Shown here: positions 1-64,000 of the stretch, piece after piece
Position numbering within the stretch: position 1 is the first letter of the stretch
Layout: each line of letters opens with the position of its first letter
IMG/VR virus record: IMGVR_UViG_3300028833_000001
Location: 127,171 to 191,170 of that record
Length of the DNA: 64,000 nt
From: a virus
Lineage: Duplodnaviria; Heunggongvirae; Uroviricota; Caudoviricetes
Reading direction: 5' to 3' (one strand)
Made by a program: the position numbers and the translations under genes
The notes under the pieces: model-generated
Databases searched by the model: none
What the model was told of the DNA's origin: nothing
The model's input: the letters and a program-made list of their open reading frames with translations, nothing else

Positions 1-921
1 AGTGGCAAGTTTTCCCTCACTGTTAACAGAAACGGCAATCATAGAAAGACCATAGTCGTCAAGCGGACAATTCTTACCAACAATAGGCTTGCAATCCATA
101 AAATCATCCCTAAGGCAAAAATAAAACTGATTCAAACCATCGTTGGTGTATCTTTCAAACATATGACGGTCCTGCGTTATACACCACGATACATAACTAC
201 TGTATGCGCTGGCGTCATCAAATGAATCAATCTTAACTATATTGTACCTTCCTTCACCAGTCTCAAACTTGTTTAATTCCATCCTGCCATTCTTTTCGTT
301 CGCCTCCATCTCACCTCTGAATATGTTCAGCAGGCGTATCAACGACAAACCGTTTAGATTCCTGTCAAATTCATTTATGTGATTACCAGTCACAATAGCG
401 TTCAAAACACCGTTTACCAACTCAACAAAAACATTATGCCTGAATTTAATTGTCTCAATGTTCAGCCTCATAACACCCAATATGAACTTGGAACCCTTGT
501 CCGTCCTCAATATGGGACACTCCCTCCTTATTGTGTTGCGAACCAAATTGTCAGCTTCATCGTGACTCAGCCACAACTTAGACATCGCTAACTTTATAGC
601 AGCCGATATAGACTTTGCAGCCTGGTCCTCGTTCAACAATCTCCTGGTACATTCAGATACCATAGACATTATGTCTTTTCTGCTAATTTTTGTTTCGTTT
701 ACCGAAGATTCATTGTTGCAAGACAAATACCTGTTTAACCCCCTCATTAACTCCTCGGCAAAATAATAATTGGTCTCATAACCATCCCTGCTTCTCCATT
801 TATCGAAAATCTTTCTGAATTCCCTGCCTTCAATATCATTCGGTATGTCCAGGCCAAATTTATCAACTAGTTTCAATATTCCACGCTTGTTGCGCAATAT
901 GTTGTCAATAGTTATCCTCAT
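1..921 (-). CDS. hypothetical protein, C-terminus beyond window start; its N-terminal part resembles the middle of the 57380..60046 protein (YFCLRDDF...DDYGLSMIAVSVNSEG vs YICLRDDF...DEYALSMISVLVGTDG)
   Basis: Manual reverse-strand translation from ATG at 919-921 (MRITIDNILRNKRG...) runs without stops to position 1. It is absent from the ORF track only because it is truncated by the window edge. Confidence 0.5.
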   Translation of the reverse strand, partial: MRITIDNILRNKRGILKLVDKFGLDIPNDIEGREFRKIFDKWRSRDGYETNYYFAEELMRGLNRYLSCNNESSVNETKISRKDIMSMVSECTRRLLNEDQAAKSISAAIKLAMSKLWLSHDEADNLVRNTIRRECPILRTDKGSKFILGVMRLNIETIKFRHNVFVELVNGVLNAIVTGNHINEFDRNLNGLSLIRLLNIFRGEMEANEKNGRMELNKFETGEGRYNIVKIDSFDDASAYSSYVSWCITQDRHMFERYTNDGLNQFYFCLRDDFMDCKPIVGKNCPLDDYGLSMIAVSVNSEGKLAT

Positions 922-1051
922 AAACAATTAATATACTATATTATTCATTATAATACATAAATAGTTGCTAATCCACACAATACTCAATTGACAATAGCAC
1001 AATTTTAATTTATATTACAAATACAATAAGATAAAATATAATTAAAATTAT

Positions 1052-1411
1052 ATGAAACAAGACAAAGAAACCGTTAATTCTGAATTAAACGACAACGTGA
1101 CACAAGAACAACTGGAATTGATTCACTCAATAGCAGATAGCCTCGAAGACTTCTATAAGAAATGCTATAAGGATGCCGAAATATTCAAACCATCAATGGA
1201 TGAACTTACCCAAATCATCAAGACACTCTATAACAATGAAATATCCGAAGACAGAATTAAAATTGAAATCGATGAAATGTCACAACCATGGTGGAACTTC
1301 AAGAAACTTAACGACCACCAATTCATAGCCTCATGCAACATACCAATGGCTGGAAGAAGCTGGCTTATAGACACTGAACGAAATGTGACATTCCTCCTAT
1401 GGCTGAGCTAA
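1052..1411 (+). CDS. hypothetical small acidic protein
   Basis: 119-aa ORF with an AT-rich upstream region and no overlapping alternative. Confidence 0.4.
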   Translation: MKQDKETVNSELNDNVTQEQLELIHSIADSLEDFYKKCYKDAEIFKPSMDELTQIIKTLYNNEISEDRIKIEIDEMSQPWWNFKKLNDHQFIASCNIPMAGRSWLIDTERNVTFLLWLS

Positions 1412-2075
1412 TCGATACGATATCAAACCTACACTATAATAATATTAATATGATATCATTTTGATATCATTCTAATATTAAAATTTCTACGCCAAATTCC
1501 GTTACTTAACGTGTTGATAGTTACTTGATTTTAATTTTATCCGCAACCTAAGAGAATGAGTTAGAATTGTTTATGACAAGTAATTGAAAATAACATCGTT
1601 ACATAACGAGTTGATATGAAATAAGTTTAGATTGGCTAATTTTAATTGGAATTTATTTAATTATGCGTTGTATACGGTTTTAATTAAAATTGGCGTTTGC
1701 TGGGACGAGAAAGATGAAGAGCAACCGTTTTTTTAATTTTAAATTATATTTATATATGAAGTGAAATTTATTTTTTGATTAAGTTTATTTTTTTTGTTAT
1801 TAACAAATGACAGTCAATTTAAATTTTGGCTGTCATTTCTTTTTATACGCGGCAAAACTTGAAATCTCATAGGGTCAAAAAACCGATTCGAACTGTCAGG
1901 TGTCAAAATTTTAATTTAAAATTTAATTTTTTTTTCAACAAATTTTAACATATTCGGCTCAGGCATTAATTAACTATGTTTTAATTAATTACAATTAAAA
2001 TTTTATATATTTGTAATTAATTAAAATTAAATGTATATTTATTAGAAATAAGGATAAATTTAAATTTAAGTTAGC

Positions 2076-2342
2076 ATGAAGAGGTTATATTTGGAGACCG
2101 AGTATGGTGTTAGGGATGCTCATGATTTATGGCGTGGTGTCATGGACGGATATGTAATGGGCATATTGAATGACATTGAATGTGGGGGAGGATTGACGTT
2201 TGACAAGATAGCCAGGATATACAGGCATTTCAACAGTATTGCTGAGGTTGATGAGCCGTTTGAATTGGTATGGTTCAGCAGGGAGGCGGTAAATGTTTTT
2301 TGGCCGAACGACAATTGGAGGGTTACATTTAAATTAAAATGA
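2076..2342 (+). CDS. hypothetical small protein in a GC-elevated segment
   Basis: 88-aa ORF with AAGGA 8 nt upstream. Its composition differs from the flanking AT-rich DNA. Confidence 0.3.
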   Translation: MKRLYLETEYGVRDAHDLWRGVMDGYVMGILNDIECGGGLTFDKIARIYRHFNSIAEVDEPFELVWFSREAVNVFWPNDNWRVTFKLK

Positions 2343-2439
2343 TATCAATAGAAATGGGTTAAAAAATTTTGGTATCATTTTTTTTTGGATAAAATTTTGT
2401 TTATTAAAAATTAGTTTGTAATATAGTGTAGGATTTAGG

Positions 2440-3100
2440 TTCTTTGATAGAAGACACGACACATGGCTCCTGTAGTTATAACGGAATAGAGCACCAATTT
2501 AAAATTTAATTTTAATTGGAGATTATGGTTCGAATCCATACGGGGGCACTGATAAAGATGGTTGACATAGACTGAATCAAGAAAAGAATAAATTTAGGAC
2601 AAAACAGAGAGCAGGACAGCTGCTTCTTTAAAAGTTTTCTTGAGCTGAAGGCTGTCGAATCTATGGAGACTTGGAATTTGCCCTGAAATGATATATGGGC
2701 GAACATCGCTGGTCGGGATAACGAGATTATCTCAATGTAATTGGAAAGGAAACATTCCAGCGAGAACCTGGCAAGGCCAGAGGCGATTATGCCGTATATA
2801 TGCTTCCTTTCTGCGCAATCTACTCGAAGCGCTTGTATAGTTTGAAGAGAGTTGGAATCTTGGGAGCCAAACATATCTAAAGACCGAGCGATGCAAGACG
2901 GAGCCGAAGCGATAAATTATATTGAAAGAGGCTGTCCGAGAAATATAGGCTGCTTGAACGGTGATGTAAAGTCACTAGTTCGGAAAAAACCAAAGCCGTG
3001 ATGAGCAGACCTTGTGGAAGACTAAAAACGGGGTTCCCGACCAGCAGGGTAAAGGCTTACGGATGTAGTTCTGGCAGAATTTAAATTGAGGTTAGGTTTA
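2440..3100 (+). ncRNA. candidate large structured non-coding RNA, GC-elevated and non-coding; the 5' part carries a tRNA-like T-arm (TATGG-TTCGAAT-CCATA, 2525-2541) followed by CGGGGGC-A
   Basis: About 45% GC against a ~30% background. The only ORF here (2512..2874 minus) has an implausible composition. There is an AGACUAAAAACGGGG motif at ~3018, and a strong intrinsic terminator follows at 3163-3200. Confidence 0.25.
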
Positions 3101-3162
3101 ATCCTCGGTGGAAAATTTAAATTGAACTTATATTTCTTTTCATAGTATACCTCCTTTCTTTG

Positions 3163-3200
3163 AAAACGGATGCCAGGGTAACCTCATCCGTTTTTTTTTA
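3163..3200 (+). terminator. rho-independent terminator (ACGGATG-loop-CATCCGT + T9), A-run upstream so potentially bidirectional
   Basis: AAAACGGATGCCAGGGTAACCTCATCCGTTTTTTTTT. Confidence 0.65.
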
Positions 3201-3358
3201 TATTAAAATTTAAATTATGATTACCATATTATGGCTGTGGGGTATATAATAAGATTTAAATTAAAATTTATATATGGAAAAAGAAAAGACTGGAATTTAA
3301 ATTTTCCAGTCTTCATTAGTGTGGTTATTGATGTATGTGTGTTTGTGGGTGTGGTTGT

Positions 3359-3772
3359 TTAGTTATTATCGGTTTGTAATCTTTGTGGATGTTCCCTGGG
3401 CCTTTCATTATGGTCATGATTATGTTGAGGTCCTGGTTGAGCATCGGTATTAGTTTCAGGTTCCGCTGCATACTTACCGAATTTATGGGCCTTGTCTATA
3501 TTCCCGCATCCTTGAAGGAGGACGAATATGGCTATGACGAATATAATGATATTCATCAAAGATGAAGTAAATGTAACGGTTGCTGAGACATAGAACAGGC
3601 AAACTGCCACGATAAACAACGACATCGATAATACACTATTTAAAAAATCCTTCATAACTCTATATGTTAACAACAATAAATAGACATTGGATGTGGAAAA
3701 TAAATTGGTGGTTATATACATTTTACTAATATATATGGGAATATTGAAGATATTTAAATTATGACGGCGCAA
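3359..3772 (-). CDS. membrane protein with a His-rich C-terminus
   Basis: 137 aa with two hydrophobic segments and a C-terminal PQHNHDHNERPREHPQ. Confidence 0.45.
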   Translation of the reverse strand: MRRHNLNIFNIPIYISKMYITTNLFSTSNVYLLLLTYRVMKDFLNSVLSMSLFIVAVCLFYVSATVTFTSSLMNIIIFVIAIFVLLQGCGNIDKAHKFGKYAAEPETNTDAQPGPQHNHDHNERPREHPQRLQTDNN

Positions 3773-3821
3773 CCAGGCTGAGGTCCATTGCTATATGATA
3801 TGTCCGCGCCAAAATAAATAA

Positions 3822-3876
3822 GGTACGCAAACGCGTACCCTTGTTTTAGAAAAACCCGCTTTACGGCGGGTTTTTT
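3822..3876. terminator. two adjacent hairpins: the GGTACGC-AAAC-GCGTACC palindrome, then A5-CCCGC..GCGGG-T7 (a bidirectional intrinsic terminator)
   Basis: aaggtacgcaaacgcgtacccttgtttt ... aaaaacccgctttacggcgggttttttt. Confidence 0.55.
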
Positions 3877-3920
3877 TGTAGGAAAATAATAATACTTTAA
3901 AAATTAAAATTCATTTAAAT

Positions 3921-4622
3921 TTAAAAATTAGGAGAATTTTGTTTTTCTTTTTTAAGTAATTCAATACATTTACGTGCCACATGGATAATTTTCTTAAAGT
4001 CCATAATTCTTGAGTCCACATATGACATACCAGGTTCATATTTCTCACGCAGGACTCTCTTTACAATATCTGCCTCCCATGGGTTGAGGTCATAGTCTTC
4101 CCAGATATCCCATGGTTGGATTTTATGTTGGCTATAATTTGAATTACCTACATTGAATGAACGGATGTCATCCTCTTCCACATTAAAATCTTCATCATAT
4201 TTATCGTCATCTTCATCATAGTCAATATCATCATAATCAATTTCAATTTCAGTATCTCCATTTACGGTGTCAGATTTTTCATCAAACATAAATGGGGGGT
4301 CATCGTCTTCCTCGTCATAGTCATAATTGTTAGGGTACGCAGACGCGTACCTATCTTCCTGGCATTCGTCTTGTGTTTCCGCCTGGCATTCACACATGCC
4401 GTTCATACATTCTTTATCACTACCATGCAACAAGTTGTTGTATGGATTGTCACATTTTTCATATGTGTCAGGTTCTGCACAGACTTCTGTTACAGTTGAA
4501 CTCCACTCAGGAGTGTTGGAGGTTGTTGCTATCGTGTGTGCGTCATTACAACAATTTGGATAACCCGTCAATTTATCTTCGCATTCAGTTTCAATTTTAA
4601 TTGGAATTACTTTTTTTGTCAT
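3921..4622 (-). CDS. Cys-rich, highly acidic protein with D/E/Y-rich repeats
   Basis: 233 aa containing DYDDIDYDEDDDKYDEDF. One copy of the palindrome element sits inside the CDS at 4333-4351. Confidence 0.5.
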   Translation of the reverse strand: MTKKVIPIKIETECEDKLTGYPNCCNDAHTIATTSNTPEWSSTVTEVCAEPDTYEKCDNPYNNLLHGSDKECMNGMCECQAETQDECQEDRYASAYPNNYDYDEEDDDPPFMFDEKSDTVNGDTEIEIDYDDIDYDEDDDKYDEDFNVEEDDIRSFNVGNSNYSQHKIQPWDIWEDYDLNPWEADIVKRVLREKYEPGMSYVDSRIMDFKKIIHVARKCIELLKKEKQNSPNF

Positions 4623-4766
4623 TTAATCAAACGTTTAATCTTATTATTATGCATTATAATAATACAATTAAAATTGACATTAAACAAGGATTATTTGTTT
4701 TTTTTTTTATTAAAATGACAAAAAAAACCAGGAATATTTTTCCTGGCTTTTTTGGACCATGATATA

Positions 4767-5645
4767 TTAGTAAGCAATGGCGGGAGCAATCATTGTTTTA
4801 AGTTTCTCGATAGCACCGTTTCTGAGTTGTCTAACTCGTTCGGATGACAATCCAAGGATTTCGGCAATTTCTTTGTCCTTATACTCCTTATAGTAGTCTC
4901 CGATGCCAGCATACATTTTAATGATTGTAGCTTCACGTTCTGACAGCTCATTCATAGCTGAGGAAAGAATATATGACAGATTATCTTTGTCCATCACATC
5001 CACATAATCGTTATGCGAGGAAGAAACAATTGCAAATTCGGAAGAATCTTCCATAGTGTATTCATCATCATCGGGACTGCAAGAATCGTCAATATACTCA
5101 ATAGAAGCGCCATAGATGTCACCTGAGTTCTTTACATCAATCCCGTATTCTTCATCCAAAATGGCAACAACTTCGGATGCCAAAGGAAGACGATGATGTT
5201 CATTATAGAAGGCTTGTTCAATCTTTTTGATTTTTGGAGACACGCGGGCATTGTTTGTAGGGACAACCATCATATTCTCTTTGTTGAGAAACTGATTAAT
5301 GGAGCGTCTAATATAGTAATCGGCAATAGTAGTGAACCTATACCCCGTGGCAATGTCATAGGCATAGAAGGCTTCAATCGCGCCACAATTAGCCTCGCTG
5401 ATTAAGTCACCGAGAAGGTCATTCGTGGCATATCTTTTTGCGATAGCGAAGATGAATCGCTGATTACCCTCAATGATTTCATTTCTGATTTGGAGTTTTC
5501 TCTCATTGTCTTCACTTGCATTATACTCTTCAAAGAGTTCTTTCTCCCTTTCGGGAGTCATCACTTTGAGTTTATTGAGGTCATGCAGATAAGACTTCAT
5601 AATGTCAGTTCTTTCAATGAAATTCGTTCTTTTCTTAATGTCCAT
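4767..5645 (-). CDS. sigma-70 family RNA polymerase sigma factor with regions 2, 3 and 4
   Basis: Region 2: FIFAIAKRYATNDLLGDLISEANCGAIEAFYAYDIATGYRFTTIADYYIRRSI. Region 4 HTH: IAEILGLSSERVRQLRNGAIEKLK. The sigma-54-type motif lies 44 nt upstream. Confidence 0.85.
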   Translation of the reverse strand: MDIKKRTNFIERTDIMKSYLHDLNKLKVMTPEREKELFEEYNASEDNERKLQIRNEIIEGNQRFIFAIAKRYATNDLLGDLISEANCGAIEAFYAYDIATGYRFTTIADYYIRRSINQFLNKENMMVVPTNNARVSPKIKKIEQAFYNEHHRLPLASEVVAILDEEYGIDVKNSGDIYGASIEYIDDSCSPDDDEYTMEDSSEFAIVSSSHNDYVDVMDKDNLSYILSSAMNELSEREATIIKMYAGIGDYYKEYKDKEIAEILGLSSERVRQLRNGAIEKLKTMIAPAIAY

Positions 5646-5688
5646 ATTCTTCCTAATTTTTGTTTATAAAATATTTTTGGTACATATT

Positions 5689-5705
5689 AGCAAATACCGT
5701 GCCAA
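5689..5705 (-). promoter_or_regulatory. sigma-54-type -24/-12 promoter motif
   Basis: Minus-strand TTGGCACGGTATTTGCT, 44 nt upstream of the sigma-factor ATG at 5645. Confidence 0.5.
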
Positions 5706-5799
5706 AATTTACATTACGCCATAAACCAAAAAAAAACGCTATTAATTTGTAATTAACAATATAATAGCGCTCTACGAAAAAATAAATTAAAATTTGTCA

Positions 5800-6285
5800 C
5801 TAAAAAATATGTTCATACGATATGTTGCTATCAACAAAGGTTATTTTATAGGTAGTTCTTTTCTTATTGTCATCTATGACAAGTAATGACAATTTGTCAG
5901 GTTCAATTTCTCTTACAAGTCTAAATTTCTTGTACTCTGCAAATATGTCAGTCAAGAACTGCCTCAATGTTTGGTTTGGCAGTGACCCTTTCTTTGATGT
6001 AATGGTCACCAAGTTGTCAGCCACGGTTGAATGTTTCAGTTTAACAAGAAACATACGATAAACGATTAGTTTCATATCTTTATTCCAATTCTTAAAATCT
6101 TTGGATTTATTGTCTTGCGGTTCTTTATCATTCTTTTCGCAAATAGTGATATAATCCTCATAGGGGAAATCATTTATCGTATCAACATATAATTCAATTT
6201 CATTTACCATATATGAATAAATTTTAATTTTATTATCAATTATAATATAACACATTTGTATAAAAAAAGAAAGGAGAATCCGCAT
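5800..6285 (-). CDS. hypothetical protein
   Basis: 161-aa ORF. Confidence 0.45.
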   Translation of the reverse strand: MRILLSFFIQMCYIIIDNKIKIYSYMVNEIELYVDTINDFPYEDYITICEKNDKEPQDNKSKDFKNWNKDMKLIVYRMFLVKLKHSTVADNLVTITSKKGSLPNQTLRQFLTDIFAEYKKFRLVREIEPDKLSLLVIDDNKKRTTYKITFVDSNISYEHIF

Positions 6286-6523
6286 TTTAATGCAAATTCT
6301 CCATACTCACAAACACACAATTAAAATTCTTGATTATGACAGGGAATCAAGTACCCTTGTAGCGTTTCGGGAGACAATTTTAATTTGAATGACTATTTTC
6401 GGTATAATAATTCTTAAAAAAAATTTGCTGTACGTCTCCCCAAAGTTTAAATTGTATAACCCTTAATCATCACTACTATAATACAAATTAAAATTGATAA
6501 AAACAAGTTTTTTTTGAAAAAAA

Positions 6524-6913
6524 TTAATTCAATAGAAATTTGTACACAACCTGCCCATACAAGGTTCGTTTTCGCAATACAGCGTAGCAGTTTTTGTCAT
6601 TATAGGTTGTAAGGCAGGCGGATTCTTTATTACCAAGCGGATTGCAACGGTATGTACATTTATCACCTTGTCGGTCAATCCGTGTAATCGGGAATGAATA
6701 GTCAATTAGACCATCAACTCCGTATGTGGAAAACTTCAACGAATCCCCGCAAACAAATGTGGTGTCAATCATAATCCACGCGTCTGAGAGGGCGTATTCC
6801 GTGTCTTCAACCACACACGACTTTTTAACGGGTACAAGCACATCCTGGGCATAAGTCGCGCCAATGATAGATGCGCAAATGAAAATCGCAATAATTGTAA
6901 TAAATTTCTTCAT
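6524..6913 (-). CDS. secreted Cys-rich protein with an N-terminal signal peptide
   Basis: Starts MKKFITIIAIFICASIIGATYAQ and has 8 Cys. Confidence 0.5.
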   Translation of the reverse strand: MKKFITIIAIFICASIIGATYAQDVLVPVKKSCVVEDTEYALSDAWIMIDTTFVCGDSLKFSTYGVDGLIDYSFPITRIDRQGDKCTYRCNPLGNKESACLTTYNDKNCYAVLRKRTLYGQVVYKFLLN

Positions 6914-7123
6914 ACAAATGATTTTATGTTAAACTTTAATTTAATATGTCAAAGAACTTTTTAATTGAGCAGCATAGCAGAGTCGAACTGCCGATTCAAC
7001 CTTGGAAGGGTTGCGTGTTACCACTACACTAATGCTGCTTGTACGCAAATGCGTACCCTACATTTCTGGTGCTTCCAGAGCCAAACCTTTTTAATTATAC
7101 TGATTTTTTTTCAAACAACCAAA

Positions 7124-7360
7124 TTAATATTCATCATCTGCAACCTCAGCGTTTGGTTGGTTGTATGTGTTCTGATTTTTCCAATGCTCTTTCCATAGAT
7201 GCTTCTTACAACCGTCGGAGATGAAGATTACGATGACAAGACTTATTCCGCATAGGATGGTGTACCAAACGGTGGTGAATACTGCGATAGCACCGATTGC
7301 GAGTGTCATAATCACGAATATTAGACCTATGCTTGCCCAAATTGCCTTTTTATTACTCAT
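7124..7360 (-). CDS. small membrane protein
   Basis: Two TM helices. The start was moved to the internal Met to avoid overlap with 7374..7637. Confidence 0.4.
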   Translation of the reverse strand: MSNKKAIWASIGLIFVIMTLAIGAIAVFTTVWYTILCGISLVIVIFISDGCKKHLWKEHWKNQNTYNQPNAEVADDEY

Positions 7361-7373
7361 AGTAACTATTGTT

Positions 7374-7637
7374 TTAATAATTGAAATTAGGATTGTTCTT
7401 GTTGTAGTCAAAGTTCCGCTTTGATGCCCATGCGAATTGGAAGACAGTCTTGATTACATCTTCGGTGGTCACGCGACCTTGTTCCTCTCTAAACCAACGT
7501 TTGTTGGTTTTCCATTGTTCAAGGAGGAAACCAATACCTTCATTCATTGCATTGTCTTCCTTCTTTACCTCTTCAAGCGTATTGATGAGGTTCACTGCGT
7601 CTTTGATTGTTTCGTTGTTGGGATTGATACTTTCCAT
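7374..7637 (-). CDS. hypothetical protein
   Basis: 87-aa ORF. Confidence 0.4.
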   Translation of the reverse strand: MESINPNNETIKDAVNLINTLEEVKKEDNAMNEGIGFLLEQWKTNKRWFREEQGRVTTEDVIKTVFQFAWASKRNFDYNKNNPNFNY

Positions 7638-7865
7638 TGTGTTTCTTTTTTATTTTTAACTATTTTTTATTTTTCACTTATACTGTATCCCGTCAATCCT
7701 TGTCTATCTCCAACCCACCCGATACTCCTTACTACGTGGTAATGTTTTTCAATATAACGCCAAGTATGACCATAGTATTGGCAGGCTTCCTTTTGGGTTT
7801 TGAAAATTTTAATACCCATAATTCTGTTTTTTTTATTATGGGTACGCGGTCGCGTACCCTTGTTA

Positions 7866-8096
7866 TTAATAACGTTTGCTGCGATGATACCAACGCTTAT
7901 GACCGAAGATTCGGTAGATGAGCATCACGATTGCCGCAACGATAATGAACACCAACACGCAGGTGGCAAATGCCGTCCATCCAAGTCCGATGGTTTCAAT
8001 TGCGGCTGCAAGGATAAACAGTTCTCCGATTTCAAAGACCACAAGAGTTGCGGTGATGATTAATGCGATAAAAATTGACGTGATAAATCTTTTCAT
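7866..8096 (-). CDS. small membrane protein
   Basis: 76 aa with two TM helices. The palindrome copy at 7840-7859 lies just downstream. Confidence 0.4.
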   Translation of the reverse strand: MKRFITSIFIALIITATLVVFEIGELFILAAAIETIGLGWTAFATCVLVFIIVAAIVMLIYRIFGHKRWYHRSKRY

Positions 8097-8121
8097 ATCT
8101 CTAAATTTTAATTGGCTTGAC

Positions 8122-8442
8122 TTATAAGTTAATTACAATTTGGTTGTCTTCCATAGGGATAGTGAACAACAAGTTATCACCATCATAGAAACCGTATCCA
8201 TCGATAAGGCTATTATATTGGTCGTTTTTAATAGCCTTCACTTTGATGCCGTTGCTGAACAACAGTTGCATAAATTCATCAGTGAATTGGCTGCAATCGG
8301 TCTTGATAGACATTTCATTTGATTCTCTGAATGCCACCACCTCATCCCCTCTATCATCAACCAAAATAAGGTCGTGAAAATCGCGTTCAAATTTGCAGTT
8401 GTTTGTTTTTATGAAATCCAAAAAAGCGTAAATAAAATACAT
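8122..8442 (-). CDS. hypothetical acidic protein
   Basis: 106-aa ORF. Confidence 0.45.
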   Translation of the reverse strand: MYFIYAFLDFIKTNNCKFERDFHDLILVDDRGDEVVAFRESNEMSIKTDCSQFTDEFMQLLFSNGIKVKAIKNDQYNSLIDGYGFYDGDNLLFTIPMEDNQIVINL

Positions 8443-8461
8443 AATCTTAAAATTTTATTGG

Positions 8462-8968
8462 TTATTTATTAAGTTCGTGAAAAATTGCCGACAGCATATC
8501 AATACTTAAATTAGCAATTGGCTCACTTGTGGTGTATTCAGTACCATCTTCGCCATAGTATCGTACTGACACGCAATATTGATAGTCCTGCCAATACACA
8601 CAATCGTAGTGGTTTCCGTATTCCGATATGGAAATGTCAATGCTATCCTCTCCAACTTTGCTTTTGAGTGCATCGTTGATGATGCTCACAATTGTGAACA
8701 TATTGGCTCTTATGTTGATGTGGGTATTGGCAAACAACGTTTCATACGTTACTCTGCACTCCCAACAATTTTCCAACACATCCTCATCAATTTCATCATA
8801 AGTTTCTTTGAACTCAACTCCGTTGATATAACGGATAACATATTCATCGGTGAATGAGCCGTTTTGGATTTCAAATACGTCACCATTCCATACATCAGCG
8901 GCAAATTGAACATCTCCGTTCTTCTCCACCTCATCGTGGATAACTTTGATTAATTCTTCTTTTGTCAT
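8462..8968 (-). CDS. hypothetical acidic protein
   Basis: 168-aa ORF. The motif at 9002-9018 lies 34 nt upstream. Confidence 0.5.
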   Translation of the reverse strand: MTKEELIKVIHDEVEKNGDVQFAADVWNGDVFEIQNGSFTDEYVIRYINGVEFKETYDEIDEDVLENCWECRVTYETLFANTHINIRANMFTIVSIINDALKSKVGEDSIDISISEYGNHYDCVYWQDYQYCVSVRYYGEDGTEYTTSEPIANLSIDMLSAIFHELNK

Positions 8969-9001
8969 AATTGAAAATCTTAATTTGTTGTTTGCTATAC
9001 C

Positions 9002-9018
9002 TGCAATTATCGTGCCAA
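9002..9018 (-). promoter_or_regulatory. sigma-54-type -24/-12 promoter motif
   Basis: TTGGCACGATAATTGCA, 34 nt upstream of the ATG at 8968. Confidence 0.5.
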
Positions 9019-9021
9019 AAA

Positions 9022-9720
9022 TTAAAACCTACACCATAAGAGACCTTGCACAATTCCATCTTCTGCACCGATGATATATTGAGGTTTATTGATTTTCATA
9101 AAAGAAGCCACAATGTTTTGATAGCGACAAAATTCCAAATCATTATCTCTCAAATCACTAACATCTTTGAGACCCAAGACATCAACATACAGATAACCTT
9201 TAACTTCAACGCAGGATGGATTCTCCAAAGTTTCAAGGTCAATTGGTTCACCGAATAGTTTGTCTATATCCAAAAGGTCGTTATAGGTTAAATCCATTTG
9301 TGATTTCAGTCCATTCTTGGTTGCAAATTTCACAATTTCTTTATAGTTATCAATATTCTCATTGAAATCATTGTAACGTGACGAAACAATTTCCCAAATG
9401 TCACACACATCGTCAAAAATCAATCTATAACTCGCCACTCTATCCTCATTTTCAACCTCAACATAAAATTCGTTATCATCTTTGAAGGTTTTGATTTGCT
9501 TTACTTCTTCACACATTGACGAGGCATATTCAACGTGATTACCGCCATCGTATGCGATATATAAACCATCGTCATACCGCTTGGTTGTGAGATTGATTGT
9601 ACCACCCATTTCTTTAATCATTGTGACAATATCTGAAACAATGTCACATCTCAATGCTAATGTTTTGGAATGATATTCCTCTAAACGAGACTTAATGTCT
9701 TTGTTATTGATTGCCGCCAT
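9022..9720 (-). CDS. hypothetical protein, paralog of 11557..11901 in its C-terminal domain
   Basis: LENPSCVEV...IIGAEDGIVQGLLWCRF compares with LENPTCITT...LIGAENGICKGIMYCVW. Confidence 0.5.
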   Translation of the reverse strand: MAAINNKDIKSRLEEYHSKTLALRCDIVSDIVTMIKEMGGTINLTTKRYDDGLYIAYDGGNHVEYASSMCEEVKQIKTFKDDNEFYVEVENEDRVASYRLIFDDVCDIWEIVSSRYNDFNENIDNYKEIVKFATKNGLKSQMDLTYNDLLDIDKLFGEPIDLETLENPSCVEVKGYLYVDVLGLKDVSDLRDNDLEFCRYQNIVASFMKINKPQYIIGAEDGIVQGLLWCRF

Positions 9721-9777
9721 AATTCTTAATTTTAATTTTATATAAAAATAAAAAGTGTTGTGTTATGTGACATTTTG

Positions 9778-10074
9778 TCAGTTACACCTTGCCAATCTAA
9801 TGACACTATCTTCATAGACGTCAATGATTTCCCAATCCTCATTGTTCATCGTGTCACGCAGAACTGTGTCGGTGGAGATTAGATAGAAGAATATCACTTC
9901 ATCAAAGGTATTGTCACCTGCCAATTTGTCATATTCTTCTTCCGTGCAATAACACATTGTGACACGTTCAGTCTTTCCGTTGTCCTTGAATTTGATTTCA
10001 CAATCAAATGTGAAAGGTGTTGTCGGGGAAGAGATAAGGACATCAGCTAATTTGGTTAAAATTTCTCTATTCAT
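9778..10074 (-). CDS. hypothetical acidic protein
   Basis: 98-aa ORF. Confidence 0.4.
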   Translation of the reverse strand: MNREILTKLADVLISSPTTPFTFDCEIKFKDNGKTERVTMCYCTEEEYDKLAGDNTFDEVIFFYLISTDTVLRDTMNNEDWEIIDVYEDSVIRLARCN

Positions 10075-10086
10075 TGTTTATGGGGT

Positions 10087-10626
10087 TTATTGGTGATTAA
10101 AATTGATGATTTCCTGCGTGTAATCTTCGGCAATTTTGGAAAGTTTGAAATAATCTTCCCACACGTCATCCTCAAAGCTTAACCCATTTACTACACAAGT
10201 TTTGCAGTATTGGGTATCAATGTATTTGACGTGAATGTACTCATCGTGTGTTTCAATTTTGATATTGATGGAATAGCCTTCATTATTGGCTTTATCAACG
10301 ATATTGGCAATTTCATCGCAATCATAAAAACATACATAGTCATTATCGCCAAACAATTCGATTGAGCGCATAAACTCGGTAAATTCTTCGCACGGCATAT
10401 CGCACAATTTTTGAAGAGCATCAACCTGCTCTTCGTTTTTCTGATTGGCAGGTTTTTCTTCACCAACATATTTGAATGACGCACTATAATACTCTCCAAC
10501 GCAGTTTATCTCATCAGCTAATCCATCATAAATAACGTCAAGCGACCCATTATCAATTAGACGTTCTGTATCCGCCAAAGCCTCAGTTACGCGATAATCT
10601 TCCGCTTGAATTTCAACTTTAATCAT
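10087..10626 (-). CDS. hypothetical acidic protein
   Basis: 179-aa ORF with the promoter motif upstream. Confidence 0.5.
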   Translation of the reverse strand: MIKVEIQAEDYRVTEALADTERLIDNGSLDVIYDGLADEINCVGEYYSASFKYVGEEKPANQKNEEQVDALQKLCDMPCEEFTEFMRSIELFGDNDYVCFYDCDEIANIVDKANNEGYSINIKIETHDEYIHVKYIDTQYCKTCVVNGLSFEDDVWEDYFKLSKIAEDYTQEIINFNHQ

Positions 10627-10671
10627 AATTCTAAATTTTAATTGTTACTATTAATTTGTCATTAATCTATA

Positions 10672-10688
10672 TGCAATTATCGTGCCAA
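10672..10688 (-). promoter_or_regulatory. sigma-54-type -24/-12 promoter motif
   Basis: TTGGCACGATAATTGCA, 46 nt upstream of the ATG at 10626. Confidence 0.5.
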
Positions 10689-10691
10689 ACC

Positions 10692-11462
10692 TCACTCTTC
10701 ATACGAAATCACACGAGGCAGTCCGTTCCTTGAAAGATTCTCATAAATTTGAGTTTCATCGGGATTTATATCCTCCGCAAGTGTCAACGCTTCTTCTTCT
10801 GTATGCGCCTCCACGACAAATTCTTCTGTTGTGGTATATTCAACTTTGATTGTGTATTTCTTTTTGGGGGTTTCCAACTCTTCGAAATACTCATTAACTT
10901 CTTCCCGCGACATTTCCGTAAACCACGGCTCAATCTCCTTGTAATTGGTAGGGATGGTATCGGAGACCTCAATCAAATCACCTTTCCACGTTCCAACCAT
11001 TTCCATAAGTGTACCATTGTAGTCTCCACCACCACAACCATTTCCATCAGCAGTAAGAATTGGAAGAGGATGAGCAATTCCGCCCCAACCTTTCATATCG
11101 GGAATTGTCTGCTTTTTGAGGTCAAACCATTCCTTTTTGTCGTGATTGATATAGATGGTATTGTCATCAAGCGCGCGCTTCACAATAGAGATTTCGATTT
11201 CATCTAATGGGTCAACTTTTTCCGCCTTATAGGTCAAATCATAGTAATTATCATTACCGATAACGGCATCGCCATAATCACCTGCCCAAACAAGTCTTTT
11301 AGGGCATTCAATCATTTTGTAGGTAACATTCATCACGAACTTATTACCAATATACGAATGCTCCATTAATTTAGAACCATTATTTGTGTCCCAAGAATCA
11401 AAATATTCTTTTACATTGTCTTTTTTTTCTGTGATGAAACACGCTTTATAATATTGTCCCAT
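10692..11462 (-). CDS. hypothetical protein
   Basis: 256-aa ORF with the promoter motif upstream. Confidence 0.5.
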   Translation of the reverse strand: MGQYYKACFITEKKDNVKEYFDSWDTNNGSKLMEHSYIGNKFVMNVTYKMIECPKRLVWAGDYGDAVIGNDNYYDLTYKAEKVDPLDEIEISIVKRALDDNTIYINHDKKEWFDLKKQTIPDMKGWGGIAHPLPILTADGNGCGGGDYNGTLMEMVGTWKGDLIEVSDTIPTNYKEIEPWFTEMSREEVNEYFEELETPKKKYTIKVEYTTTEEFVVEAHTEEEALTLAEDINPDETQIYENLSRNGLPRVISYEE

Positions 11463-11538
11463 AATTTTAATTTAATTTGTTAATACTAATTTTAATTGTT
11501 TTTAATGAAAGTTGGGTACGCAAACGCGTACCCTATAT

Positions 11539-11555
11539 ACGCAATAATCGTGCCA
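11539..11555 (-). promoter_or_regulatory. sigma-54-type promoter motif followed by the palindromic hairpin
   Basis: TTGGCACGATTATTGCG, with the palindrome GGGTACGCGTTTGCGTACCC immediately downstream (11513-11532). Lies 77 nt upstream of the ATG at 11462. Confidence 0.45.
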
Positions 11556-11556
11556 A

Positions 11557-11901
11557 TTATGCTGACCAAACGCAATACATAATTCCTTTGCAGATTCCGT
11601 TTTCAGCACCAATTAGAAAATCGGGATGGGAAATAGCACCAAGACCAAGAACAATGTCAGAGTATTCGTAACGCTCATCGTAGGTCAATGGAGAGACATA
11701 TTGCGGCAACTCAACAATAATGTATTGGTCTGTTGTGATGCAGGTTGGGTTTTCAAGTGTGTAGCAATCTATGGCTTCGTAACCAATGTCAAATATGAAA
11801 TCAACTTCTTTCCATTCGGAAGATGTTTCGGTTTTGAGATTATTTTTTTCGCAGAAGGCAATGATTTTGTCTTTTACTTCTTGGAATTTTTCACTTGTCA
11901 T
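11557..11901 (-). CDS. hypothetical protein, paralog of the 9022..9720 C-terminal domain
   Basis: Shared C-terminal motif. The start was set to an internal Met to avoid overlap with 11921..12280. Confidence 0.4.
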   Translation of the reverse strand: MTSEKFQEVKDKIIAFCEKNNLKTETSSEWKEVDFIFDIGYEAIDCYTLENPTCITTDQYIIVELPQYVSPLTYDERYEYSDIVLGLGAISHPDFLIGAENGICKGIMYCVWSA

Positions 11902-11920
11902 ATTGTCTATGGATTTAAGG

Positions 11921-12280
11921 TTAGTAAGCGTATTCGGGGATTTTTTCAACGTAATTGTCAATGACTTCTTGAATGTTGTCGCAATAGCATTCATCAACGC
12001 GGTGTTTTAGGTTTCCGTGTGTGGAGACAAACTCCACCTCATAGTAATCCATATAGTTATAAATGACGTGGACGTACCCTTTGAATTTCATACCATTGAC
12101 CTTGAAACGAAGGCAGGGATTGCCTTTTTCGGTCACGGCATACACAAATCCGTGCGCTCCCCAAGACCAATAAACGTGGACATTTGGGTATTTGATTTGG
12201 CTCATAATCGTTGAGGTGATAGTCTTTGCGTCCTCAACTTGACGCTTGGTCTTCGGTGCTACTAACTTGGTTGCTTCCAT
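11921..12280 (-). CDS. hypothetical protein
   Basis: 119-aa ORF with the promoter motif 42 nt upstream. Confidence 0.5.
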   Translation of the reverse strand: MEATKLVAPKTKRQVEDAKTITSTIMSQIKYPNVHVYWSWGAHGFVYAVTEKGNPCLRFKVNGMKFKGYVHVIYNYMDYYEVEFVSTHGNLKHRVDECYCDNIQEVIDNYVEKIPEYAY

Positions 12281-12321
12281 TTCAATAAATTTTAATCGGT
12301 GAATAAATACGTTGTGCTATA

Positions 12322-12338
12322 TGCAAAAAGTGTGCCAA
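12322..12338 (-). promoter_or_regulatory. sigma-54-type -24/-12 promoter motif
   Basis: TTGGCACACTTTTTGCA, preceded by the upstream GTTGTGCTATA element. Confidence 0.5.
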
Positions 12339-12339
12339 A

Positions 12340-12702
12340 CTATTTCACAATAATCATTTCCTCAACGAACTCTAATCCATCAAGTTCTGCGTGTGCAACA
12401 TCGTATGTTTCACCACTATTATAGCTGCAAACTTCAAATCTTAATGTGCCGTCTTGGTCAATGTAAGCACGTTCCAAAGCCACTTCTTCAACCTCATCAA
12501 ATGCGGTGCAGATAACTCTCGGATAAAAGCAACCGTCTTTATCGTTAAAGACATATTCCTTATTAGGCAGGTTTTCAATTTTCGCCACAATATCTTCGCA
12601 GGTCATAGTGTGTGCAGCCACTTTCAAATCAATTGCAGAAATATTGTTCTCTCTTACGAACTTCACAATGGCATCGTTGCTCATTAAAATATCGGTTGTC
12701 AT
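12340..12702 (-). CDS. hypothetical acidic protein
   Basis: 120-aa ORF. Confidence 0.5.
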   Translation of the reverse strand: MTTDILMSNDAIVKFVRENNISAIDLKVAAHTMTCEDIVAKIENLPNKEYVFNDKDGCFYPRVICTAFDEVEEVALERAYIDQDGTLRFEVCSYNSGETYDVAHAELDGLEFVEEMIIVK

Positions 12703-12751
12703 AATCTATAAATTTTAATTGTGAATACTAAATTTGTTTGTACAGCATATA

Positions 12752-12768
12752 TACAAATACCGTGCCAA
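12752..12768 (-). promoter_or_regulatory. sigma-54-type -24/-12 promoter motif
   Basis: TTGGCACGGTATTTGTA, 50 nt upstream of the ATG at 12702. Confidence 0.45.
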
Positions 12769-12844
12769 ACTTATTATATATGGTTTTTATTGATATGACA
12801 TAATGGCACGACAAAATGGCAGACTGACATTTTGGCATATAAAA

Positions 12845-13040
12845 AAATAAAGGGTGTGACGGAGTATACTCTCCTACTCATTTTAAGTGTGACGGAGTAT
12901 ACTCTCCTATCCATTTTACACACATTTAATCCAATGTTCAGCCCTTTTCGGAGCGACCCGCTCCTTACTGCCCCTATGTCCTATGCTATTATGGCGGTTT
13001 CATTGCTGATGATTTAAGTTAGACAATCAGTTTACAATTC
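12845..13040 (-). ncRNA. candidate small non-coding RNA downstream of a perfect-consensus promoter; contains a 2 x 33-bp tandem repeat and a GGAGCG..CGCTCC hairpin, and ends in a T7 run
   Basis: There is no minus-strand ORF of 60 aa or more between the promoter at 13047-13063 and the next promoter at 12752. The repeats GTGTGACGGAGTATACTCTCCTA(C/T)(T/C)CATTTTA lie at 12854-12886 and 12887-12918. Confidence 0.35.
12854..12918. repeat. 33-bp direct tandem repeat, 2 copies, each with an internal GGAG..CTCC hairpin
   Basis: Seen directly in the sequence. Confidence 0.8.
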
Positions 13041-13046
13041 TCTATA

Positions 13047-13063
13047 TGCAAAAAGCGTGCCAA
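13047..13063 (-). promoter_or_regulatory. sigma-54-type promoter motif (perfect consensus) with no protein gene downstream
   Basis: TTGGCACGCTTTTTGCA, part of a ~65-bp cassette repeated at 13955-14030 and 18940-19015. Confidence 0.5.
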
Positions 13064-13107
13064 ACCCATATTAGGAATGGCACGCTGACAACAATTAAAA
13101 TTAAGAT

Positions 13108-13923
13108 TTATTCTTCATACGGGCATTCAGTATCATCCTGCACATTAACGCAGGTGTCAAAACAAACACCATTGGTTTCACCTCTCTTGAATTTATTGAT
13201 TGCCTCTTCAATGGCGGCATCATCATCTCCATCTGCATCAATAACAACTCTTGTTGTCAGTTCAAATGTGACAAGTTTGGCAGTCTTTGGTGACTTTTTG
13301 TCAAAGGTGATGATTGTAGGCTTGTTTTCCTTTTCACACATATCTATTGTGGCATATAACTTGCCGAGGCTATCTTCATAATCACTTCCCTTATACATTT
13401 TAATCTTGTTATCAATGAGGTCAAATTTGAATTTCCAATGAATCTCATATCGTTTTGTCTGTGTGCCATCCCAATAATAACTGATTGGCTTCAAACGGAA
13501 ATGAGTGGTGTTGACATAACTATTAACACGTACATACTCAAACTCCAATGTAGTGCAAGAATGGGTAAAATTCAAATCATCATAGGATATATCGGCAATA
13601 CAACCGATATTAAGTATGTTTTCATTATATCCGTGTATAAACAATGAATATTCTTCATCGTTTCTTAATGCGAGGTTTAATGTCTTATATAGACCACCTT
13701 TGTATTCATTTAAGAGTTTGTATGACGATACCTCGCCAATGCCAGCGATTTCAAGCATAAAACAAATTCCACAACCACGAACATAATCTAATTTTCTTGT
13801 TGATTTGTTAAAGTAAAAATAGCAAGGTCTTTCGTTGAGTTCAACAATTCTTGCTTCACGGACTTCTCTGCCGTTCTCACCTTTGATGTTTGCGTAAAGA
13901 ATAATGTCATTGATGTTTGTCAT
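13108..13923 (-). CDS. hypothetical protein
   Basis: 271-aa ORF. Confidence 0.55.
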   Translation of the reverse strand: MTNINDIILYANIKGENGREVREARIVELNERPCYFYFNKSTRKLDYVRGCGICFMLEIAGIGEVSSYKLLNEYKGGLYKTLNLALRNDEEYSLFIHGYNENILNIGCIADISYDDLNFTHSCTTLEFEYVRVNSYVNTTHFRLKPISYYWDGTQTKRYEIHWKFKFDLIDNKIKMYKGSDYEDSLGKLYATIDMCEKENKPTIITFDKKSPKTAKLVTFELTTRVVIDADGDDDAAIEEAINKFKRGETNGVCFDTCVNVQDDTECPYEE

Positions 13924-13969
13924 ACTTTTTGAATTTTAATTGTAAATATTAATTTGTCACTACCATATA

Positions 13970-13986
13970 TACAAAAAGCGTGCCAA
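13970..13986 (-). promoter_or_regulatory. sigma-54-type -24/-12 promoter motif
   Basis: TTGGCACGCTTTTTGTA, 47 nt upstream of the ATG at 13923. Confidence 0.5.
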
Positions 13987-14027
13987 ACTTATTATGAGTG
14001 ACACGCTGACAACAATTAAAATTAAGA

Positions 14028-14885
14028 TTATTCAATGTATCTCACCTCAACCTTTCCTTCCCAAATGTCATCACCATCCCTCTTATCGTAAATCGTGTAC
14101 TTGGTTGAATTTGAATCTGCGGTTGACATTTCAAATATTTCATCTTCGTCATAAAAAAGGCTAAAAAGGTTATCCACTTTTTTCTTTTCCTCAATCAAGG
14201 CGTCAGAGGCATCGTCATATTCTTCAAAGAGACGAAATGCAAATTCGGGAGAAAAATGCCCTCCGCCATACCACTTTGATGAAAATGCCCAAACCTTTTT
14301 ATGGTTGAACAACGGTTCGTTAGGGTTGTCAATGTTGTACTTGATTTGGTATTGGATAATCATTTCACCGTTGATAATCTTTGCCAAGTGGCAAAGACCA
14401 ACTTTATCGTAAAGATAGGCTACCACTTTTTGTAACTGCTCACAAGAAAGTCTAACACCACTTGTTAGTTTTTTTGCCGCTACAAATGCCATTGTTCTGT
14501 GGAGTTTATGGTTTATAAACTTTTCAATCTCATTGTAATCGTCAATATTCGGGTATTCTTCCGTGTTATACTCACTCACAATGTCATAGATAATGTCATA
14601 GTAAAGGCTTGCCTCAACCACATTTTCGCAGTAGTGTTCAACAATCTTGTGCGCAATAAAATCGTGCAAACTCATCTCAACCTCATCAATTGTGGCTTCG
14701 CATACGTTTTGAATGTAGCACCCATAATCGTTCTCATCAACAACGAAGTCAATAGTGCTTGATGACCCAATTGCATCATCAACTTTCCCTTTCATATAGA
14801 TTTGTGCCAATTTCATCGTTGGATGTACCTCAACCTGCTTTTCGCTGTTTTTCAAATTCGTGAAAGTCAATACATAAATTTTCAT
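14028..14885 (-). CDS. hypothetical protein; its C-terminus resembles that of 19864..20760
   Basis: ...DIWEGKVEVRYIE compares with ...DVWEGRIRKIYVQE. Confidence 0.55.
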   Translation of the reverse strand: MKIYVLTFTNLKNSEKQVEVHPTMKLAQIYMKGKVDDAIGSSSTIDFVVDENDYGCYIQNVCEATIDEVEMSLHDFIAHKIVEHYCENVVEASLYYDIIYDIVSEYNTEEYPNIDDYNEIEKFINHKLHRTMAFVAAKKLTSGVRLSCEQLQKVVAYLYDKVGLCHLAKIINGEMIIQYQIKYNIDNPNEPLFNHKKVWAFSSKWYGGGHFSPEFAFRLFEEYDDASDALIEEKKKVDNLFSLFYDEDEIFEMSTADSNSTKYTIYDKRDGDDIWEGKVEVRYIE

Positions 14886-14932
14886 AATCTATAAATTTTA
14901 ATTTGTAAATAATGAATTAACGTGTTGTGTTA

Positions 14933-14949
14933 TGCAAATAATGTGCCAA
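14933..14949 (-). promoter_or_regulatory. sigma-54-type -24/-12 promoter motif
   Basis: TTGGCACATTATTTGCA, 48 nt upstream of the ATG at 14885. Confidence 0.5.
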
Positions 14950-14952
14950 ATT

Positions 14953-15531
14953 TTAATTCAACCGTGCGACAAGTTTTCCACAATACATCATCACATCACC
15001 ATAGTGGATTTTTTCATCATCGGGCAAGCCACGATACTCTCTGATAGCATCTACCATAGCCTCATCTTTGACAACCTCAGCCATTTTCGGATAAGTCAAA
15101 ATAATAGTGGATGGGTCTGTTTTTTCAAGTGCGTAAGCAAGAGCAGCACCATCGGCACACTCAACAGTATATTCGTGTTCTTCATCATCACCGAAAAAAT
15201 CATTATCGCAGAACATCACACTGTCTTCGCGGACAACACCACTTGCACATTGGTCTGACACAATGTCAGAATTGTCATCATCTGCCAAATTGTCATCATC
15301 ATAGGTTTCCTCAATAAAGTCGGCTGTTGCTTCTCCAAACTGAAATTCTCCGTTAGGGATTTCAACATATTCGGGAAATTCCGATAATGTTTCACAATTC
15401 AGTGCTTCATCTGCCTTGCACAAAGCGTCATACTCACTATCAGCCTTGACGTTCATATACCCATTATAAACGCAGGAGAGGCTTACACGATAGGTCTTTT
15501 GGCTCTTCTTGGTTTCGTTCTTTTTTGCCAT
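14953..15531 (-). CDS. hypothetical acidic protein
   Basis: 192-aa ORF. Confidence 0.5.
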   Translation of the reverse strand: MAKKNETKKSQKTYRVSLSCVYNGYMNVKADSEYDALCKADEALNCETLSEFPEYVEIPNGEFQFGEATADFIEETYDDDNLADDDNSDIVSDQCASGVVREDSVMFCDNDFFGDDEEHEYTVECADGAALAYALEKTDPSTIILTYPKMAEVVKDEAMVDAIREYRGLPDDEKIHYGDVMMYCGKLVARLN

Positions 15532-15564
15532 AATTCTAAAATTTTAATTGTTCACTATACTCTA

Positions 15565-15581
15565 TGCAAATACTATGCCAA
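15565..15581 (-). promoter_or_regulatory. sigma-54-type promoter motif (GC to AT variant at -24: TGGCAT)
   Basis: TTGGCATAGTATTTGCA, 34 nt upstream of the ATG at 15531. Confidence 0.4.
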
Positions 15582-15615
15582 AATTGCAAGATAGCCTTTC
15601 TCTCGGTGCTTATCT

Positions 15616-15882
15616 TTAATTATTTTCAATGTATTCTTTAACCATTTCAATTGCATCATCCAAATTTCGGGCATTTCCGATGGCTTCGTTCTCAATGCTT
15701 GGTTTTGATGAGTAATTGTCTGGCTCAATCACTACCGAACAATATTTATCATCACGGAGTATCACGTTTCCGTATGCAACACATAATTTGTTCCACGCAG
15801 TTACATATACCTTTAACGTGTATATATTGCCGTTTCTTTCAATGCTGATTGGTAAGGATTCAATGCTATTCATATTATTCAC
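15616..15882 (-). CDS. hypothetical protein
   Basis: 88-aa ORF. Confidence 0.4.
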   Translation of the reverse strand: MNNMNSIESLPISIERNGNIYTLKVYVTAWNKLCVAYGNVILRDDKYCSVVIEPDNYSSKPSIENEAIGNARNLDDAIEMVKEYIENN

Positions 15883-15923
15883 AAATCATTTTAATTTTTT
15901 TTTGTCGGTTTTTAAGTTATTAA

Positions 15924-16214
15924 TTATTCTTCATCCCAATTTGGCTCTTCCTCATAGGCATAGGTGCAAAGGTACATAACCTTTTTCGGTATTGTAATCG
16001 TTCTATCATCTCCTATGTCCATTTGTTCCCAAGATACGATATAAACAACCGATATAGAGAGAATTTCAACATTCTCCCCAAGTCTTTGTTTGAAATTCCA
16101 TACAATAGGGTTTTTAACCGCCTCGTTGCCGTAATTTCTGCGGATTTCTTCTTCGTTATGGACATAATAGTCCATCATACACATATCAGTTGCGACTTTC
16201 TTTATGTTTGCCAT
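15924..16214 (-). CDS. hypothetical protein
   Basis: 96-aa ORF. Confidence 0.4.
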   Translation of the reverse strand: MANIKKVATDMCMMDYYVHNEEEIRRNYGNEAVKNPIVWNFKQRLGENVEILSISVVYIVSWEQMDIGDDRTITIPKKVMYLCTYAYEEEPNWDEE

Positions 16215-16224
16215 AATTCTAATT

Positions 16225-16431
16225 TTAATTGTTGATAATATGTGGATATATGAAATTGTTTAAGATTAACCAATCACTTCCGCTATTCGCCAACTCACAA
16301 AATTCTTGCAATGTGAATATGTCACAATACTTTTCATTTGCTAATTCATATCTTTCATTAGATGACATTTTATCCAATTCTTCACGCTCAAAATCATCAG
16401 CACAAAATAATAAAATAATCGTTTTTTCCAT
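16225..16431 (-). CDS. hypothetical acidic protein
   Basis: 68-aa ORF. Confidence 0.35.
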   Translation of the reverse strand: MEKTIILLFCADDFEREELDKMSSNERYELANEKYCDIFTLQEFCELANSGSDWLILNNFIYPHIINN

Positions 16432-16445
16432 ATTTATCCTAAATT

Positions 16446-16865
16446 TTAATAGTTAAACAATTTCAAGGCACAATCCAATTCGTTTTTTTCATTGTTTAAT
16501 ATCAATAATTTGTTTCTCACCTCATTGTAACGTTTTGTTAATTCTTTTTTTATTGCTTTAATCCTGCCATCCTTATATTCATCTTCTTCTTCTTCCAATC
16601 TAACCCAAAAATATCTATTGCATTGGTCAACAATTGAGTATGCTTGCAATTCAAATGTATGTTTGCCGTTCTCCATAGGGTATTCATACAATTTAGCATT
16701 ATCAATATCATAATCTTCGGAATTAATTTTAGTAAAGCAAAGATAATGTTTGATGATTGCGTTAGAACTATTGTCGTTGGCAAGATTGATATTGTATTTG
16801 TTCAATATCTCCAAATCCCAATCAACCCTTTTATTAAACTCTTGTATAAAATTTTCTATTGTCAT
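16446..16865 (-). CDS. hypothetical protein
   Basis: 139-aa ORF with a degenerate motif at 16882-16900. Confidence 0.45.
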   Translation of the reverse strand: MTIENFIQEFNKRVDWDLEILNKYNINLANDNSSNAIIKHYLCFTKINSEDYDIDNAKLYEYPMENGKHTFELQAYSIVDQCNRYFWVRLEEEEDEYKDGRIKAIKKELTKRYNEVRNKLLILNNEKNELDCALKLFNY

Positions 16866-16898
16866 AATTCTAATTATTATATTTCCCCTATATACAAA

Positions 16899-17233
16899 TC
16901 ACCAAATTTTACGAAATTTTGTTGTCCGTATTCTGCGTCCTACACCATAGTTTTCGTTGTGTACTCTTTCATCTTTGCAGATATAGACATCGCCAACAAG
17001 AATGGGATGCCCGAAACGAGGTACATATTCATTGTTCATCAACGATTCTTTGATATGAGGAAACAATTTATAAAAGTTTCCCCATACATTTTTGTTTCGT
17101 TTCAACGATGGCACTCTTATATTATATCCACAACTACAAGGTGTTCCGCTTGTGTTGTAGTAATCTTTGTTGTCCCGTCCTTTCTTTTCGTTATAAAAGA
17201 CAGTAGGATATTTTGCTCTTATTTTCTTTTTCA
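16899..17233 (-). CDS. hypothetical basic protein
   Basis: The track ORF starts with TTG inside the promoter motif, so the start was reset to the first ATG (VMKKKIRAKYP...). Confidence 0.4.
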
Positions 17234-17261
17234 TCACTTCAATTTTTATTCGTTTGCTATT

Positions 17262-17278
17262 ATACAAAAACTATGCCA
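17262..17278 (-). promoter_or_regulatory. sigma-54-type promoter motif (TGGCAT variant)
   Basis: TTGGCATAGTTTTTGTA, ~29 nt upstream of the ATG at 17233. Confidence 0.4.
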
Positions 17279-17555
17279 AAAGTTCCCTCAATGCCGAAAT
17301 AGTTTCATTGAATACTGATATTTTCTCTTCGTCAGTCATTCGGCAAAATGTCTTACCGAATTTGTATTTTGGATTATTATCCATTTGTTCAAGGCAAAGG
17401 TAATAAATAAATGGCGGATATTCACGCTCATTCTTACTCTTCAAAACCTCATCAAGCTCATTCTCCGCCAATGATATTGCCTTGTTGAAACAATCCTCGT
17501 CATTATCCAAATGATAGTTACGGACTAAATGAAATAAACTATTTTCGTTTACCAT
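17271..17555 (-). CDS. hypothetical protein
   Basis: 94-aa ORF. Confidence 0.4.
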   Translation of the reverse strand: MVNENSLFHLVRNYHLDNDEDCFNKAISLAENELDEVLKSKNEREYPPFIYYLCLEQMDNNPKYKFGKTFCRMTDEEKISVFNETISALRELLA

Positions 17556-17556
17556 A

Positions 17557-17787
17557 TTATTTCAGTTTTTCCAATATTTCTTCAATTCTTACACAATCTT
17601 TCGCATCAGCCAACCCATATTTATCCAACCTGCGAAATTCAATCTCATCACCATTGCAGATGTCGGCAACATAATCAACACCCAACGCTTGCGACACCTT
17701 TGAAGATAAAGATTGCATTGCAAGTTCAAGTTCGTTGCTCTTCTGCAAACACTTGGCATACGCTTTATTTATTTCACTCTTTGTCAA
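17557..17787 (-). CDS. hypothetical protein
   Basis: 76-aa ORF. Confidence 0.4.
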   Translation of the reverse strand: MTKSEINKAYAKCLQKSNELELAMQSLSSKVSQALGVDYVADICNGDEIEFRRLDKYGLADAKDCVRIEEILEKLK

Positions 17788-17796
17788 TGTGTTGTG

Positions 17797-18177
17797 TTAT
17801 TTTGTTGTGTACATATCCTCGGTGGCTTCCAATGCAAGCCCCATAGGAATTAAACCATAGTAATCAAAGTGATTGGAATTTAACCAATGTACCCAATTCA
17901 CTGCGTTTCGGTAATTGAAAATAGAGTTGGAATTGATAAATTTGTCATATTCGTATCTCTCCTCCATAGTCATAGATGACATTGGTCGTAGGTAGGGTTT
18001 AACATCAGTTAAATATACGGAATAGCAATCATCGGTTCTAAAAGAAATATTTGGGACTATACTTAAAATGCCTTGAATTGTTTGTGGTGTGTCGTGCCCT
18101 TTTACAAAAATTTTTACCCCATAAGGCAACATTGCACAAATGACTTGTAGTAACAATTCTTTTTCTTCTTGTGTCAT
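17797..18177 (-). CDS. hypothetical protein
   Basis: 126-aa ORF. Confidence 0.45.
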   Translation of the reverse strand: MTQEEKELLLQVICAMLPYGVKIFVKGHDTPQTIQGILSIVPNISFRTDDCYSVYLTDVKPYLRPMSSMTMEERYEYDKFINSNSIFNYRNAVNWVHWLNSNHFDYYGLIPMGLALEATEDMYTTK

Positions 18178-18220
18178 AATAATCTAAATTTTAATTAACG
18201 TTTGTTTTGAATTTTAATTA

Positions 18221-18478
18221 TTACAAATTATCCTCATCAGTTTCATTGTAGTCAGCGAGGCATCGTTCAATTGAAATATGAGCATCGCCAAAGCATATTT
18301 CATCATCCTTAAACGTTTCCCAATCGGTGATTGCCGTTTCTTTTATGTCCTCCACAACGTCATACAAATAATCTTTCGCAATGGTTTTTGCCTCTTCGTT
18401 GTCACATCCGAGACTTGTTTCGGCAAAGAAAAAAATCTCATCTTTTACCAATTCAATTTGTCTTTTTGTCAGTTCCAT
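18221..18478 (-). CDS. small hyper-acidic protein
   Basis: 85 aa with more than 30% D/E. Confidence 0.45.
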   Translation of the reverse strand: MELTKRQIELVKDEIFFFAETSLGCDNEEAKTIAKDYLYDVVEDIKETAITDWETFKDDEICFGDAHISIERCLADYNETDEDNL

Positions 18479-18496
18479 ATCATTTGTGTTTTTGGT

Positions 18497-18922
18497 TTAC
18501 AAATATTGCAGGATGGTGATGATTGCCTCACGCTTTTGGTCCTCATCATAAATCAAAATCTCCTCCGCATCCTTATCTGTGTATGGATTTCCGCTCCAAA
18601 AATAGATGTCAGCTCCGTTAGTAGTAACATTGGTAATTGTCGCTCCGTTGCATTTGATACCAAAATCTTCAACTGACAAATTGTCAGTATCAAACTCATC
18701 GAATTGGTCTCTCAATTCACATTCCAAGTTGAAAAGGCTTCGTTCATCGTCCCAAATTTCCATCAAGTCATCTCTTGTCTCCGCATCCTCAACGGAGCAG
18801 AGTTCAACAAAATCAAATTCAGCAGGGATGTTCATCATCTCAAATTTGCTTTTTATTTCAGCAATGGAGTCACCACTAAATTTCTTTGCCACTCTAAAAG
18901 TTACGATTGCTTGTTTTTCCAT
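18497..18922 (-). CDS. hypothetical acidic protein
   Basis: 141-aa ORF with the promoter motif 35 nt upstream. Confidence 0.5.
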   Translation of the reverse strand: MEKQAIVTFRVAKKFSGDSIAEIKSKFEMMNIPAEFDFVELCSVEDAETRDDLMEIWDDERSLFNLECELRDQFDEFDTDNLSVEDFGIKCNGATITNVTTNGADIYFWSGNPYTDKDAEEILIYDEDQKREAIITILQYL

Positions 18923-18956
18923 ACCATAAATTTTAATTGGTTAGACGCACCATATA

Positions 18957-18973
18957 TACAAAAAGCGTGCCAA
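18957..18973 (-). promoter_or_regulatory. sigma-54-type -24/-12 promoter motif within a repeated cassette
   Basis: TTGGCACGCTTTTTGTA. The flanking AATTGGTTAGACGC and CACGCTGACAACAATTAAAATTAAGATT are shared with other copies. Confidence 0.5.
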
Positions 18974-19013
18974 ACTTATAAAGCAGGCACGCTGACAACA
19001 ATTAAAATTAAGA

Positions 19014-19418
19014 TTATGATAAATTGATAGTATCTAAATCAATATTACAAATGTAGTCAAAATCTTCAAACCAATCCGATTTATGGTTGTAAACGGTCGG
19101 GTGCGTGTATGGTTTCATATCATCATTTAAGTAACAATATTGATAATAGTAACATTTGCCGTCTCTTGATGGTTTGGAATCAAGTATTGCTATATAATAT
19201 TGGTAATTTCGTAATGGTTCAAATGGATTGTTCGTATCACTAATATTGAAGCATCCATAAACTCCACCAATCTTCAATTGGTCTTTGTTATCATTTTTTT
19301 TCTTCTTGTCATTTATGTTTTCAACAATACATTCAATTGATTTGAATATGAAGAAAGAGAAAACAAGAACGACAAAATTGTAAATGATAAACGATAGTAA
19401 TGTAGTAAACGTAATCAT
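19014..19418 (-). CDS. membrane-anchored protein, tandem paralog of 19430..19852
   Basis: N-terminal TM helix, then IGGVYG...YYIAILDSKPSRDGKCYYYQY...DIDLDTINLS. Confidence 0.5.
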   Translation of the reverse strand: MITFTTLLSFIIYNFVVLVFSFFIFKSIECIVENINDKKKKNDNKDQLKIGGVYGCFNISDTNNPFEPLRNYQYYIAILDSKPSRDGKCYYYQYCYLNDDMKPYTHPTVYNHKSDWFEDFDYICNIDLDTINLS

Positions 19419-19429
19419 AAGTTTTTTGA

Positions 19430-19852
19430 TTATGAAACTTTTATGCTATTCAAGTCAATATCCTTTACATATTCCCAATTATCAAAATAATTTGTTTGAT
19501 TACTATAAATCATAGTGTCACTATAACTGCTATATGGTGACATATTGTCATTTAGAAAGACATATTGGCAGTATTCACAATGTCCATCCCTTGATGGTTT
19601 TATGTCAAGGATTGCCACATAATAACCATAGTCGTGAATAGGGGAAAATGGGTCATTATTATCACCATAAAATCGTCTTTTTCCATATATTCCACCAATA
19701 TTCAATGATGACTTGACTTTTTTCTCTTTTTGTATCTTCTTATTGCTCCTAATATTATCAATGATGTGGCGGAAAAATTTGAAAAATGTGATTGAAAACA
19801 CACTAATGAAGATTGTGAATGAAATAAATGATGGTATATTAAAGGTAATCAT
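19430..19852 (-). CDS. membrane-anchored protein, tandem paralog of 19014..19418
   Basis: IGGIYG...YYVAILDIKPSRDGHCEYCQY...DIDLNSIKVS. The start was set to the internal Met to avoid overlap. Confidence 0.5.
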   Translation of the reverse strand: MITFNIPSFISFTIFISVFSITFFKFFRHIIDNIRSNKKIQKEKKVKSSLNIGGIYGKRRFYGDNNDPFSPIHDYGYYVAILDIKPSRDGHCEYCQYVFLNDNMSPYSSYSDTMIYSNQTNYFDNWEYVKDIDLNSIKVS

Positions 19853-19863
19853 AATTTTAATTT

Positions 19864-20760
19864 TTATTCTTGAACGTAAATCTTTCTTATTCTTCCCTCC
19901 CACACATCAAGACGATAGGAATCCACAAAACTTACTTGGTATACGTCATCGGAACACCGATATGTGACGTTTTCGCCAACGTATTGACTATTGAATGCCT
20001 CAACGGCTTCTTCATATTTTTTCTTCATCGCAGCGGCAGCGGAAGCGTGAGACTTATAAACAGTTGTATCCTCTTCAAGACCAAATCTACTGCCATCCTC
20101 CCAAACCGATGTTGCGACATAGACATAATCTAAATTGAATACCACTTTACGTTGTTCCCTATTGATTTCACCCTTAACATCCTCAATGGCATCTTCTTCA
20201 CCATTGATTACAGCAAGAATTAATGACAATCCACGATTGTCCTTCAAATAATCGGCAACGATTTGGAAATATTTGTTTTGGAAATCATTGTCATAACCGC
20301 TAACAATTTTTGCTGCGGCACGTTTTGCAAACCTTTCCCTCAATTCGGTATCAACGAAATGCTCAATTTCTTCATCATAGAACGGCAAATCATTTTCGGT
20401 GTAACATAATAGTTCATACATAATCAGTTCACGATGCTCTTCGCAAGCACCCGAAAACATCATCACCTTATCAATGATTCTCTCCACTTGCATTTGGTAG
20501 GTGTCCATTGATGTTTGTTTGATTTCATACTCAACCCTATTACCATCGGAAATGGTGGCATAATCATTACCTTTCCAAACATCATACCCGTTGAAAACGA
20601 AATGCTCGCCTTTGCTTGCAAGTATATCTTTTTTAATTTTAATTTCACTTGCAACTTCTGCGAACATAACTTCTTGTGCTTGCGTAAAAGTTGGGAATGA
20701 CCAAACAAGCGTATCGTTATGCAGTTGAGTTCTGATGACATTAAAAATTTTAATCTTCAT
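19864..20760 (-). CDS. hypothetical protein
   Basis: 298-aa ORF with the promoter motif 52 nt upstream. Confidence 0.55.
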   Translation of the reverse strand: MKIKIFNVIRTQLHNDTLVWSFPTFTQAQEVMFAEVASEIKIKKDILASKGEHFVFNGYDVWKGNDYATISDGNRVEYEIKQTSMDTYQMQVERIIDKVMMFSGACEEHRELIMYELLCYTENDLPFYDEEIEHFVDTELRERFAKRAAAKIVSGYDNDFQNKYFQIVADYLKDNRGLSLILAVINGEEDAIEDVKGEINREQRKVVFNLDYVYVATSVWEDGSRFGLEEDTTVYKSHASAAAAMKKKYEEAVEAFNSQYVGENVTYRCSDDVYQVSFVDSYRLDVWEGRIRKIYVQE

Positions 20761-20811
20761 AATCTTATATTTTTAATTGTTGATGATTTGAATTACTTGT
20801 GTTGTGCTATA

Positions 20812-20828
20812 TGCAATTATTGTGCCAA
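20812..20828 (-). promoter_or_regulatory. sigma-54-type -24/-12 promoter motif
   Basis: TTGGCACAATAATTGCA with the upstream GTTGTGCTATA element. Confidence 0.5.
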
Positions 20829-20829
20829 A

Positions 20830-21057
20830 TTAAAAATAGTAACTCACCTCATCCTCATTAAAAGATGTTCCGTTTTCGTTGTTGTAGTCTTCAATTGCAA
20901 GTGATGGGATGTAGGATTCACCTGCAAGTTCAAACTTGCCATTCTTAATGAGTTCCTCCAAAACTGAATTGTCATCGGCAGATAACAATTTTTTGATTGT
21001 ATCTTCATCTGCCTTTATGTCAACACCTACTCTCATCCAAATTTTTTGTTCTTGCAT
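20830..21057 (-). CDS. hypothetical acidic protein
   Basis: 75-aa ORF. Confidence 0.4.
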   Translation of the reverse strand: MQEQKIWMRVGVDIKADEDTIKKLLSADDNSVLEELIKNGKFELAGESYIPSLAIEDYNNENGTSFNEDEVSYYF

Positions 21058-21104
21058 AATACTGAATTTTAATTGTGAATATTAATTTTAAGTGTTGTGC
21101 TATA

Positions 21105-21121
21105 TGCAATTATTGTGCCAA
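21105..21121 (-). promoter_or_regulatory. sigma-54-type -24/-12 promoter motif
   Basis: TTGGCACAATAATTGCA, 48 nt upstream of the ATG at 21057. Confidence 0.5.
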
Positions 21122-21271
21122 CTTACCTGCGCCTCCAATATAATTTTCCGATGAGGTGTTTTCTATTTGATGGCTCAATGATAAACCATTTCCACCATTC
21201 AAGTCTTCCGATATTGATATACTCCCCTACAATCAGTTGAGGGCGGCTCGCCATAGCGATTATGTCATCCA

Positions 21272-21481
21272 TTATTCGTTACCACCATTAAGTTCAAGGT
21301 AAATGTCAGTACACATATCGTCAAAATTGGTTGTGCCGTCATTATAATCATCAAGGACTTCAATGATGGTTTCGTAGTCGCTATCAGCGTCAAGGTTGTC
21401 GGAAATGAGGTTGTTAATTCTAACAATGTCATCTTCACCCAATTCAAGGGCGAATGAATAATCTCTAATAATTTCTTCCAT
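21272..21481 (-). CDS. small hyper-acidic protein
   Basis: 69 aa, extremely D/E-rich. Confidence 0.4.
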   Translation of the reverse strand: MEEIIRDYSFALELGEDDIVRINNLISDNLDADSDYETIIEVLDDYNDGTTNFDDMCTDIYLELNGGNE

Positions 21482-21494
21482 AATGTTATTAATT

Positions 21495-21728
21495 TTAATT
21501 AAACAAATTCATAAATCTACTTTCAAAATCTCTTAAAGTATCTTCGGCAAAATCATCCCACCAATCTTCGCGCTGGCAAGCGCGCAAATATGTAATATTT
21601 GCAACAATATTATTATACTCTTCACAAAACCGTTTTTTCTCCACATTTCGTTTTAAGTTAATGGTTGCCAATGTAATGAAGAAAATTACAATCAATGATA
21701 AGATGATGATTAAAATTATAATTGTCAT
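21495..21728 (-). CDS. small membrane protein
   Basis: N-terminal TM helix. Confidence 0.4.
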   Translation of the reverse strand: MTIIILIIILSLIVIFFITLATINLKRNVEKKRFCEEYNNIVANITYLRACQREDWWDDFAEDTLRDFESRFMNLFN

Positions 21729-21763
21729 ATTCTTATTCTTTTTGCGATATTACAAATATTAAA

Positions 21764-22012
21764 TTAATTTTCAAAATATAAAAAATTCTCAATGCCATCA
21801 ATATCCTCGCAAGAACCGAGAAATTCGTCATTCTCATATACGTTGTACCCACCAACGATGTCGGGTTCAATTGTATAATCATCCTCCCAATAATACGGCT
21901 CTACCGATAGAGTTCTATCGTCAACTTCAAAATAGACGTTGAAGCATTCGCCAACTTTCGGTTGGTATTCGTTGAGGTTTTCGGAATTGATGGTTACGAT
22001 GTTCTTACTCAT
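21764..22012 (-). CDS. small acidic protein
   Basis: 82-aa ORF with the promoter motif 38 nt upstream. Confidence 0.45.
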   Translation of the reverse strand: MSKNIVTINSENLNEYQPKVGECFNVYFEVDDRTLSVEPYYWEDDYTIEPDIVGGYNVYENDEFLGSCEDIDGIENFLYFEN

Positions 22013-22049
22013 AGTGATAAAATTTTAATTGGTTAGACGCTATCATATA

Positions 22050-22066
22050 TGCAAAAAGCGTGCCAA
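22050..22066 (-). promoter_or_regulatory. sigma-54-type -24/-12 promoter motif (perfect consensus)
   Basis: TTGGCACGCTTTTTGCA. Confidence 0.5.
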
Positions 22067-22112
22067 ACCGTTTGACACGCTTAACTGACACATTGGCATT
22101 TGATTTGTGACA

Positions 22113-22379
22113 TTATGGCATAAATGCCATAGAAATCGCTTCTTTTAACTTGTTTTGGTAGTCATCTTCGTTATCGGTGTCATATTCAAACCAACCGACA
22201 ATTTCACCATCAAAATATAGTGTTGCAGCATCTCCGTCATATTCTACTTCAACCAATCCACAGTCGGTTGTTGATAGGTCTTCAAGCGCGTCCTGCTTCT
22301 CTCCATAGACAATAATTGTGTTGTCATCAAAGCAAAGAGGCGTTTTATCTTCTTTAATGATAATGTAATCAATAACCAT
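22113..22379 (-). CDS. small acidic protein
   Basis: Start set at the internal Met (MVIDYIII...) preceded by CAATTAAAATTA. Confidence 0.4.
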   Translation of the reverse strand: MVIDYIIIKEDKTPLCFDDNTIIVYGEKQDALEDLSTTDCGLVEVEYDGDAATLYFDGEIVGWFEYDTDNEDDYQNKLKEAISMAFMP

Positions 22380-22383
22380 AATT

Positions 22384-23169
22384 TTAATTGTTTTTTGAAT
22401 ATTCTTTAATCGCTCCCTCAATCGCTTCTTTCACCTCTTCATAGGTGCAACGTACAGAAGCGTCAAACGTGTACTCCATAGCGTATTTTCCTGCGATTTG
22501 AGAGATTTTTTCATCCTCATTGGTATTGTCGGTCAATGAGGACTTAAACACCGCCAAATACTCCGTTTTTTTCTTTTCAGTAAAATCATCAATAAAATCG
22601 TAATAGTCAGTAAAGTCATCATCATCTCTTTCTTCCCACAACTTTTCCGCCTGCAATGCCCAATCTTGGATTTTACCGACAATAACATCTCTCGGAATGT
22701 CGGTTGTTGATGATATTTCCTCAAAACATTGCAGGGCAATCTCAATGCAGTTCTCCTGCACACGCAGGTTACGATAATGTGCGTCCAAATCAATCGGATT
22801 TTTGACGGGAGGAATAATGGCATCACGAACGGACTTACAAGCCTCCATATCTCCACGCATAGTGGCATAGAGCAAGTCAATCCAACTGACATTATGCAAG
22901 TCCATAAGGTTTCTTGCTTTCTCACCATCCATAAAATTGTTAAAGTCATCAATAGTTACGTTGCAATTGTCAGCACCGATTTGACGGAATGTACCCATCA
23001 AATCTTCAAAAACGAAGAGTTCTATTGACTTTTCGTATAATTCAGAATCGGAATAGTGTTCAAGTGCTTGAATCACCACTTCTTTGGTTATAGTGGTTTT
23101 AGCGTTCGGGTATCTATCTTTGAGATAGGAAATGATGACTTCTGCCATTGAATTTTTAATTTCACTCAT
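22384..23169 (-). CDS. hypothetical protein
   Basis: The first ATG at 23196 is only 10 nt from the promoter motif, so the second Met (MSEIKN...) is the likelier start. Confidence 0.5.
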   Translation of the reverse strand: MSEIKNSMAEVIISYLKDRYPNAKTTITKEVVIQALEHYSDSELYEKSIELFVFEDLMGTFRQIGADNCNVTIDDFNNFMDGEKARNLMDLHNVSWIDLLYATMRGDMEACKSVRDAIIPPVKNPIDLDAHYRNLRVQENCIEIALQCFEEISSTTDIPRDVIVGKIQDWALQAEKLWEERDDDDFTDYYDFIDDFTEKKKTEYLAVFKSSLTDNTNEDEKISQIAGKYAMEYTFDASVRCTYEEVKEAIEGAIKEYSKNN

Positions 23170-23205
23170 AATCACTAAATTTAATTGGTTAGGCATTATC
23201 CATTA

Positions 23206-23222
23206 TGCAAAAAGCGTGCCAA
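23206..23222 (-). promoter_or_regulatory. sigma-54-type -24/-12 promoter motif (perfect consensus)
   Basis: TTGGCACGCTTTTTGCA. Confidence 0.5.
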
Positions 23223-23301
23223 AAATACAAATTGTCATATAAAAAAAACCCACCATTTAGGTGGGTTACATTCATATCACACAAAACCACTCAGAGGTCT
23301 A

Positions 23302-23817
23302 TTACTTGTTGATGGTATTGACAATACCACGGATAAGACTGACAACGTTGTCACGCAAATCTGCCACGCTGTCAGTATGTAACATTTCGGCAGCCTCCAA
23401 TTCAGCTTCGCGATTATCCAATTCAGCTCCACGAGCATTCAGTTCCTCTTCACGCTCATCAAGGTCAATCTCTCGTTCGTCCAATTCAGCATCTCTAACG
23501 TTGAGGTCGTGTTCCCTACCATCAAGTTCATCTTCTCTTGCGTCAAGTTCCTCCTTGCGCTCATCATAGTTGTGACAACAAGTGTTCTCACAAACTTCAT
23601 CATCGCACTCGTCACCATCAACGGAAAGAATGTCCTTCGCCAACTTGATGTAGCGTTCAATCGAAGTGTTGTCGGTAGCAGGTGCAGATTTCGGCATAAT
23701 CGCCTTGATGACGATAGCGTCAAGCATTGAATCAAGCATCATAATGTCCGTGATGGACATATTAGCAATAGCATTCATAATTCCGTTAATAACCATCTTC
23801 TTAATGTTGTTCTTCAT
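23302..23817 (-). CDS. coiled-coil protein with tandem heptad repeats (ELDxREx) x ~7
   Basis: LDAREDELDGREHDLNVRDAELDEREIDLDEREEELNARGAELDNREAELEAAE. Confidence 0.5.
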   Translation of the reverse strand: MKNNIKKMVINGIMNAIANMSITDIMMLDSMLDAIVIKAIMPKSAPATDNTSIERYIKLAKDILSVDGDECDDEVCENTCCHNYDERKEELDAREDELDGREHDLNVRDAELDEREIDLDEREEELNARGAELDNREAELEAAEMLHTDSVADLRDNVVSLIRGIVNTINK

Positions 23818-23867
23818 ACTTTTGAAATTTTAATGTTTATAAAAAATTGTTATTGGATTTTGTTCTA

Positions 23868-23884
23868 TGCAACTATCGTGCCAA
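23868..23884 (-). promoter_or_regulatory. sigma-54-type promoter motif adjacent to the palindromic hairpin (23888-23907)
   Basis: TTGGCACGATAGTTGCA, 51 nt upstream of the ATG at 23817. Confidence 0.5.
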
Positions 23885-23915
23885 AATGGGTACGCAAATG
23901 CGTACCCTATATTTT

Positions 23916-24602
23916 TTAATATCCGTAGTTGTAAATCATATTGGAGTAATTGAAATTGACAAAGTTAATAGTATCGTCATATTCCAACTTCTCAATGAAA
24001 TCCTGCGGCTCAACTCCCTCATTGATGAAAGTGTTGATTTGCTCGCAGAAATGGATATTCTGCTCATCAACCTCTTCGGTTGTATGTGCACCAAATGAGA
24101 GGCATCTTGCCTCCGATGGATTGCTGACAAACATATAGGTAAAGAAACCACGTAGCTTGTAGCGTGTAGCGAACTCGGAGGCATAGCACCATATACCAAT
24201 AATCTCTCTATAACGCAGTAAATCCACGTTGTCGGCATCAATGATATATGGAGACATCCTGCTATAACCAACCGCAATGTCAGCGTCGAGACAATATTGA
24301 CCGCTCATATCCATACAATCACCATAAATGGCATCGTAATAGGTATCATAGTCCATAATATCGTCCAAGTCGGAATATTGATTGTTAATAACCTCAATGT
24401 CATCATCGGCACGGAAAAGACCGCTGCCAGTTCCGTGACCAAGAAATAGACACGTTTCATAGGGTCTATTGCGTAAGACCTCTTCCAATTCAGACCTCTT
24501 TGGGTTGACCAATACAATGTTGTCGGGATTGGCTGACAAATTGTCAAAGAGACGTGACATAATGTCGGTGTCGTGTTGTGTGTTAATGTGTACAGCTATC
24601 AT
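23916..24602 (-). CDS. hypothetical protein
   Basis: 228-aa ORF. Confidence 0.5.
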   Translation of the reverse strand: MIAVHINTQHDTDIMSRLFDNLSANPDNIVLVNPKRSELEEVLRNRPYETCLFLGHGTGSGLFRADDDIEVINNQYSDLDDIMDYDTYYDAIYGDCMDMSGQYCLDADIAVGYSRMSPYIIDADNVDLLRYREIIGIWCYASEFATRYKLRGFFTYMFVSNPSEARCLSFGAHTTEEVDEQNIHFCEQINTFINEGVEPQDFIEKLEYDDTINFVNFNYSNMIYNYGY

Positions 24603-24667
24603 AACTCTATCTAATGATTTTTAATATTATTATACAAACTTTTTTCTTGTCTGCCAAATATACCTTA

Positions 24668-24684
24668 TTCAAATATAGTGCCAA
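24668..24684 (-). promoter_or_regulatory. degenerate sigma-54-type motif (TGGCACT-N4-TTGAA) adjacent to the palindromic hairpin (24690-24708)
   Basis: Minus-strand TTGGCACTATATTTGAA, 66 nt upstream of the ATG at 24602. Confidence 0.3.
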
Positions 24685-24714
24685 ACTTTGGGTACGCAAG
24701 TGCGTACCTAAAAA

Positions 24715-25071
24715 TTAAAGATATTGTTCAATGCTTTCGCAAAGGCAATAAAGAGTTGGAGAGACACAGCACATACCGCCGAATATGGAATACCAACCAT
24801 CATCGTTTAGTACCTCATCATCGGTCATACCATCCAAACTTTCGTTAGAAGAAGCAGGCAGCACACACACTTCACCATCAAATAAAGCAACCGCAAGCAC
24901 TTTGTTTTCGGTGGTTGTCTCCAACGCTTCATCAAAGATGTAGCAGTAGATAGTGTCTTTGTACCAATCTTCATCGGTACGGATAAGCCCGTTGTGTTGT
25001 CTTAAAACGTCCGCCACAGCGTCATTCATACGCTTGTTGAGGGCAATTTGCTCATTAAGTAAATCAGTCAT
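24715..25071 (-). CDS. hypothetical acidic protein
   Basis: 118-aa ORF. Confidence 0.5.
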   Translation of the reverse strand: MTDLLNEQIALNKRMNDAVADVLRQHNGLIRTDEDWYKDTIYCYIFDEALETTTENKVLAVALFDGEVCVLPASSNESLDGMTDDEVLNDDGWYSIFGGMCCVSPTLYCLCESIEQYL

Positions 25072-25105
25072 AACTTTGAAATTTTGTTGAACACTAAATT
25101 GTCAA

Positions 25106-25122
25106 TACAATAATCGTGCCAA
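25106..25122 (-). promoter_or_regulatory. sigma-54-type -24/-12 promoter motif, the first (most upstream) of the array
   Basis: TTGGCACGATTATTGTA, 35 nt upstream of the ATG at 25071. Confidence 0.45.
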
Positions 25123-25129
25123 ACTATAT

Positions 25130-25770
25130 TATATATGGACTGACAATGTGCTATACTGACAACTGACAAAGTGTCATACTGACAAAGTGTCAGGTACTCC
25201 CACCTATATGGGTAGGGTATGGTAGGTGTCCCCTCCCTCCCTAACTCCCCGCAGGCAAAAACCCAAAATAGCACCGCACAGTTGCTTCCGAGAATTTTAC
25301 CCAATTTTTTCGATTTTTCCAGGGGGGGGTCTTTTTTTATTCAAAAGGTACTCCTTTTTTCAAAAATTTTCCATATAAAAATTTCAATTTTTCAAAGTGT
25401 GGGCCAATTTAATTTCAATAGGTACTCCTTTTTCAAAAAAAATTCCACATATAAATTTTCAATTAAATTTCGGCTTTATACGTTGATTATTAAAATTTTT
25501 GTTAATGACATAGACGTTGACCTATAGATAATAAAAAAGGGCGAATCTCTCAGATTCACCCGTTATACAAACAGTTTTGTTGTATATTCCATCCAATCTC
25601 AAATGGATAGAGCTGCACCATTACGAAGTTTTATATTTCATTATTAATTTACTAATACTATTATACAATAAAATAAATTAAAATCCAAACCATTTTCACA
25701 ACATAAATTTAATTTCAATAGGTACTACTTTCTGAAAAAATTTTCCATGGTAAAAATTTGAATTAAGATT
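25130..25770. repeat. non-coding region with iteron-like direct repeats: 3 copies of ~50 bp (GGTACTCCTTTTTTCAAAAATTTTCCATATAAAAATTTCAATT) at ~25347-25395, 25404-25470 and 25704-25770; ACTGACAA x4 at 25139-25190; a C-rich block and a G8 tract
   Basis: Seen directly in the sequence. It separates the promoter array from the next gene block, so it is a candidate origin or regulatory region. Confidence 0.6.
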
Positions 25771-26977
25771 AATTAAAATCTTTTATTACTTTGGATAAAA
25801 ACGATTTATCGTCAATATTTTTTGAATTTTTGATTTTGTTTATAGCCAAGTGTAATCTTGAATCATACCTATACTGTTGTATTTGTTGTAATTTTCGTAT
25901 TGATGTTATGTCAAATGTTGATAAAACATCGTAAGTGTTTTTTGTAATATAATCTTTAAAAGCGTCAGACATTTTTCTAATTGTTTCACAAGCATGATTA
26001 TTTCTATAATCTATGGCATCTTGTAGGTTGTCAAAGCAACCGACATTAGTAATTGCTGCACCGTGTTTATCTTTTTCATGTTCAGTAGTTGTTGCAATCC
26101 AACGCCCATCATCAGTATGTCTGATACATTGGCCAACATAATAATACTTATCACCAAATTTTTTAAAATCTTCCTCATTTAATGCATAATTTGCGACATT
26201 TTGAACTCTTCTGTTTAGTGCTTCTGGCAAGTAGCATATTGTATCTGGTCCTAAGGGTTGCTTCTCAAGTCTTAATACATCACAATTAACGCCCATTGGA
26301 TATTTCTGACTTTTTGGTTTATGTTTTTTAACATATTCATAAAATGAATATAAGTCATCGAAATTACCATAATCAGCAGGTTGTTTTGTTTTTGAAATTA
26401 TATTAGAATAGAAAAAATTAAAATCATCAATCATCACATAATGAGAATTTTGTTTATTTTGATTGGTTTGTTTTTCTTGAACGTTAACAGTTTGTTTTAA
26501 GGTAGGTTGTTTGGTTTCTTGTTTCTTTTTATTTTTCTGATTTTCTTCTAATTTTTCTAATTTTTGTTTAATGTCTTTTATTGTTTTAATAAGGTATTCC
26601 ACATCACATTTGAACCATTCGTTTCCAAAGTTGGCTCTTTCAATGTTGTTTTCTAAAAGATGTTTGTGTATTGTTTTGTCTGTAATGCGCATCCATTGCT
26701 GTTTTCTACCAGACCAATACATAGCGCTTTCCGTATAGAGTAGAACATAATCAATACCCGCTGTTTTTGTATATGTGTCAATTCTAGCTATAGCACATTT
26801 ATTTAACGATTCGCTGTTTGGTTTGTCAAGCATGTTGCTTGGGTCGGCAAAAGAAGTTTCGCCGATTTTAATATAACAATTATGCTTTTCATCTGGAATG
26901 GTAAAAGCATATATCAATTTTGGATTGTGATTATGTTCATATCGAGCCATTAATAGAAAAATAAAATTAAAATCCAA
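25769..26977 (-). CDS. GIY-YIG/T5orf172-like N-terminal domain protein with a Lys-rich linker and an unknown C-terminal domain
   Basis: N-terminus LIYAFTIPDEKHNCYIKIGETS resembles the GIY-(10)-YIG module. Linker: KLEKLEENQKNKKKQETKQ. Confidence 0.35.
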   Translation of the reverse strand: MDFNFIFLLMARYEHNHNPKLIYAFTIPDEKHNCYIKIGETSFADPSNMLDKPNSESLNKCAIARIDTYTKTAGIDYVLLYTESAMYWSGRKQQWMRITDKTIHKHLLENNIERANFGNEWFKCDVEYLIKTIKDIKQKLEKLEENQKNKKKQETKQPTLKQTVNVQEKQTNQNKQNSHYVMIDDFNFFYSNIISKTKQPADYGNFDDLYSFYEYVKKHKPKSQKYPMGVNCDVLRLEKQPLGPDTICYLPEALNRRVQNVANYALNEEDFKKFGDKYYYVGQCIRHTDDGRWIATTTEHEKDKHGAAITNVGCFDNLQDAIDYRNNHACETIRKMSDAFKDYITKNTYDVLSTFDITSIRKLQQIQQYRYDSRLHLAINKIKNSKNIDDKSFLSKVIKDFN

Positions 26978-27000
26978 TTGGTTTACTTGGTTTTGTCATC

Positions 27001-27351
27001 TTATTTATTTTTACATTTGGAAATCAGTCTGTCAAGAATTTCATCAACTCTATCTGCGTCTGCCAGGTCTATTCCGAAAATCGGCTCATATAGATATGTG
27101 AAATTTTCTGTGTATGTATTTTCTCCATCAGTAACAGTTACAATCCATTCTGTATTTTTGCAGTCAAGGTCAAGATACCATTGTATCCCATCTTCATCAC
27201 CTGAGCTGTAGTGCTCGTCTTTGTAGATGTTTGAATCTGATTTACTTGGAGCATCAATCGGATACCAATGAAATCCGTTGGTGTTTAATTCTTCATGTTC
27301 AAGTTTGTTTAACTGGTTATTTTCAGTTATTTTATCTATATTACTCATCAT
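27001..27351 (-). CDS. hypothetical acidic protein
   Basis: 116-aa ORF. Confidence 0.45.
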   Translation of the reverse strand: MMSNIDKITENNQLNKLEHEELNTNGFHWYPIDAPSKSDSNIYKDEHYSSGDEDGIQWYLDLDCKNTEWIVTVTDGENTYTENFTYLYEPIFGIDLADADRVDEILDRLISKCKNK

Positions 27352-27358
27352 TTATATA

Positions 27359-27592
27359 TTACACTTTAATTTCCTCATGACATTCTGGACAAATTACATA
27401 CCAATAACATTGTTGTGCAAGTTCATGTGCTTTTCCACTTGGAAGAATGCCTAGGCTAGGCATAGAATGAAATTTAATCTCAGTTTTTGTATCATATAAA
27501 AATTCACACTCACATTTTGGGCAAATTTGTTTTACTCTTGTTTTTCCGTGTTTTAAAACTTCCATATCACTAAAAATTATCAATTTATACAA
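27359..27592 (-). CDS. zinc-ribbon protein with 2 x CxxC
   Basis: CPKCECEF...CPECHEE. Confidence 0.45.
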   Translation of the reverse strand: MYKLIIFSDMEVLKHGKTRVKQICPKCECEFLYDTKTEIKFHSMPSLGILPSGKAHELAQQCYWYVICPECHEEIKV

Positions 27593-27836
27593 AAAATGCA
27601 GGGAATATCAATGGAGCCGTTTGGTATATGACATATCCGCACCACACAAGTCCTAAAATGCATATTATATTCAAGATATATTTGTCAATGGTCATAACTA
27701 TGCTCATAGTATTGTCACTTAGTTTCAATTTTTGCAATATTTTGAACACAATCAAACCAAAAATGCCATAACCAATAAGTATGACTGACATTGTAATTGA
27801 AAATTTGAATATTGTTGTTATTGCTACGATGCTCAT
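27585..27836 (-). CDS. small membrane protein with 3 TM helices
   Basis: Hydrophobic throughout. Confidence 0.45.
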   Translation of the reverse strand: MSIVAITTIFKFSITMSVILIGYGIFGLIVFKILQKLKLSDNTMSIVMTIDKYILNIICILGLVWCGYVIYQTAPLIFPAFFV

Positions 27837-27841
27837 ATTAA

Positions 27842-28036
27842 TTATAGATTGTTAAATTCCCTATTATAAAATTCACATTCCGTTCTCCAGAACTTATCAT
27901 AAACTCCCATACATTGTTTAGAGTTGCATGATTCGCAGTGGTCCTTATAGAATTTATCAAAACGATTGAATTTATCCATTAATTCTGTAAGTTTTCCGCT
28001 TTCAATGAATTCTTGCGATGAATTTGTTTTTGCCAT
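27842..28036 (-). CDS. small Cys-containing protein
   Basis: 64-aa ORF. Confidence 0.35.
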   Translation of the reverse strand: MAKTNSSQEFIESGKLTELMDKFNRFDKFYKDHCESCNSKQCMGVYDKFWRTECEFYNREFNNL

Positions 28037-28097
28037 ATTGAATTTTAATTTGATTTTATAGTAATCATACAGTGATTAAAGTTAAAATCCAAATAAA

Positions 28098-28135
28098 AAA
28101 TGTCGGAATTATATGGTATTTTTCCGACATTTTTA
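28098..28135. terminator. bidirectional intrinsic terminator
   Basis: AAAATGTCGGAA-loop-TTCCGACATTTTT. Confidence 0.55.
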
Positions 28136-28159
28136 ATAAGTTCAGCAAGTACAGTATGA

Positions 28160-28948
28160 TTACAATACGTTTGCTGTAAATTGTTTAATGAATTTTATGT
28201 TTTGTGGTGGAATATTTTCGTATGTGAAGTATGCATCGAAGTCTTCAACGTTCCAGTCCCTGTAGAATTTGACGTTGTTGAGTCCTTTTAATGAAATGCC
28301 GAAAAGTGCATATTCTCCGTTATTGTATTGGTTTCTGTCCACGGTATAGAGCATGTCGGCCATCATTTGTGGGTTGTCTTTATTTCCGTCATTATAAATA
28401 AGGTGGACTCTGTCTGGGTATACCAGGAATTGGTTTTTGGATTTCGGGACCAAGCCGTTTTTGAGGATTTTATCTGCATATCGTATTGGTGATACATGGA
28501 AAAACGTGTTGCCTCTTTTTTTTCTGAATTCAGAGCCTTTTATATATTCGTCGAATTTTGGTTCGAATTGCATCATAACTACACCATTAATTATCTTCTC
28601 GAAAGAACAGAAATATCCAAAAACATCCATCGCGTGCTTCAATGTTTTTATTGACGGCGATTTTTTTTTGATTTTAACAATGAATTGTTTTATGTCTTCT
28701 TGCGCCGAAAATGATATAAAGTCATGATTTGCGTTTCGTTGTATATATTTTACAACCCACTCAAACGGATAAGTTCTAACAAGGCCCTCTTCCACTAAAG
28801 CTCTTTCTAGTATTTGGTCTTCTGGGTTTGTGAAATGCCTGAATTCATTTGACGGGAATGGTTTGGCTTCGCCAATTATCGTCTTTATCGTGGATTTCAC
28901 GATTCCCTCTATATGATTTTTCAATTCTTGTTCTGTAATTTTCATCAC
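28160..28948 (-). CDS. hypothetical protein carrying the recurrent N-terminal I-T-E-Q-E-L-K motif
   Basis: 262 aa starting MMKITEQELKNHIEGIVKSTIKTIIGE. Confidence 0.5.
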   Translation of the reverse strand: MMKITEQELKNHIEGIVKSTIKTIIGEAKPFPSNEFRHFTNPEDQILERALVEEGLVRTYPFEWVVKYIQRNANHDFISFSAQEDIKQFIVKIKKKSPSIKTLKHAMDVFGYFCSFEKIINGVVMMQFEPKFDEYIKGSEFRKKRGNTFFHVSPIRYADKILKNGLVPKSKNQFLVYPDRVHLIYNDGNKDNPQMMADMLYTVDRNQYNNGEYALFGISLKGLNNVKFYRDWNVEDFDAYFTYENIPPQNIKFIKQFTANVL

Positions 28949-29095
28949 TATGTTTTTTCTTTAAATATCTTGATAACTTTAATTTAATAATATAAAAATT
29001 TAATTTAATTGGCAAGTTTACTTATTTCTTGATATTTATATGGTGATAATCATACTATTATAGTATATAATGAATCAAAGAAAAATTAGTTATTA

Positions 29096-31486
29096 ATGAA
29101 AAAGATACGTTTGACGGAAGAACAATTTATAGAATATCTCGCAAAGAGTCTTTGTGAATCTTTCTTGCAAGAGAAAGGGTCTGAAGGAAAGGGCATAAAC
29201 GCATTTGCGCAAAGAAGGGCGACAGATGTGATAAACCAGATAAAAGACAAGGCTGGTCTGGCTGGTTATGATTCTGACAGCGACATAATGAAATTGGCTG
29301 ATGAGTACGGTATAAATCCAGATTCATTAAGAAGGGATTTTGACAAACAGAAATATATGGATTACCGTAAAAAGGAAATTGATAGGTTGCAGAAGGACTC
29401 AAAAGAGATAAACAAGTGGATTTGTAAGTACATTGACCAATTAAGGGCTTGTTGTGCTGGTGAGTCTTTTATGAGAGACAAAGACAGTTTCAAGATTGAC
29501 AAGGATGGAAATATGCACACGCATAATACTGGTGATACGCCAATGGCTTTTGACAAGATAAAAGACCAGAAGACACGTGCTAATGTTTTGAGACTGAAAG
29601 ATTTTTTGGATAAGATAGGCCTATCGTGTCTTTATAGGGATGCCCCAGCCCCAAAGGGATATCAGAAGAAATACGGTGTGGAATCTTTGGCTTCATTAAA
29701 TAAAAACACGTCTAAGAAAGAGATTATGGCCATGGACTTCATGTCTGCCAGTGATGATGAACTATATGATTTCTACAGCAGTGGAACCAGATATGACACT
29801 ATTAACAAAGATGCTGCGGCTAATTCACCAGGTTTTGATATTAAGGATTCAAAGCGTGATACATTTAATGCGGAAGAAAACGCATATGTAAAAGTGGCCG
29901 CAAAAGTTGGCTTGTTAAAACAACGTTGTGACAGATATCTTGACAGGACATATGGTGTGACTCTAGATTTTGGTGAGAACAACGACATGTTTAAGTTTGG
30001 CAACGCTAAAATACATGATGACACATTAATTGTTAATTTCGAGTCGGCTTTCAGGTGCCCTGCGTGGAACGAGTGCATTCTTAAAGACGCATGTTATGCC
30101 AAAGCAAGTGAGGTTGGATATGACAATACATTGTCTTCAAACTTGAAAAAAGGATTCATATGGTCTCAAACAAAAGAAGACAAGGGGCTTATGGATGCCA
30201 TGTGTGTTTTAATAAGGTCATGCATGTTTGATTATACAAGCGCTTGGCCTAAAATTAGCGCACTTAAAACGTTCAATGACAATAAAGAATACAAACAAAG
30301 ATACAAGGATGCGCTTAATGCGGCCCCAAGTGAAAAAGTAAAGGGTGTTAGAAGCCAGAAAACCGAACAGGGTGCGTTAATGCTTGCTAAGATGACGTTT
30401 TCTGATATACAGAGAGAGTTTGGTGACGAAGCAATTGACATATTGAAAAATGGTGTTGCTAGAAAAACTAAAGAAGGTGTGTCAATGATTAAAAAGGGAA
30501 GTGTAATAAGGTTAAATGAAAATGGCGACTTTATCGGCCAATGGCTTGTAGATGCATGGGAAAAAATAGCTGAGGATTTCAAAATTGTTGATGTTAGAGT
30601 TGCTGCATATACTTGTCGTGCATTAAATTACACTAATGTTAAAAATCTAATACTTAACATTTCTCAAGCAAGTCTAGTGAATAATCAAGAATCTGAAGGG
30701 TTCGCACATTTCTTTTATGCCATATCACACAGGGATTATAATGATTTCCCTGATACATATAACGGAAAAGACCATTCTCTAAACATAGACCAAGAGACCT
30801 TTAAAATCACACCAGTTTATAGAAACTTAATTAATGAAGAAGGCAATTTGGTTGGGTATTATTATAAGTGTCCTTGTGGACGTGGTAAAAGAAAATACAT
30901 ACCAGTTGAAGCAACAAACCAAATAAAGAAAAATGCGGTTGCTTACGATAAAATGCCAAGTTGTCTCGAAGGTGGTGATAAATATATCAATGTTAACGGC
31001 GAATATTTTCAAAGTGTTGAAAACAAAGATATAACAACAAAGGCTGATTGCTATATGTGTAGAATATGTTATGGTAGAAACGAAGACGCTGACATAACCG
31101 TTGAAGGTGGTGGAAAGCCACAGCCTGGGTTGCCTATTTTCGCTCTTGTTGCCACTCATGGAACAAACCAAGACGATTCTAAGGGTATTAACACTAATGA
31201 TTATAGACGAATACTTGGAAAGCCAATTACTTATTGGACTAATTTGATTAAAAACCAAAAACATGTTGGGGTACAAGTTAATCCAGAGGTAGAACCAGCA
31301 TTTTCTACAATTAATGAAGAAATGACTGGGGACCTTAACCAAGGCGCTAACGATGATGAAGTAATAAATCAAATAACAAAAAATATGACTTATAGCGTCG
31401 CAAATATGATGACAAGAAAGTTAAATAGGGTTAATGAAATAAAGAACAATTTCAATAAAACATTGAAAATGTTGGAAGAGTATTAA
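29096..31486 (+). CDS. large hypothetical protein (796 aa) with the recurrent N-terminal motif and CxxC pairs
   Basis: Starts MKKIRLTEEQFIEYLAKSL and contains YKCPCGRGKRKY and CYMCRICYG. A terminator follows at 31515-31556. Confidence 0.6.
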   Translation: MKKIRLTEEQFIEYLAKSLCESFLQEKGSEGKGINAFAQRRATDVINQIKDKAGLAGYDSDSDIMKLADEYGINPDSLRRDFDKQKYMDYRKKEIDRLQKDSKEINKWICKYIDQLRACCAGESFMRDKDSFKIDKDGNMHTHNTGDTPMAFDKIKDQKTRANVLRLKDFLDKIGLSCLYRDAPAPKGYQKKYGVESLASLNKNTSKKEIMAMDFMSASDDELYDFYSSGTRYDTINKDAAANSPGFDIKDSKRDTFNAEENAYVKVAAKVGLLKQRCDRYLDRTYGVTLDFGENNDMFKFGNAKIHDDTLIVNFESAFRCPAWNECILKDACYAKASEVGYDNTLSSNLKKGFIWSQTKEDKGLMDAMCVLIRSCMFDYTSAWPKISALKTFNDNKEYKQRYKDALNAAPSEKVKGVRSQKTEQGALMLAKMTFSDIQREFGDEAIDILKNGVARKTKEGVSMIKKGSVIRLNENGDFIGQWLVDAWEKIAEDFKIVDVRVAAYTCRALNYTNVKNLILNISQASLVNNQESEGFAHFFYAISHRDYNDFPDTYNGKDHSLNIDQETFKITPVYRNLINEEGNLVGYYYKCPCGRGKRKYIPVEATNQIKKNAVAYDKMPSCLEGGDKYINVNGEYFQSVENKDITTKADCYMCRICYGRNEDADITVEGGGKPQPGLPIFALVATHGTNQDDSKGINTNDYRRILGKPITYWTNLIKNQKHVGVQVNPEVEPAFSTINEEMTGDLNQGANDDEVINQITKNMTYSVANMMTRKLNRVNEIKNNFNKTLKMLEEY

Positions 31487-31514
31487 TTGAATTTTCTAAA
31501 GTTAAATTAAATAA

Positions 31515-31556
31515 AAATGGTCGGAAATTTTTTAAATTATTCCGACCATTTTATTA
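31515..31556. terminator. bidirectional intrinsic terminator
   Basis: AATGGTCGGAA-loop-TTCCGACCATTTTATT. Confidence 0.6.
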
Positions 31557-31571
31557 TCGTTAATATTTGTT

Positions 31572-32420
31572 TTACTTTTCTTTGATACCCCAGACAGGTA
31601 TACCTGTGTTAGTTCCAATCATAACGTCAACATTGACATTTTTCTTGTTCTTAATCATTTCAATTTTCTGGTTTTCAAGTTCCAGTGATTTCAGTGCGAT
31701 GAACTGTTGCGGAGAGAAACCGATTGTTGCTTGGTATTCCTTATCTGCCAATGCTCTCTTGTGCTCAGTAATGCGTCTCTCTTCCTGCATTTGTTGCTCC
31801 ATAATTGCAGTTTGTTTTTGCTGCATCTTGATTGCAGTGTTATTAAGTTCCTCAAGAACACCAGCGTTTGGTCGAGCCTTGTCAACGATAACATTACAAA
31901 CTTCGATTGGGAATTCTGCTGTTGTCGACAAACTTGTAATATAAGCGTTAATTCTTTGCATAATGTCAATTTTAACAGTATCATAAATTTCACGCTCGGA
32001 AATAAGACTTCTCATATCGTATGTGCTGATAAAATTTCTGACTGCCTCCCTAAAGATTTCCTTGATGTTGTTCTCATACCACTTAGGGCCATAATTTTGG
32101 TGCAATACAGGTGATTTTCCAGGCTTCAATTTTAATACAATATGAGCTGTCATATCAATAGGTGTGCCGTCATCTGATGCAATATCATCGAAAGTCTCAT
32201 CGAATCTTGTCGGAACTGACGAATAAGTATAAAACCGTGTAGTGAACACTTTCCATTCAGAACCGCTTGTAAGAGGCTCTTGGGACACGCCTCCATCTCC
32301 GAAAAACCAAGGCTGCTTCACGAACACGCCTTCTTCGGTACCATCAACCCTGCAAACATCGCAAGAAGTAAAAGACAACGCAAACAATGCCAGCGTCAAG
32401 GCAAAAATAAATCTCTTCAT
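31572..32420 (-). CDS. SPFH/band-7 (prohibitin/HflC-like) domain lipoprotein
   Basis: Signal peptide plus lipobox (LSFTSC). The SPFH-like core is followed by a coiled coil (QQKQTAIMEQQMQEERRITEHKRALADKEYQ). Confidence 0.55.
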   Translation of the reverse strand: MKRFIFALTLALFALSFTSCDVCRVDGTEEGVFVKQPWFFGDGGVSQEPLTSGSEWKVFTTRFYTYSSVPTRFDETFDDIASDDGTPIDMTAHIVLKLKPGKSPVLHQNYGPKWYENNIKEIFREAVRNFISTYDMRSLISEREIYDTVKIDIMQRINAYITSLSTTAEFPIEVCNVIVDKARPNAGVLEELNNTAIKMQQKQTAIMEQQMQEERRITEHKRALADKEYQATIGFSPQQFIALKSLELENQKIEMIKNKKNVNVDVMIGTNTGIPVWGIKEK

Positions 32421-32542
32421 AATTTGTTAAAATTTTAAGTTAAACTTTTTGTTATAAATTTCAATTTCGATTATACGATAAATTATTTTAATAACCAAAC
32501 ATTATTTTATTTCTATTTATGTGTTAAAGGTGTTTTTTTAAT

Positions 32543-33568
32543 ATGATAAAGATTAACGAAAACAATATAAGATTTATGGTCAACAAGGTGATTAACCAGT
32601 TGCTGGCTGAAAGTGTTAGTAGTGTTGTATATCATTTCACAAGCGTCAACACTTTGATTGATATTTTACGAAGAAACGAGTTTTTTCTTACCATGGCGAC
32701 AAATAAGTCTGATTCTATTGACAAAAAAAGATTATTCTATATGTCGGTACAAAGAACAAGAAGTAATCAGGTCGGCTATGGATATAATAGCGGGCACGCA
32801 AATGTAAGGATTGAACTTGACGGGGAAATGTTGAACCAAAGGTATGCTGGTAAATCATATGATTATTGGTATATGGGTACTGTACAGGGTGAAAGGGCGA
32901 AAAATGACTACCACAGACGTTCTTTTGAGTTCGAGGATAGGGTTTTATCTAACGACCCTGTTATTCCAAATGCACGTAAATATATCAGAAGGGTTGATAT
33001 TTTGCTGAACGGTCGTGTTAAAGATGAGGTTGTTCTGGCGTCTATGGCGTTGCACATGCTTCGAGAAAAAGTTTTTGTCTATGACAATATTCGTGACTTC
33101 AATGCGCAAACAGACAACACAGTAAACGACAGTATATCCAATGAGTATCAAAACGGTGTTGTTCCATTGAATAAAAGTGTGTTTAACAGTTTGAAAAAAA
33201 AGAAAAATATTGAAACGTTACGCTACCTTTGTTCTTTATATGTCAGGAAAATGACAAAATCAAAATACGAGCTTAAAGACAAGAACGCGCTAGTTTCAGG
33301 AATCCTGAAAAAATTCAATCTTCAGGATTATTGTGGGGATGTAATAACACGTATTTGGGCGAACGAGGTATTCAGCGACTATAATATGGCTGAATTTGCA
33401 CATTTGTTGATTAACACTTCTGGTTATTCGCCAAGAAAATTAAACCACGAACAAATGTCTGACGAATCAAACAATGTGATGCGTTTTGCCGCATATGTAC
33501 TTAAAATTTATGGGTGCTCATCATTCAACGAATTGGCTGTCAAGTTTCATAATAATGAAATAAAATAA
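32543..33568 (+). CDS. hypothetical protein with the recurrent N-terminal motif
   Basis: Starts MIKINENNIRFMVNKVINQLLAE. Confidence 0.55.
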   Translation: MIKINENNIRFMVNKVINQLLAESVSSVVYHFTSVNTLIDILRRNEFFLTMATNKSDSIDKKRLFYMSVQRTRSNQVGYGYNSGHANVRIELDGEMLNQRYAGKSYDYWYMGTVQGERAKNDYHRRSFEFEDRVLSNDPVIPNARKYIRRVDILLNGRVKDEVVLASMALHMLREKVFVYDNIRDFNAQTDNTVNDSISNEYQNGVVPLNKSVFNSLKKKKNIETLRYLCSLYVRKMTKSKYELKDKNALVSGILKKFNLQDYCGDVITRIWANEVFSDYNMAEFAHLLINTSGYSPRKLNHEQMSDESNNVMRFAAYVLKIYGCSSFNELAVKFHNNEIK

Positions 33569-33643
33569 CACATTTTAATCTTAATGGTTAAATTTAACTT
33601 ACTATTTATTATTTGAATAATAATAAAAAAATTATGATATATT

Positions 33644-34183
33644 ATGCCTAAAAATGAAAATTATACACATTTTGCTGTAAATAAAAAAACTGGTTTAATT
33701 GTTAATGGATGGGATTACAGTGGATACGATTCAGATGATTTGAGAAGATATAAAAAGGATTATTTTATTAATGACCTTATTGACTACGAGTTTGACCCAA
33801 AAGACTATGTAATTTTAACAAGAAGTACTTGTATAAGAAGGGGAATAAATCCAGATGACATGGAGAATTGCTGGTCTAATAGGGGTGAATTGCCGTTAAA
33901 CAAGGAGAAAAGCACCAAGATTAATGAATCCAAAATAAGGGGGATGGTTGAAGAAGCAGTCAAACGGATTCTTTTTGAAAACGAAAGTTACGGATGGGAA
34001 GTTGACGAAAGCGAAGCGAACTCCGCATATGAATATTTGTGCAACGAAATTGGAGAACAAGAGGCAAACGCAGCAATTGTCAGGTCAATTGGTTCAGAAG
34101 CTTTAGCCGCATCGTTGGCTTATATATTCAGAATGTACGACATGAGGGGATGGAAGGAATATAAGGATGGCGAAATGCAATAA
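33644..34183 (+). CDS. hypothetical protein with an internal copy of the recurrent motif
   Basis: KINESKIRGMVEEAVKRILFENE lies at ~residue 90. Confidence 0.5.
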   Translation: MPKNENYTHFAVNKKTGLIVNGWDYSGYDSDDLRRYKKDYFINDLIDYEFDPKDYVILTRSTCIRRGINPDDMENCWSNRGELPLNKEKSTKINESKIRGMVEEAVKRILFENESYGWEVDESEANSAYEYLCNEIGEQEANAAIVRSIGSEALAASLAYIFRMYDMRGWKEYKDGEMQ

Positions 34184-34207
34184 CAATACAAACAAGAAAA
34201 TTGGCGT

Positions 34208-35020
34208 ATGTTCAATTATGATTTGAACGAAATAGGAAGTGTTATATTTCAACTGAATTTCGACAACGATTACTATAATGAGTGGCTGTCTGAAAACGGT
34301 ATAAGTGATTCGCGACAGGCAAGTATTTCGTTTGTAAGGGATTGCTGTGATTATGATGTTGAATATACCGACAGTGAGACCTACCATCATCTTGGGTATG
34401 CCACAATGACAATTGATGAAATAGAAAACGTGTTTGGGCAGAAAATGGCTATGGATGTTCTGAAGTCTTGCATGGATGGAAATGAACACACGTTCGAACC
34501 GTTAGAATATCAAAAAGATGAGGTCGATTTAAGTGACCCAGAACAATTGTCTAACGCAGCGATGAAATACTTGAAATATGGTAAATATTTCAAAGGTGCA
34601 AGGGGTTTTATATTGCCTAATGGTCTTGTTGTTTATACAGAGACTGAGCATAATATGTGTTCAAGAATACCTGGGGTTGACGGTACGTTTCAATTCATAG
34701 AGTTGGGTTGTATTAGGGTTTTGCCAAATTCTATCGATATGGCCAAAATGCCGACAGAAGAACAATTCAACACAATATATCGGGTGTTGAGATGTTATGA
34801 GGACAGTGACTTGTATTTGGACTTAATAAACAAACAGATTGGTAATTTCAGTAAAAAATATTCATATTACGACCCAGACGATGTGGTTTCTGATATAGAA
34901 AGGTATTTCAAAGGCGGTGTGATGAAGAAACAGAATGTGTATGAAAACAAAATACCGATAACATTGGCTGACGTTAATATGATGGTATATGAAACTATTA
35001 AAAAACTTTACAAGAAGTAA
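34208..35020 (+). CDS. hypothetical protein
   Basis: 270-aa ORF followed by a terminator at 35023-35055. Confidence 0.5.
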   Translation: MFNYDLNEIGSVIFQLNFDNDYYNEWLSENGISDSRQASISFVRDCCDYDVEYTDSETYHHLGYATMTIDEIENVFGQKMAMDVLKSCMDGNEHTFEPLEYQKDEVDLSDPEQLSNAAMKYLKYGKYFKGARGFILPNGLVVYTETEHNMCSRIPGVDGTFQFIELGCIRVLPNSIDMAKMPTEEQFNTIYRVLRCYEDSDLYLDLINKQIGNFSKKYSYYDPDDVVSDIERYFKGGVMKKQNVYENKIPITLADVNMMVYETIKKLYKK

Positions 35021-35091
35021 AAATCTCAAGCTTGGAAATCCCAAGCTTTTTTTGTATAATTTAATTTGTAATATTAAATTATATAATAATA

Positions 35092-35714
35092 TGATTATCA
35101 ACAATTTTGAAAAATTAAACAATATCCTCAAATTTTATACCGAGGATGATTTTTACATGTTGCAGATTATTAAGCGCAGAAAGGAAAATCCAGACATGGA
35201 TAAGAATTCCGTCGCAATTAAGACTGTTTATTTGCATAGAGAAAACCAGTTGCTTGATTTAAAGGATGATTTGATTGACCTTGCAAATAAGAATAATGCG
35301 AGAATTTATCTTAACCCAAACAGAAAATCATTCAAGAAATGTACTCTTGGGTGTTTGAAAGAGTTCGCTAATAGAATTGAAGCTGAGAATTATTACAAAC
35401 CATATAAGATTTTCGATGCTGTTGCTGGCGCTTGTGGTTCCAAAAATGCGGTATGGGTCATCGATGTTGATTGGGCTGATATTGATGGTGTTAATGTTGA
35501 AAATGAATTTGAGCGTAAATTATATATTAACAAGTTGTGCGAATTTGTAAATTCGTTACAGCCTATTGATGTTGGTTGGAAGATTTTGTTGATTAATCAG
35601 ACAAAGAATGGTGTTCATATCCTGACAACACCGTTTAATATAAAAGATTTTATGGATAAGTATAAAATTCAGGTTCATAAGAATAATCCAACCCTTGTTT
35701 GGTGCGGGGAATAA
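35092..35714 (+). CDS. hypothetical protein
   Basis: Start set at MIINNFEKL, the first Met after the terminator. Confidence 0.45.
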
Positions 35715-35725
35715 TATAAATTGCT

Positions 35726-36196
35726 ATGGAAAACATTTATTTAATTGAAACCTCAGTAATGAATGGGGTGCACAAAAACTCGGTTGAACGGACGTGTATC
35801 GGTTCTTTCGATTTAGTAAATAAAGTAAAAAAGGCTGTTGATGACGCCAACAAAAATTCTCCTATGAACGTTATAACGGATATTTACCCAGTAAAATTAT
35901 ACCGTTTAGAGTCTGAAATTCCATTGTTTAATCCAGATATTCAGTATGCTAAAGAAAAAACACATAAAGAAATGGCTAAGGAATTACAGGAAAGGCTTGT
36001 ACAATGCTGCATTGATTACATAAACGAAAATGGTGATAAAGATATTCAAGAGGTCCATTTTAATGCTGATGAGTTACAAGAATCCGCAAAAAACAAAAAG
36101 TGGTCTCCTTGTACAGATTCTTATATTGAATTGGATTCATACGAAAAGGAAGATGGTGGATTAGATTATAGAAATATTTTAGCAATCCATAATTAA
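35726..36196 (+). CDS. hypothetical acidic protein
   Basis: 156-aa ORF followed by a bidirectional terminator at 36222-36251. Confidence 0.5.
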   Translation: MENIYLIETSVMNGVHKNSVERTCIGSFDLVNKVKKAVDDANKNSPMNVITDIYPVKLYRLESEIPLFNPDIQYAKEKTHKEMAKELQERLVQCCIDYINENGDKDIQEVHFNADELQESAKNKKWSPCTDSYIELDSYEKEDGGLDYRNILAIHN

Positions 36197-36231
36197 GTTA
36201 AAAGCTTTGTAAAACTATAAAGAAAAAACCG

Positions 36232-36786
36232 CTAACATAGCGGTTTTTTTGTTCTGGCAATAATATTCGTGATAACGCCATCTTTTGTTTCCCAATTTCC
36301 ATTAAACCACTTTATTGGCTTTTGATAAATGCCATCATTATTTGCAAAAATAACTAGATAATAACCATCGAATGTTGGAAATTCATTTGTGAAGACGAAA
36401 TCGTTGTCTTTAAATTCAATAATTTTTTTAGTGTTAATAGACAGGTTCCATTCAAGTCTTTTTCGCTCGTTATCTTTGTTTTCCCACCATTCTTTAAGTG
36501 TTGGCGGGGTTCGTAAATTCCCAATTCCATATCCAAGAATATGGTCATACCATTCAAATAAACTTTTTTCGTCAACAGAATTGTCTATTGCATATTTTAT
36601 GTTGTTGAAACTGAAGTAGTAATCGCAGATATACAAAACGCCATCAAAACAATTATCGCCTATCCAATAAGAGTCATCATATACATCATTATCAAAATAC
36701 CTATGTTTAAATTCCGAAACATACTCTTCAACGGCATCATTATATTTTTTTTCTATACTATTATCCATAAATTTATTTAATATCAA
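36232..36786 (-). CDS. hypothetical protein
   Basis: 184-aa ORF. Confidence 0.45.
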   Translation of the reverse strand: MILNKFMDNSIEKKYNDAVEEYVSEFKHRYFDNDVYDDSYWIGDNCFDGVLYICDYYFSFNNIKYAIDNSVDEKSLFEWYDHILGYGIGNLRTPPTLKEWWENKDNERKRLEWNLSINTKKIIEFKDNDFVFTNEFPTFDGYYLVIFANNDGIYQKPIKWFNGNWETKDGVITNIIARTKKPLC

Positions 36787-36789
36787 AAA

Positions 36790-37311
36790 TTAACCATTAT
36801 TTTCTTGTATTTCACAATCTTTAAACGAATCGATTATTTGGTTGATTTCGTCGTCATAGAAAATTTCTCTTATATATTCTATTTTTTCTTTAATTTCCGT
36901 TTTAATTTTAAAAAAATTTGAATCATAAGCAAAATAATCATCGCATTTTACTGCTTTGATAAACAGTATTAAATCTTCTACAATATTATATGTTGTATCA
37001 ATGATTTCTTCTTTTGATAACGAATCAGTATTATTATATAATTCTAATGTACCATCATCAGAATTTTTATATAATGAATACACATTATATCTTGCACTAT
37101 TTCTAACGGCGAATTCATATAATTTTATCTTACTAAGCAAATCGTCTATAATTATAGGCGTTTTTTTGCTAACACTTGACATGCAATAGACCAAAATATC
37201 GATTTCCTGAGACCTTTGGTAATATATGTCTGTGGCGTATGAATCTTCACAATATGGCTTATACGTATTAATTTGTTCCTCTGTTGGCTTAAAAATTCTA
37301 AATGTTCGCAT
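36790..37311 (-). CDS. hypothetical protein
   Basis: 173-aa ORF. Confidence 0.45.
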   Translation of the reverse strand: MRTFRIFKPTEEQINTYKPYCEDSYATDIYYQRSQEIDILVYCMSSVSKKTPIIIDDLLSKIKLYEFAVRNSARYNVYSLYKNSDDGTLELYNNTDSLSKEEIIDTTYNIVEDLILFIKAVKCDDYFAYDSNFFKIKTEIKEKIEYIREIFYDDEINQIIDSFKDCEIQENNG

Positions 37312-37318
37312 TTTATTA

Positions 37319-38092
37319 CTATTGTTTTTTATTTTCTATTAAAGTATCGTCTTTAAATTTTCTTATTTCTCCATTTTCACTTATATAGTATATTTCTTGT
37401 GTGTCAAGGCAATATAAATCATATAACCCACAATTAACAAAAATTGGTTTTTGTATCCAAGTATGACCAACTACTTGAATAAGGTTATTTGGGACATTGG
37501 TATTAATGTTAAGATGCAGATTTTTAATATCGATTATGTGTTCGTGTATGTCTGTCCATACAGGCGAGCCAGCTAAATCATATCCTCCTCTATATTCTGA
37601 TATGTCGCATAATATGTTTATTAAATTTTCATTCTTGATAGAATTTAACTCATCTGCCGTATAATTAAAGTTATCGCCTAAAATATCTTTATGCTTATTA
37701 ACCCAAAAAGGGTTTATTCCTGCATGTGTTAGTAGAAATCTGTTGCCATTTATTTCAATATCATAGGCAAGTTTAAATAAATTTTTATTTTCTTCAAATA
37801 TACGTTCTATTTTTTTTAAGTTTTTCCAATCGTGTCTACAAGAACACATTTCTTTACTTTTAAACGCATAGCTATCATGGTTTCCGTATAATAGCACAAC
37901 CCTATCTATATTTTTTTTTGTAAATTCAATAATTTCATTAAAATTATCTATCGCTTCATCTGGAGTAATCCCTTCAATTGATGTGTATGGGTCAAGATAA
38001 TCACCAAGAAAAACTATTTTTGTGTCCACAACGTTTTTTATGTCTTTCCAAAATGTCCTACCATGAACATCTGGAATGATTATTAATTCCAT
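37319..38092 (-). CDS. calcineurin-like metallophosphoesterase (PP-lambda/ApaH-like)
   Basis: Motifs DVHG, GDYLD and GNHD in canonical order. Confidence 0.65.
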   Translation of the reverse strand: MELIIIPDVHGRTFWKDIKNVVDTKIVFLGDYLDPYTSIEGITPDEAIDNFNEIIEFTKKNIDRVVLLYGNHDSYAFKSKEMCSCRHDWKNLKKIERIFEENKNLFKLAYDIEINGNRFLLTHAGINPFWVNKHKDILGDNFNYTADELNSIKNENLINILCDISEYRGGYDLAGSPVWTDIHEHIIDIKNLHLNINTNVPNNLIQVVGHTWIQKPIFVNCGLYDLYCLDTQEIYYISENGEIRKFKDDTLIENKKQ

Positions 38093-38116
38093 ATCAATCG
38101 TTAAACTAATAAATTA

Positions 38117-38431
38117 TTATTTAAGTGCCATTTTATTTGCTATTTTGTTATATATTTTTTGACCCTTTTCGTTAAATTTCCACCGCCATATAACTTCATT
38201 ATCGCAAGTTACCTCCTTTTCCATGTCAACTATATAATCTCTCCAAGATTCTGTCATTTGATGATATAGCCAACTAACCATAGCGCCAGTTGTTTTAAAA
38301 TCCTCTTTTGTTATATATTTTAAATTATCTACTTGAAATTTACAAGTACCTTCTATTTTGTATTTATTGAACAGATTAAGTAGTTCTGCTATTTTTTCAT
38401 TTTGTTTTTTTAGTTTTTTCAAGTATTCCAT
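38117..38431 (-). CDS. hypothetical protein
   Basis: Start reset to MEYLKKLKK to avoid overlap with the upstream gene. Confidence 0.4.
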   Translation of the reverse strand: MEYLKKLKKQNEKIAELLNLFNKYKIEGTCKFQVDNLKYITKEDFKTTGAMVSWLYHQMTESWRDYIVDMEKEVTCDNEVIWRWKFNEKGQKIYNKIANKMALK

Positions 38432-38441
38432 AATTTTAATT

Positions 38442-38990
38442 TTAATCAATAACTTCGTATCCGAACGGAACCGTGCCATCAACGATATTTTTCCAATGTT
38501 CGGCAACTTTTTCACATGCTGGTAATGCGTATTCATCACCGTTTTCAAGTCGGGCTTTTTCTGACAAATATTCATTATATAGTTCAGATGCCTTCTCTTG
38601 CATTTTTTTCCATGTTTCCGAATCTATCGTTTTTTCAAAACAGTCTTCATATTGCGGATAAAGCATTTGGTTGTAATTTAAAAGTTTCATTCCACAATCG
38701 TGCTCAGATATAAGTAATTTGTCAATAATTCCCCACATGATACATCCAACCTGGAATCCACTTAATCCAAATTGTTCTGCACACATCTCAACTGCCGCAT
38801 ATGCTAAAGATGTTGCTGCATTTGCCGTTTCTTCGTATCCATCAGCTCCGTTTAATTTATTGCAATATTCGACAAGTTTATTAGCAAACCTTTTCAAATC
38901 CTCAGGAGTATGGATTTGTGTTTTAGCTTCATTGGACCATGCTTCTTTATTTTCTGCCCATCGTTTTCTTTGTTCTTCTGTAATTTCCAT
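38442..38990 (-). CDS. hypothetical protein
   Basis: 182-aa ORF. Confidence 0.45.
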   Translation of the reverse strand: MEITEEQRKRWAENKEAWSNEAKTQIHTPEDLKRFANKLVEYCNKLNGADGYEETANAATSLAYAAVEMCAEQFGLSGFQVGCIMWGIIDKLLISEHDCGMKLLNYNQMLYPQYEDCFEKTIDSETWKKMQEKASELYNEYLSEKARLENGDEYALPACEKVAEHWKNIVDGTVPFGYEVID

Positions 38991-38998
38991 TTTAATAT

Positions 38999-39910
38999 CT
39001 ATTTGTTTTGTTCTTTAATAAAATTTTCTACAAAATCATGAAATGAATCAAATTTTTCAATTTCACATCCAAATTTAGTTGTTTTTGACAATTCATTAAG
39101 GTTGACATTGGTGTTATAAGGTGCAGCAATAAGCACTCCGTGTTCGGCTTTGCAGTTTTTAAAATTCCAATCATTGTCGTCAATAAAATAATCACAATCA
39201 ACTATTGATTTGTCTTTTGCAAAAACAATACTGTCATATTCAACACAATTTTTTTCGAGCCATTCCAGTGTTTGTTGTTTGTTTAAAGGCGTTTTTTGAT
39301 AGGTAACTATTACAATATCGCCGTATTCTTTAAGTTTTTTAATGTCTTCTGAAACATAATTGAATGGTTTTGCTTCAACAAACAATTCATGCGAATGGTC
39401 CTGAAAGAACCATTTACTTGAGGTTTGGCCAGTTTCCTCTTCTATCTTTGGGAACTCAATCTCTGTTTTATAGTTTGTAATAGTTGAAACATCTTTTGTG
39501 TCATTGAAATGCTCATTATAAAGCTTAACCATTTCTCCCAGATTATCTCTTAGTACGTTGTCAACATCAATAGCAAAAACCAATCGTTTTGTTTCGGCTT
39601 CTTGTTGTTTTAGCCATTCGTCTATTTCATCATCAACTCTTGCTTCAGTTAGCAGGAAAATATCGCGCAAGTTATTAAATTCATCAGATAAATCTCGGTG
39701 TAGTTTTTTTTCTGTATTTTTGAGGATTTGGTTATATTTTTCATACAAAACTCTTTCACCCCAAACGTATGTTTTCCATTCCTGTTGCGAAGAGTATTCT
39801 GTTATTCCGTTTTCAGTGATGCTTTTCATAACAGAACATACTTTATCAAGAACATCATTCATTCCATTATTTCTTAAAATTTTTCTAGCTTTGGCTCTTT
39901 GGTTATTCAT
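38999..39910 (-). CDS. HAD-superfamily 5'(3')-deoxyribonucleotidase-like protein
   Basis: HAD motif I (IDVDNVL) in the C-terminal half. The N-terminal ~120 aa are unknown. Confidence 0.45.
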   Translation of the reverse strand: MNNQRAKARKILRNNGMNDVLDKVCSVMKSITENGITEYSSQQEWKTYVWGERVLYEKYNQILKNTEKKLHRDLSDEFNNLRDIFLLTEARVDDEIDEWLKQQEAETKRLVFAIDVDNVLRDNLGEMVKLYNEHFNDTKDVSTITNYKTEIEFPKIEEETGQTSSKWFFQDHSHELFVEAKPFNYVSEDIKKLKEYGDIVIVTYQKTPLNKQQTLEWLEKNCVEYDSIVFAKDKSIVDCDYFIDDNDWNFKNCKAEHGVLIAAPYNTNVNLNELSKTTKFGCEIEKFDSFHDFVENFIKEQNK

Positions 39911-39931
39911 TTCAAAAAAATTAAATTAATA

Positions 39932-40138
39932 TTAACTATGTTTATTAACTATTTTTGCGACGATGTAAGGTAATAGGGATAAAAATATAATAAGCGCACT
40001 AAATAATATGAAACCAATCCATAATGGAGACAGAACCCAAATGTAACTCCACGCAATAACGCCAAAAATTTTTAAAACAATAAAAACTATTGTTAAAACT
40101 ATAATAAACATTGCTACTTTAATACTTGGATTTGACAT
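39932..40138 (-). CDS. small membrane protein
   Basis: 68 aa with two TM helices. Confidence 0.4.
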   Translation of the reverse strand: MSNPSIKVAMFIIVLTIVFIVLKIFGVIAWSYIWVLSPLWIGFILFSALIIFLSLLPYIVAKIVNKHS

Positions 40139-40194
40139 ATTTTATCAATTTTTATTTACGTTATTTTTTAATTGAAAATACGGTATGTGAATTA

Positions 40195-40539
40195 TTATGT
40201 AAATATTTTACCAATTAGTGAATAATTTGAATCATAAACTTCAATTATATCTGACTTTTCTCCAATTTCAAATATTTTTTTACACATTTTTTTACCGTTT
40301 TTTGTTTGAACTACAATATCATTGTTCACGACCTTACATATTAGAAATACACAATCAACATGATATTGATTTGGTAGCTCGTTATTTAACGATAAACATT
40401 TAACAATCCTTCCTCTTCTGAATAATTCCTTCCTGACTTTAAAATCATTAACTTCCGTATAATGACAACATAATATGAATGTAGCTAAAATAGATAATAC
40501 AAATAAAACTATCCAAATCGTAAACGCTTGCGTGGCCAT
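40195..40539 (-). CDS. membrane-anchored protein
   Basis: N-terminal TM helix. Confidence 0.4.
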   Translation of the reverse strand: MATQAFTIWIVLFVLSILATFILCCHYTEVNDFKVRKELFRRGRIVKCLSLNNELPNQYHVDCVFLICKVVNNDIVVQTKNGKKMCKKIFEIGEKSDIIEVYDSNYSLIGKIFT

Positions 40540-40565
40540 AATAATTGATTTTTTTCATTAAAACA

Positions 40566-41003
40566 TTACTTTCCAGTATGGCCAAATCCGCCAGTACCTC
40601 TTTCTGTTTTACTTAGTTCATCAACAACAACAAACTCCATAATTGGGTATGGCATTACTTGAATTTGTGCCACTCTATCACCAACGCTATATGGCTTTGG
40701 CATGTATTTATCATTGTCTTTAGTTGATTTATACTTAATAAGTAATTCTCCTCTATATCCGCTGTCTAGAATACCAACTGAGTTTGGTAGATAGCATATT
40801 GTTTTGGTGTTGCTTGAACGTGGATAAATTTTCAAACAATATCCTTCTGGTATTTCAAAGGCTAAACCAGTATGGTACACATGTAAATCGTTTTTAAGGT
40901 CATATTCATAACTGATTGCTGTTACATCACAACAAGCATCTCCATTTTTTGCGTATGATGGAATTACAGCATTTTCGTTAAGTTTTTTAATTCTAATTTT
41001 CAT
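40566..41003 (-). CDS. dut: dUTP diphosphatase
   Basis: Motifs AKNGDACCDV, RSS, GILDSGYRGEL and ERGTGGFGHTG (dUTPase motifs 1, 2, 3 and 5). Confidence 0.8.
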   Translation of the reverse strand: MKIRIKKLNENAVIPSYAKNGDACCDVTAISYEYDLKNDLHVYHTGLAFEIPEGYCLKIYPRSSNTKTICYLPNSVGILDSGYRGELLIKYKSTKDNDKYMPKPYSVGDRVAQIQVMPYPIMEFVVVDELSKTERGTGGFGHTGK

Positions 41004-41113
41004 ATTAATACAACATTTTATTGTTATAATACATTTTTTTTACCGCAAAACAAAATTGTTGCGCCATATAATATCTTATGAGACTATTTATGGTAGAATT
41101 AAAATAAATTAAT

Positions 41114-41452
41114 ATGGGTAAAACGAATAAAATAATTATATCAGAATCTAATTTACGCGATTTGGTTACTGAATGTTTTGAAAAATTATTAAAAGAAGTT
41201 ATTGGCTCTTATAACGGACACTTCGGAATGGACAACAAACACTCGATAGAAAGAGTTGCTGATGCTTTGTCTAAATTTGATGATGCTATGATATCTGATA
41301 CATACACTAATAATAATAGAATTGTAATTGAGTTTAAACCAAATTCAACACATATAAATCAAGTAATTGACATGATGAAAGAATATGGCTATAGATATTA
41401 CTCAATGAACAGTACAACATCTAAAACATTGGTTGTTTTCAAACGTAAATAA
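41114..41452 (+). CDS. hypothetical protein with the recurrent N-terminal motif
   Basis: Starts MGKTNKIIISESNLRDLVTECFEKLLKEV. Confidence 0.5.
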   Translation: MGKTNKIIISESNLRDLVTECFEKLLKEVIGSYNGHFGMDNKHSIERVADALSKFDDAMISDTYTNNNRIVIEFKPNSTHINQVIDMMKEYGYRYYSMNSTTSKTLVVFKRK

Positions 41453-41580
41453 CTTGCTATTGAAATAACCATCAACGACATACACAACTTAGTTTTAGGG
41501 GCTGTGACTGAAACAATCCGTCCATGATATAGACGACGATAGGACATTCATGTCGATAATAAAAATTTAATGATGTAAAG

Positions 41581-42408
41581 ATGAGTGTGTTTGAAAGTGA
41601 TGATAAAAAATTAATATCTCCAGAAGAAGCTAAAAAATTAGGGTTTGCGATACCTGATGAAAATCTTATCGGTTACGTTGACGGTGAATTTGTTATACCA
41701 ACAAATATAGGTGTTGGTTATAAAGTGTTTGAGCTGAAAGACGGTAAATTATATCCTCCAATGGTTAGAAACGCCAACAACTCTAACACCGAGATTGGTG
41801 TTTGGATACCAGCAAGTACACCTCCAGTTGTTGGCTATACAGCAAAAGAGCATAGACCTCAAGTAGCTGCAAAAGGTTCCACAAGCAAGACGTTAAGTTT
41901 TAGACCTGGTTGGCATCTTGGTAAATTACCAATAGCGTTACAATTTATAAAAAAACACAATAAAAAGCCTATGCTATATAAAGGACGGTTCGTTTGGCCA
42001 TCAAATTTAGTTTGGGCAAAATGCTATTATAGTAAAGACATTGATTATCAAGAAGCAGCTATGAGTTATGGAAAAACAAAAAATGGTGGATTTATTCATA
42101 GCAGAGCTGGTCTTCCAATGGTGCCGAAAAACGGAAGTTATGAGTATAGAACAAATCCAGACCCAAAAACAGAGGCTTGGGTTATTACTGGGGCCATGAA
42201 AATTGTTGATATTTTGTCTTTCGATGAAGTTGATAAAATTTTAACCGATAATGGTATTACGCCTCCAGTTGTAATGACAAACGATGAAATTAAAAAATAC
42301 AGGGAAAAATTAAAAGAATCACCTATTGAGATAGATGAAAATAAGATGAAGGAACTAGTACACGATGTGTTTAACAAACTTATTTTGGAAATATTAAATT
42401 CTAATTAA
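41581..42408 (+). CDS. hypothetical protein with the recurrent motif at its C-terminus
   Basis: Ends ...IEIDENKMKELVHDVFNKLILEILNSN. A terminator follows at 42446-42475. Confidence 0.5.
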   Translation: MSVFESDDKKLISPEEAKKLGFAIPDENLIGYVDGEFVIPTNIGVGYKVFELKDGKLYPPMVRNANNSNTEIGVWIPASTPPVVGYTAKEHRPQVAAKGSTSKTLSFRPGWHLGKLPIALQFIKKHNKKPMLYKGRFVWPSNLVWAKCYYSKDIDYQEAAMSYGKTKNGGFIHSRAGLPMVPKNGSYEYRTNPDPKTEAWVITGAMKIVDILSFDEVDKILTDNGITPPVVMTNDEIKKYREKLKESPIEIDENKMKELVHDVFNKLILEILNSN

Positions 42409-42478
42409 ATTTGTCAAAATAGTGGTGGTAAATAATGTTAAAAAAAATGGGCCCATGTTTTAGGGCCCATTTATTATT

Positions 42479-42985
42479 TTATTTTAATGAATCTCTAACT
42501 TTATCTAAAACTTTACCCAAAAGATTTTTGCCTTTCCATGTTGATTCGTCATCTGATGCCGTTTTAAAACTAACCCCTATGCCCCATATTTTATCGTATG
42601 GACTACCTTCGACAAAATGCTTATCAGCTATTGTTTCATCCATTAATTTTTCAAACAAGTCTCGGTTTTGGGTATATTTAAGGTAATTAGCATCAAACAT
42701 TATATTTTCTTTAACTTCATTCCATTTCTTATCATCGTAGTTTCTTACTAGTCTACCAAGTCTTTTAGCTTCTTTTGGGTTCGAACCATTTTCAATTATT
42801 TCGTGCGCAATATCAATGTCGTTAAAGTATAAGGCTTTTAGAAACATAAAATATTGTTCTGTATTATAAAACATATATTCAGTATTGTTTATTGTCGCAG
42901 TGAATTTTGACGGATACCAATTTGACGGCCATCCGAACCAGAAGAATATATGTTTATCAGTTACTCGTATGTTTTTATCGTTCAT
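42479..42985 (-). CDS. NADAR (YbiA/DUF1768) domain protein
   Basis: FFWFGWPSNWYPSKF...EYMFYNTEQYFMFLKALYFND...EAKRLGR...EGSPYDKIWGIGVS matches NADAR signatures. Confidence 0.7.
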   Translation of the reverse strand: MNDKNIRVTDKHIFFWFGWPSNWYPSKFTATINNTEYMFYNTEQYFMFLKALYFNDIDIAHEIIENGSNPKEAKRLGRLVRNYDDKKWNEVKENIMFDANYLKYTQNRDLFEKLMDETIADKHFVEGSPYDKIWGIGVSFKTASDDESTWKGKNLLGKVLDKVRDSLK

Positions 42986-43039
42986 ATAGTTTTTATATAT
43001 ATTTGTATATTATTATCATTTTTTACGATTAACGTGCAA

Positions 43040-44405
43040 GAAAGCCCACTGCTTTAGCTGTGGGATGAATTGCACTCTATTATAATATACATTTTTTTTG
43101 AAAAAACAAAACTTTTTTAAAAAACACACTATTTATAAGTACATGATACAGTACAGGACATATACAATCAGGCTGTTTCCGAACAGGGAGCAGGAACAGG
43201 AACTCAAAAACCTGTCCCTTGCAAGGAACACATTGTACAACATGCTTGTCGGAATCGAACAGAAAACCTACGAAGAGACCAGAAAAATAAAAACCGAGTT
43301 CGACCTCGACAGGGATATCACTGTGCTGCGAAAAGAACACCCGTTCCTGACCAAACTCAACTCCAAGGCGAGCCAAAGGGTCGCCAAGGAGGTGTATTCA
43401 GCCTATAAATCGTTCTTTAGCCTTGTCAAAAAGGACAATACAGCGAAGCCGCCTCAGCAGATAAAAGACGTGGATAGGTTCCATACTGTGGCATACAACC
43501 AGACTGGCTGGAAGTTTATCAGTGAGAACATCTTGAAACTGAACGGTTTAGTCGTGAACTACAAGGGAATCCCTGGCATGGACTACAAGTTCATGTCGAT
43601 TAAGGAAGTCAAGCTGAAACGTGTGAATGGCAAGTATCTGCTGGACTTGGGTGTGGCAAACAGTGTGGAGGAAAAACAAACAATAACCAATGAAAACAAG
43701 GTGCTTGCGATAGACCTCGGACTCAAGAACCTTTGCAACGGCGTGGACAACATAGGCTCAGTTGTAGTGTTACCAAACAAAGCCAGAAGAATAAACAGGT
43801 ACTTCAGGAAACAGATATCGGCTATACAGTCGAAGATGGACAAGCGCATCAAGGGCAGCAGCCGACACAGCAAGCTTAAAAAAACGAAAAGGAAACTGTA
43901 CAACAGAAGGAACGCACAAATAAAACAGACTCTGCATATCCAGAGCAAAAAACTAGTGGATATGAACTACAAGACGATTGTAGTTGGTGACTTGAGCGTG
44001 AAGAAGCTGATGGAGAAGGGGAGCAACAAGCTGACCAAGACTTCCAGAAGCTTCAGCGAATCATCTATAGCCACATTCATGGAATACCTTGCATACAAGT
44101 GCCAGAACAGTAACACGGAGCTGGTGACAATCAACGAGATGTGGACAACACAGCAGAACTGTCTGACAGGCAAGCTGTTCAAGGAGAAGGTCGGATTGTC
44201 CGACAGGACTGTCATGCTTTCGGATTCCATAGAGATAGACCGTGATTTGAACGCCGCAATCAACATAATGAAGCGGTACGAGCAGAATCACCTTGCGCTG
44301 CTGACAGCGCCGCTGGATGTTTCCAGTGTGGTCAACAGGCACAACCTGTTGACAGATACGTGTTCTTGAAAGAAGTCAAGAACCCCACGGTTTCAACCGT
44401 GGGAG
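43040..44405 (+). mobile_element. IS200/IS605-family TnpB-only (IS1341-like) insertion, with GC content above the surrounding DNA and subterminal hairpins at 43044-43065 and 44384-44403
   Basis: Right end: CCCACGGTT-TCA-ACCGTGGG immediately 3' of the tnpB stop. Left end: GCCCAC-N10-GTGGG. No tnpA is present. Confidence 0.7.
43143..44369 (+). CDS. tnpB: TnpB (OrfB_IS605) RNA-guided nuclease-like protein; the RuvC motifs are intact but the zinc-finger cysteines are lost
   Basis: MIQYRTYTIRLFPNREQ (OrfB N-terminus), DLGLKN (RuvC-I), DRDLNAAINIMK (RuvC-III). The CxxC..CxxC region reads QNCLTGK...LSDS. The start was taken at Met16 of the track ORF. Confidence 0.8.
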   Translation: MIQYRTYTIRLFPNREQEQELKNLSLARNTLYNMLVGIEQKTYEETRKIKTEFDLDRDITVLRKEHPFLTKLNSKASQRVAKEVYSAYKSFFSLVKKDNTAKPPQQIKDVDRFHTVAYNQTGWKFISENILKLNGLVVNYKGIPGMDYKFMSIKEVKLKRVNGKYLLDLGVANSVEEKQTITNENKVLAIDLGLKNLCNGVDNIGSVVVLPNKARRINRYFRKQISAIQSKMDKRIKGSSRHSKLKKTKRKLYNRRNAQIKQTLHIQSKKLVDMNYKTIVVGDLSVKKLMEKGSNKLTKTSRSFSESSIATFMEYLAYKCQNSNTELVTINEMWTTQQNCLTGKLFKEKVGLSDRTVMLSDSIEIDRDLNAAINIMKRYEQNHLALLTAPLDVSSVVNRHNLLTDTCS

Positions 44406-44443
44406 TATGTCAGTATTGTACATTATTTTTTTGTTTAATACAA

Positions 44444-44734
44444 CTATTTTGGGTATTGTAGTATATCATTAAATTTTGTATCAATAATAGTACATATATT
44501 AAATGGTACTATTGATATGCATTGCCCTCCAGCAGCCAATAGCATATTTTCATTGTCATTAAACGTATCTAATCTTTTTTGTTTTAACGATTCCGCAATA
44601 TTTGGATTGTCTAAACACTGCTTGGCGTATTTATCCCAATGTTCAGAGACATCTTCTTTGGTTTGTGGGTAAAAAAACCAATCTTTAAATGCATCAGAAT
44701 CTTGATTTAATTTAATTTTTACAAATTTATACAT
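44444..44734 (-). CDS. hypothetical protein
   Basis: 96-aa ORF. Confidence 0.4.
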   Translation of the reverse strand: MYKFVKIKLNQDSDAFKDWFFYPQTKEDVSEHWDKYAKQCLDNPNIAESLKQKRLDTFNDNENMLLAAGGQCISIVPFNICTIIDTKFNDILQYPK

Positions 44735-44807
44735 ATGTTTTATTATAAAAATAATAAAATATAGAAAATAGTAAACTAAAAGCTATTTATGTAAAATTAC
44801 TTTAATT

Positions 44808-45644
44808 ATGGGATTTATTAATAGTATAATTCAATTTTTCCGTGATTTGTTTTGTAACGAAAAAACAAACACAGAGACTGTAGTCACAATAAACGAGACT
44901 GATTCTAAGGTTTCTGACGATACTACTATTAAAGTGGAAAACAATGTTGAAACTGACGAAAAAGATAACACTATCAACGTTGAAAGTGCTGATGAACCAC
45001 AAGATTTGGGGCTTAAACAATTTCACGTACTGATTGATAACGGCCACGGTAAAAATACTAGTGGAAAGGGTAGCCCGTATTCGTTGGCAGGTGTTGAACC
45101 AAAGTTGTCATATAAAGAATATGCATGGGCAAGAGAAATAGCTGGTATGATTGAGGCTGAATTAAGTAAGCACGGAATAAACGCAGAAAGAATAGTTCCA
45201 GAAGAAACGGATATTACACTAACAGAAAGGGTCAGAAGGGTTAATACTAAGTGTAATTTGTACGGCGTTAAAAACACCATTTTAATATCAATACACAGTA
45301 ACGCTGCTGGCAACGGATTAAAGTGGATGACTGGACGCGGATGGAGTGCTTATACAAGTAAAGGCCAAACTTCTGCCGACATTCTTTGTGAATGTCTATA
45401 TAAAGAAGCAGAAAAAAACTTTAAGGGTATGAAAATCAGAAAAGACACGACTGATGGCGATAGCGATATGGAAGAAAATTTCACGATGTTAAAGAAAACA
45501 TCTTGCCCAGCAGTTTTAACAGAAAACTTCTTTCATGATAACATAGAGGACGTTGAATTTATTACATCTGATATCGGCAAAAATGCAGTTGTTAAAACTC
45601 ATGTTGATGGTATAATAGAGTATTTTAAACAAAAAATAAAATAA
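44808..45644 (+). CDS. N-acetylmuramoyl-L-alanine amidase (Amidase_3), a putative endolysin
   Basis: FHVLIDNGHG, ISIHSNAAGNG and LTENFFHDN, with a ~70-aa acidic N-terminal extension. A terminator follows at 45652-45677. Confidence 0.75.
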   Translation: MGFINSIIQFFRDLFCNEKTNTETVVTINETDSKVSDDTTIKVENNVETDEKDNTINVESADEPQDLGLKQFHVLIDNGHGKNTSGKGSPYSLAGVEPKLSYKEYAWAREIAGMIEAELSKHGINAERIVPEETDITLTERVRRVNTKCNLYGVKNTILISIHSNAAGNGLKWMTGRGWSAYTSKGQTSADILCECLYKEAEKNFKGMKIRKDTTDGDSDMEENFTMLKKTSCPAVLTENFFHDNIEDVEFITSDIGKNAVVKTHVDGIIEYFKQKIK

Positions 45645-45651
45645 TATTAAA

Positions 45652-45677
45652 GGCCGCTGTTTAGCGGCCTTTTTTTG
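45652..45677. terminator. intrinsic terminator
   Basis: AGGCCGCT-GTTT-AGCGGCCT + T6. Confidence 0.7.
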
Positions 45678-45691
45678 TTTAGCACAGTTGA

Positions 45692-46153
45692 TTACTTCTT
45701 TTTGTTTTTAGTCACTTTAATTGTTGTTTCTTCTGGTTCGCAATCAGTTTCCATTACATTTGTTTTCTTTGCTGTAATTTTAAGTTTTCCATCTTTACAT
45801 AGTTTAGCTTCTAGTGTTGAAGCATCAGCATCGTTTGGCAATGTGGTTGAAAAGTATGTTGAATTTTTGCAACTATGATTGTCATCTGACCACTCATAAT
45901 CACTTGAAATCTCAACAACATTCATTCCATCATTTTCGTCTACGTTGACTTTGATGTTTGAATCTTTGGCATTTGGCCCAAAGGCTGTTTCCATAACGTA
46001 TTCTCCATCAATTTCCTGGAATCCATCAATCTTGGAGGATGGTACATTCAAATTATCATACAAATCTGAAAATTTTAAACTTTTAAAGTCAACATTGCAA
46101 ATGTCATCAATAAGCTTATCAATAAAGCTTGATTTTTTTGTTAAATTACTCAT
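45692..46153 (-). CDS. Hsp20/alpha-crystallin-like small heat-shock protein
   Basis: ACD-like core (FQEIDGEYVMETAFGP...IKVNVDENDGMNVVEI...AKLCKDGKLKITAKK). Confidence 0.45.
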   Translation of the reverse strand: MSNLTKKSSFIDKLIDDICNVDFKSLKFSDLYDNLNVPSSKIDGFQEIDGEYVMETAFGPNAKDSNIKVNVDENDGMNVVEISSDYEWSDDNHSCKNSTYFSTTLPNDADASTLEAKLCKDGKLKITAKKTNVMETDCEPEETTIKVTKNKKK

Positions 46154-46179
46154 AGTACTTTAATTTTATTAAAAATTTA

Positions 46180-46398
46180 TTAAGATAGTCTTCTACTAAT
46201 ACGACCTTTTGTTAAATCGTATGGCGACATTTCAATAAGGACCTCATCGCCTTCTATTACTTTAATTCTATTTTTTCTCATTTTGCCACTTAAAACACAT
46301 AATATTGTGTGGCCATTTTCTAGTTCCACTTTAAACATTGTGTTTGGTAGTGCTTCTATAACTGTTCCTTCAATTTCTATTGGTTCTATTTTTGCCAT
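46180..46398 (-). CDS. infA: translation initiation factor IF-1
   Basis: [67 protein letters not shown] is collinear with bacterial IF-1 (S1-like OB fold). Confidence 0.9.
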
Positions 46399-46399
46399 A

Positions 46400-47524
46400 T
46401 TAAATTATACTTTTTTTTATTGATTCATAAGAATCGTTGTCATTATAAAATATGTCAGACAAGGACATAGGCTTATTTGATTTATCATAACCTAACTCTT
46501 CAAGTAGTTTATTGGTTTTTTCAATACATAAATTTTTAAATTCATATTTTGATACCAATCTACCCCTTCTTAATAATGCTGGGTCAATGTTTTTAATATC
46601 ATCGTTAAACGTACAAATAAACTTAATTCCAAGGTCATCAGATAAAATACCATCAGTCATGTTTAATAGTAGTGATACTGATGATGCGCTATTGTTTTGT
46701 CTTCTATCTTGAATTACGTTTTCACAATCCTCAACAACTATAATGTGATTGTTTAATGATGATAAAAAACTACCGAATGATGGCTCACTAAACGAAGAAA
46801 CTAAGTTAGATGGTACATATACAAATTTTTTTGTTGGATTAACATGTATTAAATGCTTAATATATGTACTTTTACCAGTACCTTTATCTCCGTGTAAAAT
46901 AACTAATCCGTTTGCGTCTTTAGTTTCGATGAAATTTTTTATTTTTTCGTCTTCTTTTTTAAAATCATCGTTATAGATTTTATCTATATCAAAATTTTCT
47001 GGGCATTTAATTTTACCTTTTGTTAAATAATACGAGCCGCTTGACATTGCAAGTCGCCAATATGTGTCAGTCTGAGCATTTTCGTCACTTATTAATTGTT
47101 TAATTGAGTCTGCTAGCTCTTGAGCTTCTTTAATATGGTTGTTATCGAATAAAATATAAGATTCTGTTGCTAATCTTTCTATTCTACCATAAATATTTAA
47201 TCCGTTTATGATAAAATTAATAGAATAGTTATCGTCTTGTTGCGTATCAGTTTCACATATCTTCTTTGTGATATATGGTATAATTTCTAAATCATATTGT
47301 TCATTGTAATTTTTAATCAAAAGTTCAATAACGGCTTGTGTATTAATGTACATATCTCCAACCCTTTCGTCATATTCAAATAGGATACATCCAGGAAAAC
47401 ACTTATGCCTTGTATAAAATAAATTTTGTAGTGATAATCCATCGATGTTGCCATATAATTTGGCATCATCTTCTGACATACTAATATTAGCTTTATTATG
47501 AAGTAAATTTTCCATTTTTTCCAT
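46400..47524 (-). CDS. classical AAA ATPase
   Basis: Walker A ([11 protein letters not shown]), Walker B (IIVVEDCE) and SRH-like [10 protein letters not shown]. Confidence 0.65.
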
Positions 47525-47569
47525 ATCATTTTTATTAATAATACAATTAAATCACGAAAAAAACAAAAT

Positions 47570-47782
47570 TTAAATTACTCTATTCGAATTGCATTTCAAT
47601 GGTTTGCCACCAAATTTCAATGACCACACATTTTGTGACATATCTGATGAATAATTACTATCAAATAACTTATATATTGAAGCAAAATCATAAGAAACGT
47701 CACCACCGAATGTAATATAGTCATAATAATCAAACACCGAATCAGTGTCAGAAGACATTTTTCTAAATCTAGTTAACCCCAT
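47570..47782 (-). CDS. hypothetical small protein
   Basis: 70-aa ORF. Confidence 0.35.
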   Translation of the reverse strand: MGLTRFRKMSSDTDSVFDYYDYITFGGDVSYDFASIYKLFDSNYSSDMSQNVWSLKFGGKPLKCNSNRVI

Positions 47783-49365
47783 TAATTTTGTATTTCTTGT
47801 TTTATTTTTTTTAATTCTGTATATAGTGAAATAGAGTCAACCCCATACTGCTTTGGACTAAATTCTTTTTCTGAAATAAAGTTTAACGACAATTTAGGTC
47901 TAGTAGACATTACATATAGCAAATGTTGCTCTTCTTCAATTTCCCAATCTAGTTCTGCAAATCTACTTGGTATTAACGATGGGCATAGAATAAAAACATT
48001 ATCAGCTTCCATGCCCTTAGCCCTATGAATAGTCGAAAGCATCACTCCGTCAGAAGTTTCATCTTTAAACACATCTTTAATAAACAATTCCAATTCATAT
48101 CTATTTGTTACTGTTTTAGGCAACGATTCCATGGTTCTTATGGTGTCTAATAACGAAGCAAGTCTTTTATCGTTTGAGGCTTCTTGTTCGTTTTCACCAT
48201 TTATTTCTTGGATTTGTGACCACATATCAATAAGTACGTGTTTCATTTCGAGTATCATTCCTTCTACATCGTCGCTCTCTGTACAATCAGTTGCTAATAT
48301 AATATTTCTACCAAGTTCCTCGCTTATAAAATATGCTTTCTGACCTATTGAGATTAATTGTCTATAAAGTCTCATTAGCGGGGCTATGTTTCTGCATAAA
48401 ACCATATCGTTGTTTTTAATTGCAGTCAATTGAACATCAAAATTAACGGAGCCGTCTATTGCGTCATCTTTTGCATGTATATTATTATTTGTATATTGTT
48501 TTGCATATTCTATAATTTTTTTACCACATCTGTAGTTTGTTGTTAACGGAAGTTCTACGGCATCACGTCTAAATGTTGTTGGGTCTTGTAAATGCTCGAA
48601 CGAATCGGTATCACTACCGCACCATGAATTAATTGTTTGGTCTCTATCGCCAAAAGCGAAAAGCCTGGTATTTCTCTTAAAACACCTACTAATAATATCT
48701 TGTTGTGCAATAGATGCGTCTTGAGCTTCGTCAAGCATTATAACATCAGCTAAATATTTTTTTGTAAAGTATCCATACTCAGAAGGAAACCATAGTAAAT
48801 CTTGATAATCAACCACATCTATAACGGTTTCACCCCATTTTAACACTTTTGCAACGCACTCAAACTCGTTGGCTATACTAGTTATGCCGTATTTTTTTGT
48901 TGCTAGTTTTCTAATTTCTTTTTCTGATTGTTTAAGATTATGCCTAGCCTTGTTGATTAAGTCAAATACAGTTGCTTTATAAGTGGATTTTGAGTTTTTA
49001 TCTAACGAGATGTATTCTTCACCGCCTAATTCGGTTATATTTGCATTTACGTATTTTCTATATTTATCGTCATCTATTGTAGGCTCTAAGTCAAAGTGTT
49101 CGGTAAACATTCTCCATGCTAGTCCGTGTAATGTATATATTTTTATGTTATCACTATTACCTATTCTTTGCTTAAGTGTATCTCTCGTAGACCTGTTATG
49201 AGCTAAAATAAGTACTTTTTTTGCTGTGTCAATTCTATTTGCACATTCTACTAATGTAGTAGTTTTGCCAGCACCAGCAACTGCTTGTACTATAAGGTTT
49301 AGCACCCCCTTTTCGGCTTGTTCAAAAATATCTTTTTGCTCTTGGCTATATTCAAAATTTGACAT
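47782..49365 (-). CDS. UvrD/Rep/PcrA-like SF1 DNA helicase
   Basis: Motif I AVAGAGKTTTL, motif II VIMLDEAQD and downstream SF1 motifs. Confidence 0.75.
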   Translation of the reverse strand: MSNFEYSQEQKDIFEQAEKGVLNLIVQAVAGAGKTTTLVECANRIDTAKKVLILAHNRSTRDTLKQRIGNSDNIKIYTLHGLAWRMFTEHFDLEPTIDDDKYRKYVNANITELGGEEYISLDKNSKSTYKATVFDLINKARHNLKQSEKEIRKLATKKYGITSIANEFECVAKVLKWGETVIDVVDYQDLLWFPSEYGYFTKKYLADVIMLDEAQDASIAQQDIISRCFKRNTRLFAFGDRDQTINSWCGSDTDSFEHLQDPTTFRRDAVELPLTTNYRCGKKIIEYAKQYTNNNIHAKDDAIDGSVNFDVQLTAIKNNDMVLCRNIAPLMRLYRQLISIGQKAYFISEELGRNIILATDCTESDDVEGMILEMKHVLIDMWSQIQEINGENEQEASNDKRLASLLDTIRTMESLPKTVTNRYELELFIKDVFKDETSDGVMLSTIHRAKGMEADNVFILCPSLIPSRFAELDWEIEEEQHLLYVMSTRPKLSLNFISEKEFSPKQYGVDSISLYTELKKIKQEIQN

Positions 49366-49501
49366 AATATATATTCGTATTAATATTATTAATTATAATA
49401 ATATTATTTTTTTGTGTTTTTTCAAAATTAATTAATATTTATTTCTCGTAAAATGATTGCGGGGCGGAGTGCCGCGTTTCGTTTTAGGGCACCGCAGCTG
49501 C

Positions 49502-49535
49502 TTCGTTTTCAAGATGGTCATCTGGCCATCTTTTT
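49502..49535. terminator. intrinsic terminator (AGATGG-loop-CCATCT + T9), preceded by a GC-rich element at 49450-49500
   Basis: gatggtcatctggccatcttttttttt. Confidence 0.5.
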
Positions 49536-49571
49536 TTTTGTATATCCTATTTATTGAAAAATTAGTATTAT

Positions 49572-50318
49572 ATGGTTCCAACAGAAGAATGGGTAGAAGA
49601 AAATTTTTTTAAATACAATAGAATATATTTTAACGGAGAACTTCCAACCCCAAGAATTATAGTTTCTGAAGATTGCACTTATAATGGCGAAGATTGTTTT
49701 GGATATTACAGCCTATTTGGGTGCAGATTCGATAAAATCAATAGAAAAATTATTAGTTTACGAAATAATGGTACATTATGTATTTCGTCAAAATATGACA
49801 GACCAGAAAAAGATATAATAGGAACATTGTTGCACGAAATGATACATGTATATGTTAACCTTTGTTTATTAGTGTATCCTAAAAATCCTCATGGTAAAGA
49901 ATTTACAAAAATGGCAAATAAAATAAACGCAGATGGGTGGGATATATCAGAGTCAAATGAGATGGGTGCTGGATTTGTTGCTGGTTCTGGAGGGAGTGAT
50001 GGCTCTGGCAGTCAACCAGTTTTCGGAATATTATGTCTTATTTACAAACCAACTGGTACTGATTATAAATATTGGTTTTGCAGGGCTGAGCCAAATCAAT
50101 TTGATGCAATAAGACATACAGCGTCAACGTGGGGTTCAGATATACAAGTACATTTTTACCAGACAAAATCATCGAAATTGATGTCACTTGAGGCTAACGT
50201 AGCAACACTTCCTGGTTTTGGTTCAATGAACGTTAATGATGCTATACGTAATTTGGCTAACTTTTTAGGTGAATCTATTGACGTTTTTTCAACTCATAAT
50301 TTACAGAAAATAAACTAA
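49572..50318 (+). CDS. SprT-like zinc metalloprotease domain protein
   Basis: N-terminus FFKYNRIYFNGELPTP...LLHEMIHVYV (SprT_N with HExxH) plus a Gly/Ser-rich linker. Confidence 0.55.
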   Translation: MVPTEEWVEENFFKYNRIYFNGELPTPRIIVSEDCTYNGEDCFGYYSLFGCRFDKINRKIISLRNNGTLCISSKYDRPEKDIIGTLLHEMIHVYVNLCLLVYPKNPHGKEFTKMANKINADGWDISESNEMGAGFVAGSGGSDGSGSQPVFGILCLIYKPTGTDYKYWFCRAEPNQFDAIRHTASTWGSDIQVHFYQTKSSKLMSLEANVATLPGFGSMNVNDAIRNLANFLGESIDVFSTHNLQKIN

Positions 50319-50686
50319 TGAACATAACTCCAATCATTAATATTAGGGCATTATTAATTTGGGAATACATGTCTGAAAAGAAAATATCCGATATTTCAAA
50401 TTCAGATGATGATATCCAAAACATGAAGTATTCCTCATTTATCTCTGGAGGGGCTTCAATTACGAAGTCGGGATTTAACATACTTTATGGTTCATATGAT
50501 TTCAGAAATAACTTTGATACTGTGTTTTTGTCTTCTTTTAATAATTTTGAATTATACGGTAAACATTTATTTACTACATATACTGTAAAAGATTTGATTT
50601 TTTTGCTAATGGAAAAATACAAAATAGATTATGAAACTATAGTGAATAAGATGACTTTCCAAGAAATAAACATGTTGCTAAAATAA
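50318..50686 (+). CDS. hypothetical protein
   Basis: 122-aa ORF followed by a terminator at 50687-50720. Confidence 0.4.
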   Translation: MNITPIINIRALLIWEYMSEKKISDISNSDDDIQNMKYSSFISGGASITKSGFNILYGSYDFRNNFDTVFLSSFNNFELYGKHLFTTYTVKDLIFLLMEKYKIDYETIVNKMTFQEINMLLK

Positions 50687-50693
50687 AAGGGCC

Positions 50694-51287
50694 TTATTTT
50701 GAGGCCCTTTCTTTTAATTTATTCTTTAATACCAACGCATAGTCCTTAAACGGCTTTTGTTGCTTGTTCCCTCTGTATAACCACTTTTTAAAAATTGGTA
50801 TTGTAACTTTTGTTATTGCCATAAATCCATGCCAATTTTTACTATAATTTGATAAGTATGCTTTTTTTGCCTCTTCTTTTGATAAAAATCCCAACATTAC
50901 TTTGCTTTCATCGAAACTTCCGTCTTTTCCTTTTTGGTCAACAACAAAAACATGTTCAAAGTCATCGACATGATTACCAATGAAAACGTCTACAGCGTCA
51001 CCGTCTTTTCCGTTTCCGCTTGTATTTTTGAAATATCCATAATGGTTCTTCATTGTTGTATGGCCTTCTTTTCCGTTTTGGTCTTTCCATTTTCTAATAC
51101 TACCCTTTGGGTTTTCTATGGAAATACCCATGCCTTTTATGTATATATGCCCATGTTTGTAGTTGTTTGCGCTGATTTGCAATTCTGTTGGGTTTTGATT
51201 TGCATCATACGCCCTTTCTTCAATATCTGACTGTGATATTTCGTTTAAAAGATTTTTAAACTGAGTCTGAGTTAATATAATATCCAT
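50694..51287 (-). CDS. hypothetical protein with the recurrent N-terminal motif
   Basis: Starts MDIILTQTQFKNLLNEISQ. Confidence 0.5.
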   Translation of the reverse strand: MDIILTQTQFKNLLNEISQSDIEERAYDANQNPTELQISANNYKHGHIYIKGMGISIENPKGSIRKWKDQNGKEGHTTMKNHYGYFKNTSGNGKDGDAVDVFIGNHVDDFEHVFVVDQKGKDGSFDESKVMLGFLSKEEAKKAYLSNYSKNWHGFMAITKVTIPIFKKWLYRGNKQQKPFKDYALVLKNKLKERASK

Positions 51288-51298
51288 AACGTATTTTA

Positions 51299-51730
51299 TT
51301 ATAAATGATTAATTGGCAACATACCAAGTGGTGATATTTTATCATCAAACCAATAATTTATTATTTTATTCATGAAAAGTTGCCTTTCATTCTTATCTGA
51401 AAACATGTTTTGGAATCGTGTAATAACTTGGTCCTCTAAATCGTCTAAATACATGTTTCGTAAAATGTTTCCGCTATCTTTGTCCAATAAACCAACCACT
51501 TTTACCTTTTCTTGCATGCCGTTTGGGCCAATTCTAGTCATTGTAGCCCTTTCAAAATTATTGTCCAAAAATTTTTTAACAATTTTTACTTTGTTTGGGT
51601 CTATACAATACGGTTTGTTGGTGGATTTCATACCAGGATTTTGCGGGCCTGGTTCAGAATATATTTCTTTTCCAGATAAGTTTTCCATCAACAATTTGAA
51701 TTGCTTTTCATTTAAAATAATGTTTCTCAT
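51299..51730 (-). CDS. hypothetical protein with the recurrent N-terminal motif
   Basis: Starts MRNIILNEKQFKLLMENL. Confidence 0.5.
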   Translation of the reverse strand: MRNIILNEKQFKLLMENLSGKEIYSEPGPQNPGMKSTNKPYCIDPNKVKIVKKFLDNNFERATMTRIGPNGMQEKVKVVGLLDKDSGNILRNMYLDDLEDQVITRFQNMFSDKNERQLFMNKIINYWFDDKISPLGMLPINHL

Positions 51731-51812
51731 ATGTATATACGTTTATATCAATTAATAAATAGTTTATAGGTCTTGTTTTAAATAAAAATGACCGCTTGTT
51801 GCGGTCATTTGT

Positions 51813-54362
51813 CTATCTAACAGTAACACATTCATCGTTTTTATTGATTTCTGCATAAAATACATGCTCGTTGTCATATGTGTTTTCTATTAGTAAATCA
51901 GTTATCTGATTTTCAATAATATCCTGAATTGCCCTTATAATTGGCCTTGCACCATATTCTTTGTCATTTTTAATATATTCTAAAATATAATCTATTACGT
52001 CATCTGATATTGAAAGACTATAACCTATATTGTTTAGACGTTCTTTTAATTTATTAATTTCCAAATTAATAATTCGTTTTAAATCATCATCACTTAATTG
52101 ATTGAAATATACTATATTATCGATTCTGTTTAAGAATTCTGGCGGAAATTTCGACTTCAAATGTTTTATTAGTATTTTTTTCGTATTTTGGTCTTTGTCT
52201 TCATTAAATCCTATTCCGTTTCCAAATTCGCCAGCACTTTTTACCCCTATATTTGATGTGAATATAACTATAACGTTTTTAAAATCAATTTTTTGGCCAG
52301 AATTATCAGTTAAAAAGCCTTCATCTAATACCTGCAAAAATACATTATATATCTCTTTATCTGCTTTTTCTATTTCATCAAGTAACAATATGCAATGTTT
52401 TTTATTTTTAATGGCCTCAGTCAATTGACCACCTTCTTCATATCCAACATATCCTGGGTTTGAGCCTATTAATTTGTTTACCGCTACTTTATCTGAAAAT
52501 TCAGACATATCAAATCTAACAAGAGACTTTTCATTTCCGAATAATTCTTTTGCTAACTTTTTGGCCAAAAGAGTCTTACCAACTCCAGATTTTCCAATCA
52601 TCATTGCACTGAACATGCAACCATTTTTTGTTAGACCGACCCTATTTCTCTTTAACGCTTTGCACACTGTGTCAATTGCTTCGTCTTGCCCAATTATTTC
52701 ACTTTTTAGTCTATCGTTAATTGTTGCCAATTTTTGTTTATCATCAGAAGTTAGATTTGTAATTGGTATTCCAGTTTTTTTTGATACTATTGTAAGTATA
52801 TCATTAACCCCTATAGTCGACGGATTGTTCTTTTTGTCTTCCATCATCTTTTCTTTAGCTTTGTTAAATGAAACTTTTAGCCAAGACAAATATTCTTCTT
52901 TTTTATTACTTTCTTCGTAATCCCCTTTCTTTTTACTGTTGGCAATTTCAGATTCTGTATACTTAATTTTATTTCTGAGGATTCTAATATTTTTTGGTTC
53001 ATTACCTGTTCCAATATAAGCACCTGTTTCATCAAGTATGTCTATGGCTGAATCTGGTAAATTTCTTTCTGTTATATACTTGTTGGCTAGTTTTACACAT
53101 GATTTAATGGCGTCATCTGTATATTTCACACCGTGAAAATCTTCATATGATTTTCTAATACCAAACATGATGTCAATGGTTTCAGAAACTGTTGTTGCTT
53201 CAACTATTATTTTTTGAAAGCGTCTTGCTAATGATGGGTCCTTATCAAACGTCTTTCTATACGACATAAAATCTGATGTCCCTATAACCTGTAATTCCCC
53301 AGTTTCCAATGACCTGGATAACATTGCGGATATTTCATAATCGTTTTTTCCTTTATCAGCTAAAATCGCCCCAATATTGTCCATAAACAAAATATATTTG
53401 TTATTGGCCTTTATTTCGTCTAATATTCCTTTTACCCTCTCTTCAAACATGCCTCTAAGTGTGGTCCCAGCCATAAGCGCTGTCATGTCCAACGATACTA
53501 TTTCTTTGTCTGATAAGAAACCAGGTACATCGCCATTTATTATTTTAACTGCTAAATATTCTCCAATAGCTGTTTTTCCTACTCCCTCACCACCTAATAA
53601 TATTGCATTGTTTTTGTTTTTTCGGCCTAAAATTCGTATAATTTCTTCCATTTCCTTTTCTCTTCCGATTAATGGCGATATTTTGCCTTCTTCTGCTAAT
53701 CTATTGAGATTAGTACAATAAGACTCTATGTATGAACCAGAATTGCCTTTTTTTGTTGGTGCCATGTTTTGAGTAACTGTTGCTGTTATTTTAACAGGAT
53801 TTATTTTTTCATTTTGAACTTTGTTTTGTTGGCCTAATTTTTCCTCTGTGATTTCTGACTGTAATTGTGACCTTAAATTAGCGTATGTAATCCCGCCAGA
53901 TTTTGAAAATACACTCCTTATTGTGTTGTTTGGTGAATCATCTTTTAGTATTGCCAGAAAAATTAATTCTGTGGTTATTTTGTCTGATGTTAAACTTATA
54001 GCCTCTTCATTCGCAGTAACTATTGCGTTAAAAAAATTTTCACTCATTAAAGGCTCACGATTTGGCTTTATAGCATTTAATGATTTTGATGATAGCTTTT
54101 GATACCATGTATCATAAATTGAATCTAACGAGCTTGACATCAATTGATTATTAAGTCGTTTGTACAATAGATTATTTTTATCTGAAATACACGCAAATAT
54201 AAAATAATCTAAATCAATAACCAACGTTGGAAATTCTTTAATCAAGTCATCCTTGCACATGTTCAAAATTCTTAAACACTCTTCTGAAAAGCTTAAAGTG
54301 TTCACATGTTTTGTGCTTTTAACTATTTTTATTTCGTCCATAATATTAATGTGTAATTTCAT
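51813..54362 (-). CDS. ClpA/ClpC-like Hsp100 ATPase with two AAA+ modules
   Basis: D1: AILLGGEGVGKTAIGEYLAVKIINGDVP and SLARRFQKI. D2: MIGKSGVGKTLLAKKLA, RFDMSEF and GSNPGYVGYEEGGQLTEAIKNKKHCILLLDEIEKA, collinear with ClpA/ClpB. Confidence 0.8.
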   Translation of the reverse strand: MKLHINIMDEIKIVKSTKHVNTLSFSEECLRILNMCKDDLIKEFPTLVIDLDYFIFACISDKNNLLYKRLNNQLMSSSLDSIYDTWYQKLSSKSLNAIKPNREPLMSENFFNAIVTANEEAISLTSDKITTELIFLAILKDDSPNNTIRSVFSKSGGITYANLRSQLQSEITEEKLGQQNKVQNEKINPVKITATVTQNMAPTKKGNSGSYIESYCTNLNRLAEEGKISPLIGREKEMEEIIRILGRKNKNNAILLGGEGVGKTAIGEYLAVKIINGDVPGFLSDKEIVSLDMTALMAGTTLRGMFEERVKGILDEIKANNKYILFMDNIGAILADKGKNDYEISAMLSRSLETGELQVIGTSDFMSYRKTFDKDPSLARRFQKIIVEATTVSETIDIMFGIRKSYEDFHGVKYTDDAIKSCVKLANKYITERNLPDSAIDILDETGAYIGTGNEPKNIRILRNKIKYTESEIANSKKKGDYEESNKKEEYLSWLKVSFNKAKEKMMEDKKNNPSTIGVNDILTIVSKKTGIPITNLTSDDKQKLATINDRLKSEIIGQDEAIDTVCKALKRNRVGLTKNGCMFSAMMIGKSGVGKTLLAKKLAKELFGNEKSLVRFDMSEFSDKVAVNKLIGSNPGYVGYEEGGQLTEAIKNKKHCILLLDEIEKADKEIYNVFLQVLDEGFLTDNSGQKIDFKNVIVIFTSNIGVKSAGEFGNGIGFNEDKDQNTKKILIKHLKSKFPPEFLNRIDNIVYFNQLSDDDLKRIINLEINKLKERLNNIGYSLSISDDVIDYILEYIKNDKEYGARPIIRAIQDIIENQITDLLIENTYDNEHVFYAEINKNDECVTVR

Positions 54363-54459
54363 AAGTTATTATATCAATAATATAAAAAAAAATATTAAAT
54401 TACAACACACAACACTTGATATTACTGGTAGTTTTAGATTATCTTTTAATAAAAAAATT

Positions 54460-55185
54460 ATGATAATTAAAAAAATTTACGACGAACAAACAAGAACACA
54501 GAAAATATGGTATGATTCATCAATGCTTCTATATTCTGAAATGGTTGAATCTGAAACAGAAAATAACGGTGATTTATACATAACGTTCAAAAACGGGACA
54601 ACTTATAAGTATAATAACGTTTCACTTGAAGATTATGTATTATTAATTGGCGCTTCAACAGACGCTTCGCATGGTAAAACATTAAACAAAATCATAAAAC
54701 AAAAATATGAATGTTCAAAAATAGGAGATGCAGATGTTGAAAAAATTAATAAAGAATTACTAGAAGTTATCGATAAATCATCTGATAAAGCTAAAACATA
54801 TTTTATTTCTGGACATAGAAATATAACGGATATTGAATTTGAAAATTATTACCACGCAATGATTAATTATGCGTTAAGCGAGACAAACGACGCTAAATTT
54901 GTCGTAGGCGATTATTACGGAGTGGATATAATGGCACAAAATTATTTAATAGATGTATTAGGAATAGAGCCAGAACGAATAACAGTGTATCATATGTTTG
55001 ATTCCCCAAGAAACTTTAACCCAAAAATAACTAAATTTGTTGGTGGATTTAAAACAGATGATGATAGAGATGAAGCAATGACAAATGCTTCATTTGATGA
55101 TATAGCAATGGTCAGAGATTGTAATGAATTATCTGGCACTGCTAAAAATATTTTAAGACGCCATATGTTTGGCAATTTTGTTTAA
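54460..55185 (+). CDS. KTSC-domain protein fused to a Rossmann-like (SLOG/DprA-like) domain
   Basis: IWYDSSMLLYSEMVE...LYITFKNGTTYKYNNVSLEDYVLLIGASTDASHG matches the KTSC signature. The start was reset downstream of the clpA-like overlap. Confidence 0.4.
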   Translation: MIIKKIYDEQTRTQKIWYDSSMLLYSEMVESETENNGDLYITFKNGTTYKYNNVSLEDYVLLIGASTDASHGKTLNKIIKQKYECSKIGDADVEKINKELLEVIDKSSDKAKTYFISGHRNITDIEFENYYHAMINYALSETNDAKFVVGDYYGVDIMAQNYLIDVLGIEPERITVYHMFDSPRNFNPKITKFVGGFKTDDDRDEAMTNASFDDIAMVRDCNELSGTAKNILRRHMFGNFV

Positions 55186-55209
55186 AAATACTATTTATTG
55201 AATAAATAA

Positions 55210-57036
<1,827 letters not shown>

Positions 57037-57072
57037 ATAAAAGAAAATAATAATATTTAAAAAGATAATAAA

Positions 57073-57261
57073 ATGGACAAGTTTAATACTTATGATTACA
57101 TTGAAGGTACTGAATTTGAAGGCTTAATGCCTGCTGTACTCAAAAAATTACCAACCATTGGTGCTACAGAGGAAAAAAAGAACATTAATTTTTTTGAAAA
57201 TTTCCAACGTGGGAATGATTATCTAGAAGTTGTTGATACGCAAAAAATGTACGACGAGTAA
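57073..57261 (+). CDS. small protein sharing an N-terminal motif with the fibre protein
   Basis: YDYIEGTEFEGLMPAVLKK compares with [20 protein letters not shown] terminator follows at 57284-57314. Confidence 0.4.
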   Translation: MDKFNTYDYIEGTEFEGLMPAVLKKLPTIGATEEKKNINFFENFQRGNDYLEVVDTQKMYDE

Positions 57262-57379
57262 TTTTTAGTTAATAGCGATAATATAGCCAGGCAACATTTG
57301 TCTGGCTTTTTTAATTACTTTTTTGTAAAAAATTCATACTATTTATTTTGTATAAAACATTTTAATCAATAAGTATTTT

Positions 57380-60046
57380 ATGAAAATTTTTGAACTAACA
57401 AATAAAGAAATACAAAAACGTAAAAAGGCTATACAAATTAAAGTCGAGGAACATATTTCTAAAAATGTTCCTGTGATATTAAAAAGTAAACTGAATGACC
57501 CAATCGTTAAGGTTAGTTGGTTTTCAGTTTATTCACAAAGCGATTCGCCAGCTTCTCAATTATACTGGAGTGTGGCTAAAAACAGAAGTGGTCGTTTTTT
57601 CGTGTGGAGTTCGGTATTAAATAAATGGTGTGACCTTGGTGGGCCAAACGGTAAAGATAATCCACATGAAGTTAAAGATAGTTCTGGCCACGTAATAGAG
57701 GTTGTTGACTATGAATTAGACCCATATAAAGTATTTTCCACAAAAGAAGAATTATTTTCAAACGTTCCTCATGGTCAAGCTGGCGATATGTATTTAATTG
57801 GTGCTAAAAACAGACTTATTGATTTTTTAAGGCTTAACTTGTATTCTCAATTTTCTGTTGGTTTTAATAGTGGCCCAGAACAATATTTGCCTGGAATAGC
57901 AAGAATAGCTTGTGGCGAGTTAGGGTTTTATTCTTTTAACTATGCAGAAATGAAAGGCGGCGAAATATCTAAGTTGGCTAAATACATGAACTTATTGTAT
58001 AGGTGTAAGGATATTATATTTGGTAACGATTTCGATTTTGATAGCGATTTAAACGGATTAACATATACTGAGTTAGAAAGTATTTTGTCTGACGGATACA
58101 ATAAATTTAAAGAAGAAGAAAATTTAAAATTATCTAATTTCATAAAAGATAATGATGGTCATAAATATAAGATAATATCTATCGATGATAGGCCGTCACC
58201 TCAAGCTGGTTATGTTCCAATTGGAAGCGGAAAAAATATTTTACACAAATTGTCTCAATATGTTGATTGGTGCATATGTAATGATGATAGTGAATTTTCA
58301 CAATATACTGGTAACGGAGGAAAATTTTATATCTGTTTACGAGACGACTTTAAAGCTATAAAAAAACCAGAAAACAAAAACGATGATTCTCTTGATGAAT
58401 ATGCATTATCTATGATATCTGTTTTAGTTGGTACTGATGGATATCCAGATTTAATAACAACTAGATGGAATCATAATTATGGTGGAGAAAACAATAAAGG
58501 ATTGTGGAGGGCTAGCCAGCTTCAAAAAATACTTAATGTAGAATATTTCTCAGTGTTTAAACCTAGAACAAGAGAAGAACTAGAACAATCACATCTTTAT
58601 GAATCAAAAAGTATTTCGGCACAAGACCAAGTGCACAACAAAGTTAACGCTGGAATTATGGACGGCGTTTGTGCTGGAGAGTGCGCATTAGAAGAATCTA
58701 ATGAATCAGAAGGTAAAAATACCGCAATCCAAAAATTAATGACTTCAATTGCCAACTTCATGGCTAATGAAGGGCTAAATGTTAAGCCGTTTCCAACAGT
58801 AGAACTTAATTGGGACGAACAAGACGGAGTTTTTATAAAAACTGGATACTACTCTCCAGAAGAGAAAAAAATAGTTGTTTTCTGTAAAGATAGGCATATT
58901 AAAGATATATTAAGAAGCTTTTCTCATGAAATGATTCACCATATACAGAATTTGGACGGTGAAAATCTTGATTTTACAAATAGTGATGGTCTTGAAAGTA
59001 ACAAAAAATTAGAACAGATAGAAGGCGATGCTTTTTTGCGTGGTAATCTATATTTTAGAAAATGGACTGAAAGAAATGACGGAATTAAAAGAAAAGAATT
59101 AAATGAAAGCAATAAGAAACCAGTATTTAACGATGAAGGTAAATTGGTTCCAGAAAAATGTGATAAATGTGGGGCGAAAATAGGGGTATATATTTGTGGT
59201 GAACCTATTTATAAGTGTACAAAGTGTGGTAAATATTACGGAACGATGCCTTTCACGTTAAATGAAGATAAAGAAATTGAAGAATATCTTGAGCCAGACG
59301 AAGTTGATTTATCATCTTTTAACATAAAGCATAACCTTAACCCTAAATTTTGGAAAGATGAAAGATTGGATTCTAGAATAAGAATGAAACTTCTTGACAT
59401 TGCCGATGATTTCATTGATTTTTTAAATGTTGATTGGATTGACCCAGAAGACATTGTTATTACTGGCTCACTAGCCAATTTTAATTGGGATAAACAATTT
59501 TCGGATATAGATATACATGTGATTTATGATTTCAAAAAAATAGATGATAATTTTGATTTCGTAAATGATTATTTTTACTCAAAGAAAAAATTATGGAATG
59601 ACGAACATAAAAATTTAACAATATATGGTTTTCCTGTTGAAATGTATGTTGAAGATATTAATAATGATAGATGTTCAACTGGTGTTTATTCATTAGAATC
59701 AGATGAATGGATTGAAGAACCGAATAGAAAAACATTGGCGTCATCCAAAATTAACAAATCTCTTATCTGTAAAATAGTGTCTATATATACTAAGAAAATA
59801 GACAAATTGTCTAACGAATATGAACAATCTGGACAAGATAATTATAAATTAGAAAAAATTAACAAAAAAGCATTAGATTTATTTGACGAAATTAAAAAAA
59901 TGAGAAAAGAAAGCTTATCTAAAAGCAAAAAAGAAATTTCTAACGGAAATATTATATTTAAAACTCTTCGTAGAATTGAATATATTGATAAATTAACTAA
60001 TATAATCCAAAATTCATATAATGAATTAAATTCAATTGACGAATAA
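57380..60046 (+). CDS. large multidomain protein (888 aa): a paralog-like region shared with the window-start gene, an HExxH motif, a C4 zinc ribbon and a pol-beta-type nucleotidyltransferase motif
   Basis: FYICLRDDF...YALSMISVLVG; SFSHEMIHHIQN; CDKCGAKIGVYICGEPIYKCTKCGKYY; ITGSLANFNWDKQFSDIDIHVI. Confidence 0.6.
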   Translation: MKIFELTNKEIQKRKKAIQIKVEEHISKNVPVILKSKLNDPIVKVSWFSVYSQSDSPASQLYWSVAKNRSGRFFVWSSVLNKWCDLGGPNGKDNPHEVKDSSGHVIEVVDYELDPYKVFSTKEELFSNVPHGQAGDMYLIGAKNRLIDFLRLNLYSQFSVGFNSGPEQYLPGIARIACGELGFYSFNYAEMKGGEISKLAKYMNLLYRCKDIIFGNDFDFDSDLNGLTYTELESILSDGYNKFKEEENLKLSNFIKDNDGHKYKIISIDDRPSPQAGYVPIGSGKNILHKLSQYVDWCICNDDSEFSQYTGNGGKFYICLRDDFKAIKKPENKNDDSLDEYALSMISVLVGTDGYPDLITTRWNHNYGGENNKGLWRASQLQKILNVEYFSVFKPRTREELEQSHLYESKSISAQDQVHNKVNAGIMDGVCAGECALEESNESEGKNTAIQKLMTSIANFMANEGLNVKPFPTVELNWDEQDGVFIKTGYYSPEEKKIVVFCKDRHIKDILRSFSHEMIHHIQNLDGENLDFTNSDGLESNKKLEQIEGDAFLRGNLYFRKWTERNDGIKRKELNESNKKPVFNDEGKLVPEKCDKCGAKIGVYICGEPIYKCTKCGKYYGTMPFTLNEDKEIEEYLEPDEVDLSSFNIKHNLNPKFWKDERLDSRIRMKLLDIADDFIDFLNVDWIDPEDIVITGSLANFNWDKQFSDIDIHVIYDFKKIDDNFDFVNDYFYSKKKLWNDEHKNLTIYGFPVEMYVEDINNDRCSTGVYSLESDEWIEEPNRKTLASSKINKSLICKIVSIYTKKIDKLSNEYEQSGQDNYKLEKINKKALDLFDEIKKMRKESLSKSKKEISNGNIIFKTLRRIEYIDKLTNIIQNSYNELNSIDE

Positions 60047-60131
60047 AGATATATTTAATAATATTTTCTATTATTCGACCTATTTATATGAAAAAACGAA
60101 AATAATTATTACGAAAAAAATATTAAACAAT

Positions 60132-61910
60132 ATGTCAAGTTTTGAAGAAACCCTAGCCAGAATGAAAGGGCTTTATACTTACGGACAAGAACTTAATGAA
60201 GATAAAAGAACACCTAATTGCACATTGGAATACCATAAATTGGGCGCCGATGGAGTTAATTATGGTATAGTTAAAGAATGTAGTAAGTATTATATCAAAT
60301 CAGCCCCTAAGGGCAAGGAAAATATTGCGGAAGCTTATGACTATCTAGGCGGATTCTGCAATAAAAAAAATTATGAATATACAAGTTATGCGAATGCACT
60401 AAAACATTTCAAATTAAAACTTGGTTCTATAAATGAAGCGTATGATTCAAATGTACAAACGGAAAATACTGATAGTTTTATGTCAAATTCGCTAATGACT
60501 GAATCAAGCGAAAGCATGATGCGTGAAATTGCACGTCAGCGCCAAATCATGTACAATGTATCAATGATTATGAACGAATCATGCGATATTAATCCGAACA
60601 AATACCCAGTTAAATGCAATGACAAAAATCCTGAAGCAGAAACTGGTAAATCTGGTAGTGAAGGGTACACAAAAACTAATGCAAAGCCAGAATATAACGG
60701 ACAAAAAACTAAAGGCTTGCAAAAGAAAGCTGCACCTTTTAAAGATGAACCAAAAAAATCTGAAGACCAACTAGAAGAATGTTGTTGTTCTTCTGAAGAT
60801 GACTGGGGGTCAAGAGGTTTGTGTAAAGGTAAAGACCCTAAAAAAATAGGTTGGGAAATGGATAATCAAGAAGTGGTATCTGAAGAGTGCGAAGAGTGGG
60901 ACGAAGGATTGCCTAACACTTCTGGAGTTGGTGAAGCTGATACCAGCAAAAACAATGCTCCATTTAATAAAAGTGTGAATGAAGAAGAAGACAACGATTT
61001 TGATTATGAAGTATCAGATGATGATATTGATTCTGACGATGATATTGATTCTGACGATGATATTGATTTAGGTGTCGATGGTGATATTGACAATTCAGAA
61101 GATGAAGATGTTATAGATTCTGATGAAGATATGCCAGAAGGAGATGAAGATATGCCAGAAGGAGATGAAGATGCTGTGGATTCTGATGAAGATATGCCAG
61201 AAGACAGTGAAGATGTTGAGGGTTCTGATGAAGATATTGCAAACGACGATGAATTTGCTGATGGCGAAGAAGACAATGCTGACATTGATGGTGATGTAAC
61301 AACAGATGATATTGACATTGATGACGACATCGATGATTTAGATTTAGATTTTGGCGCCACAGACGACTATGACAATGAAGATGACTTTGACGGTGACAAT
61401 GATTTTGAGTCTGAAGACGAAATTGAAGGTAACGATGAGTCAGATTTAGGAACGGAATACGACAATGACGATAACATTGATTTCGGTGAAGAATATAATG
61501 ATGATTTTTCAGATGATGAGTTTGAAAACGACGATTTAGACAATGAAAACAATGAAATTGAAGAATGTGGCGATGGATGTAATCCTAATCCAAACGCAAT
61601 GTTAGAATCTAAACGTAAAAAAATGGACCAAATTGTTGAAAATGTAGTATCAAAAATATTATCAGAAGATGAGCTACATGTATTCGGTAAACATCCTGGA
61701 TATAGGAAAAAACCTTTCACATTGCCACAAACTGGAGAAGATAAAAATCAGTGGGGTGAAGATTGGAATGACGAAAGCGTGTATAGCGAACAACCATTTG
61801 GGGAAACAATTGGCGACGGAAAACCTTTTGACGAATTAGTACAAAAAATTACTAACGATGTTCTTTACCAATTAAAGACTGGTTCGGCTTTTAAAAAAAA
61901 AGTCAAGTAA
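60132..61910 (+). CDS. hyper-acidic low-complexity protein (D/E-rich repeats)
   Basis: DDDIDSDDDIDSDDDIDLGVDGDID...DEDMPEGDEDMPEGDED. Start set at MSSFEETLARMKG. Confidence 0.55.
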   Translation: MSSFEETLARMKGLYTYGQELNEDKRTPNCTLEYHKLGADGVNYGIVKECSKYYIKSAPKGKENIAEAYDYLGGFCNKKNYEYTSYANALKHFKLKLGSINEAYDSNVQTENTDSFMSNSLMTESSESMMREIARQRQIMYNVSMIMNESCDINPNKYPVKCNDKNPEAETGKSGSEGYTKTNAKPEYNGQKTKGLQKKAAPFKDEPKKSEDQLEECCCSSEDDWGSRGLCKGKDPKKIGWEMDNQEVVSEECEEWDEGLPNTSGVGEADTSKNNAPFNKSVNEEEDNDFDYEVSDDDIDSDDDIDSDDDIDLGVDGDIDNSEDEDVIDSDEDMPEGDEDMPEGDEDAVDSDEDMPEDSEDVEGSDEDIANDDEFADGEEDNADIDGDVTTDDIDIDDDIDDLDLDFGATDDYDNEDDFDGDNDFESEDEIEGNDESDLGTEYDNDDNIDFGEEYNDDFSDDEFENDDLDNENNEIEECGDGCNPNPNAMLESKRKKMDQIVENVVSKILSEDELHVFGKHPGYRKKPFTLPQTGEDKNQWGEDWNDESVYSEQPFGETIGDGKPFDELVQKITNDVLYQLKTGSAFKKKVK

Positions 61911-61999
61911 GTAGTATTTCTGAAGATAAAAAAAAAGTTATTAAAATAAAGAAAAAAGCGCCTTCTGCACCAGTCGATAATGGTGAAGGTGCTTTTTCT

Positions 62000-62467
62000 A
62001 TGCCACAGCAAAACGTGCCTGAACCTTCTAATATTGATACGGAACCAATTGGACAAGATACTCCTATGGACCAAGATACTCCTATGGACCAAGAACCTCC
62101 TATGGACCAACCAATGAATGACATGGGAAATACTGATATGCCACAAGACGATATGGGAAGTATGCCTGAAAATGGAGACAATATTGGTGATATGGGTGAT
62201 GACAGTACAATGGGTATAATTAACCAATTAAGTGATACCGACAAAAAAGCAGTACGAGCATACGCTGAAAGTATGTTAGATAGAGATGAAACACCAAATG
62301 ATAATAATATGTATGAAAATTTTATTTTCACAAAAGGTCAATTAGATAAAATACATGAAGTGTTAATGGCGAATGACGATAACCATGAAAAAGACCCAAT
62401 AGACAAAGTTAATAAAAAAACAAAAAAAGGTAATACTAAATCGCCGTTCGATTCTCCGTTTGCATAA
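62000..62467 (+). CDS. acidic protein with DTPMDQ repeats
   Basis: QDTPMDQDTPMDQEPPMDQPMNDMGNTDMPQDDMG. Confidence 0.45.
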   Translation: MPQQNVPEPSNIDTEPIGQDTPMDQDTPMDQEPPMDQPMNDMGNTDMPQDDMGSMPENGDNIGDMGDDSTMGIINQLSDTDKKAVRAYAESMLDRDETPNDNNMYENFIFTKGQLDKIHEVLMANDDNHEKDPIDKVNKKTKKGNTKSPFDSPFA

Positions 62468-62489
62468 TATATAAATAAAAATTTATAGT

Positions 62490-63143
62490 ATGAAAAAGAA
62501 ATTTATAATAACAAAAGCCCAATTACGACACATACAAGAAAGCGTTGACGTTTCTGTTAAACCAGCTGGCAACAACGTATCATCAGTTACACAAGCACTT
62601 ACAAGTCCAGAAACACTGAACGATATAAATAAGGCAAAACAAACAAGTAACGATGTTAATGCTGTTATACAATCAGACGATGACAAACCAGTTGTCGATT
62701 TAAATGTTGCAAAAGGTGAAACAGTCCAATCTGCTATTGCAAACAATCAAGATGTTCAAAAAGCCATAAACAACAACGCTGGCTTAAGAGTTCATGGCGA
62801 TGGTTATCCAAATGAGTCAAAATTGTACACCAAGTCAAAAATAGAGGAAATGAGACTTGGTAAGATGTTAGACAATGGTGTTGCAATCAAGAAAGGTTTA
62901 TTTGAAGAAGCTGTAAATACTAACACTGGCTATAAATCTTGGACACCAGAAATACTTGAAGAAATTTATTCAAATATAGAGGATTATAGTAAAAATAGTG
63001 AAGAATATAAAGCTGTAAGGCACGCAGTGCTTGAAATGCAGAGACGTGGTATTAAATATCCGTTTTTATGCAAAGATAAATTTCCAAGCATTTTAATGTA
63101 CGAAGGAAGCTATTTTGCTAACGGTAATTTAATTGAAGATTAA
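62490..63143 (+). CDS. hypothetical protein with the recurrent N-terminal motif
   Basis: Starts MKKKFIITKAQLRHIQESV. Confidence 0.5.
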   Translation: MKKKFIITKAQLRHIQESVDVSVKPAGNNVSSVTQALTSPETLNDINKAKQTSNDVNAVIQSDDDKPVVDLNVAKGETVQSAIANNQDVQKAINNNAGLRVHGDGYPNESKLYTKSKIEEMRLGKMLDNGVAIKKGLFEEAVNTNTGYKSWTPEILEEIYSNIEDYSKNSEEYKAVRHAVLEMQRRGIKYPFLCKDKFPSILMYEGSYFANGNLIED

Positions 63144-63165
63144 AATAAAATTTCATTCATCAAAG

Positions 63166-64000
63166 ATGAGAACAATCTTTTTAAATGAATCACAATTAAA
63201 CGATATTGTTCCTTCTGTTAAAGGAGCAAATTCCGATATTGGCAATAATATGGGTTTAGAAATGAATGAAAAGATTATTAACGACATGGCAAACAACACC
63301 ACATTTTTTGGTGACTGTTTAAGCGGATATGAAGTTAATGGCGAATCATGGATTGAAAAAATTGTAGTACCAACATTTGACGGACTTTTGAAAAACAAAA
63401 TAATGTCTGGGTTGAATACGGTTGCAGATATTGAACTAAGGCTTTCTAAATTAATGGCTAAATGTGTTGAACTTGAAAAACCAGTACGTGAAAACCTTGA
63501 AAAAGCATGTTTTAACTACGTAATTGAATTGTTTGGAGTTCCAGATGATTTTATAATGATTGATTTAAAGCTATGTGATAATATTGACATGAGAGATGAG
63601 AATATTATACTTGACCCAATAGATGGGGACATGCAAAATAAAGATGCTGGAATAAGTTTAAAACATGAAATAAATAAACGAAAACTTTTATTAGCGTTAT
63701 GCGTTGGATGTGGAATGTGCTTTTCAAGAGATAGTAAAAACTATTGTCAAGATTTACCAATAGAAAATGAAAAATTGTCTGAATTATATCATGAAATTTT
63801 AATTTTAAATACTTTATTGCTGTTTCTTAAAAGCGAAGATTCAATTACAGATAAAGATAAAAAGCAAATAGGTTGTTCAATTGTAAAACTTGGAAATAGT
63901 GAGAATAAAACTCGTATTTCTGTACAAGCTAAAATATTTCCAGTATTACTCAGTGAAACCATTAGCGCTTTAATGGAGTTGTTCATATCTCATGGTTTAC
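63166..64000 (+). CDS. hypothetical protein, 3'-truncated by the window end, with the recurrent N-terminal motif
   Basis: Starts MRTIFLNESQLNDIVPSV and stays open to the window edge. It is not in the ORF track because it is truncated. Confidence 0.45.
   Translation, partial: MRTIFLNESQLNDIVPSVKGANSDIGNNMGLEMNEKIINDMANNTTFFGDCLSGYEVNGESWIEKIVVPTFDGLLKNKIMSGLNTVADIELRLSKLMAKCVELEKPVRENLEKACFNYVIELFGVPDDFIMIDLKLCDNIDMRDENIILDPIDGDMQNKDAGISLKHEINKRKLLLALCVGCGMCFSRDSKNYCQDLPIENEKLSELYHEILILNTLLLFLKSEDSITDKDKKQIGCSIVKLGNSENKTRISVQAKIFPVLLSETISALMELFISHGL

Follow-up and report, generated by a model that had tools for sequence, protein, structure and literature searches.

Nineteen sites matching the consensus of sigma-54 (-24/-12) promoters are present on one strand of a 19.5 kb array of small genes in an uncultured jumbo phage, and they appear to head short transcription units. 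From the sequence features described below, it is considered probable that this array is transcribed by the sigma-54 polymerase of the host after activation by the host heat-shock regulator, which suggests that the phage borrows a stress-response switch of its host to start its own programme.

Source of the sequence and probable host

The analysis was based on a 64 kb stretch of DNA (hereafter, the window) of a phage genome of ~360 kb; together with flanks of 5 and 10 kb, ~85 kb of this genome was examined. The host is probably a rumen member of the Bacteroidota. Start codons of the phage are preceded by an A/T-rich leader without a Shine-Dalgarno sequence, which points to this phylum, and protein similarities are to phages of Prevotella, Maribacter, and Flavobacterium.

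Distribution and placement of the putative promoter sites

Nineteen minus-strand sites reading TTGGCACG-N4-TTGCA, some with mismatches, were located between positions 5689 and 25122 (Table 1). By searching the window for TTGGCACGNNNNTTGCA with no more than one mismatch, 16 matches were obtained, all on the minus strand, compared with 0.06 expected from shuffled sequences. A position weight matrix trained on these 16 sites regained the sites at 15565, 17263, and 24668 with lower scores, which brings the array to the predicted 19. Over the 64 kb, this matrix gave no match on the plus strand and, outside 5689-25122, only a weak one at 3796. The original prediction described all sites as exact or one-mismatch copies, which is true for 16 but not for the three with lower scores, and 17 of its coordinates were right, the other two being one nucleotide off (11540 instead of 11539 and 17263 instead of 17262). 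The GG-to-GC spacing is constant in all 19 sites, as had been claimed, and agreement with the consensus includes its secondary positions (a T preceding GG, a G following TGGCAC, TT preceding GC, and an A following GC). The misfit to sigma-70 spacing and to the Bacteroidota sigma-A pattern was also confirmed.

All of the sites are placed in short gaps between minus-strand ORFs, often with the upstream stop codon only 2-4 nt away, and several are immediately preceded by hairpin terminators. For 18 sites, an ATG follows the motif's 3' end by 28-77 nt (29-78 nt had been proposed), whereas the site at 13047 has no credible ORF downstream. Since placement, orientation, and spacing are as expected, the reading of these sites as promoters is supported.

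Table 1. Putative promoters and associated features of the array (positions within the window; distances to ATG are from the 3' end of the motif)
Feature	Position	Strand	Details
Promoter 1, most upstream	25106..25122	-	TTGGCACGATTATTGTA; 34 nt before ATG 25071; two TGACA-N3-TGTCA palindromes 42 and 58 nt upstream
Weak site, 2 mismatches	24668..24684	-	TTGGCACTATATTTGAA; -12 element GA (TTGAA); ATG 24602 at 65 nt
Hairpin ahead of site 24668	~24691-24708		GGTACGCACTTGCGTACC
Sigma-54-type promoter	23868..23884	-	TTGGCACGATAGTTGCA; ATG 23817 at 50 nt
Hairpin directly upstream of promoter 23868	23888-23907		GGGTACGC-N4-GCGTACCC
Sigma-54-type promoter	23206..23222	-	TTGGCACGCTTTTTGCA; leader-associated ATG 23169 at 36 nt
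Hairpin and T-run upstream of promoter 23206	23247-23267		
Sigma-54-type promoter	22050..22066	-	TTGGCACGCTTTTTGCA; ATG 22012 at 37 nt
Sigma-54-type promoter	21105..21121	-	TTGGCACAATAATTGCA; ATG 21057 at 47 nt
Sigma-54-type promoter	20812..20828	-	TTGGCACAATAATTGCA; ATG 20760 at 51 nt
Sigma-54-type promoter	18957..18973	-	TTGGCACGCTTTTTGTA; ATG 18922 at 34 nt
Weak site, 3 mismatches	17263..17279	-	TTGGCATAGTTTTTGTA; ATG 17234 at 28 nt
Site, 2 mismatches	15565..15581	-	TTGGCATAGTATTTGCA; ATG 15531 at 33 nt
Sigma-54-type promoter	14933..14949	-	TTGGCACATTATTTGCA; ATG 14885 at 47 nt
Sigma-54-type promoter	13970..13986	-	TTGGCACGCTTTTTGTA; ATG 13923 at 46 nt
Sigma-54-type promoter, no ORF downstream	13047..13063	-	TTGGCACGCTTTTTGCA; precedes candidate non-coding RNA
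Candidate structured non-coding RNA, ~200 nt	12828..13036	-	Two GGAGAGTRTACTCC hairpins; outer stem AAAGGG...CCCUUU, then U-run
Sigma-54-type promoter	12752..12768	-	TTGGCACGGTATTTGTA; ATG 12702 at 49 nt
Sigma-54-type promoter	12322..12338	-	TTGGCACACTTTTTGCA; ATG 12280 at 41 nt
Sigma-54-type promoter	11540..11556	-	TTGGCACGATTATTGCG; ATG 11462 at 77 nt; leader hairpin 11514-11533
Sigma-54-type promoter	10672..10688	-	TTGGCACGATAATTGCA; ATG 10626 at 45 nt
Sigma-54-type promoter	9002..9018	-	TTGGCACGATAATTGCA; ATG 8968 at 33 nt
Last sigma-54-type promoter	5689..5705	-	TTGGCACGGTATTTGCT; 43 nt before ATG of phage sigma-factor gene
Phage sigma-70-family sigma factor, 292 aa, final array gene	4767..5645	-	Regions 2 and 4; Pfam Sigma70_r2, Sigma70_r4; NCBIfam
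Two palindromes TGACA-N3-TGTCA and extra half-sites	25164..25192 (25164-25176, 25180-25192)	.	Upstream of promoter 1
Palindrome	24534..24546	.	TGACAAATTGTCA; within array
Palindrome variant (N4), flanking half-sites	23340..23353	.	TGACAACGTTGTCA; ~118 nt upstream of promoter 23206
Palindrome	19538..19550	.	TGACATATTGTCA; within array
Palindrome, second location	18674..18686	.	TGACAAATTGTCA; within array
Palindrome and three more half-sites	15256..15268	.	TGACACAATGTCA; ~307 nt upstream of promoter 14933
Palindrome	9768..9780	.	TGACATTTTGTCA; gap upstream of gene 9022-9720
Palindrome and two more half-sites	5887..5899	.	TGACAATTTGTCA; ~182 nt upstream of sigma-gene promoter

Products of the array

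The final gene of the array encodes a sigma-70-family factor, which matches SigA and RpoS in the PDB with E values of about 1e-20 and has 74 homologues, several of them on contigs of 350-384 kb; the array and this gene are syntenic in three lineages. The candidate non-coding RNA is conserved and occurs in multiple copies in related phages. Alignments A2 and A4 contain 31 predicted pairs, 6 of which show compensatory changes among only six sequences, and no family in Rfam was matched. The other array genes are small and functionally unassigned; their designation as early genes is a reading of the layout.

The same elements at bacterial heat-shock genes

Metagenomic data were scanned for the palindrome TGACA-N3-TGTCA located 20-50 nt upstream of TGGCAC-N5-TTGC, which returned 120 loci. 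The first downstream ORFs included Hsp20 (22), DnaK (17), GroES (7), Lon (5), ClpB (3), and GrpE (3) as well as HtpG and thioredoxin, and the assignments were confirmed with Pfam for one representative of each ORF cluster. This combination marks Bacteroidota heat-shock genes (hsp20, dnaK, groES, lon, clpB, grpE, and htpG) in metagenomes, and palindrome-to-promoter distances are most frequent at 21-24, 30-35, and 40-44 nt, a pattern of helical phasing. The extended motif TTGGCACG-N4-TTGCATATAG was found as single sites in bacteria that possess sigma-54, including sites upstream of hsp20 and of a Clp_N-domain gene in rumen Prevotellaceae and Fibrobacter loci, and 40 of 120 bacterial loci with this motif have a gene for a PspF-like activator no more than 8 kb away. 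An enrichment of sigma-54 promoters among the heat-shock gene families of Bacteroidota has been reported, with sigma-54 dependence stated for the B. thetaiotaomicron genes grpE and groES (PMC12316311).

Eight copies of the palindrome are present in the window (0.06 expected), all of them within the array and none in the remaining 44 kb. Since the phage array carries both the promoter type and the palindrome of this regulon, the host can plausibly supply sigma-54 and the activator. A host-like distance is found at promoter 25106 only, with gaps of 42 and 58 nt (21, 42-43, and 58-59 nt in relatives), whereas 118-1400 nt separate each of the other palindromes from the next promoter, and some of these palindromes fall within ORFs. 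The palindrome is probably an activator site, but it could be a repressor site instead. It is not present in four other array-bearing phage families (L153/L034, L053/L044, L006, and L029) and is thus not a general requirement.

Conservation in related phages

In close relatives (70-93% DNA identity) the sites are kept, and the N4 spacer and flanks vary. A distant relative, L153, whose sigma factor is 44% identical, carries 14 of these sites, all on the same strand and adjoining the sigma gene, one of them 129 nt upstream of that gene, so the arrangement of site 5689 is kept. A quite different promoter, TATAATATAGTAG with a changed upstream half, is common to the array and the sigma gene of another relative, L152 (sigma factor 46% identical), which indicates that the type of array promoter is evolutionarily labile. 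In all array-bearing phages examined, TTGC has a TA(TA) tract after it (17 of 19 sites in the window), and in an unrelated contig, L029, the sigma-54 core is situated between the hexamers, 18 nt apart, of a perfect TTGACA-18-TATAAT promoter. These features leave room for some role of sigma-70-type recognition.

Possible modes of activation

Sigma-54 requires an ATPase activator to open DNA. As had been predicted, the window shows no GAFTGA-like peptide in any of its six frames, nor does it show an RpoN-box peptide, and tblastn searches with PspF and RpoN extended this result to ~680 kb comprising the window, its flanks, and related phage loci. Among all viral contigs scanned, 88 activator genes and 3 sigma-54 genes were detected, none on an array-bearing contig.

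In the proposed mechanism, the phage would bring neither a sigma-54 nor an activator of its own, but would copy the promoter type of the Bacteroidota chaperone/protease regulon along with its upstream palindrome. The sites would be bound as closed complexes by host RNA polymerase with host sigma-54, and these complexes would be opened by the host heat-shock regulator, most simply an enhancer-binding AAA+ ATPase recognising the scattered palindrome clusters, which is expected to be active in growing cells and more so under the proteotoxic stress of infection. With both host factors acting on the sites, the array would be expressed soon after DNA entry. The last unit would then yield the phage sigma factor, which probably moves the polymerase on to a second class of promoters, CTATTTAT, located before structural and other genes. 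The original prediction was supported regarding the position, orientation, spacing, and consensus of the promoters, but it offered a choice between an unseen or unconventional activator and a converged phage RNA polymerase or sigma factor, and supply by the host fits the evidence better.

It is less likely that host sigma-54 works with an unconventional activator encoded by the phage (a divergent member of the AAA+ family, a protein co-injected with the DNA, or a factor relieving sigma-54 autoinhibition) or with an activator encoded elsewhere in the genome. The ~275 kb of the contig beyond the sequence examined may hold a divergent activator, and one working from solution would better explain why the host palindrome is missing at most array promoters and in the four families. 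The window also encodes two AAA+ proteins, a ClpB/ClpA-like one of 849 aa and one of the classical clade of 374 aa, but the latter resembles proteasomal Rpt subunits and not sigma-54 activators. Besides the negative searches above, this explanation would leave the array-only enrichment of the host palindrome unaccounted for.

We consider it improbable that TGGCAC-N5-TTGC is recognised by a DNA-binding protein of the phage or the host, with a downstream TATA-like box melted by a sigma-70-family factor, in analogy to the MotA box found in middle promoters of T4. TATAAT-like hexamers 1-2 nt past TTGC in related and unrelated phages would be consistent with this, as would the TA(TA) tracts, the L029 promoter, and the L152 element with its other upstream half. 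However, sigma-70-type -10 elements need T at the last hexamer position, and the window sites lack this T as well as a -35 element at 16-18 nt. Moreover, the TTGC-to-TATA gap varies by 1-2 nt within one phage, the 13 specified positions equal the sigma-54 consensus exactly, secondary positions included, and the same core and palindrome occur at host heat-shock genes.

It is very improbable that this sequence was reached by convergence and that the array is read by the phage sigma factor itself or by an unseen RNA polymerase of the phage: the synteny of sigma gene and array and the possibly phage-sigma-specific promoter shared by both in L152 speak for it, but the 10-11 nt from TTGGCAC to TATA are too short for sigma-70-type regions 4 and 2, the sigma gene itself is behind such a site, so that another factor must start its expression, no RNA polymerase gene was seen in the window or its flanks, and 13 positions as well as the host palindrome would have had to arise by convergence, which is unlikely.

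Comparison with known systems

The preferred reading, activation by the host regulator, relates the array most directly to the Bacteroidota heat-shock regulon, with which it shares the core (T)TGGCACG-N4-TTGC(A) at identical spacing, the palindrome, and, in rumen Prevotellaceae, the extended TTGCATATAG. On the other hand, the phage sites would drive small unassigned genes, a candidate RNA, and a sigma factor rather than chaperones; they are clustered, 19 in 19.5 kb of a single strand, instead of solitary, and most have no palindrome 21-44 nt away as in the host.

T4, T5, and other large lytic phages have many strong host-sigma-70 promoters before their small early genes. The present array resembles these in being a one-strand block of small unassigned genes with a strong consensus host-type promoter for one or a few genes, after which a phage-encoded factor would redirect transcription to later classes, but it would depend on the enhancer-dependent sigma-54 instead of the housekeeping sigma factor. 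The sigma-54 promoters of E. coli psp and ibpB respond to phage-induced or heat stress, and that of pspA, TGGCACGCAAATTGTAT, is much like the phage sites. Those promoters serve host defence or repair genes induced by phage proteins, whereas here the promoter type is carried by the phage's own genes.

The Pseudomonas phage YuA was reported to depend on host sigma-54 and sigma-70 (Ceyssens et al. 2008, as cited in bioRxiv 10.1101/2023.10.13.562163), and its sigma-54-like promoter region was backed by a promoter trap and transcription start mapping. YuA, a 58 kb siphovirus infecting a proteobacterium, has a single promoter of this sort alongside sigma-70-like and phage-specific ones; in the present ~360 kb Bacteroidota phage, such sites are the only promoter class that could be recognised in an array of 19 units, and they are accompanied by a host enhancer-like element. 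The claim of novelty should thus be narrowed: a single sigma-54-like promoter had already been reported in a phage, and no report of a sigma-54-type promoter array in a phage was found in the literature.

Sequence and Placement of the Array Promoters

The array is real on statistical grounds. With at most one mismatch, TTGGCACGNNNNTTGCA is matched 16 times in the 64 kb, always on the minus strand, against 0.06 matches expected from dinucleotide-preserving shuffles, and the same 16 sites are returned by the looser pattern TGGCAC-N5-TTGY. A weight matrix built from these 16 sites and run on both strands of the window also recovers the sites at 15565, 17263, and 24668; it gives no match on the plus strand, and outside 5689-25122 it finds one poor match only, at 3796. 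As predicted, the 10 bp spacing from GG to GC, within TGGCAC-N5-TTGC(W), is identical in all 19 sites. The -12 doublet is GC in 13 sites, GT in five, and GA in one, and TTGGCACG-N4-TTGCA is matched within one mismatch by 16/19 sites. Some details of the original prediction needed correction, including two coordinates that were each off by one and the limit of one mismatch, which is exceeded by three sites carrying 2-3 mismatches.

The sites run in the direction of the genes (the minus strand is the coding strand) and occupy the narrow spaces that separate ORFs of the minus strand, in many cases 2-4 nt past the upstream stop codon. A position upstream of an ATG, which had been claimed for every site, was found for 18 of them, at 28-77 nt, but not for 13047; this site is followed by a conserved non-coding segment of ~200 nt instead of an ORF. 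Sigma-54 promoters start transcription ~11-13 nt past the GC. A weakly conserved (A/T)AGT(A/G) or GCAC is located ~12 nt after the GC in several families, which is compatible with a sigma-54 start without being evidence for it.

Several non-coding elements were also observed in and near the array (see table). Hairpins of the GGGTACGC-N4-GCGTACCC type stand immediately before some array sites; they also occur in three compared loci (L053, L006, and L152), usually just upstream of a promoter, and are probably a family-wide terminator or insulator. Related phages each have 2-3 copies of the candidate non-coding RNA behind site 13047, and compensatory changes affect 6/31 of its predicted pairs (in only six sequences). 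An Rfam search of the window returned a tRNA only and no family for this RNA. The 640 nt stretch ahead of the array shows a loose resemblance to the TTTTTGAAA portion of the promoter used in the L152 array.

Features of the window, with positions in nt
Feature	Position	Strand	Remarks
Phage sigma factor gene	4767-5645	-	292 aa, sigma-70 family, regions 2 and 4; last array gene, site 5689 directly in front
tRNA-Gly (TCC)	6967-7038	-	Distal array, without a sigma-54-type site of its own
Hairpin GGGTACGC-N4-GCGTACCC	7840-7859, 11514-11533, 23888-23907, ~24691-24708		Recurrent
Leader AACAATTAAAATTTAnnATTATG	e.g., 10627-10660		Upstream of most minus-strand genes, 7.8-25 kb
Candidate structured non-coding RNA	12828-13036	-	~200 nt; preceded by promoter 13047; two GGAGAGTRTACTCC hairpins, outer AAAGGG/CCCUUU stem, then a U-run
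Non-coding region	25130-25770		640 nt, upstream of the array; G8/C8 run and G-rich stretch
~61 nt repeat, three copies	25332-25392, 25406-25466, 25706-25766		Within 25130-25770; minus strand ...GGAATTTTTTTTGAAAAAGGAGTACCTATTGAAATTAAATT
Second candidate promoter class, (A)CTATTTAT(T)	32513, 33602, 41084, 44783, 49547, 55191, 57339	+
Second candidate promoter class, (A)CTATTTAT(T)	51755	-
TnpB/IS605-family OrfB	43098-44369	+	423 aa; OrfB_IS605 and Cas12f1-like TNB domains
ClpB/ClpA-like two-ring AAA+ protein	51813-54362	-	849 aa

Sigma Factor Class of the Array Promoter

The sigma-54 consensus is matched over 13 specified positions, secondary ones included, with invariant spacing, and as far as sequence can show, the array promoter belongs to the sigma-54 class. 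Single copies of the extended 18-base motif are found in many bacteria that have sigma-54. As a positive control, a PspF-like activator was found in 40/120 extended-motif 8 kb loci, and rpoN itself in three.

A TA-rich or TATAAT-like tract lies 1-2 nt past TTGC in all the array phage families; it may ease DNA melting and do nothing more, or a sigma-70-type factor may contribute. A promoter of the sigma-70 type has TTGACA at -35, a spacer of 16-18 nt, and TATAAT at -10, in which the second base is A and the last is T. The array sites do not fit this scheme, in agreement with the original prediction: the gap from TTGGCA to TATA is only 11 nt, which rules out contact through regions 4 and 2 of such a factor, no conserved hexamer is found 16-18 nt downstream, and the T at the last -10 position is absent. 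A generic sigma-70 scan gave 121 matches against 87 expected and did not single out the array sites. The sigma-A of Bacteroidota reportedly uses TAnnTTTG near -7 and a TTTG at -33, ~19-21 nt upstream; the lack of fit to this pattern was confirmed as well, with TAnnTTTG absent and no TTTG after TA at any site. ECF and sigma-32 readings of the motif fail like those of sigma-70 and sigma-A, in that spacing or key bases do not fit.

Palindrome and Heat-Shock Promoters of Bacteroidota

The palindrome TGACA-N3-TGTCA, a candidate regulator-binding site common to Bacteroidota heat-shock promoters, is present in eight copies in the window against 0.06 expected, together with one N4 variant; all of the copies lie inside the array, and most are flanked by extra half-sites. 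At promoter 25106, the first of the array, palindromes are located 42 and 58 nt upstream in a host-like heat-shock arrangement, and this is the only promoter in the window with palindromes at such a distance. The promoters of relatives show palindrome gaps of 21 and 42-43 nt. The remaining palindromes, a few of which fall within ORFs, are separated from the promoter that follows by 118-1400 nt, and the other promoters have a palindrome at 118 nt or more, or none. Moreover, the array-bearing families L153/L034, L053/L044, L006, and L029 carry no palindrome. Based on these distances and palindrome-free families, the palindrome may bind a repressor, or else an activator that also acts from solution.

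On the host side, the exact extended motif precedes hsp20 and a gene with Clp_N as its first domain in rumen Prevotellaceae and Fibrobacter loci, and in the Prevotellaceae hsp20 promoter the palindrome TGACATTATGTCA starts 47 nt upstream of the TGGCAC box, with a gap of 34 nt. A composite scan of a metagenome collection (palindrome, 20-50 nt, then TGGCAC-N5-TTGC) identified at least 120 loci on Bacteroidota-like contigs (L280-L399). Among the matches listed, the first downstream ORFs, with one representative per ORF cluster confirmed by Pfam, encode Hsp20 (at least 22), DnaK (at least 17), GroES (at least seven), Lon (at least five), ClpB (at least three), and GrpE (at least three), as well as HtpG and thioredoxin. 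The gaps between palindrome and promoter in the matches listed peak at 21-24, 30-35, and 40-44 nt, a pattern of helical phasing, and the phages with both elements among these matches are L359 (a relative of 115,947 bp), L369, L312, and L284. The gene set agrees with a 2025 comparative study, in which GroEL, GroES, IbpA, GrpE, DnaJ, DnaK, and the Clp and Lon proteases were enriched in sigma-54 promoters in Bacteroidota, and grpE and groES of B. thetaiotaomicron were stated to be sigma-54-dependent (PMC12316311). Among the array genes themselves, no Pfam family was found except in the sigma factor; on gene content, the phage copies the cis-elements of the regulon, yet it is not functionally part of it.

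Search for a Phage-Borne Sigma-54 or Activator

The reported absence of a GAFTGA protein was borne out by a six-frame scan of the window, which contains neither a GAFTGA nor an RpoN-box peptide, and tblastn searches with PspF and RpoN gave no match in ~680 kb comprising the window, its flanks, and loci from related phages; the window and its flanks together cover ~85 kb of the ~360 kb phage genome. Across IMG/VR as a whole, scans returned 88 activator genes and three sigma-54 genes, none of them on array-bearing contigs; most are found at contig ends, corresponding to host flanks and prophage edges. Two AAA+ proteins were rejected as activators. The Sigma54_activat Pfam match of the ClpB-like protein (E = 9e-12) reflects generic AAA+ similarity, and NCBIfam groups this protein with ClpB and ClpA; a second protein of 374 aa resembles proteasomal Rpt subunits.

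The host could supply an activator, since two rumen Bacteroidales loci (L195 and L233) encode GAFTGA-type AAA+ activators beside the same motif. No activator gene was found beside host hsp20 in locus L178, and among the matches listed for the composite pattern, one of 120 loci has an activator nearby. In addition, six other IMG/VR contigs of ~45-53 kb (L132, L137, L139, L144, L146, and L147) carry a canonical GAFTGA-type activator gene in the contig interior and 2-5 same-strand sigma-54-type sites, one of which is just downstream of that gene. These contigs may represent phages with their own sigma-54 activator.

Conservation and Exchange of the Array Promoter

Relatives at 70-93% DNA identity (L045, L065, L017, L023, L025, L033, and L055) keep the sites, and the N4 spacer and flanks vary among them. 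In L153, a more distant relative (sigma factor 44% identical), 14 one-strand sites were found, one of them 129 nt before its sigma gene. In L152 (contig TONG22-1 scaffold_219, 400-10000; sigma factor 46% identical), the array has a different promoter, TTTTTGAAACATTTT-N10-CCGTATAATATAGTAG, which also precedes the sigma gene, indicating that related phages have swapped the promoter type. Neither type of array promoter is present in L155 (sigma factor 40% identical). One-strand arrays of the motif were also detected in other large viral contigs, namely L053/L044 (217 kb), L006 (222 kb), L034 (303 kb), and L029 (98 kb). This distribution across close, distant, and other large viral contigs indicates that the array promoter type is old, widespread, and replaceable.

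The last of these contigs, L029 (IMGVR_UViG_3300025605_000004), belongs to an unrelated phage whose host uses Shine-Dalgarno sequences. Its 15 array promoters, all on the minus strand, read TTGACA-T-TGGCAC-N5-TTGC-AC-TATAAT, which places the sigma-54 core inside the 18 nt spacer of a perfect sigma-70 promoter; the core is conserved, and the N5 varies. This may be a dual promoter.

Phage, Host, and Sigma Factor

At 99.5% identity, the window matches about 128.8-192.8 kb of metagenome contig ERZ27257202:k141_2937494, which is 360,704 bp long. Genes for a T4-type major capsid protein (Gp23) and a prohead protease lie just to the right of the window, whose source is an uncultured jumbo phage. Sample names (STEW19, TONG22, and RUG) and IMG sample numbers suggest a rumen origin. 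Start codons are not preceded by Shine-Dalgarno sequences; a conserved A/T-rich leader, AACAATTAAAATTTAnnATTATG, is found instead, also at operon-internal genes, and may serve Bacteroidota ribosomes as a phage-specific signal for starting translation. Similar AACCAATAAAA leaders were observed in L053, L153, and L034. The few proteins with phage homologues match Prevotella Lak, Maribacter, and Flavobacterium phages, which, together with the Shine-Dalgarno-free leader, points to a Bacteroidota host.

A megablast search of the array against GenBank phages gave no match, and tblastn with the phage sigma factor gave only matches of <30% identity in the same phages, so that no cultured relative is available to work with. 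A single-protein search of IMG/VR revealed no close relatives of the sigma factor, and 74 homologues were found in a large protein database, several of them on contigs of 350-384 kb. Among other genes, the ClpB/ClpA-like protein is a phage-borne chaperone encoded alongside heat-shock-type promoters, and a full DnaJ is encoded in the distant relative L155 (5085-6116). The TnpB protein, used as a host tracer, has no close relative in GTDB genomes.

Proposed Transcription Programme

In the simplest reading of these sequences, the phage has copied a host heat-shock promoter along with the site bound by its regulator, and would rely on the host for sigma-54 as well as for the activator. Growing cells express chaperone genes strongly, and infection by E. 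coli phages raises this expression further; array promoters of the same type would thus be available right after DNA entry. The array would then be transcribed from sigma-54 promoters of the host heat-shock type, its last unit would yield the phage sigma factor, and this factor would switch on promoters of another class. CTATTTAT is a candidate for this second class; it occurs 13 times in the window against 6.4 expected and never in the array. Eight copies lie 20-45 nt before the starts of structural or other genes on the fitting strand, and the phage sigma factor may act on this class.

On a broader scale, we tentatively propose, as a serious possibility that falls a little short of being probable, that a ~360 kb Bacteroidota jumbo-phage clade, and apparently several other large-phage lineages, moved first-wave transcription to the enhancer-dependent sigma-54 polymerase by copying the core promoter and enhancer palindrome of the host heat-shock regulon. 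Infection stress or constitutively high chaperone expression would turn on ~19 units, the last of them supplying a phage sigma factor to take over.

Significance and Comparison with Known Systems

Classically, a phage seizes the housekeeping sigma factor of its host or supplies a polymerase of its own, and sigma-54 is normally tightly gated, activator-dependent, and confined to few host operons. The use of sigma-54 for a 19-promoter array would represent a different takeover strategy, coupling phage expression to the stress state of the host. If true, this would be the first demonstrated case of a virus hijacking an entire enhancer-dependent regulon of bacteria, and it would identify the cis-code of heat-shock control in Bacteroidota, which to our knowledge have no sigma-32. 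The two-part signature of TGACA-N3-TGTCA and TGGCAC-N5-TTGC picks out hsp20, dnaK, groES, grpE, clpB, lon, and htpG in metagenomes, which lends support to sigma-54 control of the heat-shock response in Bacteroidota and points to a specific candidate regulator-binding site. These findings may interest specialists in phage transcription and in Bacteroidota. The motif pair could aid in linking uncultured phages to hosts among the Bacteroidota, and the short, strong, portable promoters are possible expression parts for Bacteroides and Prevotella.

In the literature searched, which included few subscription journals, no report was found of a phage sigma-54 promoter array or of a host sigma-54 enhancer-type element in a phage. 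A 'sigma-54-like' protein of Pectobacterium phage Q19 is described at the HHpred level. The claim of novelty stands for the array and not for phage use of sigma-54 as such, which is preceded by Pseudomonas phage YuA, the sole reported phage precedent found. YuA has a single sigma-54-like promoter, in contrast to the 19-site array described here, whose nearest relatives are the heat-shock promoters of Bacteroidota.

Follow-up and report, generated by a model that had tools for sequence, protein, structure and literature searches.

Organization of the array

The DNA analysed here, a stretch of 64,000 nucleotides that we call the window, comes from a giant phage (contigs of at least 360 kb, from rumen- or gut-type metagenomes) whose host probably makes no use of Shine-Dalgarno sequences, as in Bacteroidota. 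According to the ORF list of the window, positions 8122–25071 are occupied by an uninterrupted series of ~35 minus-strand ORFs encoding proteins of 49–298 aa (Table 1), a broader span than the 60–190 aa reported in an initial annotation. The six ORFs singled out there are all present on the minus strand where it placed them, and independent gene calls on metagenome contigs with identical proteins agree, including the start of the 88-aa protein at 22379, which confirms 22113–22379.

Table 1 Features of the array and of the sigma-factor gene outside it, all on the minus strand.
Coordinates	Feature	Length (aa)	Net charge	pI	Remarks
8122..25121	Whole cassette array				~35 small ORFs, 1 non-coding unit, 17 repeated promoters
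25108..25121	Promoter TGGCACGATTATTG				Block head, 50 nt before ATG of 24715–25071; six TGTCA/TGACA repeats directly upstream
24715..25071	Orphan ORF	118	−17	4.05	5% Cys; homology search negative
24670..24683	Promoter TGGCACTATATTTG				81 nt before ATG; preceded by imperfect hairpin GGTACGC-N4-GCGTACC
23916..24602	Predicted minimal caspase/CHAT-fold (clan CD) cysteine peptidase	228	−26	4.17	
23870..23883	Promoter TGGCACGATAGTTG				66 nt before ATG; hairpin GGGTACGC-N4-GCGTACCC immediately upstream (23888–23907)
23302..23817	Acidic coiled-coil protein	171	−24	4.30	Hydrophobic N-terminus, then acidic heptad-repeat coiled coil (ELDxREx); sub-threshold coiled-coil matches only
23208..23221	Promoter TGGCACGCTTTTTG				Terminator-like hairpin + T8 just upstream (23247–23267)
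22384..23169	ORF	261	about −25	4.4	ORF reaches 23196; ATG at 23169 favoured by promoter position and independent gene call
22113..22379	ORF	88		4.08	~24% D/E (24%, net −14 for 22113–22421); L009 orthologue 78% identical
22052..22065	Promoter TGGCACGCTTTTTG				53 nt before ATG; drives 3–4 genes; three TGTCA repeats upstream
21764..22012	Ocr-like-charge-density protein	82	−17 (−0.21/residue)	4.05	24% D/E, 4% K/R
21495..21728	Membrane protein	77	−2		N-terminal transmembrane helix; not acidic soluble
21272..21481	ORF	69	−19 (−0.28/residue)		30% D/E, 3% K/R
21123..21272	Doubtful ORF	49			Basic; absent from gene calls of related 360-kb contig
21107..21120	Promoter TGGCACAATAATTG				63 nt before ATG
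20830..21057	ORF	75	−10	4.15	
20814..20827	Promoter TGGCACAATAATTG				67 nt before ATG; drives 3 genes
19864..20760	ORF	298	−19	4.77	Paralogue of 14028–14885; orthologues (55–59% identity) net −20 to −31
19430..19852	Membrane protein	140			ATG from independent gene call; transmembrane segment at N-terminus; not acidic; 43% identical to its paralogue 19014–19418
19014..19418	Membrane protein	134	−4		N-terminal transmembrane segment
18959..18972	Promoter TGGCACGCTTTTTG				50 nt before ATG
18497..18922	ORF	141	−21	4.05	
18221..18478	ORFan	85	−17 (−0.20/residue)		29% D/E; identical copy on 361,445-bp contig
17797..18177	ORF	126			phrog_10841
17557..17787	ORF	76			
17271..17555	ORF	94			
16899..17234	Basic ORF	111		~10	
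16446..16865	ORF	139			
16225..16431	ORF	68		4.2	
15924..16214	ORF	96			
15616..15873	ORF	85			
15567..15580	Promoter TGGCATAGTATTTG				49 nt before ATG
14953..15531	Two-domain protein	192	−28	4.10	23% D/E
14935..14948	Promoter TGGCACATTATTTG				63 nt before ATG
14028..14885	ORF	285	−23	4.72	Paralogue of 19864–20760; orthologues (62–63% identity) net −25
13972..13985	Promoter TGGCACGCTTTTTG				62 nt before ATG
13108..13923	ORF	271	−11	5.02	
13049..13062	Promoter TGGCACGCTTTTTG				No ORF after motif
12838..13040	Conserved non-coding unit, putative small RNA				~195 nt
12754..12767	Promoter TGGCACGGTATTTG				65 nt before ATG
12340..12702	ORF	120	−15	4.25	
12324..12337	Promoter TGGCACACTTTTTG				57 nt before ATG
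11921..12280	Non-acidic ORF	119	0	6.95	Relatives 67%
11557..11997	ORF, start uncertain		−8		TTG start at 11997 overlaps upstream gene; in-frame ATG at ~11901 gives ~114 aa
11542..11555	Promoter TGGCACGATTATTG				93 nt before ATG; hairpin GGGTACGC-N4-GCGTACCC just downstream (11514–11533)
10692..11462	Most conserved cassette	256	−24	4.51	65–76% in relatives
10674..10687	Promoter TGGCACGATAATTG				61 nt before ATG; drives 3 genes
10087..10626	Cys-rich ORF	179	−27	4.12	
9778..10074	ORF	98	−11	4.21	Orthologues (43–49% identity) net −16 and −17
9022..9720	ORF	232	−18	4.48	Orthologues 66–68% in relatives
9004..9017	Promoter TGGCACGATAATTG				49 nt before ATG
8462..8968	ORF	168	−23	4.17	20% D/E; orthologues (39–47% identity) net −21 and −25
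8122..8442	ORF	106	−10	4.24	Orthologues (only 30–32% identity) net −8 and −9
5691..5704	Promoter TGGCACGGTATTTG				Outside the initially annotated range; 59 nt before sigma-factor gene
4767..5645	Phage sigma-70-family sigma factor (regions 2 and 4)				Same promoter class as acidic block

The contents of the block are mixed and include an enzyme, three membrane proteins, one basic protein (pI 10) and a non-coding unit. Its products are mostly clade-restricted and, because they are rich in aromatic residues and Cys, are probably folded. The longest transcription unit, ~10 genes headed by the promoter at 18959..18972, extends down to 15616 and ends in eight small genes (15616–18177) that have no internal promoter and are only mildly to moderately acidic. 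In the most conserved cassette (10692–11462), the N-terminal ~180 aa form a domain that is widespread in phages and has no known function (phrog_3156/35050); hypothetical proteins from Mycobacterium phages, MoMoMixon and I3 among them, are 28–30% identical to it. An additional acidic tail follows at the C-terminus. The putative small RNA, which follows the ORF-less promoter, contains TAGGAGAGTATACTCCGTCACAC twice, ends in a T-run and occurs in multiple copies in relatives, where it is 72–83% identical over its full length.

Promoters and expression

The array holds a 23-nt promoter, aaGTTTGGCACGaTaTTTGCATATAg, in seventeen copies, each followed by a conserved AT-rich leader. The motif (TGGCACG-N4-TTGCA) is of the textbook sigma-54 type, not sigma-70, and fits the sigma-54 −24/−12 consensus. 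Matches to it are far in excess of expectation (24 observed, 3 expected); ~19 fall on the coding strand, where they are confined to 5.7–25.1 kb, and the distance to the start codon is mostly 49–67 nt, with few outliers. The strict motif occurs on only 7 viral contigs, and relatives have equally dense promoter arrays. Transcription units hold from 1 to ~10 genes each; with 17 motifs serving ~35 genes, the initial proposal of a separate promoter for every gene does not hold.

Early expression of the block is suggested by one feature, the promoter type that it has in common with the sigma-factor gene. Promoters of the sigma-54 type normally require an activator, an enhancer-binding ATPase, so that an immediate-early assignment is uncertain. 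No such ATPase was found within the 64-kb window, so that expression could be middle or conditional in timing instead of early.

Acidity of the encoded proteins

The acidity recognized initially in this run of small proteins is real, specific to the block and evolutionarily conserved. The 35 block proteins have a median pI of 4.48, with 19.0% D+E and 9.8% K+R, and pI is below 5 in 26 and below 4.3 in 16 of them. In 43 control ORFs of at least 80 aa, taken from the same window outside the block and equal in G+C, the corresponding medians are 5.60, 14.6% and 12.5%, and 13 have a pI below 5 (Mann–Whitney p = 1.2e-5 for pI; p = 2e-8 for block acidity with a cruder control set). AT bias was rejected as the cause, since Lys and Arg are depleted rather than raised. 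Orthologues with as little as 30–45% identity are still net negative. In twelve of the 35 proteins, among them the three membrane proteins and the pI-10 protein, acidity is not pronounced (above −0.06 net charge per residue).

Sequence searches and structural models

The absence of recognizable domains noted initially holds at the sequence level. Pfam at E ≤ 0.1 returned only Gly-Ser linker artefacts and sub-threshold coiled-coil matches, NCBIfam gave no match, PADLOC no credible match, and PDB sequences no match (best E 0.06–0.1). None of the 35 proteins belongs by sequence to the Ocr or ArdA families (Pfam E ≤ 0.1; PDB sequences), and no block member matches a known anti-defence family. Matches in PHROGs were limited to five families, all of unknown function. 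The three families examined are narrow, with 23, 4 and 8 homologue clusters; the 4 belong to 18221–18478 (at least 75% identity) and the 8 to the 69-aa protein 21272–21481 (at least 68% identity), in which acidic residues occupy 11 of the 32 invariant positions.

Structure models cover two of the 35 proteins, and both are compact and globular rather than DNA-shaped, giving no support to the DNA mimicry proposed initially. The protein at 23916–24602 is predicted to be a caspase/CHAT-fold peptidase, with His56 and Cys139 invariant. Its acidic insertion of ~50 aa (residues ~65–118), which contributes −12 to the protein's net charge of −26, is modelled at low confidence and is lineage-specific, being found in only 1 of 48 other aligned family members. 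In the protein at 14953–15531, a variable, disordered Asp-rich linker (residues 70–92; 23 aa, 43% D/E, zero basic residues) connects two conserved globular domains, the C-terminal one with a pLDDT of 84–90. A fold search with this model found no significant neighbour, and its similarity to any mimic is not above noise.

Cassette shuffling

In relatives the same cassettes recur, at 30–92% identity, but their order is scrambled. Blocks of DNA homology begin 5–46 nt from a promoter in both genomes compared; those shared with the genomes L007 and L009, for example, begin 7 nt upstream of the promoter at 20814..20827 and 9 nt upstream of that at 15567..15580, respectively, in both genomes. The array also holds paralogue pairs, and relatives hold a mosaic orthologue: part of 10087–10626 and 8462–8968 both match one mosaic 198-aa protein in L009. 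Paralogy may be partial, as between the C-termini of 11557–11997 and 9022–9720.

A precedent for hyperplastic regions is provided by the PeSL cassettes of T4-type phages (PMC2839356, PMC4122927). The likeness lies in shuffled cassettes and in homology that starts at promoters, whereas stem-loops adjoin only a minority of the promoters in the array, and the analogy is incomplete. The closest architectural analogue is the host-takeover module of SPO1, which has 26 genes and includes among them an acidic DNA mimic, Gp44 (PMC6873191, PMC8208478). The data support a view of the block as a plastic, fast-turnover, promoter-defined set with the profile of phage host-takeover or accessory regions.

Function of the block

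The best reading, which we hold with moderate confidence, is that the block is a hyperplastic array of promoter-bounded host-interaction cassettes in a huge phage. By analogy and genomic style, it would be an accessory set for host takeover and counter-defence, with its genes expressed together in a single temporal class that precedes the sigma-factor-dependent genes. Most members would act stoichiometrically, by binding and blocking host proteins that carry positive charge and in many cases bind nucleic acids; negative charge would be under selection for this reason. A minority would work as enzymes that cleave host targets, or at the membrane. Cassettes would be shuffled, duplicated and replaced when the repeated promoter and leader sequences recombine with one another.

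It is also possible, though we put it forward tentatively, that one or a few members are genuine nucleic-acid mimics with new folds and that the rest are otherwise employed. Of the 116 aa of Ocr, 34 are acidic and 6 basic, and we took this charge density as our benchmark (PMC4872106). Three of the 35 proteins, 21272–21481, 21764–22012 and 18221–18478, have a comparable charge density, making DNA mimicry by this handful of members plausible on composition; the first would be the best compositional candidate. The fourth likely member is 14953–15531, for which mimicry through the Asp-rich linker is plausible. In Gp44, the segment that mimics DNA is disordered and acidic, with 67 aa and 57% D/E (PMC8208478); the linker is likewise disordered and acidic but shorter, with a lower D/E content. 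The initial annotation held that disorder would count against mimicry, an expectation that is unsound because the mimicking segment of Gp44 is itself disordered. Conservation of the charge and the presence of such proteins in the SPO1 module also favour a few mimics, while the candidate families are too small for covariation-based modelling.

We consider it rather unlikely that the acidity is a generic physicochemical adaptation, for solubility at very high expression or avoidance of non-specific DNA, RNA or ribosome binding, in proteins with assorted phage-internal roles (chaperones, scaffolds, regulators) that do not target the host. The proteins are heterogeneous, with at least one enzyme; their charge is spread across many unrelated families, and some of it lies outside the conserved cores, in linkers, insertions and tails. 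However, other genes of the genome with equal G+C are not comparably acidic, and the 69-aa family keeps its charge at specific invariant positions. For core functions internal to the phage, conservation and synteny are the rule; the block genes, by contrast, are clade-restricted, paralogised and shuffled.

More doubtful still is the proposal in its strong form, that the run is mostly a battery of Ocr/ArdA-like DNA mimics directed against R-M, BREX and other defence systems, whose surface carboxylates would imitate the DNA backbone and block DNA-binding defence enzymes. What stands of it is the host-takeover-type profile; family membership and the shapes of the two models went against it. The high, conserved negative charge with depletion of Lys and Arg, the three Ocr-like compositions, the invariant acidic positions of the 69-aa family and the Gp44-like linker free of basic residues are in its favour, and the diversity of mimic folds means that absent homology is not decisive. 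Nevertheless, charge density is far below that of Ocr in 32 of the 35 proteins, a dozen of which are not notably acidic, one modelled protein has a caspase fold with its excess charge in a low-confidence insertion, the other shows no mimic similarity above noise and has only a short linker, and the block also encodes membrane proteins, a basic protein and a non-coding unit.

That the ORFs arose by chance in AT-rich DNA, or that the region is pseudogenised, is barely credible and effectively refuted: database homologues are very few and domains absent, but the frames are tightly packed on one strand behind conserved leaders, with the 49-aa ORF at 21123–21272 the sole doubtful one, independent gene calls concur, relatives conserve the proteins, and the fold predictions came out confident.

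Conserved negative charge in a run of small genes

The minus-strand block at 8122-25071 is an unbroken run of about 35 ORFs encoding proteins of 49-298 aa. All six ORFs that the initial annotation had offered as examples of small, strongly acidic genes (8462-8968, 14953-15531, 18221-18478, 21272-21481, 21764-22012 and 22113-22379) are present at the coordinates given there. The ORF set matches independent gene calls on two metagenome contigs of 360,704 and 361,445 bp, the former being ENA ERZ27257202 k141_2937494, on which identical proteins are found, and these calls were used to correct the starts of 22384-23169, 22113-22379, 19430-19852, 16899-17234 and 15616-15873.

Comparison of the block with the rest of the window confirmed that its acidity is real and special. 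The medians for the 35 block proteins are 19.0% D+E, 9.8% K+R and pI 4.48, with pI below 5 in 26/35 and below 4.3 in 16/35. The corresponding values for a control set, comprising 43 ORFs of at least 80 aa from the rest of the window, are 14.6% D+E, 12.5% K+R and pI 5.60, with 13/43 below 5 and 4/43 below 4.3 (Mann-Whitney p=1.2e-5 for pI; p=2e-8 with a cruder control). The G+C content of the window is about 35%, and AT bias was ruled out as the source of the acidity, since Lys and Arg are depleted and the control, which has the same base composition, is less acidic. Net charge is kept in orthologues even at an identity of 30-45% (see the table), and in the 69-aa family (21272-21481) 11 of the 32 invariant positions are acidic. 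The negative charge of the block products is selected, and the block supplies about 30 orphan protein families in which it is conserved. The block is not uniform: net charge per residue is above -0.06 in 12 of the 35 proteins, and members with a membrane segment or a basic pI are included in the table. The content of aromatic residues (12%) and Cys (2.5%) suggests that the block proteins are mostly folded.

The description of these products as having no recognisable domains held at the sequence level for all 35 proteins in Pfam, NCBIfam, PADLOC, PDB and PHROGs, the first four having been searched with the proteins run as concatenates. Pfam (E<=0.1) returned only linker artefacts, namely Serglycin matches produced by the Gly-Ser linker of the concatenates, and sub-threshold coiled-coil matches (RNase_Y_N, OmpH, FlbB). 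NCBIfam gave no match and PADLOC no credible one, its '4TM effector' match straddling a concatenation junction; the best E value against all PDB chain sequences was 0.06-0.1. The few PHROGs matches were all to families of unknown function. The N-terminal ~180 residues of 10692-11462 share 28-30% identity with hypothetical proteins of Mycobacterium phages, e.g., MoMoMixon and I3. Families recovered in deep searches are narrow and lack a meaningful name: 14953-15531 has 23 clusters, 18221-18478 has 4 and 21272-21481 has 8. A beta-beta-alpha module proposed as common to the N-domain of 14953-15531, the tail of 10692-11462 and others was dropped at a profile-search E value of about 0.1-1.

Features of the block and its surroundings (window coordinates), with net charge where orthologues were compared.
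Feature	Coordinates	Strand	Promoter	Net charge	Net charge of orthologues
Sigma-70-family sigma factor, regions 2 and 4, phrog_351	4767-5645	-	5691-5704		
Acidic block protein	8122-8442	-		-10	-9 and -8
Acidic block protein	8462-8968	-		-23	-25 and -21
Acidic block protein	9778-10074	-		-11	-16 and -17
Non-coding unit, about 195 nt without an ORF	12838-13040	-	13049-13062		
Basic protein, pI about 10	16899-17234	-			
N-terminal transmembrane segment, paralogue pair	19014-19418 and 19430-19852	-			
N-terminal transmembrane segment	21495-21728	-			
TnpB/IS605 OrfB-type gene (OrfB_IS605 + Cas12f1-like TNB domain) inside the phage genome	43098-44369	+			
ClpB/ClpA-like two-ring AAA+ chaperone, full-length, 849 aa, phage-encoded	51813-54362	-			

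DNA mimicry as a possible explanation of the acidity

The initial annotation interpreted the acidic run as candidate DNA mimics, resembling Ocr and ArdA, or anti-defence genes; the observation stands, and the interpretation is supported only in part. Of the 116 residues of Ocr (T7 gp0.3), 34 are acidic and 6 basic, i.e., about 29% and 5% (PMC4872106). Ocr is an elongated homodimer that imitates bent B-DNA in dimensions and charge pattern, and it inhibits enzymes of type I R-M and BREX systems. ArdA is an extremely elongated three-domain monomer and dimer in which helical ribbons of conserved Asp/Glu mimic about 42 bp of DNA, and the elongated DNA-like dimer and helical carboxylate ribbons are defining traits of both proteins (PMC2731889). 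The block shares with them small size and very low pI, and three of its short proteins rival Ocr in composition and acidic-to-basic ratio: 21272-21481 reaches the Ocr values (30% acidic, 3% basic, -0.28 per residue), and 21764-22012 (24% and 4%, -0.21) and 18221-18478 (29% and 9%, -0.20) come close in composition; the charge density of all three is Ocr-like. Neither trait is shared by the other 32/35, and conservation of acidic positions as in Ocr and ArdA was seen in one family, that of 69 aa. In contrast, there is no sequence kinship: none of the 35 proteins has an Ocr match in Pfam at E<=0.1 or a meaningful match to a PDB chain, and none matches ArdA, including its anti-restriction motif, in Pfam, NCBIfam or PDB sequences.

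The two modelled block proteins, 14953-15531 and 23916-24602, also differ from Ocr and ArdA, in that they are predicted to form compact globular folds and not an elongated dimeric DNA-like shape; the ArdA-type architecture with Asp/Glu ribbons was not found in either. For 14953-15531 (192 aa, net charge -28), one of the examples of the initial annotation, the alignment comprises two conserved domains connected by a linker that is rich in Asp and varies in length. Its C-terminal domain was modelled with confidence (pLDDT 84-90) and its N-terminal domain only weakly, and the linker came out as disordered.

Disorder had been put forward as grounds for rejecting mimicry, a rule that is unsound because SPO1 Gp44, which also has a folded domain, mimics DNA through a disordered segment (residues 56-122; 67 aa, 57% D/E, without basic residues; PMC8208478). 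The acidic disordered stretches of the block do not match that segment in length or strength. Residues 70-92 of 14953-15531 (23 aa) have 43% D/E and no K, R or H, are largely below pLDDT 50 and vary in length among homologues. The acidic insertion of 23916-24602 has 25% D/E, and the coiled coil of 23302-23817 has 42% D/E, yet 11 basic residues. It is possible, if somewhat doubtful, that at least one block member is a strict DNA mimic, and very unlikely that mimicry describes the block as a whole. DNA mimicry is a reasonable lead for a few members.

A minimal caspase/CHAT-fold protein

The block encodes at least one protein of the caspase fold in which a dyad of the catalytic type is intact. 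The product of 23916-24602 (228 aa, net charge -26) belongs to a family of 557 representative clusters, typically of 175-190 aa and without a Pfam domain. Its model (pLDDT 87, pTM 0.81, core 96-98) has the predicted alpha/beta fold of the caspase-hemoglobinase type. Across 49 diverse family members there is no variation at His56 (in GHG, after the strand at 51-54) or Cys139 (in WC.A, after the strand at 133-137), and in the model they appear in the catalytic-type order, with His before Cys and each residue positioned at the C-terminus of a core beta-strand. In these respects the protein resembles the clan CD peptidases (CHAT, gingipains, separase, legumain, metacaspases), in which an invariant His and Cys each follow a beta-strand in the canonical order. 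Unlike characterised members of the clan, it is much smaller, with a core of about 175 aa and no accessory domains; it is phage-encoded, unlike the clan CD defence proteins, and it carries a lineage-specific acidic insertion. This insertion of about 50 residues, modelled at low confidence, accounts for 12/26 of the net charge; among the 48 other sequences in the family alignment, only one has it.

The protein had no match to curated peptidase families (Pfam CHAT, Peptidase_C14, C13, C25, etc.). Nine of 10 family members scanned against Pfam had no match and the tenth matched only in a fused GNAT domain, and the family profile had no match among PDB sequences. We therefore regard 23916-24602 as kin at the level of the fold, outside the described families. 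Given the caspase-type fold, the His/Cys pair and the location of part of the charge in an insertion, the model is best read as that of a putative enzyme rather than a mimic. The family (P0024-P0173; loci L011-L084) occurs in rumen and gut MAGs of Bacteroidales, Fibrobacter, Verrucomicrobia and Spirochaetes, and includes a member fused to a GNAT acetyltransferase. No other block genes and no promoter enrichment were found at these 74 cellular loci, so that the context offers no functional clue. The family is a widespread, previously unclassified minimal caspase/CHAT-fold family, here borne by a phage.

A sigma-54-type promoter array

The most unexpected aspect of the block is its regulation rather than its acidity: the block and the phage sigma factor both lie behind textbook sigma-54-type promoters. 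A 23-nt motif, aaGTTTGGCACGaTaTTTGCATATAg, is common to the regions upstream of the block genes, and TGGCA-N6-TTG occurs 24 times in the window compared with 3.0 expected. About 19 motif copies are on the coding strand, all within 5691-25121, and 17 promoter copies fall within the 17 kb of the block; the aaGTTTGGCACGaTaTTTGCATATAg form is absent from the window's other 39 kb. The distance from promoter to start codon is mostly 49-67 nt, with outliers of 25, 81 and 93 nt, and one copy has no following ORF. In a position weight matrix built from 22 copies, three of them intragenic matches, GG, the following C and A, and TT are present in 22/22 and the -12 G in 20/22, with fixed spacing.

The sigma-54 -24/-12 consensus is TGGCAC-N5-7-TTGCT (PMC12316311; also PMC4591121). 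The block motif matches it exactly, in the form TGGCAC-N5-TTGC(A/T), its invariant GG and GC being separated by one helical turn. Spacing misfits a sigma-70 or a Bacteroidota -33/-7 reading of the motif; the TATA that is conserved follows TTGGCA by only 11 nt, and no -10 element recurs consistently at 16-18 nt. Judging from the motif, the block promoters would be recognised by sigma-54. They resemble bacterial RpoN promoters in their canonical spacing and position upstream of genes and differ in that about 20 copies are packed into 20 kb of phage DNA. No report of sigma-54-type promoter arrays in phages was found in the literature searched. Sigma-54 promoters require both the holoenzyme containing sigma-54 and an AAA+ activator that binds enhancers (PMC4591121); if functional, those in the block would imply an enhancer-dependent phage transcription programme. 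A sigma-54 gene, a GAFTGA activator, an RpoN box or a clear distal enhancer was not found in the 64-kb window. The ClpB-like AAA+ protein was rejected as an activator, its Sigma54_activat match being a generic AAA+ cross-match (AAA_2 1e-57) without GAFTGA.

The initial annotation had described each gene as independently promoted. This is only half true: in nine units a promoter serves one gene, or just the non-coding unit, but the promoter at 18972 heads about ten genes. A aaGTTTGGCACGaTaTTTGCATATAg-type motif also precedes the gene for the phage's sigma-70-family sigma factor. Because block genes and sigma-factor gene share the motif, the temporal class of the block would lie upstream of whatever the phage sigma factor transcribes, and the placement of a sigma factor behind a sigma-54-type motif suggests a transcriptional cascade.

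TGTCA/TGACA repeats, which may be activator or operator sites, occur in six copies at ~25125-25200 (-) before the first promoter of the block, and further copies precede the promoters at 22065, 13985 and 12767. Their enrichment upstream of promoters overall is modest (18 compared with 9 expected, p~0.005).

Cassette plasticity and relation to known phage regions

The block is a promoter-defined, plastic array of cassettes. Three relatives in IMG/VR (L006, L007 and L009) hold about 20 of the 35 block families at 30-92% identity and in scrambled order, and carry 19-23 copies of the promoter motif each on the coding strand; the strict motif was found on only 7 viral contigs. In comparisons of the window with L007 or L009, many DNA homology blocks begin 5-46 nt from a promoter motif in both genomes, which is consistent with recombination at the motif. 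There are three paralogue pairs among the block genes, and a relative has a mosaic orthologue. The latter, a 198-aa protein of L009 (10970-11566), aligns at its N-terminus with part of 10087-10626 and further along with part of 8462-8968, which indicates domain-level mosaicism between cassettes. The more distant relative L010 (IMGVR_UViG_3300037249_000678) has four homologues of block proteins (three at 59-65% identity, the fourth at 40%) and only one copy of the motif; evidently, cassettes can exist under another type of promoter.

The acidic-ORFan block itself belongs to an already known sort of phage region, of which it is a variant. The hyperplastic regions of T4-type phages are shaped by modular shuffling mediated by promoter-early stem-loops, or PeSLs (PMC2839356, Arbiol et al. 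2010; PMC4122927, Comeau et al. 2014). The block resembles them in several ways: (i) Small, mostly orphan genes are clustered between conserved regions. (ii) A short promoter-containing motif is repeated before many small variable genes. (iii) Gene content and order vary among relatives, with exchange points at the motif. Unlike in T4-type PeSL regions, the promoter is of the sigma-54 type (-24/-12) and not a sigma-70 early promoter, and the phage is huge (at least 360 kb) and unrelated. Compared with the composite terminator stem-loop of a PeSL, hairpins adjoin only 4-5 of 17 promoters here. To our knowledge, a marked and conserved acidity has not been described for PeSL regions.

In SPO1, the host-takeover temporal class also yields the phage sigma factor gp28; by analogy, the block would be expressed in a class that likewise yields a phage sigma factor. 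The SPO1 host-takeover module comprises 26 early genes (PMC6873191), among whose products Gp44, an acidic mimic of DNA, inhibits RNA polymerase (PMC8208478) and Gp46 inhibits HU (PMC8892312). Both the module and the block consist of a few dozen small contiguous genes with several dedicated promoters, and many products of each are acidic and clade-restricted. Unlike the block promoters, SPO1 early promoters use the primary sigma factor of the host, and no homology of block proteins to any SPO1 protein was detected.

We infer that the block is the phage's host-takeover or counter-defence accessory set. Most members would bind host proteins that are basic, and that often bind nucleic acids, and would block them, and a minority would act as enzymes or at the membrane, with the repeated promoters co-regulating the set and also serving as recombination points. 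A fuller reading, which we advance tentatively and consider unlikely to hold in every part, is an accessory regulon of ~20 kb on about 20 canonical sigma-54 (-24/-12) promoters, comprising ~35 host-interaction proteins of conserved acidity, a multi-copy small RNA and the sigma-70-family sigma factor of the phage. The phage would hijack the enhancer-dependent RpoN holoenzyme of the host; an activator ATPase, encoded by the phage or captured, would be the master switch. The phage would use the promoters also as sites for shuffling cassettes by recombination, and would direct nucleic-acid mimics of new fold and a minimal caspase-like peptidase against host, possibly defence, proteins. Plastic early or accessory regions are stores of counter-defence and takeover tools in phages and thus a rich source of new inhibitors. 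Three features outside the original claim add to the interest of this one: its array of sigma-54-type promoters, the minimal caspase-like family that had not been classified, and the non-coding unit, which is conserved and multi-copy.

Leader, hairpins and a non-coding unit

Each promoter is followed by a conserved AT-rich leader, in which ATTAAAATT occurs 59 times compared with 9 expected. Most start codons in 1-25.5 kb are preceded by a ACAATTAAAATTTAGAATT-ATG leader in place of a Shine-Dalgarno sequence (e.g., 10634-10642, 12711-12719 and 15540-15548). The reverse complement of the leader, AATTTTAATTGT, recurs directly after some stop codons. A perfect hairpin, GGGTACGC-N4-GCGTACCC, is located at 7840-7859, 11514-11533 and 23888-23907 and adjoins several cassette boundaries, and an imperfect copy (GGTACGC-N4-GCGTACC) lies near 24690. 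The recurring GGGTACGC/GCGTACCC hairpin may serve as a terminator or as a site of recombination or protein binding.

Two copies of TAGGAGAGTATACTCCGTCACAC are present in the non-coding unit, which has a T-run at its end. Over its full length the unit is 72-83% conserved in relatives, where it is multi-copy, with three copies in L007 and two in L009, and one hairpin shows compensatory changes. Folding of the single sequence was not better than that of shuffled sequences (z -0.36), the covariation term from RNAalifold was weak, and Rfam gave no match. The unit may be a phage small RNA.

The phage and the surroundings of the block

The window belongs to a huge phage, represented by contigs of at least 360 kb. 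Searches of a cultured-phage collection (50,697 records) with the block and a neighbouring gene of 796 aa found no DNA or protein match, so that the phage cannot be placed among cultured phages with these queries. Phage-type functions elsewhere in the window include a collagen-repeat tail fibre, an amidase, a UvrD-like helicase and tRNA-Gly, in addition to the sigma factor, ClpB-like protein and TnpB listed in the table; tRNA-Gly was the only match in an Rfam scan of 3-29 kb. Cores resembling Shine-Dalgarno sequences precede only 2 of 50 large ORFs, a scarcity that presumably hints at a Bacteroidota-like host, and the relatives come from rumen/gut-type samples.

Strongly acidic proteins also occur outside the block. 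The product of 3921-4622 (-), located directly downstream of the sigma-factor gene and just beyond the range of the initial annotation, is among the most acidic in the window (233 aa, 26% D/E, pI 4.14); it has long poly-Asp/Glu runs and no Pfam match. Two further acidic proteins adjoin tail-fibre-like genes: 60036-61910 (+), which has no Pfam or PHROG match (624 aa, 28% D/E, pI 4.05), and 62000-62467 (+), of 155 aa and pI 4.06.

Follow-up and report, generated by a model that had tools for sequence, protein, structure and literature searches.

A candidate small-RNA gene with a Pro-Pro-stop mini-ORF, repeated across a family of uncultured jumbo phages

Results

A sigma-54-type promoter with no protein gene

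One promoter motif occurs 18 times in the window (the whole 64-kb stretch of phage DNA analysed here), always on the minus strand, against 0.17 occurrences expected by chance. Seventeen of them have an ATG no more than 90 nt away that opens an ORF of 75-298 aa. The remaining copy has its ATG at +39, where the ORF is just 4 codons long, and is the only one without a protein ORF (Table 1). A sequence-only reading of this DNA had singled it out as a perfect-consensus promoter orphaned among promoters that drive protein genes, and both parts of that description are borne out.

Table 1. Positions in the window of the orphan unit's features and flanks, in 5' to 3' order of the putative transcript
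Feature	Positions	Strand	Remarks
28-nt cassette AATCTTAATTTTAATTGTTGTCAGCGTG	13081-13108	minus	starts with the stop codon that ends the 271-aa gene upstream
Promoter motif TTTGGCACGCTTTTTGCATATA	13043-13064	minus	22 nt, 0 mismatches to the in-window consensus
5' leader, GTCTAAC..TTAAAT	13004-13036	minus	~33 nt; leader alignment
Mini-ORF, ATG AAA CCG CCA TAA TAG	12986-13003	minus	MKPP plus two stops here; mini-ORF kept in all 14 copies
Near-invariant 18-nt block TAATAGCATAGGACATAG	12974-12991	minus	starts with two stop codons; alignments A2 and A3
Hairpin H1, GGAGCG-GGT-CGCTCC	12950-12964	minus	6-bp stem, 3-nt loop
Linker GAAAAGGGCTGAAC	12936-12949	minus	invariant in alignment A3
Hairpin H2, ACATT-GGATTA-AATGT	12922-12937	minus	predicted in every copy
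Two tandem 33-nt units	12854-12918	minus	Tandem Repeats Finder: period 33, 2.0 copies, 93% matches
Tail CCTTTATTTTTTT	12841-12853	minus	T7 at 12847-12841; putative terminator tail and RNA 3' end
TGNCA-N3-TGNCA dyad array	12796-12837	minus	belongs to the next promoter (12769-12748, minus strand); outside the RNA

The orphan promoter reads TT TGGCACG CTTT TTGCA TATA and conforms to the sigma-54 consensus TGGCACG-N4-TTGCW, with exactly one helical turn between the GG at 13061/13060 and the GC at 13049/13048. Judged by its motif, the "perfect consensus" corresponds to the -24/-12 consensus of sigma-54 and not to a sigma-70-type promoter, a reading that was dropped on sequence inspection for its unsuitable spacing. 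Across the 18 promoters the -12 element is TTGC in 13, TTGT in 4 and TTGA in 1. We infer from the motif that the whole set depends on sigma-54, and the -24/-12 spacing would place the transcription start near 13036. A sigma-54-type promoter is unusual in a phage. Set against the phage precedent, a single sigma-54-like promoter in Pseudomonas phage YuA (PMC10914365), 18 such sites are found here in 20 kb of phage genome, and nearly every small gene is driven in this way. No gene for RpoN or for an enhancer-binding ATPase was found among the ~35 larger window ORFs tested, in which the sole Sigma54_activat match is a secondary AAA+ match inside a ClpB-like protein. The promoter motif is absent from two stretches, 99 kb in total, of the cultured relative phage DAC22.

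Dyads of the form TGNCA-N3-TGNCA occupy 20 sites in the window, compared with ~1.3 matches per shuffled window (~15-fold enrichment), and form arrays upstream of three promoters. In its TGGCACG-N4-TTGC(A/T) motif the set resembles known RpoN promoters, and in some copies the arrays lie at the position that enhancers would take. The orphan promoter has a single dyad upstream, TGTCA-N3-TGCCA at 13090-13078, in the 28-nt cassette. Three identical copies of this cassette are found in the window, each just 5' of a zero-mismatch promoter, and it also precedes the family copies in those relatives for which upstream sequence is available, in diverged form in L025 and L026. The neighbouring protein genes have leaders (GTCTAACCAATTAAAATT..ATG) to which the 5' leader of the orphan unit is homologous, and their promoter-to-ATG distances are mostly +25 to +47, with a maximum of +73. 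The promoter/leader/ATG module is the one that drives these genes, and here it is followed by just 3-6 codons.

A family of diverged copies

With the 120-aa neighbour protein and conserved DNA blocks as queries, we found at least 14 distinct diverged copies of the element on related metagenomic and viral contigs from uncultured jumbo phages; one contig of 14 kb carries three of them and another of 116 kb carries two. DNA similarity searches with 11500-14900 gave no match among the INPHARED phages, and neither the 271-aa neighbour nor the exact window unit found a match in IMG/VR. Loci L027-L033 were chance matches and were excluded from the family. The pattern AAGGGCTGAACATTNGATTA, which covers the invariant linker and H2, had one match in 185,579 bacterial and archaeal genomes, in a Pseudobdellovibrionaceae MAG; it lies in coding sequence and was discarded as chance. 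The hosts are probably Bacteroidota, since the best helicase matches are to phages of Bacteroides, Chryseobacterium, Flavobacterium and Salinibacter.

The order of parts, 5' to 3', is the promoter/leader/ATG module, the mini-ORF, the 18-nt block, H1, the linker, H2, one or two two-tier hairpins and a tract of seven to nine U residues. Identity between the window element and its relatives is 0.72-0.76, compared with 0.32-0.48 at four-fold-degenerate sites of the adjacent gene, and blocks of 14-26 nt are invariant across copies. The element and the neighbouring gene give conflicting trees (between L007 and L011, identity is 0.85 for the RNA and 0.72 for the CDS), and part of the high similarity could come from exchange of the module between phages.

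A conserved Pro-Pro-stop mini-ORF

The mini-ORF is kept in all 14 copies as MKPP, MPP, MRPP, MIRPP or MTIRPP, that is, as M(0-3 aa)-Pro-Pro-stop-stop. Its proline codons differ at the third (wobble) position only, a small sample of two codons, and its ATG is found at four different distances that are all in frame and all within the normal start-codon distance from the promoter. On this pattern we lean towards the mini-ORF being translated, and it would probably pause the ribosome.

Apart from the mini-ORF, no open frame on either strand is conserved across the relatives. Two mechanical ORFs cross the stretch, a minus-strand one of 49 aa and a plus-strand one of 61 aa, and neither is conserved; the relatives carry indels of 1, 10 and 33 nt that break frames on both strands, and in copy L018 the longest open stretch in any frame is 28 aa. 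The transcript had been described as non-coding. This holds to the extent that no longer ORF is conserved and fails in that a conserved M(x0-3)PP-stop-stop frame sits where a protein gene would start. A conserved small ORF could also have explained the region away; with a length of 15-24 nt in a transcript of ~190 nt, the mini-ORF does not do so. From its end it is ~20 nt to H1 and ~140 nt to the U-tract.

Hairpins and repeat units

The GGAGCG-ACCC-GCTCC hairpin proposed earlier is present as H1 with a slightly different division of stem and loop. Six variants of H1 are found, and each forms the hairpin: GGAGCG/CGCUCC, GGAGCG/UGCUCC, GGCA/UGCC, GGGAU/AUCCC, GGCAU/AUGCC and GGCAU/GUGCC. Two pairs are changed on both sides, and the H1 sequence is uniform within a genome and different between genomes. 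A UAGGA/AGGAG sponge, CsrA-like or anti-Shine-Dalgarno, was dropped as an idea because the H1-loop motif is lost in four H1 variants, and CC-GNNAA-GG was rejected as a boxB-like pentaloop, its stem being 2-3 bp only and in competition with H1. In copy L013b, H2 reads AUACU-GAU-AGUAU, in which both members of one pair and a single member of another are changed; in copy L025 the stem is the same and only the loop differs (UAGU).

The predicted 2 x 33-nt tandem repeat is likewise present, with GGAG-AGTATA-CTCC in each unit. The unit core TAGGAGAGTATACTCC, at 12909-12894 and 12876-12861, is followed by the tail GTCACAC and occurs nowhere else in the window. Repeat number is not conserved (one or two units per copy); the conserved part is a 16-nt core, UAGGAGAGURUACUCC, presented on a two-tier hairpin. 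The inner stem of this hairpin, GGAG/CUCC, shows no variation and hence no covariation, and the outer stems differ between copies: GUGUG/CACAC, UGUAG/CUACA, GGGUAGG/CCUACCC, GCGGG/CCUGC and GUGUAG/UUACAC.

In the structure test, 96% of cells are standard pairs, and sliding the 3' partners lowers this to 40-64%. The pairs changed on both sides number three, a count reached by 4 of 500 shuffles, and the covariation score of 0.086 (versus 0.033) was reached by none of 500, the covariation being based on few independent events. The G.U pairs (L009 H1, H2, L013b, L013c, L018, L020, L026) are confined to the promoter strand and would be A.C mismatches on the opposite strand. Folding of the whole 196-nt stretch is no better than that of shuffled sequence (z = -0.08); the 3' domain folds better than its shuffles, with z = -2.6 for the window copy and a mean of ~-1.75 over 13 copies. 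The substitution pattern as a whole argues for selection on the promoter-strand RNA and on the Pro-Pro-stop reading frame.

The putative 3' end

The T-run with which the stretch had been said to end is present as CACCCTTTATTTTTTTAT, and every one of the 14 copies has a U7-9 tract after its last unit. A simple terminator scan called nothing at the end of the stretch, because the closest simple stem, of just 4 bp, is separated from the T-run by 9 nt. A long-range pairing is predicted: the AAAGGG of the linker (12947-12942) can pair with CCCTTT (12854-12849) just 5' of the T-run, and in 11 of 13 minimum-energy folds a closing helix, AAAGGG/CCCUUU or AAAGUGUAG/CUACACUUU, ends 0-4 nt before the U-tract. 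The AAAGGG/CCCUUU form is in the minimum-energy fold of most copies and is 85% paired across copies, with no covariation.

The dyad array of the next promoter starts directly 3' of the U-tract, and a similar array is found 3' of the family copies in those relatives with downstream sequence. The downstream gene differs between copies and has its own promoter every time. Since the neighbouring proteins have no PHROG or Pfam match, no function was assigned to them.

RNA-family and target searches

At the gathering threshold, Rfam 15 found tRNA-Gly and nothing else in the whole window, and it assigned the stretch to no family; ARAGORN likewise found a single tRNA or tmRNA, the tRNA-Gly at 6967-7038. 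A permissive Rfam scan of 12780-13080 fell well short of threshold with each of its matches, SNORD101 (22.5 bits, where 47 are required), DUF805b and Clostridiales-2, and the best of these sub-threshold matches is a eukaryotic snoRNA with E = 0.03. A search for complementary targets, which the sequence-only reading had suggested for the repeat unit, gave no support in the 64-kb window, which holds 32 complementary 10-mers where 37 are expected and two 12-mers at chance level.

Discussion

The locus is likely to be a real, selected and discrete RNA element, to judge from its conservation and substitution pattern. Our preferred reading, to which we give a probability of roughly 0.55, is that it is a stand-alone, terminator-bounded small-RNA gene of ~190 nt, running from ~13036 to ~12843 on the minus strand, that belongs to a multi-copy jumbo-phage family and carries a translated mini-ORF. 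The small-RNA candidate of the sequence-only reading is strengthened by the family and its conservation, the hairpin covariation and the U-tract and has to be amended on three points, for a mini-ORF is present, the twofold repeat is not conserved and the promoter consensus is of the sigma-54 type.

A tentative mechanism can be drawn for such a gene, and its details are rather unlikely to be right throughout. Transcription would start from the sigma-54-type -24/-12 promoter and end at the U-tract, next to which the AAAGGG/CCCUUU helix or its equivalent would set the base of the folded 3' domain. A ribosome would load on the canonical leader, translate M(K/R)PP and stay there, Pro-Pro peptide-bond formation and termination after proline both being slow. 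The lingering ribosome would occupy and protect the 5' end of the RNA, and the structured remainder, the 3' two-thirds in which single-stranded segments and hairpin cores are invariant, would act in trans by binding a protein or RNA partner. In a more far-reaching and quite speculative version, the element would be a new kind of ribosome-engaging phage RNA, made in multiple copies from a consensus and presumably strong promoter, in which the Pro-Pro-stop minigene parks or traps host ribosomes or else senses their EF-P or release-factor capacity, the 3' domain has a second activity, and the phage runs a genome-wide sigma-54-type regime with dyad enhancers.

Phage small regulatory RNAs with their own promoter and an intrinsic terminator form a general class. 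The element shares with them a ~190-nt unit within a gene cluster, hairpins, single-stranded segments and an end at a U-tract, and it differs from them in its multiple copies, its mini-ORF and its sigma-54-type promoter, as well as in having no Rfam match and no target complementarity in the 64-kb window. The bar minigenes of phage lambda are minigenes of the peptidyl-tRNA-trapping kind. Like these, the mini-ORF is a few-codon phage ORF with a good initiation region and a stop directly after, and several copies have AGA by the start. Minigenes of 2-8 codons trap peptidyl-tRNA (PMC2490762). Here, in contrast, the ORF invariably closes with two proline codons, for which any Pro codon may serve, which indicates that no single tRNA is targeted, and it heads a long conserved structured RNA.

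Stalling at C-terminal proline is known from TnaC and from the PP-stop of the cytomegalovirus UL4 uORF2. With such peptides the mini-ORF has in common a short upstream ORF that ends in Pro-Pro-stop, often with Arg or Lys before it. RAPP-like arrest peptides also stall at C-terminal prolines (PMC10951233, PMC12992588), and their core is C-terminal Arg-(Ala/Gly)-Pro-Pro (PMC12992588). The mini-ORF has (M/K/R)-P-P-stop and not R-(A/G)-P-P, with no Ala or Gly before Pro-Pro, which sets it apart from the RAPP-like class. Its peptides of 3-6 aa are too short to reach the exit-tunnel constriction, and unlike a stalling leader it has no regulated downstream ORF on the same transcript.

The element might instead be a cis-acting leader that regulates read-through past the U-tract into the downstream same-strand genes, either as a processive antiterminator that modifies the polymerase transcribing it or as a mini-ORF attenuator, and we regard this as unlikely. 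Known antitermination RNAs include lambda nut (boxA/boxB) and HK022 put. Like these, the element has a structured RNA close to the promoter and just beyond a stop codon, with a terminator and genes on the same strand further on; the order in the element is strong promoter, structured RNA, terminator and genes, all on a single strand, and its two consecutive stop codons prevent ribosomes from entering the structured part. H1 has the boxB-like property of keeping its shape while its sequence varies from genome to genome, and two sets of mutually exclusive pairings are available (AAAGGG/CCCUUU versus GGGUAGG/CCUACCC, and H2 versus the outer stem of unit 1). The differences from nut and put are several copies per genome, no sequence match, downstream promoters and no identified N-like partner. 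A regulated leader is hard to reconcile with a full promoter and dyad array at every downstream gene, with a downstream gene that is not constant among copies and with the lack of a known partner protein. A paused ribosome would not reach the terminator, because the mini-ORF stop lies so far from the U-tract and short of H1; the same gap before H1, and the downstream gene's own promoter, set the unit apart from a leader-peptide attenuator.

That the units imitate a host RNA, either a ToxI-like type III antitoxin or a CRISPR repeat, and so neutralise a defence protein, is improbable. Tandem units of ~33 nt in one or two copies, an abundant-looking transcript with promoter and terminator, and several copies in each genome would suit such a decoy. 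A CRISPR-like array does not match, however, because units of 33 nt repeat with a period of 33 nt and so have no spacer between them. For a ToxI-like antitoxin the tandem units and a putative terminator are in place, but no ToxN/AbiQ gene was found: the downstream proteins have no ToxN/AbiQ or other Pfam/PHROG match, have their own promoters and vary by copy, and one copy of the element has a single unit. Nor does a decoy account for the conserved 5' half (mini-ORF, 18-mer, H1 and linker), and the linker and H2 pattern found only its one chance match in the bacterial and archaeal genomes.

Slightly less probable again is a DNA-level element with an incidental transcript, be it an enhancer, operator or insulator for the downstream promoter or a MITE-like mobile promoter-terminator cassette. 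The distance to the next sigma-54-type promoter, 85-160 bp downstream, is the usual one for enhancers, the unit core in the window contains a perfect 10-bp palindrome, GAGTATACTC, and the multiple copies, repeated flanking cassettes and phylogeny discordant with that of the neighbouring gene would suit a mobile cassette. The palindrome is, however, broken in 13 of the 14 copies (GAGTGTACTC), and yet the RNA remains self-complementary through G.U pairs; stems in general are preserved through G.U intermediates on a single strand. Wobble-only proline variation and in-frame ATG shifts are not expected of a DNA site, and the dyad array, which lies between the element and the promoter, is a much better enhancer candidate. 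A decayed gene, with the 5' module left from a lost protein gene and the rest drifting spacer, or an unrecognised small protein in its place, is very improbable: the 5' module is homologous to those of neighbouring protein genes and the two mechanical ORFs overlap the stretch, but the 14 copies are conserved far above synonymous-site identity and have invariant 14-26-nt blocks, frame-breaking indels on both strands leave at most 28 aa open in L018, and pairwise identities of 72-86% argue against very recent duplicates.

Read as a small-RNA gene, the element opens a testable RNA family, for which the ends are defined and both a structure model and 14 natural variants are available, in a group, the large uncultured Bacteroidota phages, in which almost nothing is known of RNA-based regulation. 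Its fusion of a conserved Pro-Pro-stop mini-ORF to a structured RNA is unusual. The family also shows how early transcription is organised in these phages, with a sigma-54-consensus promoter for nearly every small gene, often together with dyad arrays. Should the sigma-54 dependence be real, phages would be able to take over the whole of the enhancer-dependent sigma-54 pathway; sigma-54 in phages has so far been reported only as the isolated YuA promoter, and use on this scale would, if true, be new for phages.

Promoter system of the gene cluster

Every gene between ~5 and 25 kb of the window, and the element itself, lies on the minus strand, and almost every small gene of this 20-kb cluster is preceded by a 22-nt motif, TTTGGCACG-N4-TTGCATATA, found in 18 copies, all on the minus strand, against 0.17 expected. 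The motif, which recurs many times on all related contigs, matches the textbook consensus for sigma-54 (TGGCACG-N4-TTGCW), its GG and GC doublets canonically spaced; a sigma-70 promoter was rejected for its spacing and the Bacteroidota -33/-7 pattern as a misfit by inspection. Downstream of 17 of these copies, no more than 90 nt away, lies an ATG that starts an ORF of 75-298 aa. The sequence-only reading had described the remaining copy as a perfect-consensus promoter with no protein ORF before the next promoter, and both statements hold: it has no mismatch to the 18-copy consensus, within slightly different limits, and its ATG at +39 (13003) opens only the four codons of ATG AAA CCG CCA TAA TAG.

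Our literature search found no report of a phage using a sigma-54-type motif at such scale; Pseudomonas phage YuA has one reported sigma-54-like promoter (PMC10914365), and the 99 kb checked of cultured Bacteroides phage DAC22 contain no copy. Tests of about 35 of the larger window ORFs revealed neither an enhancer-binding protein nor an RpoN gene. The phage sigma-70-family gene (Sigma70_r2 and r4) is itself behind a TGGCAC-type promoter, which suggests a possible transcription cascade. The window has 20 sites with TGNCA-N3-TGNCA dyads (40 matches, both strands) versus about 1.3 per shuffled window, a roughly 15-fold enrichment, and all but one fall inside the promoter-rich 5.8-25.2 kb region; dyad arrays also follow the RNA copies wherever downstream sequence extends. 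These dyads are candidate enhancer or operator sites for a DNA-binding protein.

Three zero-mismatch promoters are each preceded by the same 28-nt cassette, AATCTTAATTTTAATTGTTGTCAGCGTG, which begins at the upstream gene's stop codon. The cassette is reverse-complementary to the consensus of the mRNA leaders, ACAATTAAAATT, and its GCGTGCCA is able to pair with TGGCACGC of the promoter, so that in a read-through transcript the 3′ end of a gene would fold onto the next promoter and leader.

Features of the window that bear on the element and its surroundings
Feature	Position	Strand	Remarks
Promoter sites	5685-25123	minus	18 sites, e.g. 12748-12769, 13966-13987, 18953-18974, 22046-22067
Orphan promoter	13064-13043	minus	
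Putative small-RNA gene	~13036 to ~12843	minus	~190 nt
Hairpin H1, GGAGCG-GGT-CGCTCC	12964-12950	minus	
Tandem repeat	12854-12918		2.0 x 33 nt, 93% matches
T7 run	12847-12841	minus	
Next promoter copy	12769-12748	minus	120-aa ORF behind
28-nt cassettes	13081-13108, 14002-14029, 18988-19015	minus	
Dyad arrays	12796-12837, 22086-22120, 25164-25192		upstream of three window promoters
Single dyads	13078-13090, 13999-14011 and others		
Sigma-70-family gene	4767-5645	minus	
GGTACGC-N4-GCGTACC hairpins	3822-3839, 4334-4351, 7040-7057, 7841-7858, 11515-11532, 23889-23906, 24691-24708		
IS-type transposase-like ORF	43098-44369	plus	phrog_506, E = 5e-60
ClpB-like double-AAA+ protein	51813-54362	minus	849 aa; D2 domain with secondary Sigma54_activat Pfam match

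Source virus

The window is part of a 361,445 bp contig and encodes phage-type proteins (tail fibre, helicase, amidase and sigma-70-family sigma factor). The closest relatives of the helicase, at 32% identity, are those of the 170-180-kb Bacteroides thetaiotaomicron DAC/SJC phages, followed by those of Chryseobacterium, Flavobacterium and Salinibacter phages, from which we infer a jumbo phage that probably infects Bacteroidota. Shine-Dalgarno sequences are missing at gene starts, which have a common A/T-rich leader, (GTCTAAC)CAATTAAAATT...ATG. An IS-type transposase-like ORF and a ClpB-like protein are also encoded.

A family of related elements

A DNA similarity search of INPHARED gave no match, nor did IMG/VR searched with the 271-aa upstream neighbour and with the exact repeat unit. 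Homologues of the 120-aa downstream protein (64-74% identity) were found on short contigs, and the regions upstream of them align with the entire non-coding stretch. Extended by conserved-block scans and then an nhmmer profile, the family comprises 14 distinct copies: the single copy in the window; L007, L009 (with L008), L011, L012, L016, L017, L018 and L020; three on the 14-kb contig L013; and L025 and L026, both on one 116-kb viral contig. Matches in a Pseudobdellovibrionaceae MAG and at loci L027-L033 were rejected as chance. The relatives are so fragmented because many contigs end at the repeated promoter cassette. Independent assemblies of the phage and its relatives (contig ends of L001-L012, against window 12990-13110) repeatedly break at the cassette adjoining the RNA gene; short-read assemblies are fragmented by these repeats, and databases probably under-represent the region.

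The window element is 72-76% identical to its relatives, gaps counted, against only 32-48% identity at four-fold-degenerate sites of the adjacent gene. Conservation is patchy, with near-invariant blocks at CCN-CCN-TAR-TAG-CATAGGACATAG, at CCGAAAAGGGCTGAAC and at the 16-nt unit core TAGGAGAGTRTACTCC. No longer ORF conserved across copies survives on either strand; frames are broken by 1-, 10- and 33-nt indels, and L018 has at most 28 open codons. In an alignment of the window, L007, L009 and L011, similarities of the RNA and of the 120-aa CDS are discordant (L007/L011, 0.85 in RNA and 0.72 in CDS; L007/L009, 0.75 and 0.86); the two phylogenies thus disagree, as expected if modules were exchanged between phages. 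H1 types and unit tails are likewise assorted like modules, and together these patterns point to related phages recombining at the conserved blocks. Such exchange weakens the conservation argument somewhat and leaves the compensatory-change argument unaffected.

Predicted RNA structure and 3′ end

The GGAGCG hairpin of the sequence-only reading is present, split differently, and the 2 x 33-nt tandem repeat is confirmed at 2.0 copies. H1 occurs in six sequence versions, every one a hairpin (GGAGCG/CGCUCC, GGAGCG/UGCUCC, GGCA/UGCC, GGGAU/AUCCC, GGCAU/AUGCC and GGCAU/GUGCC). A second hairpin, H2, is ACAUU/AGUGU in most copies and AUACU/AGUAU in L013b, and keeps its stem with another loop in L025. 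Unit cores are borne on outer stems that differ in sequence between copies (GUGUG/CACAC, UGUAG/CUACA, GGGUAGG/CCUACCC, GGUA/UACC, GCGGG/CCUGC and GUGUAG/UUACAC).

Covariation across relatives, proposed earlier as a check, supports hairpins H1 and H2. In a formal count over H1, H2, the inner stems and the closing helix, 96% of cells are paired versus 40-64% after sliding the 3′ partners by 1-3 columns; double-sided changes occur at three pairs (a number that 4/500 shuffles attain), and the covariation score is 0.086 versus 0.033 (reached by 0/500). Independent covariation events are few, and the inner GGAG/CUCC stems and closing helix, with zero covariation, are neither supported nor contradicted. 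G.U pairs occur as intermediates in several stems and would be A.C mismatches on the opposite strand; the selected molecule would therefore be the RNA from the promoter strand. Folding energy is unremarkable for the whole element (z = -0.08), and the 3′ domain folds with moderately low energy (z -2.75 to 0.0, mean about -1.75).

In every copy the last unit gives way to a U7-9 tract, directly past which the next gene's dyad array and promoter start. The whole 3′ domain is closed, in 11 of 13 minimum-energy folds, by a long-range helix (AAAGGG/CCCUUU; AAAGUGUAG/CUACACUUU in L013a and L017) that ends 0-4 nt before the tract. A simple terminator scan did not call the U-tract site; canonical hairpin-plus-T8 terminators are used elsewhere in the genome, e.g. 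upstream of 23223. We infer that transcription would terminate at the U-tract. Separately, a palindromic hairpin, GGTACGC-N4-GCGTACC, has seven copies in the window against 0 expected, some just before or after promoters and one abutting a tRNA-Gly gene; its possible roles are those of a second terminator class or of a processing/recognition hairpin.

The Pro-Pro-stop mini-ORF

An ATG stands at the usual promoter distance in all 14 copies, behind a leader that is homologous to protein-gene leaders (canonical CAATTAATAATTTAAATTATG in L013c, L016 and L026). Between 0 and 3 further codons separate the ATG from a pair of Pro codons and a double stop, giving MKPP, MPP, MRPP, MIRPP and MTIRPP. The Pro codons (CCG CCA, CCA CCT, CCA CCA, CCG CCT and CCT CCG) vary at third positions only, within an otherwise almost invariant stretch, and the ATG takes four different positions, all in frame. 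We regard these patterns as fair evidence, from a small sample, for translation of the mini-ORF and for Pro-Pro-stop as the selected feature. Pro-Pro and Pro-stop are slow ribosome steps. Related R-(A/G)-P-P arrest cores are documented (PMC10951233, PMC12992588), but the mini-ORF motif lies outside that definition. Peptidyl-tRNA can be trapped by minigenes 3-8 codons long (PMC2490762).

Nature and possible role of the element

A stand-alone small-RNA gene fits these data best, its 5′ end predicted to recruit a ribosome to the mini-ORF and its 3′ two-thirds forming a putative conserved structured domain that would end in an intrinsic terminator. The element appears independent of the downstream gene because the gene found there varies from copy to copy and carries a promoter of its own every time, which also makes a cis-acting antitermination or attenuation leader rather unlikely. 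As a working mechanism for the small RNA, to which we give a probability of about 0.3, a paused ribosome would sit on and stabilise the 5′ end, and a partner, protein or RNA, would be bound in trans through the invariant single-stranded blocks and the cores of the hairpins. Because there are several copies per genome, action in stoichiometric amounts, such as that of a decoy or sponge, is favoured over catalysis.

The complementary targets envisaged earlier did not emerge on the phage side, with no antisense match above chance within the 64-kb window. The best, 12 nt at 456-467 (plus strand) perfectly complementary to the invariant GGCUGAACAUUG, is probably meaningless, about one such 12-mer being expected by chance. 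Rfam holds no relative of the element, and PHROG and Pfam gave no informative match for the neighbouring proteins. A defence decoy or antitoxin mimic is improbable; a DNA-level element or mobile cassette is slightly more so, the G.U intermediates on the promoter strand only pointing to selection on RNA. A decayed gene is very improbable.

By comparative sequence evidence, the small-RNA gene represents a real, conserved and undescribed RNA family of uncultured jumbo phages, unusual in its mini-ORF and promoter type and in kind still a phage small RNA.
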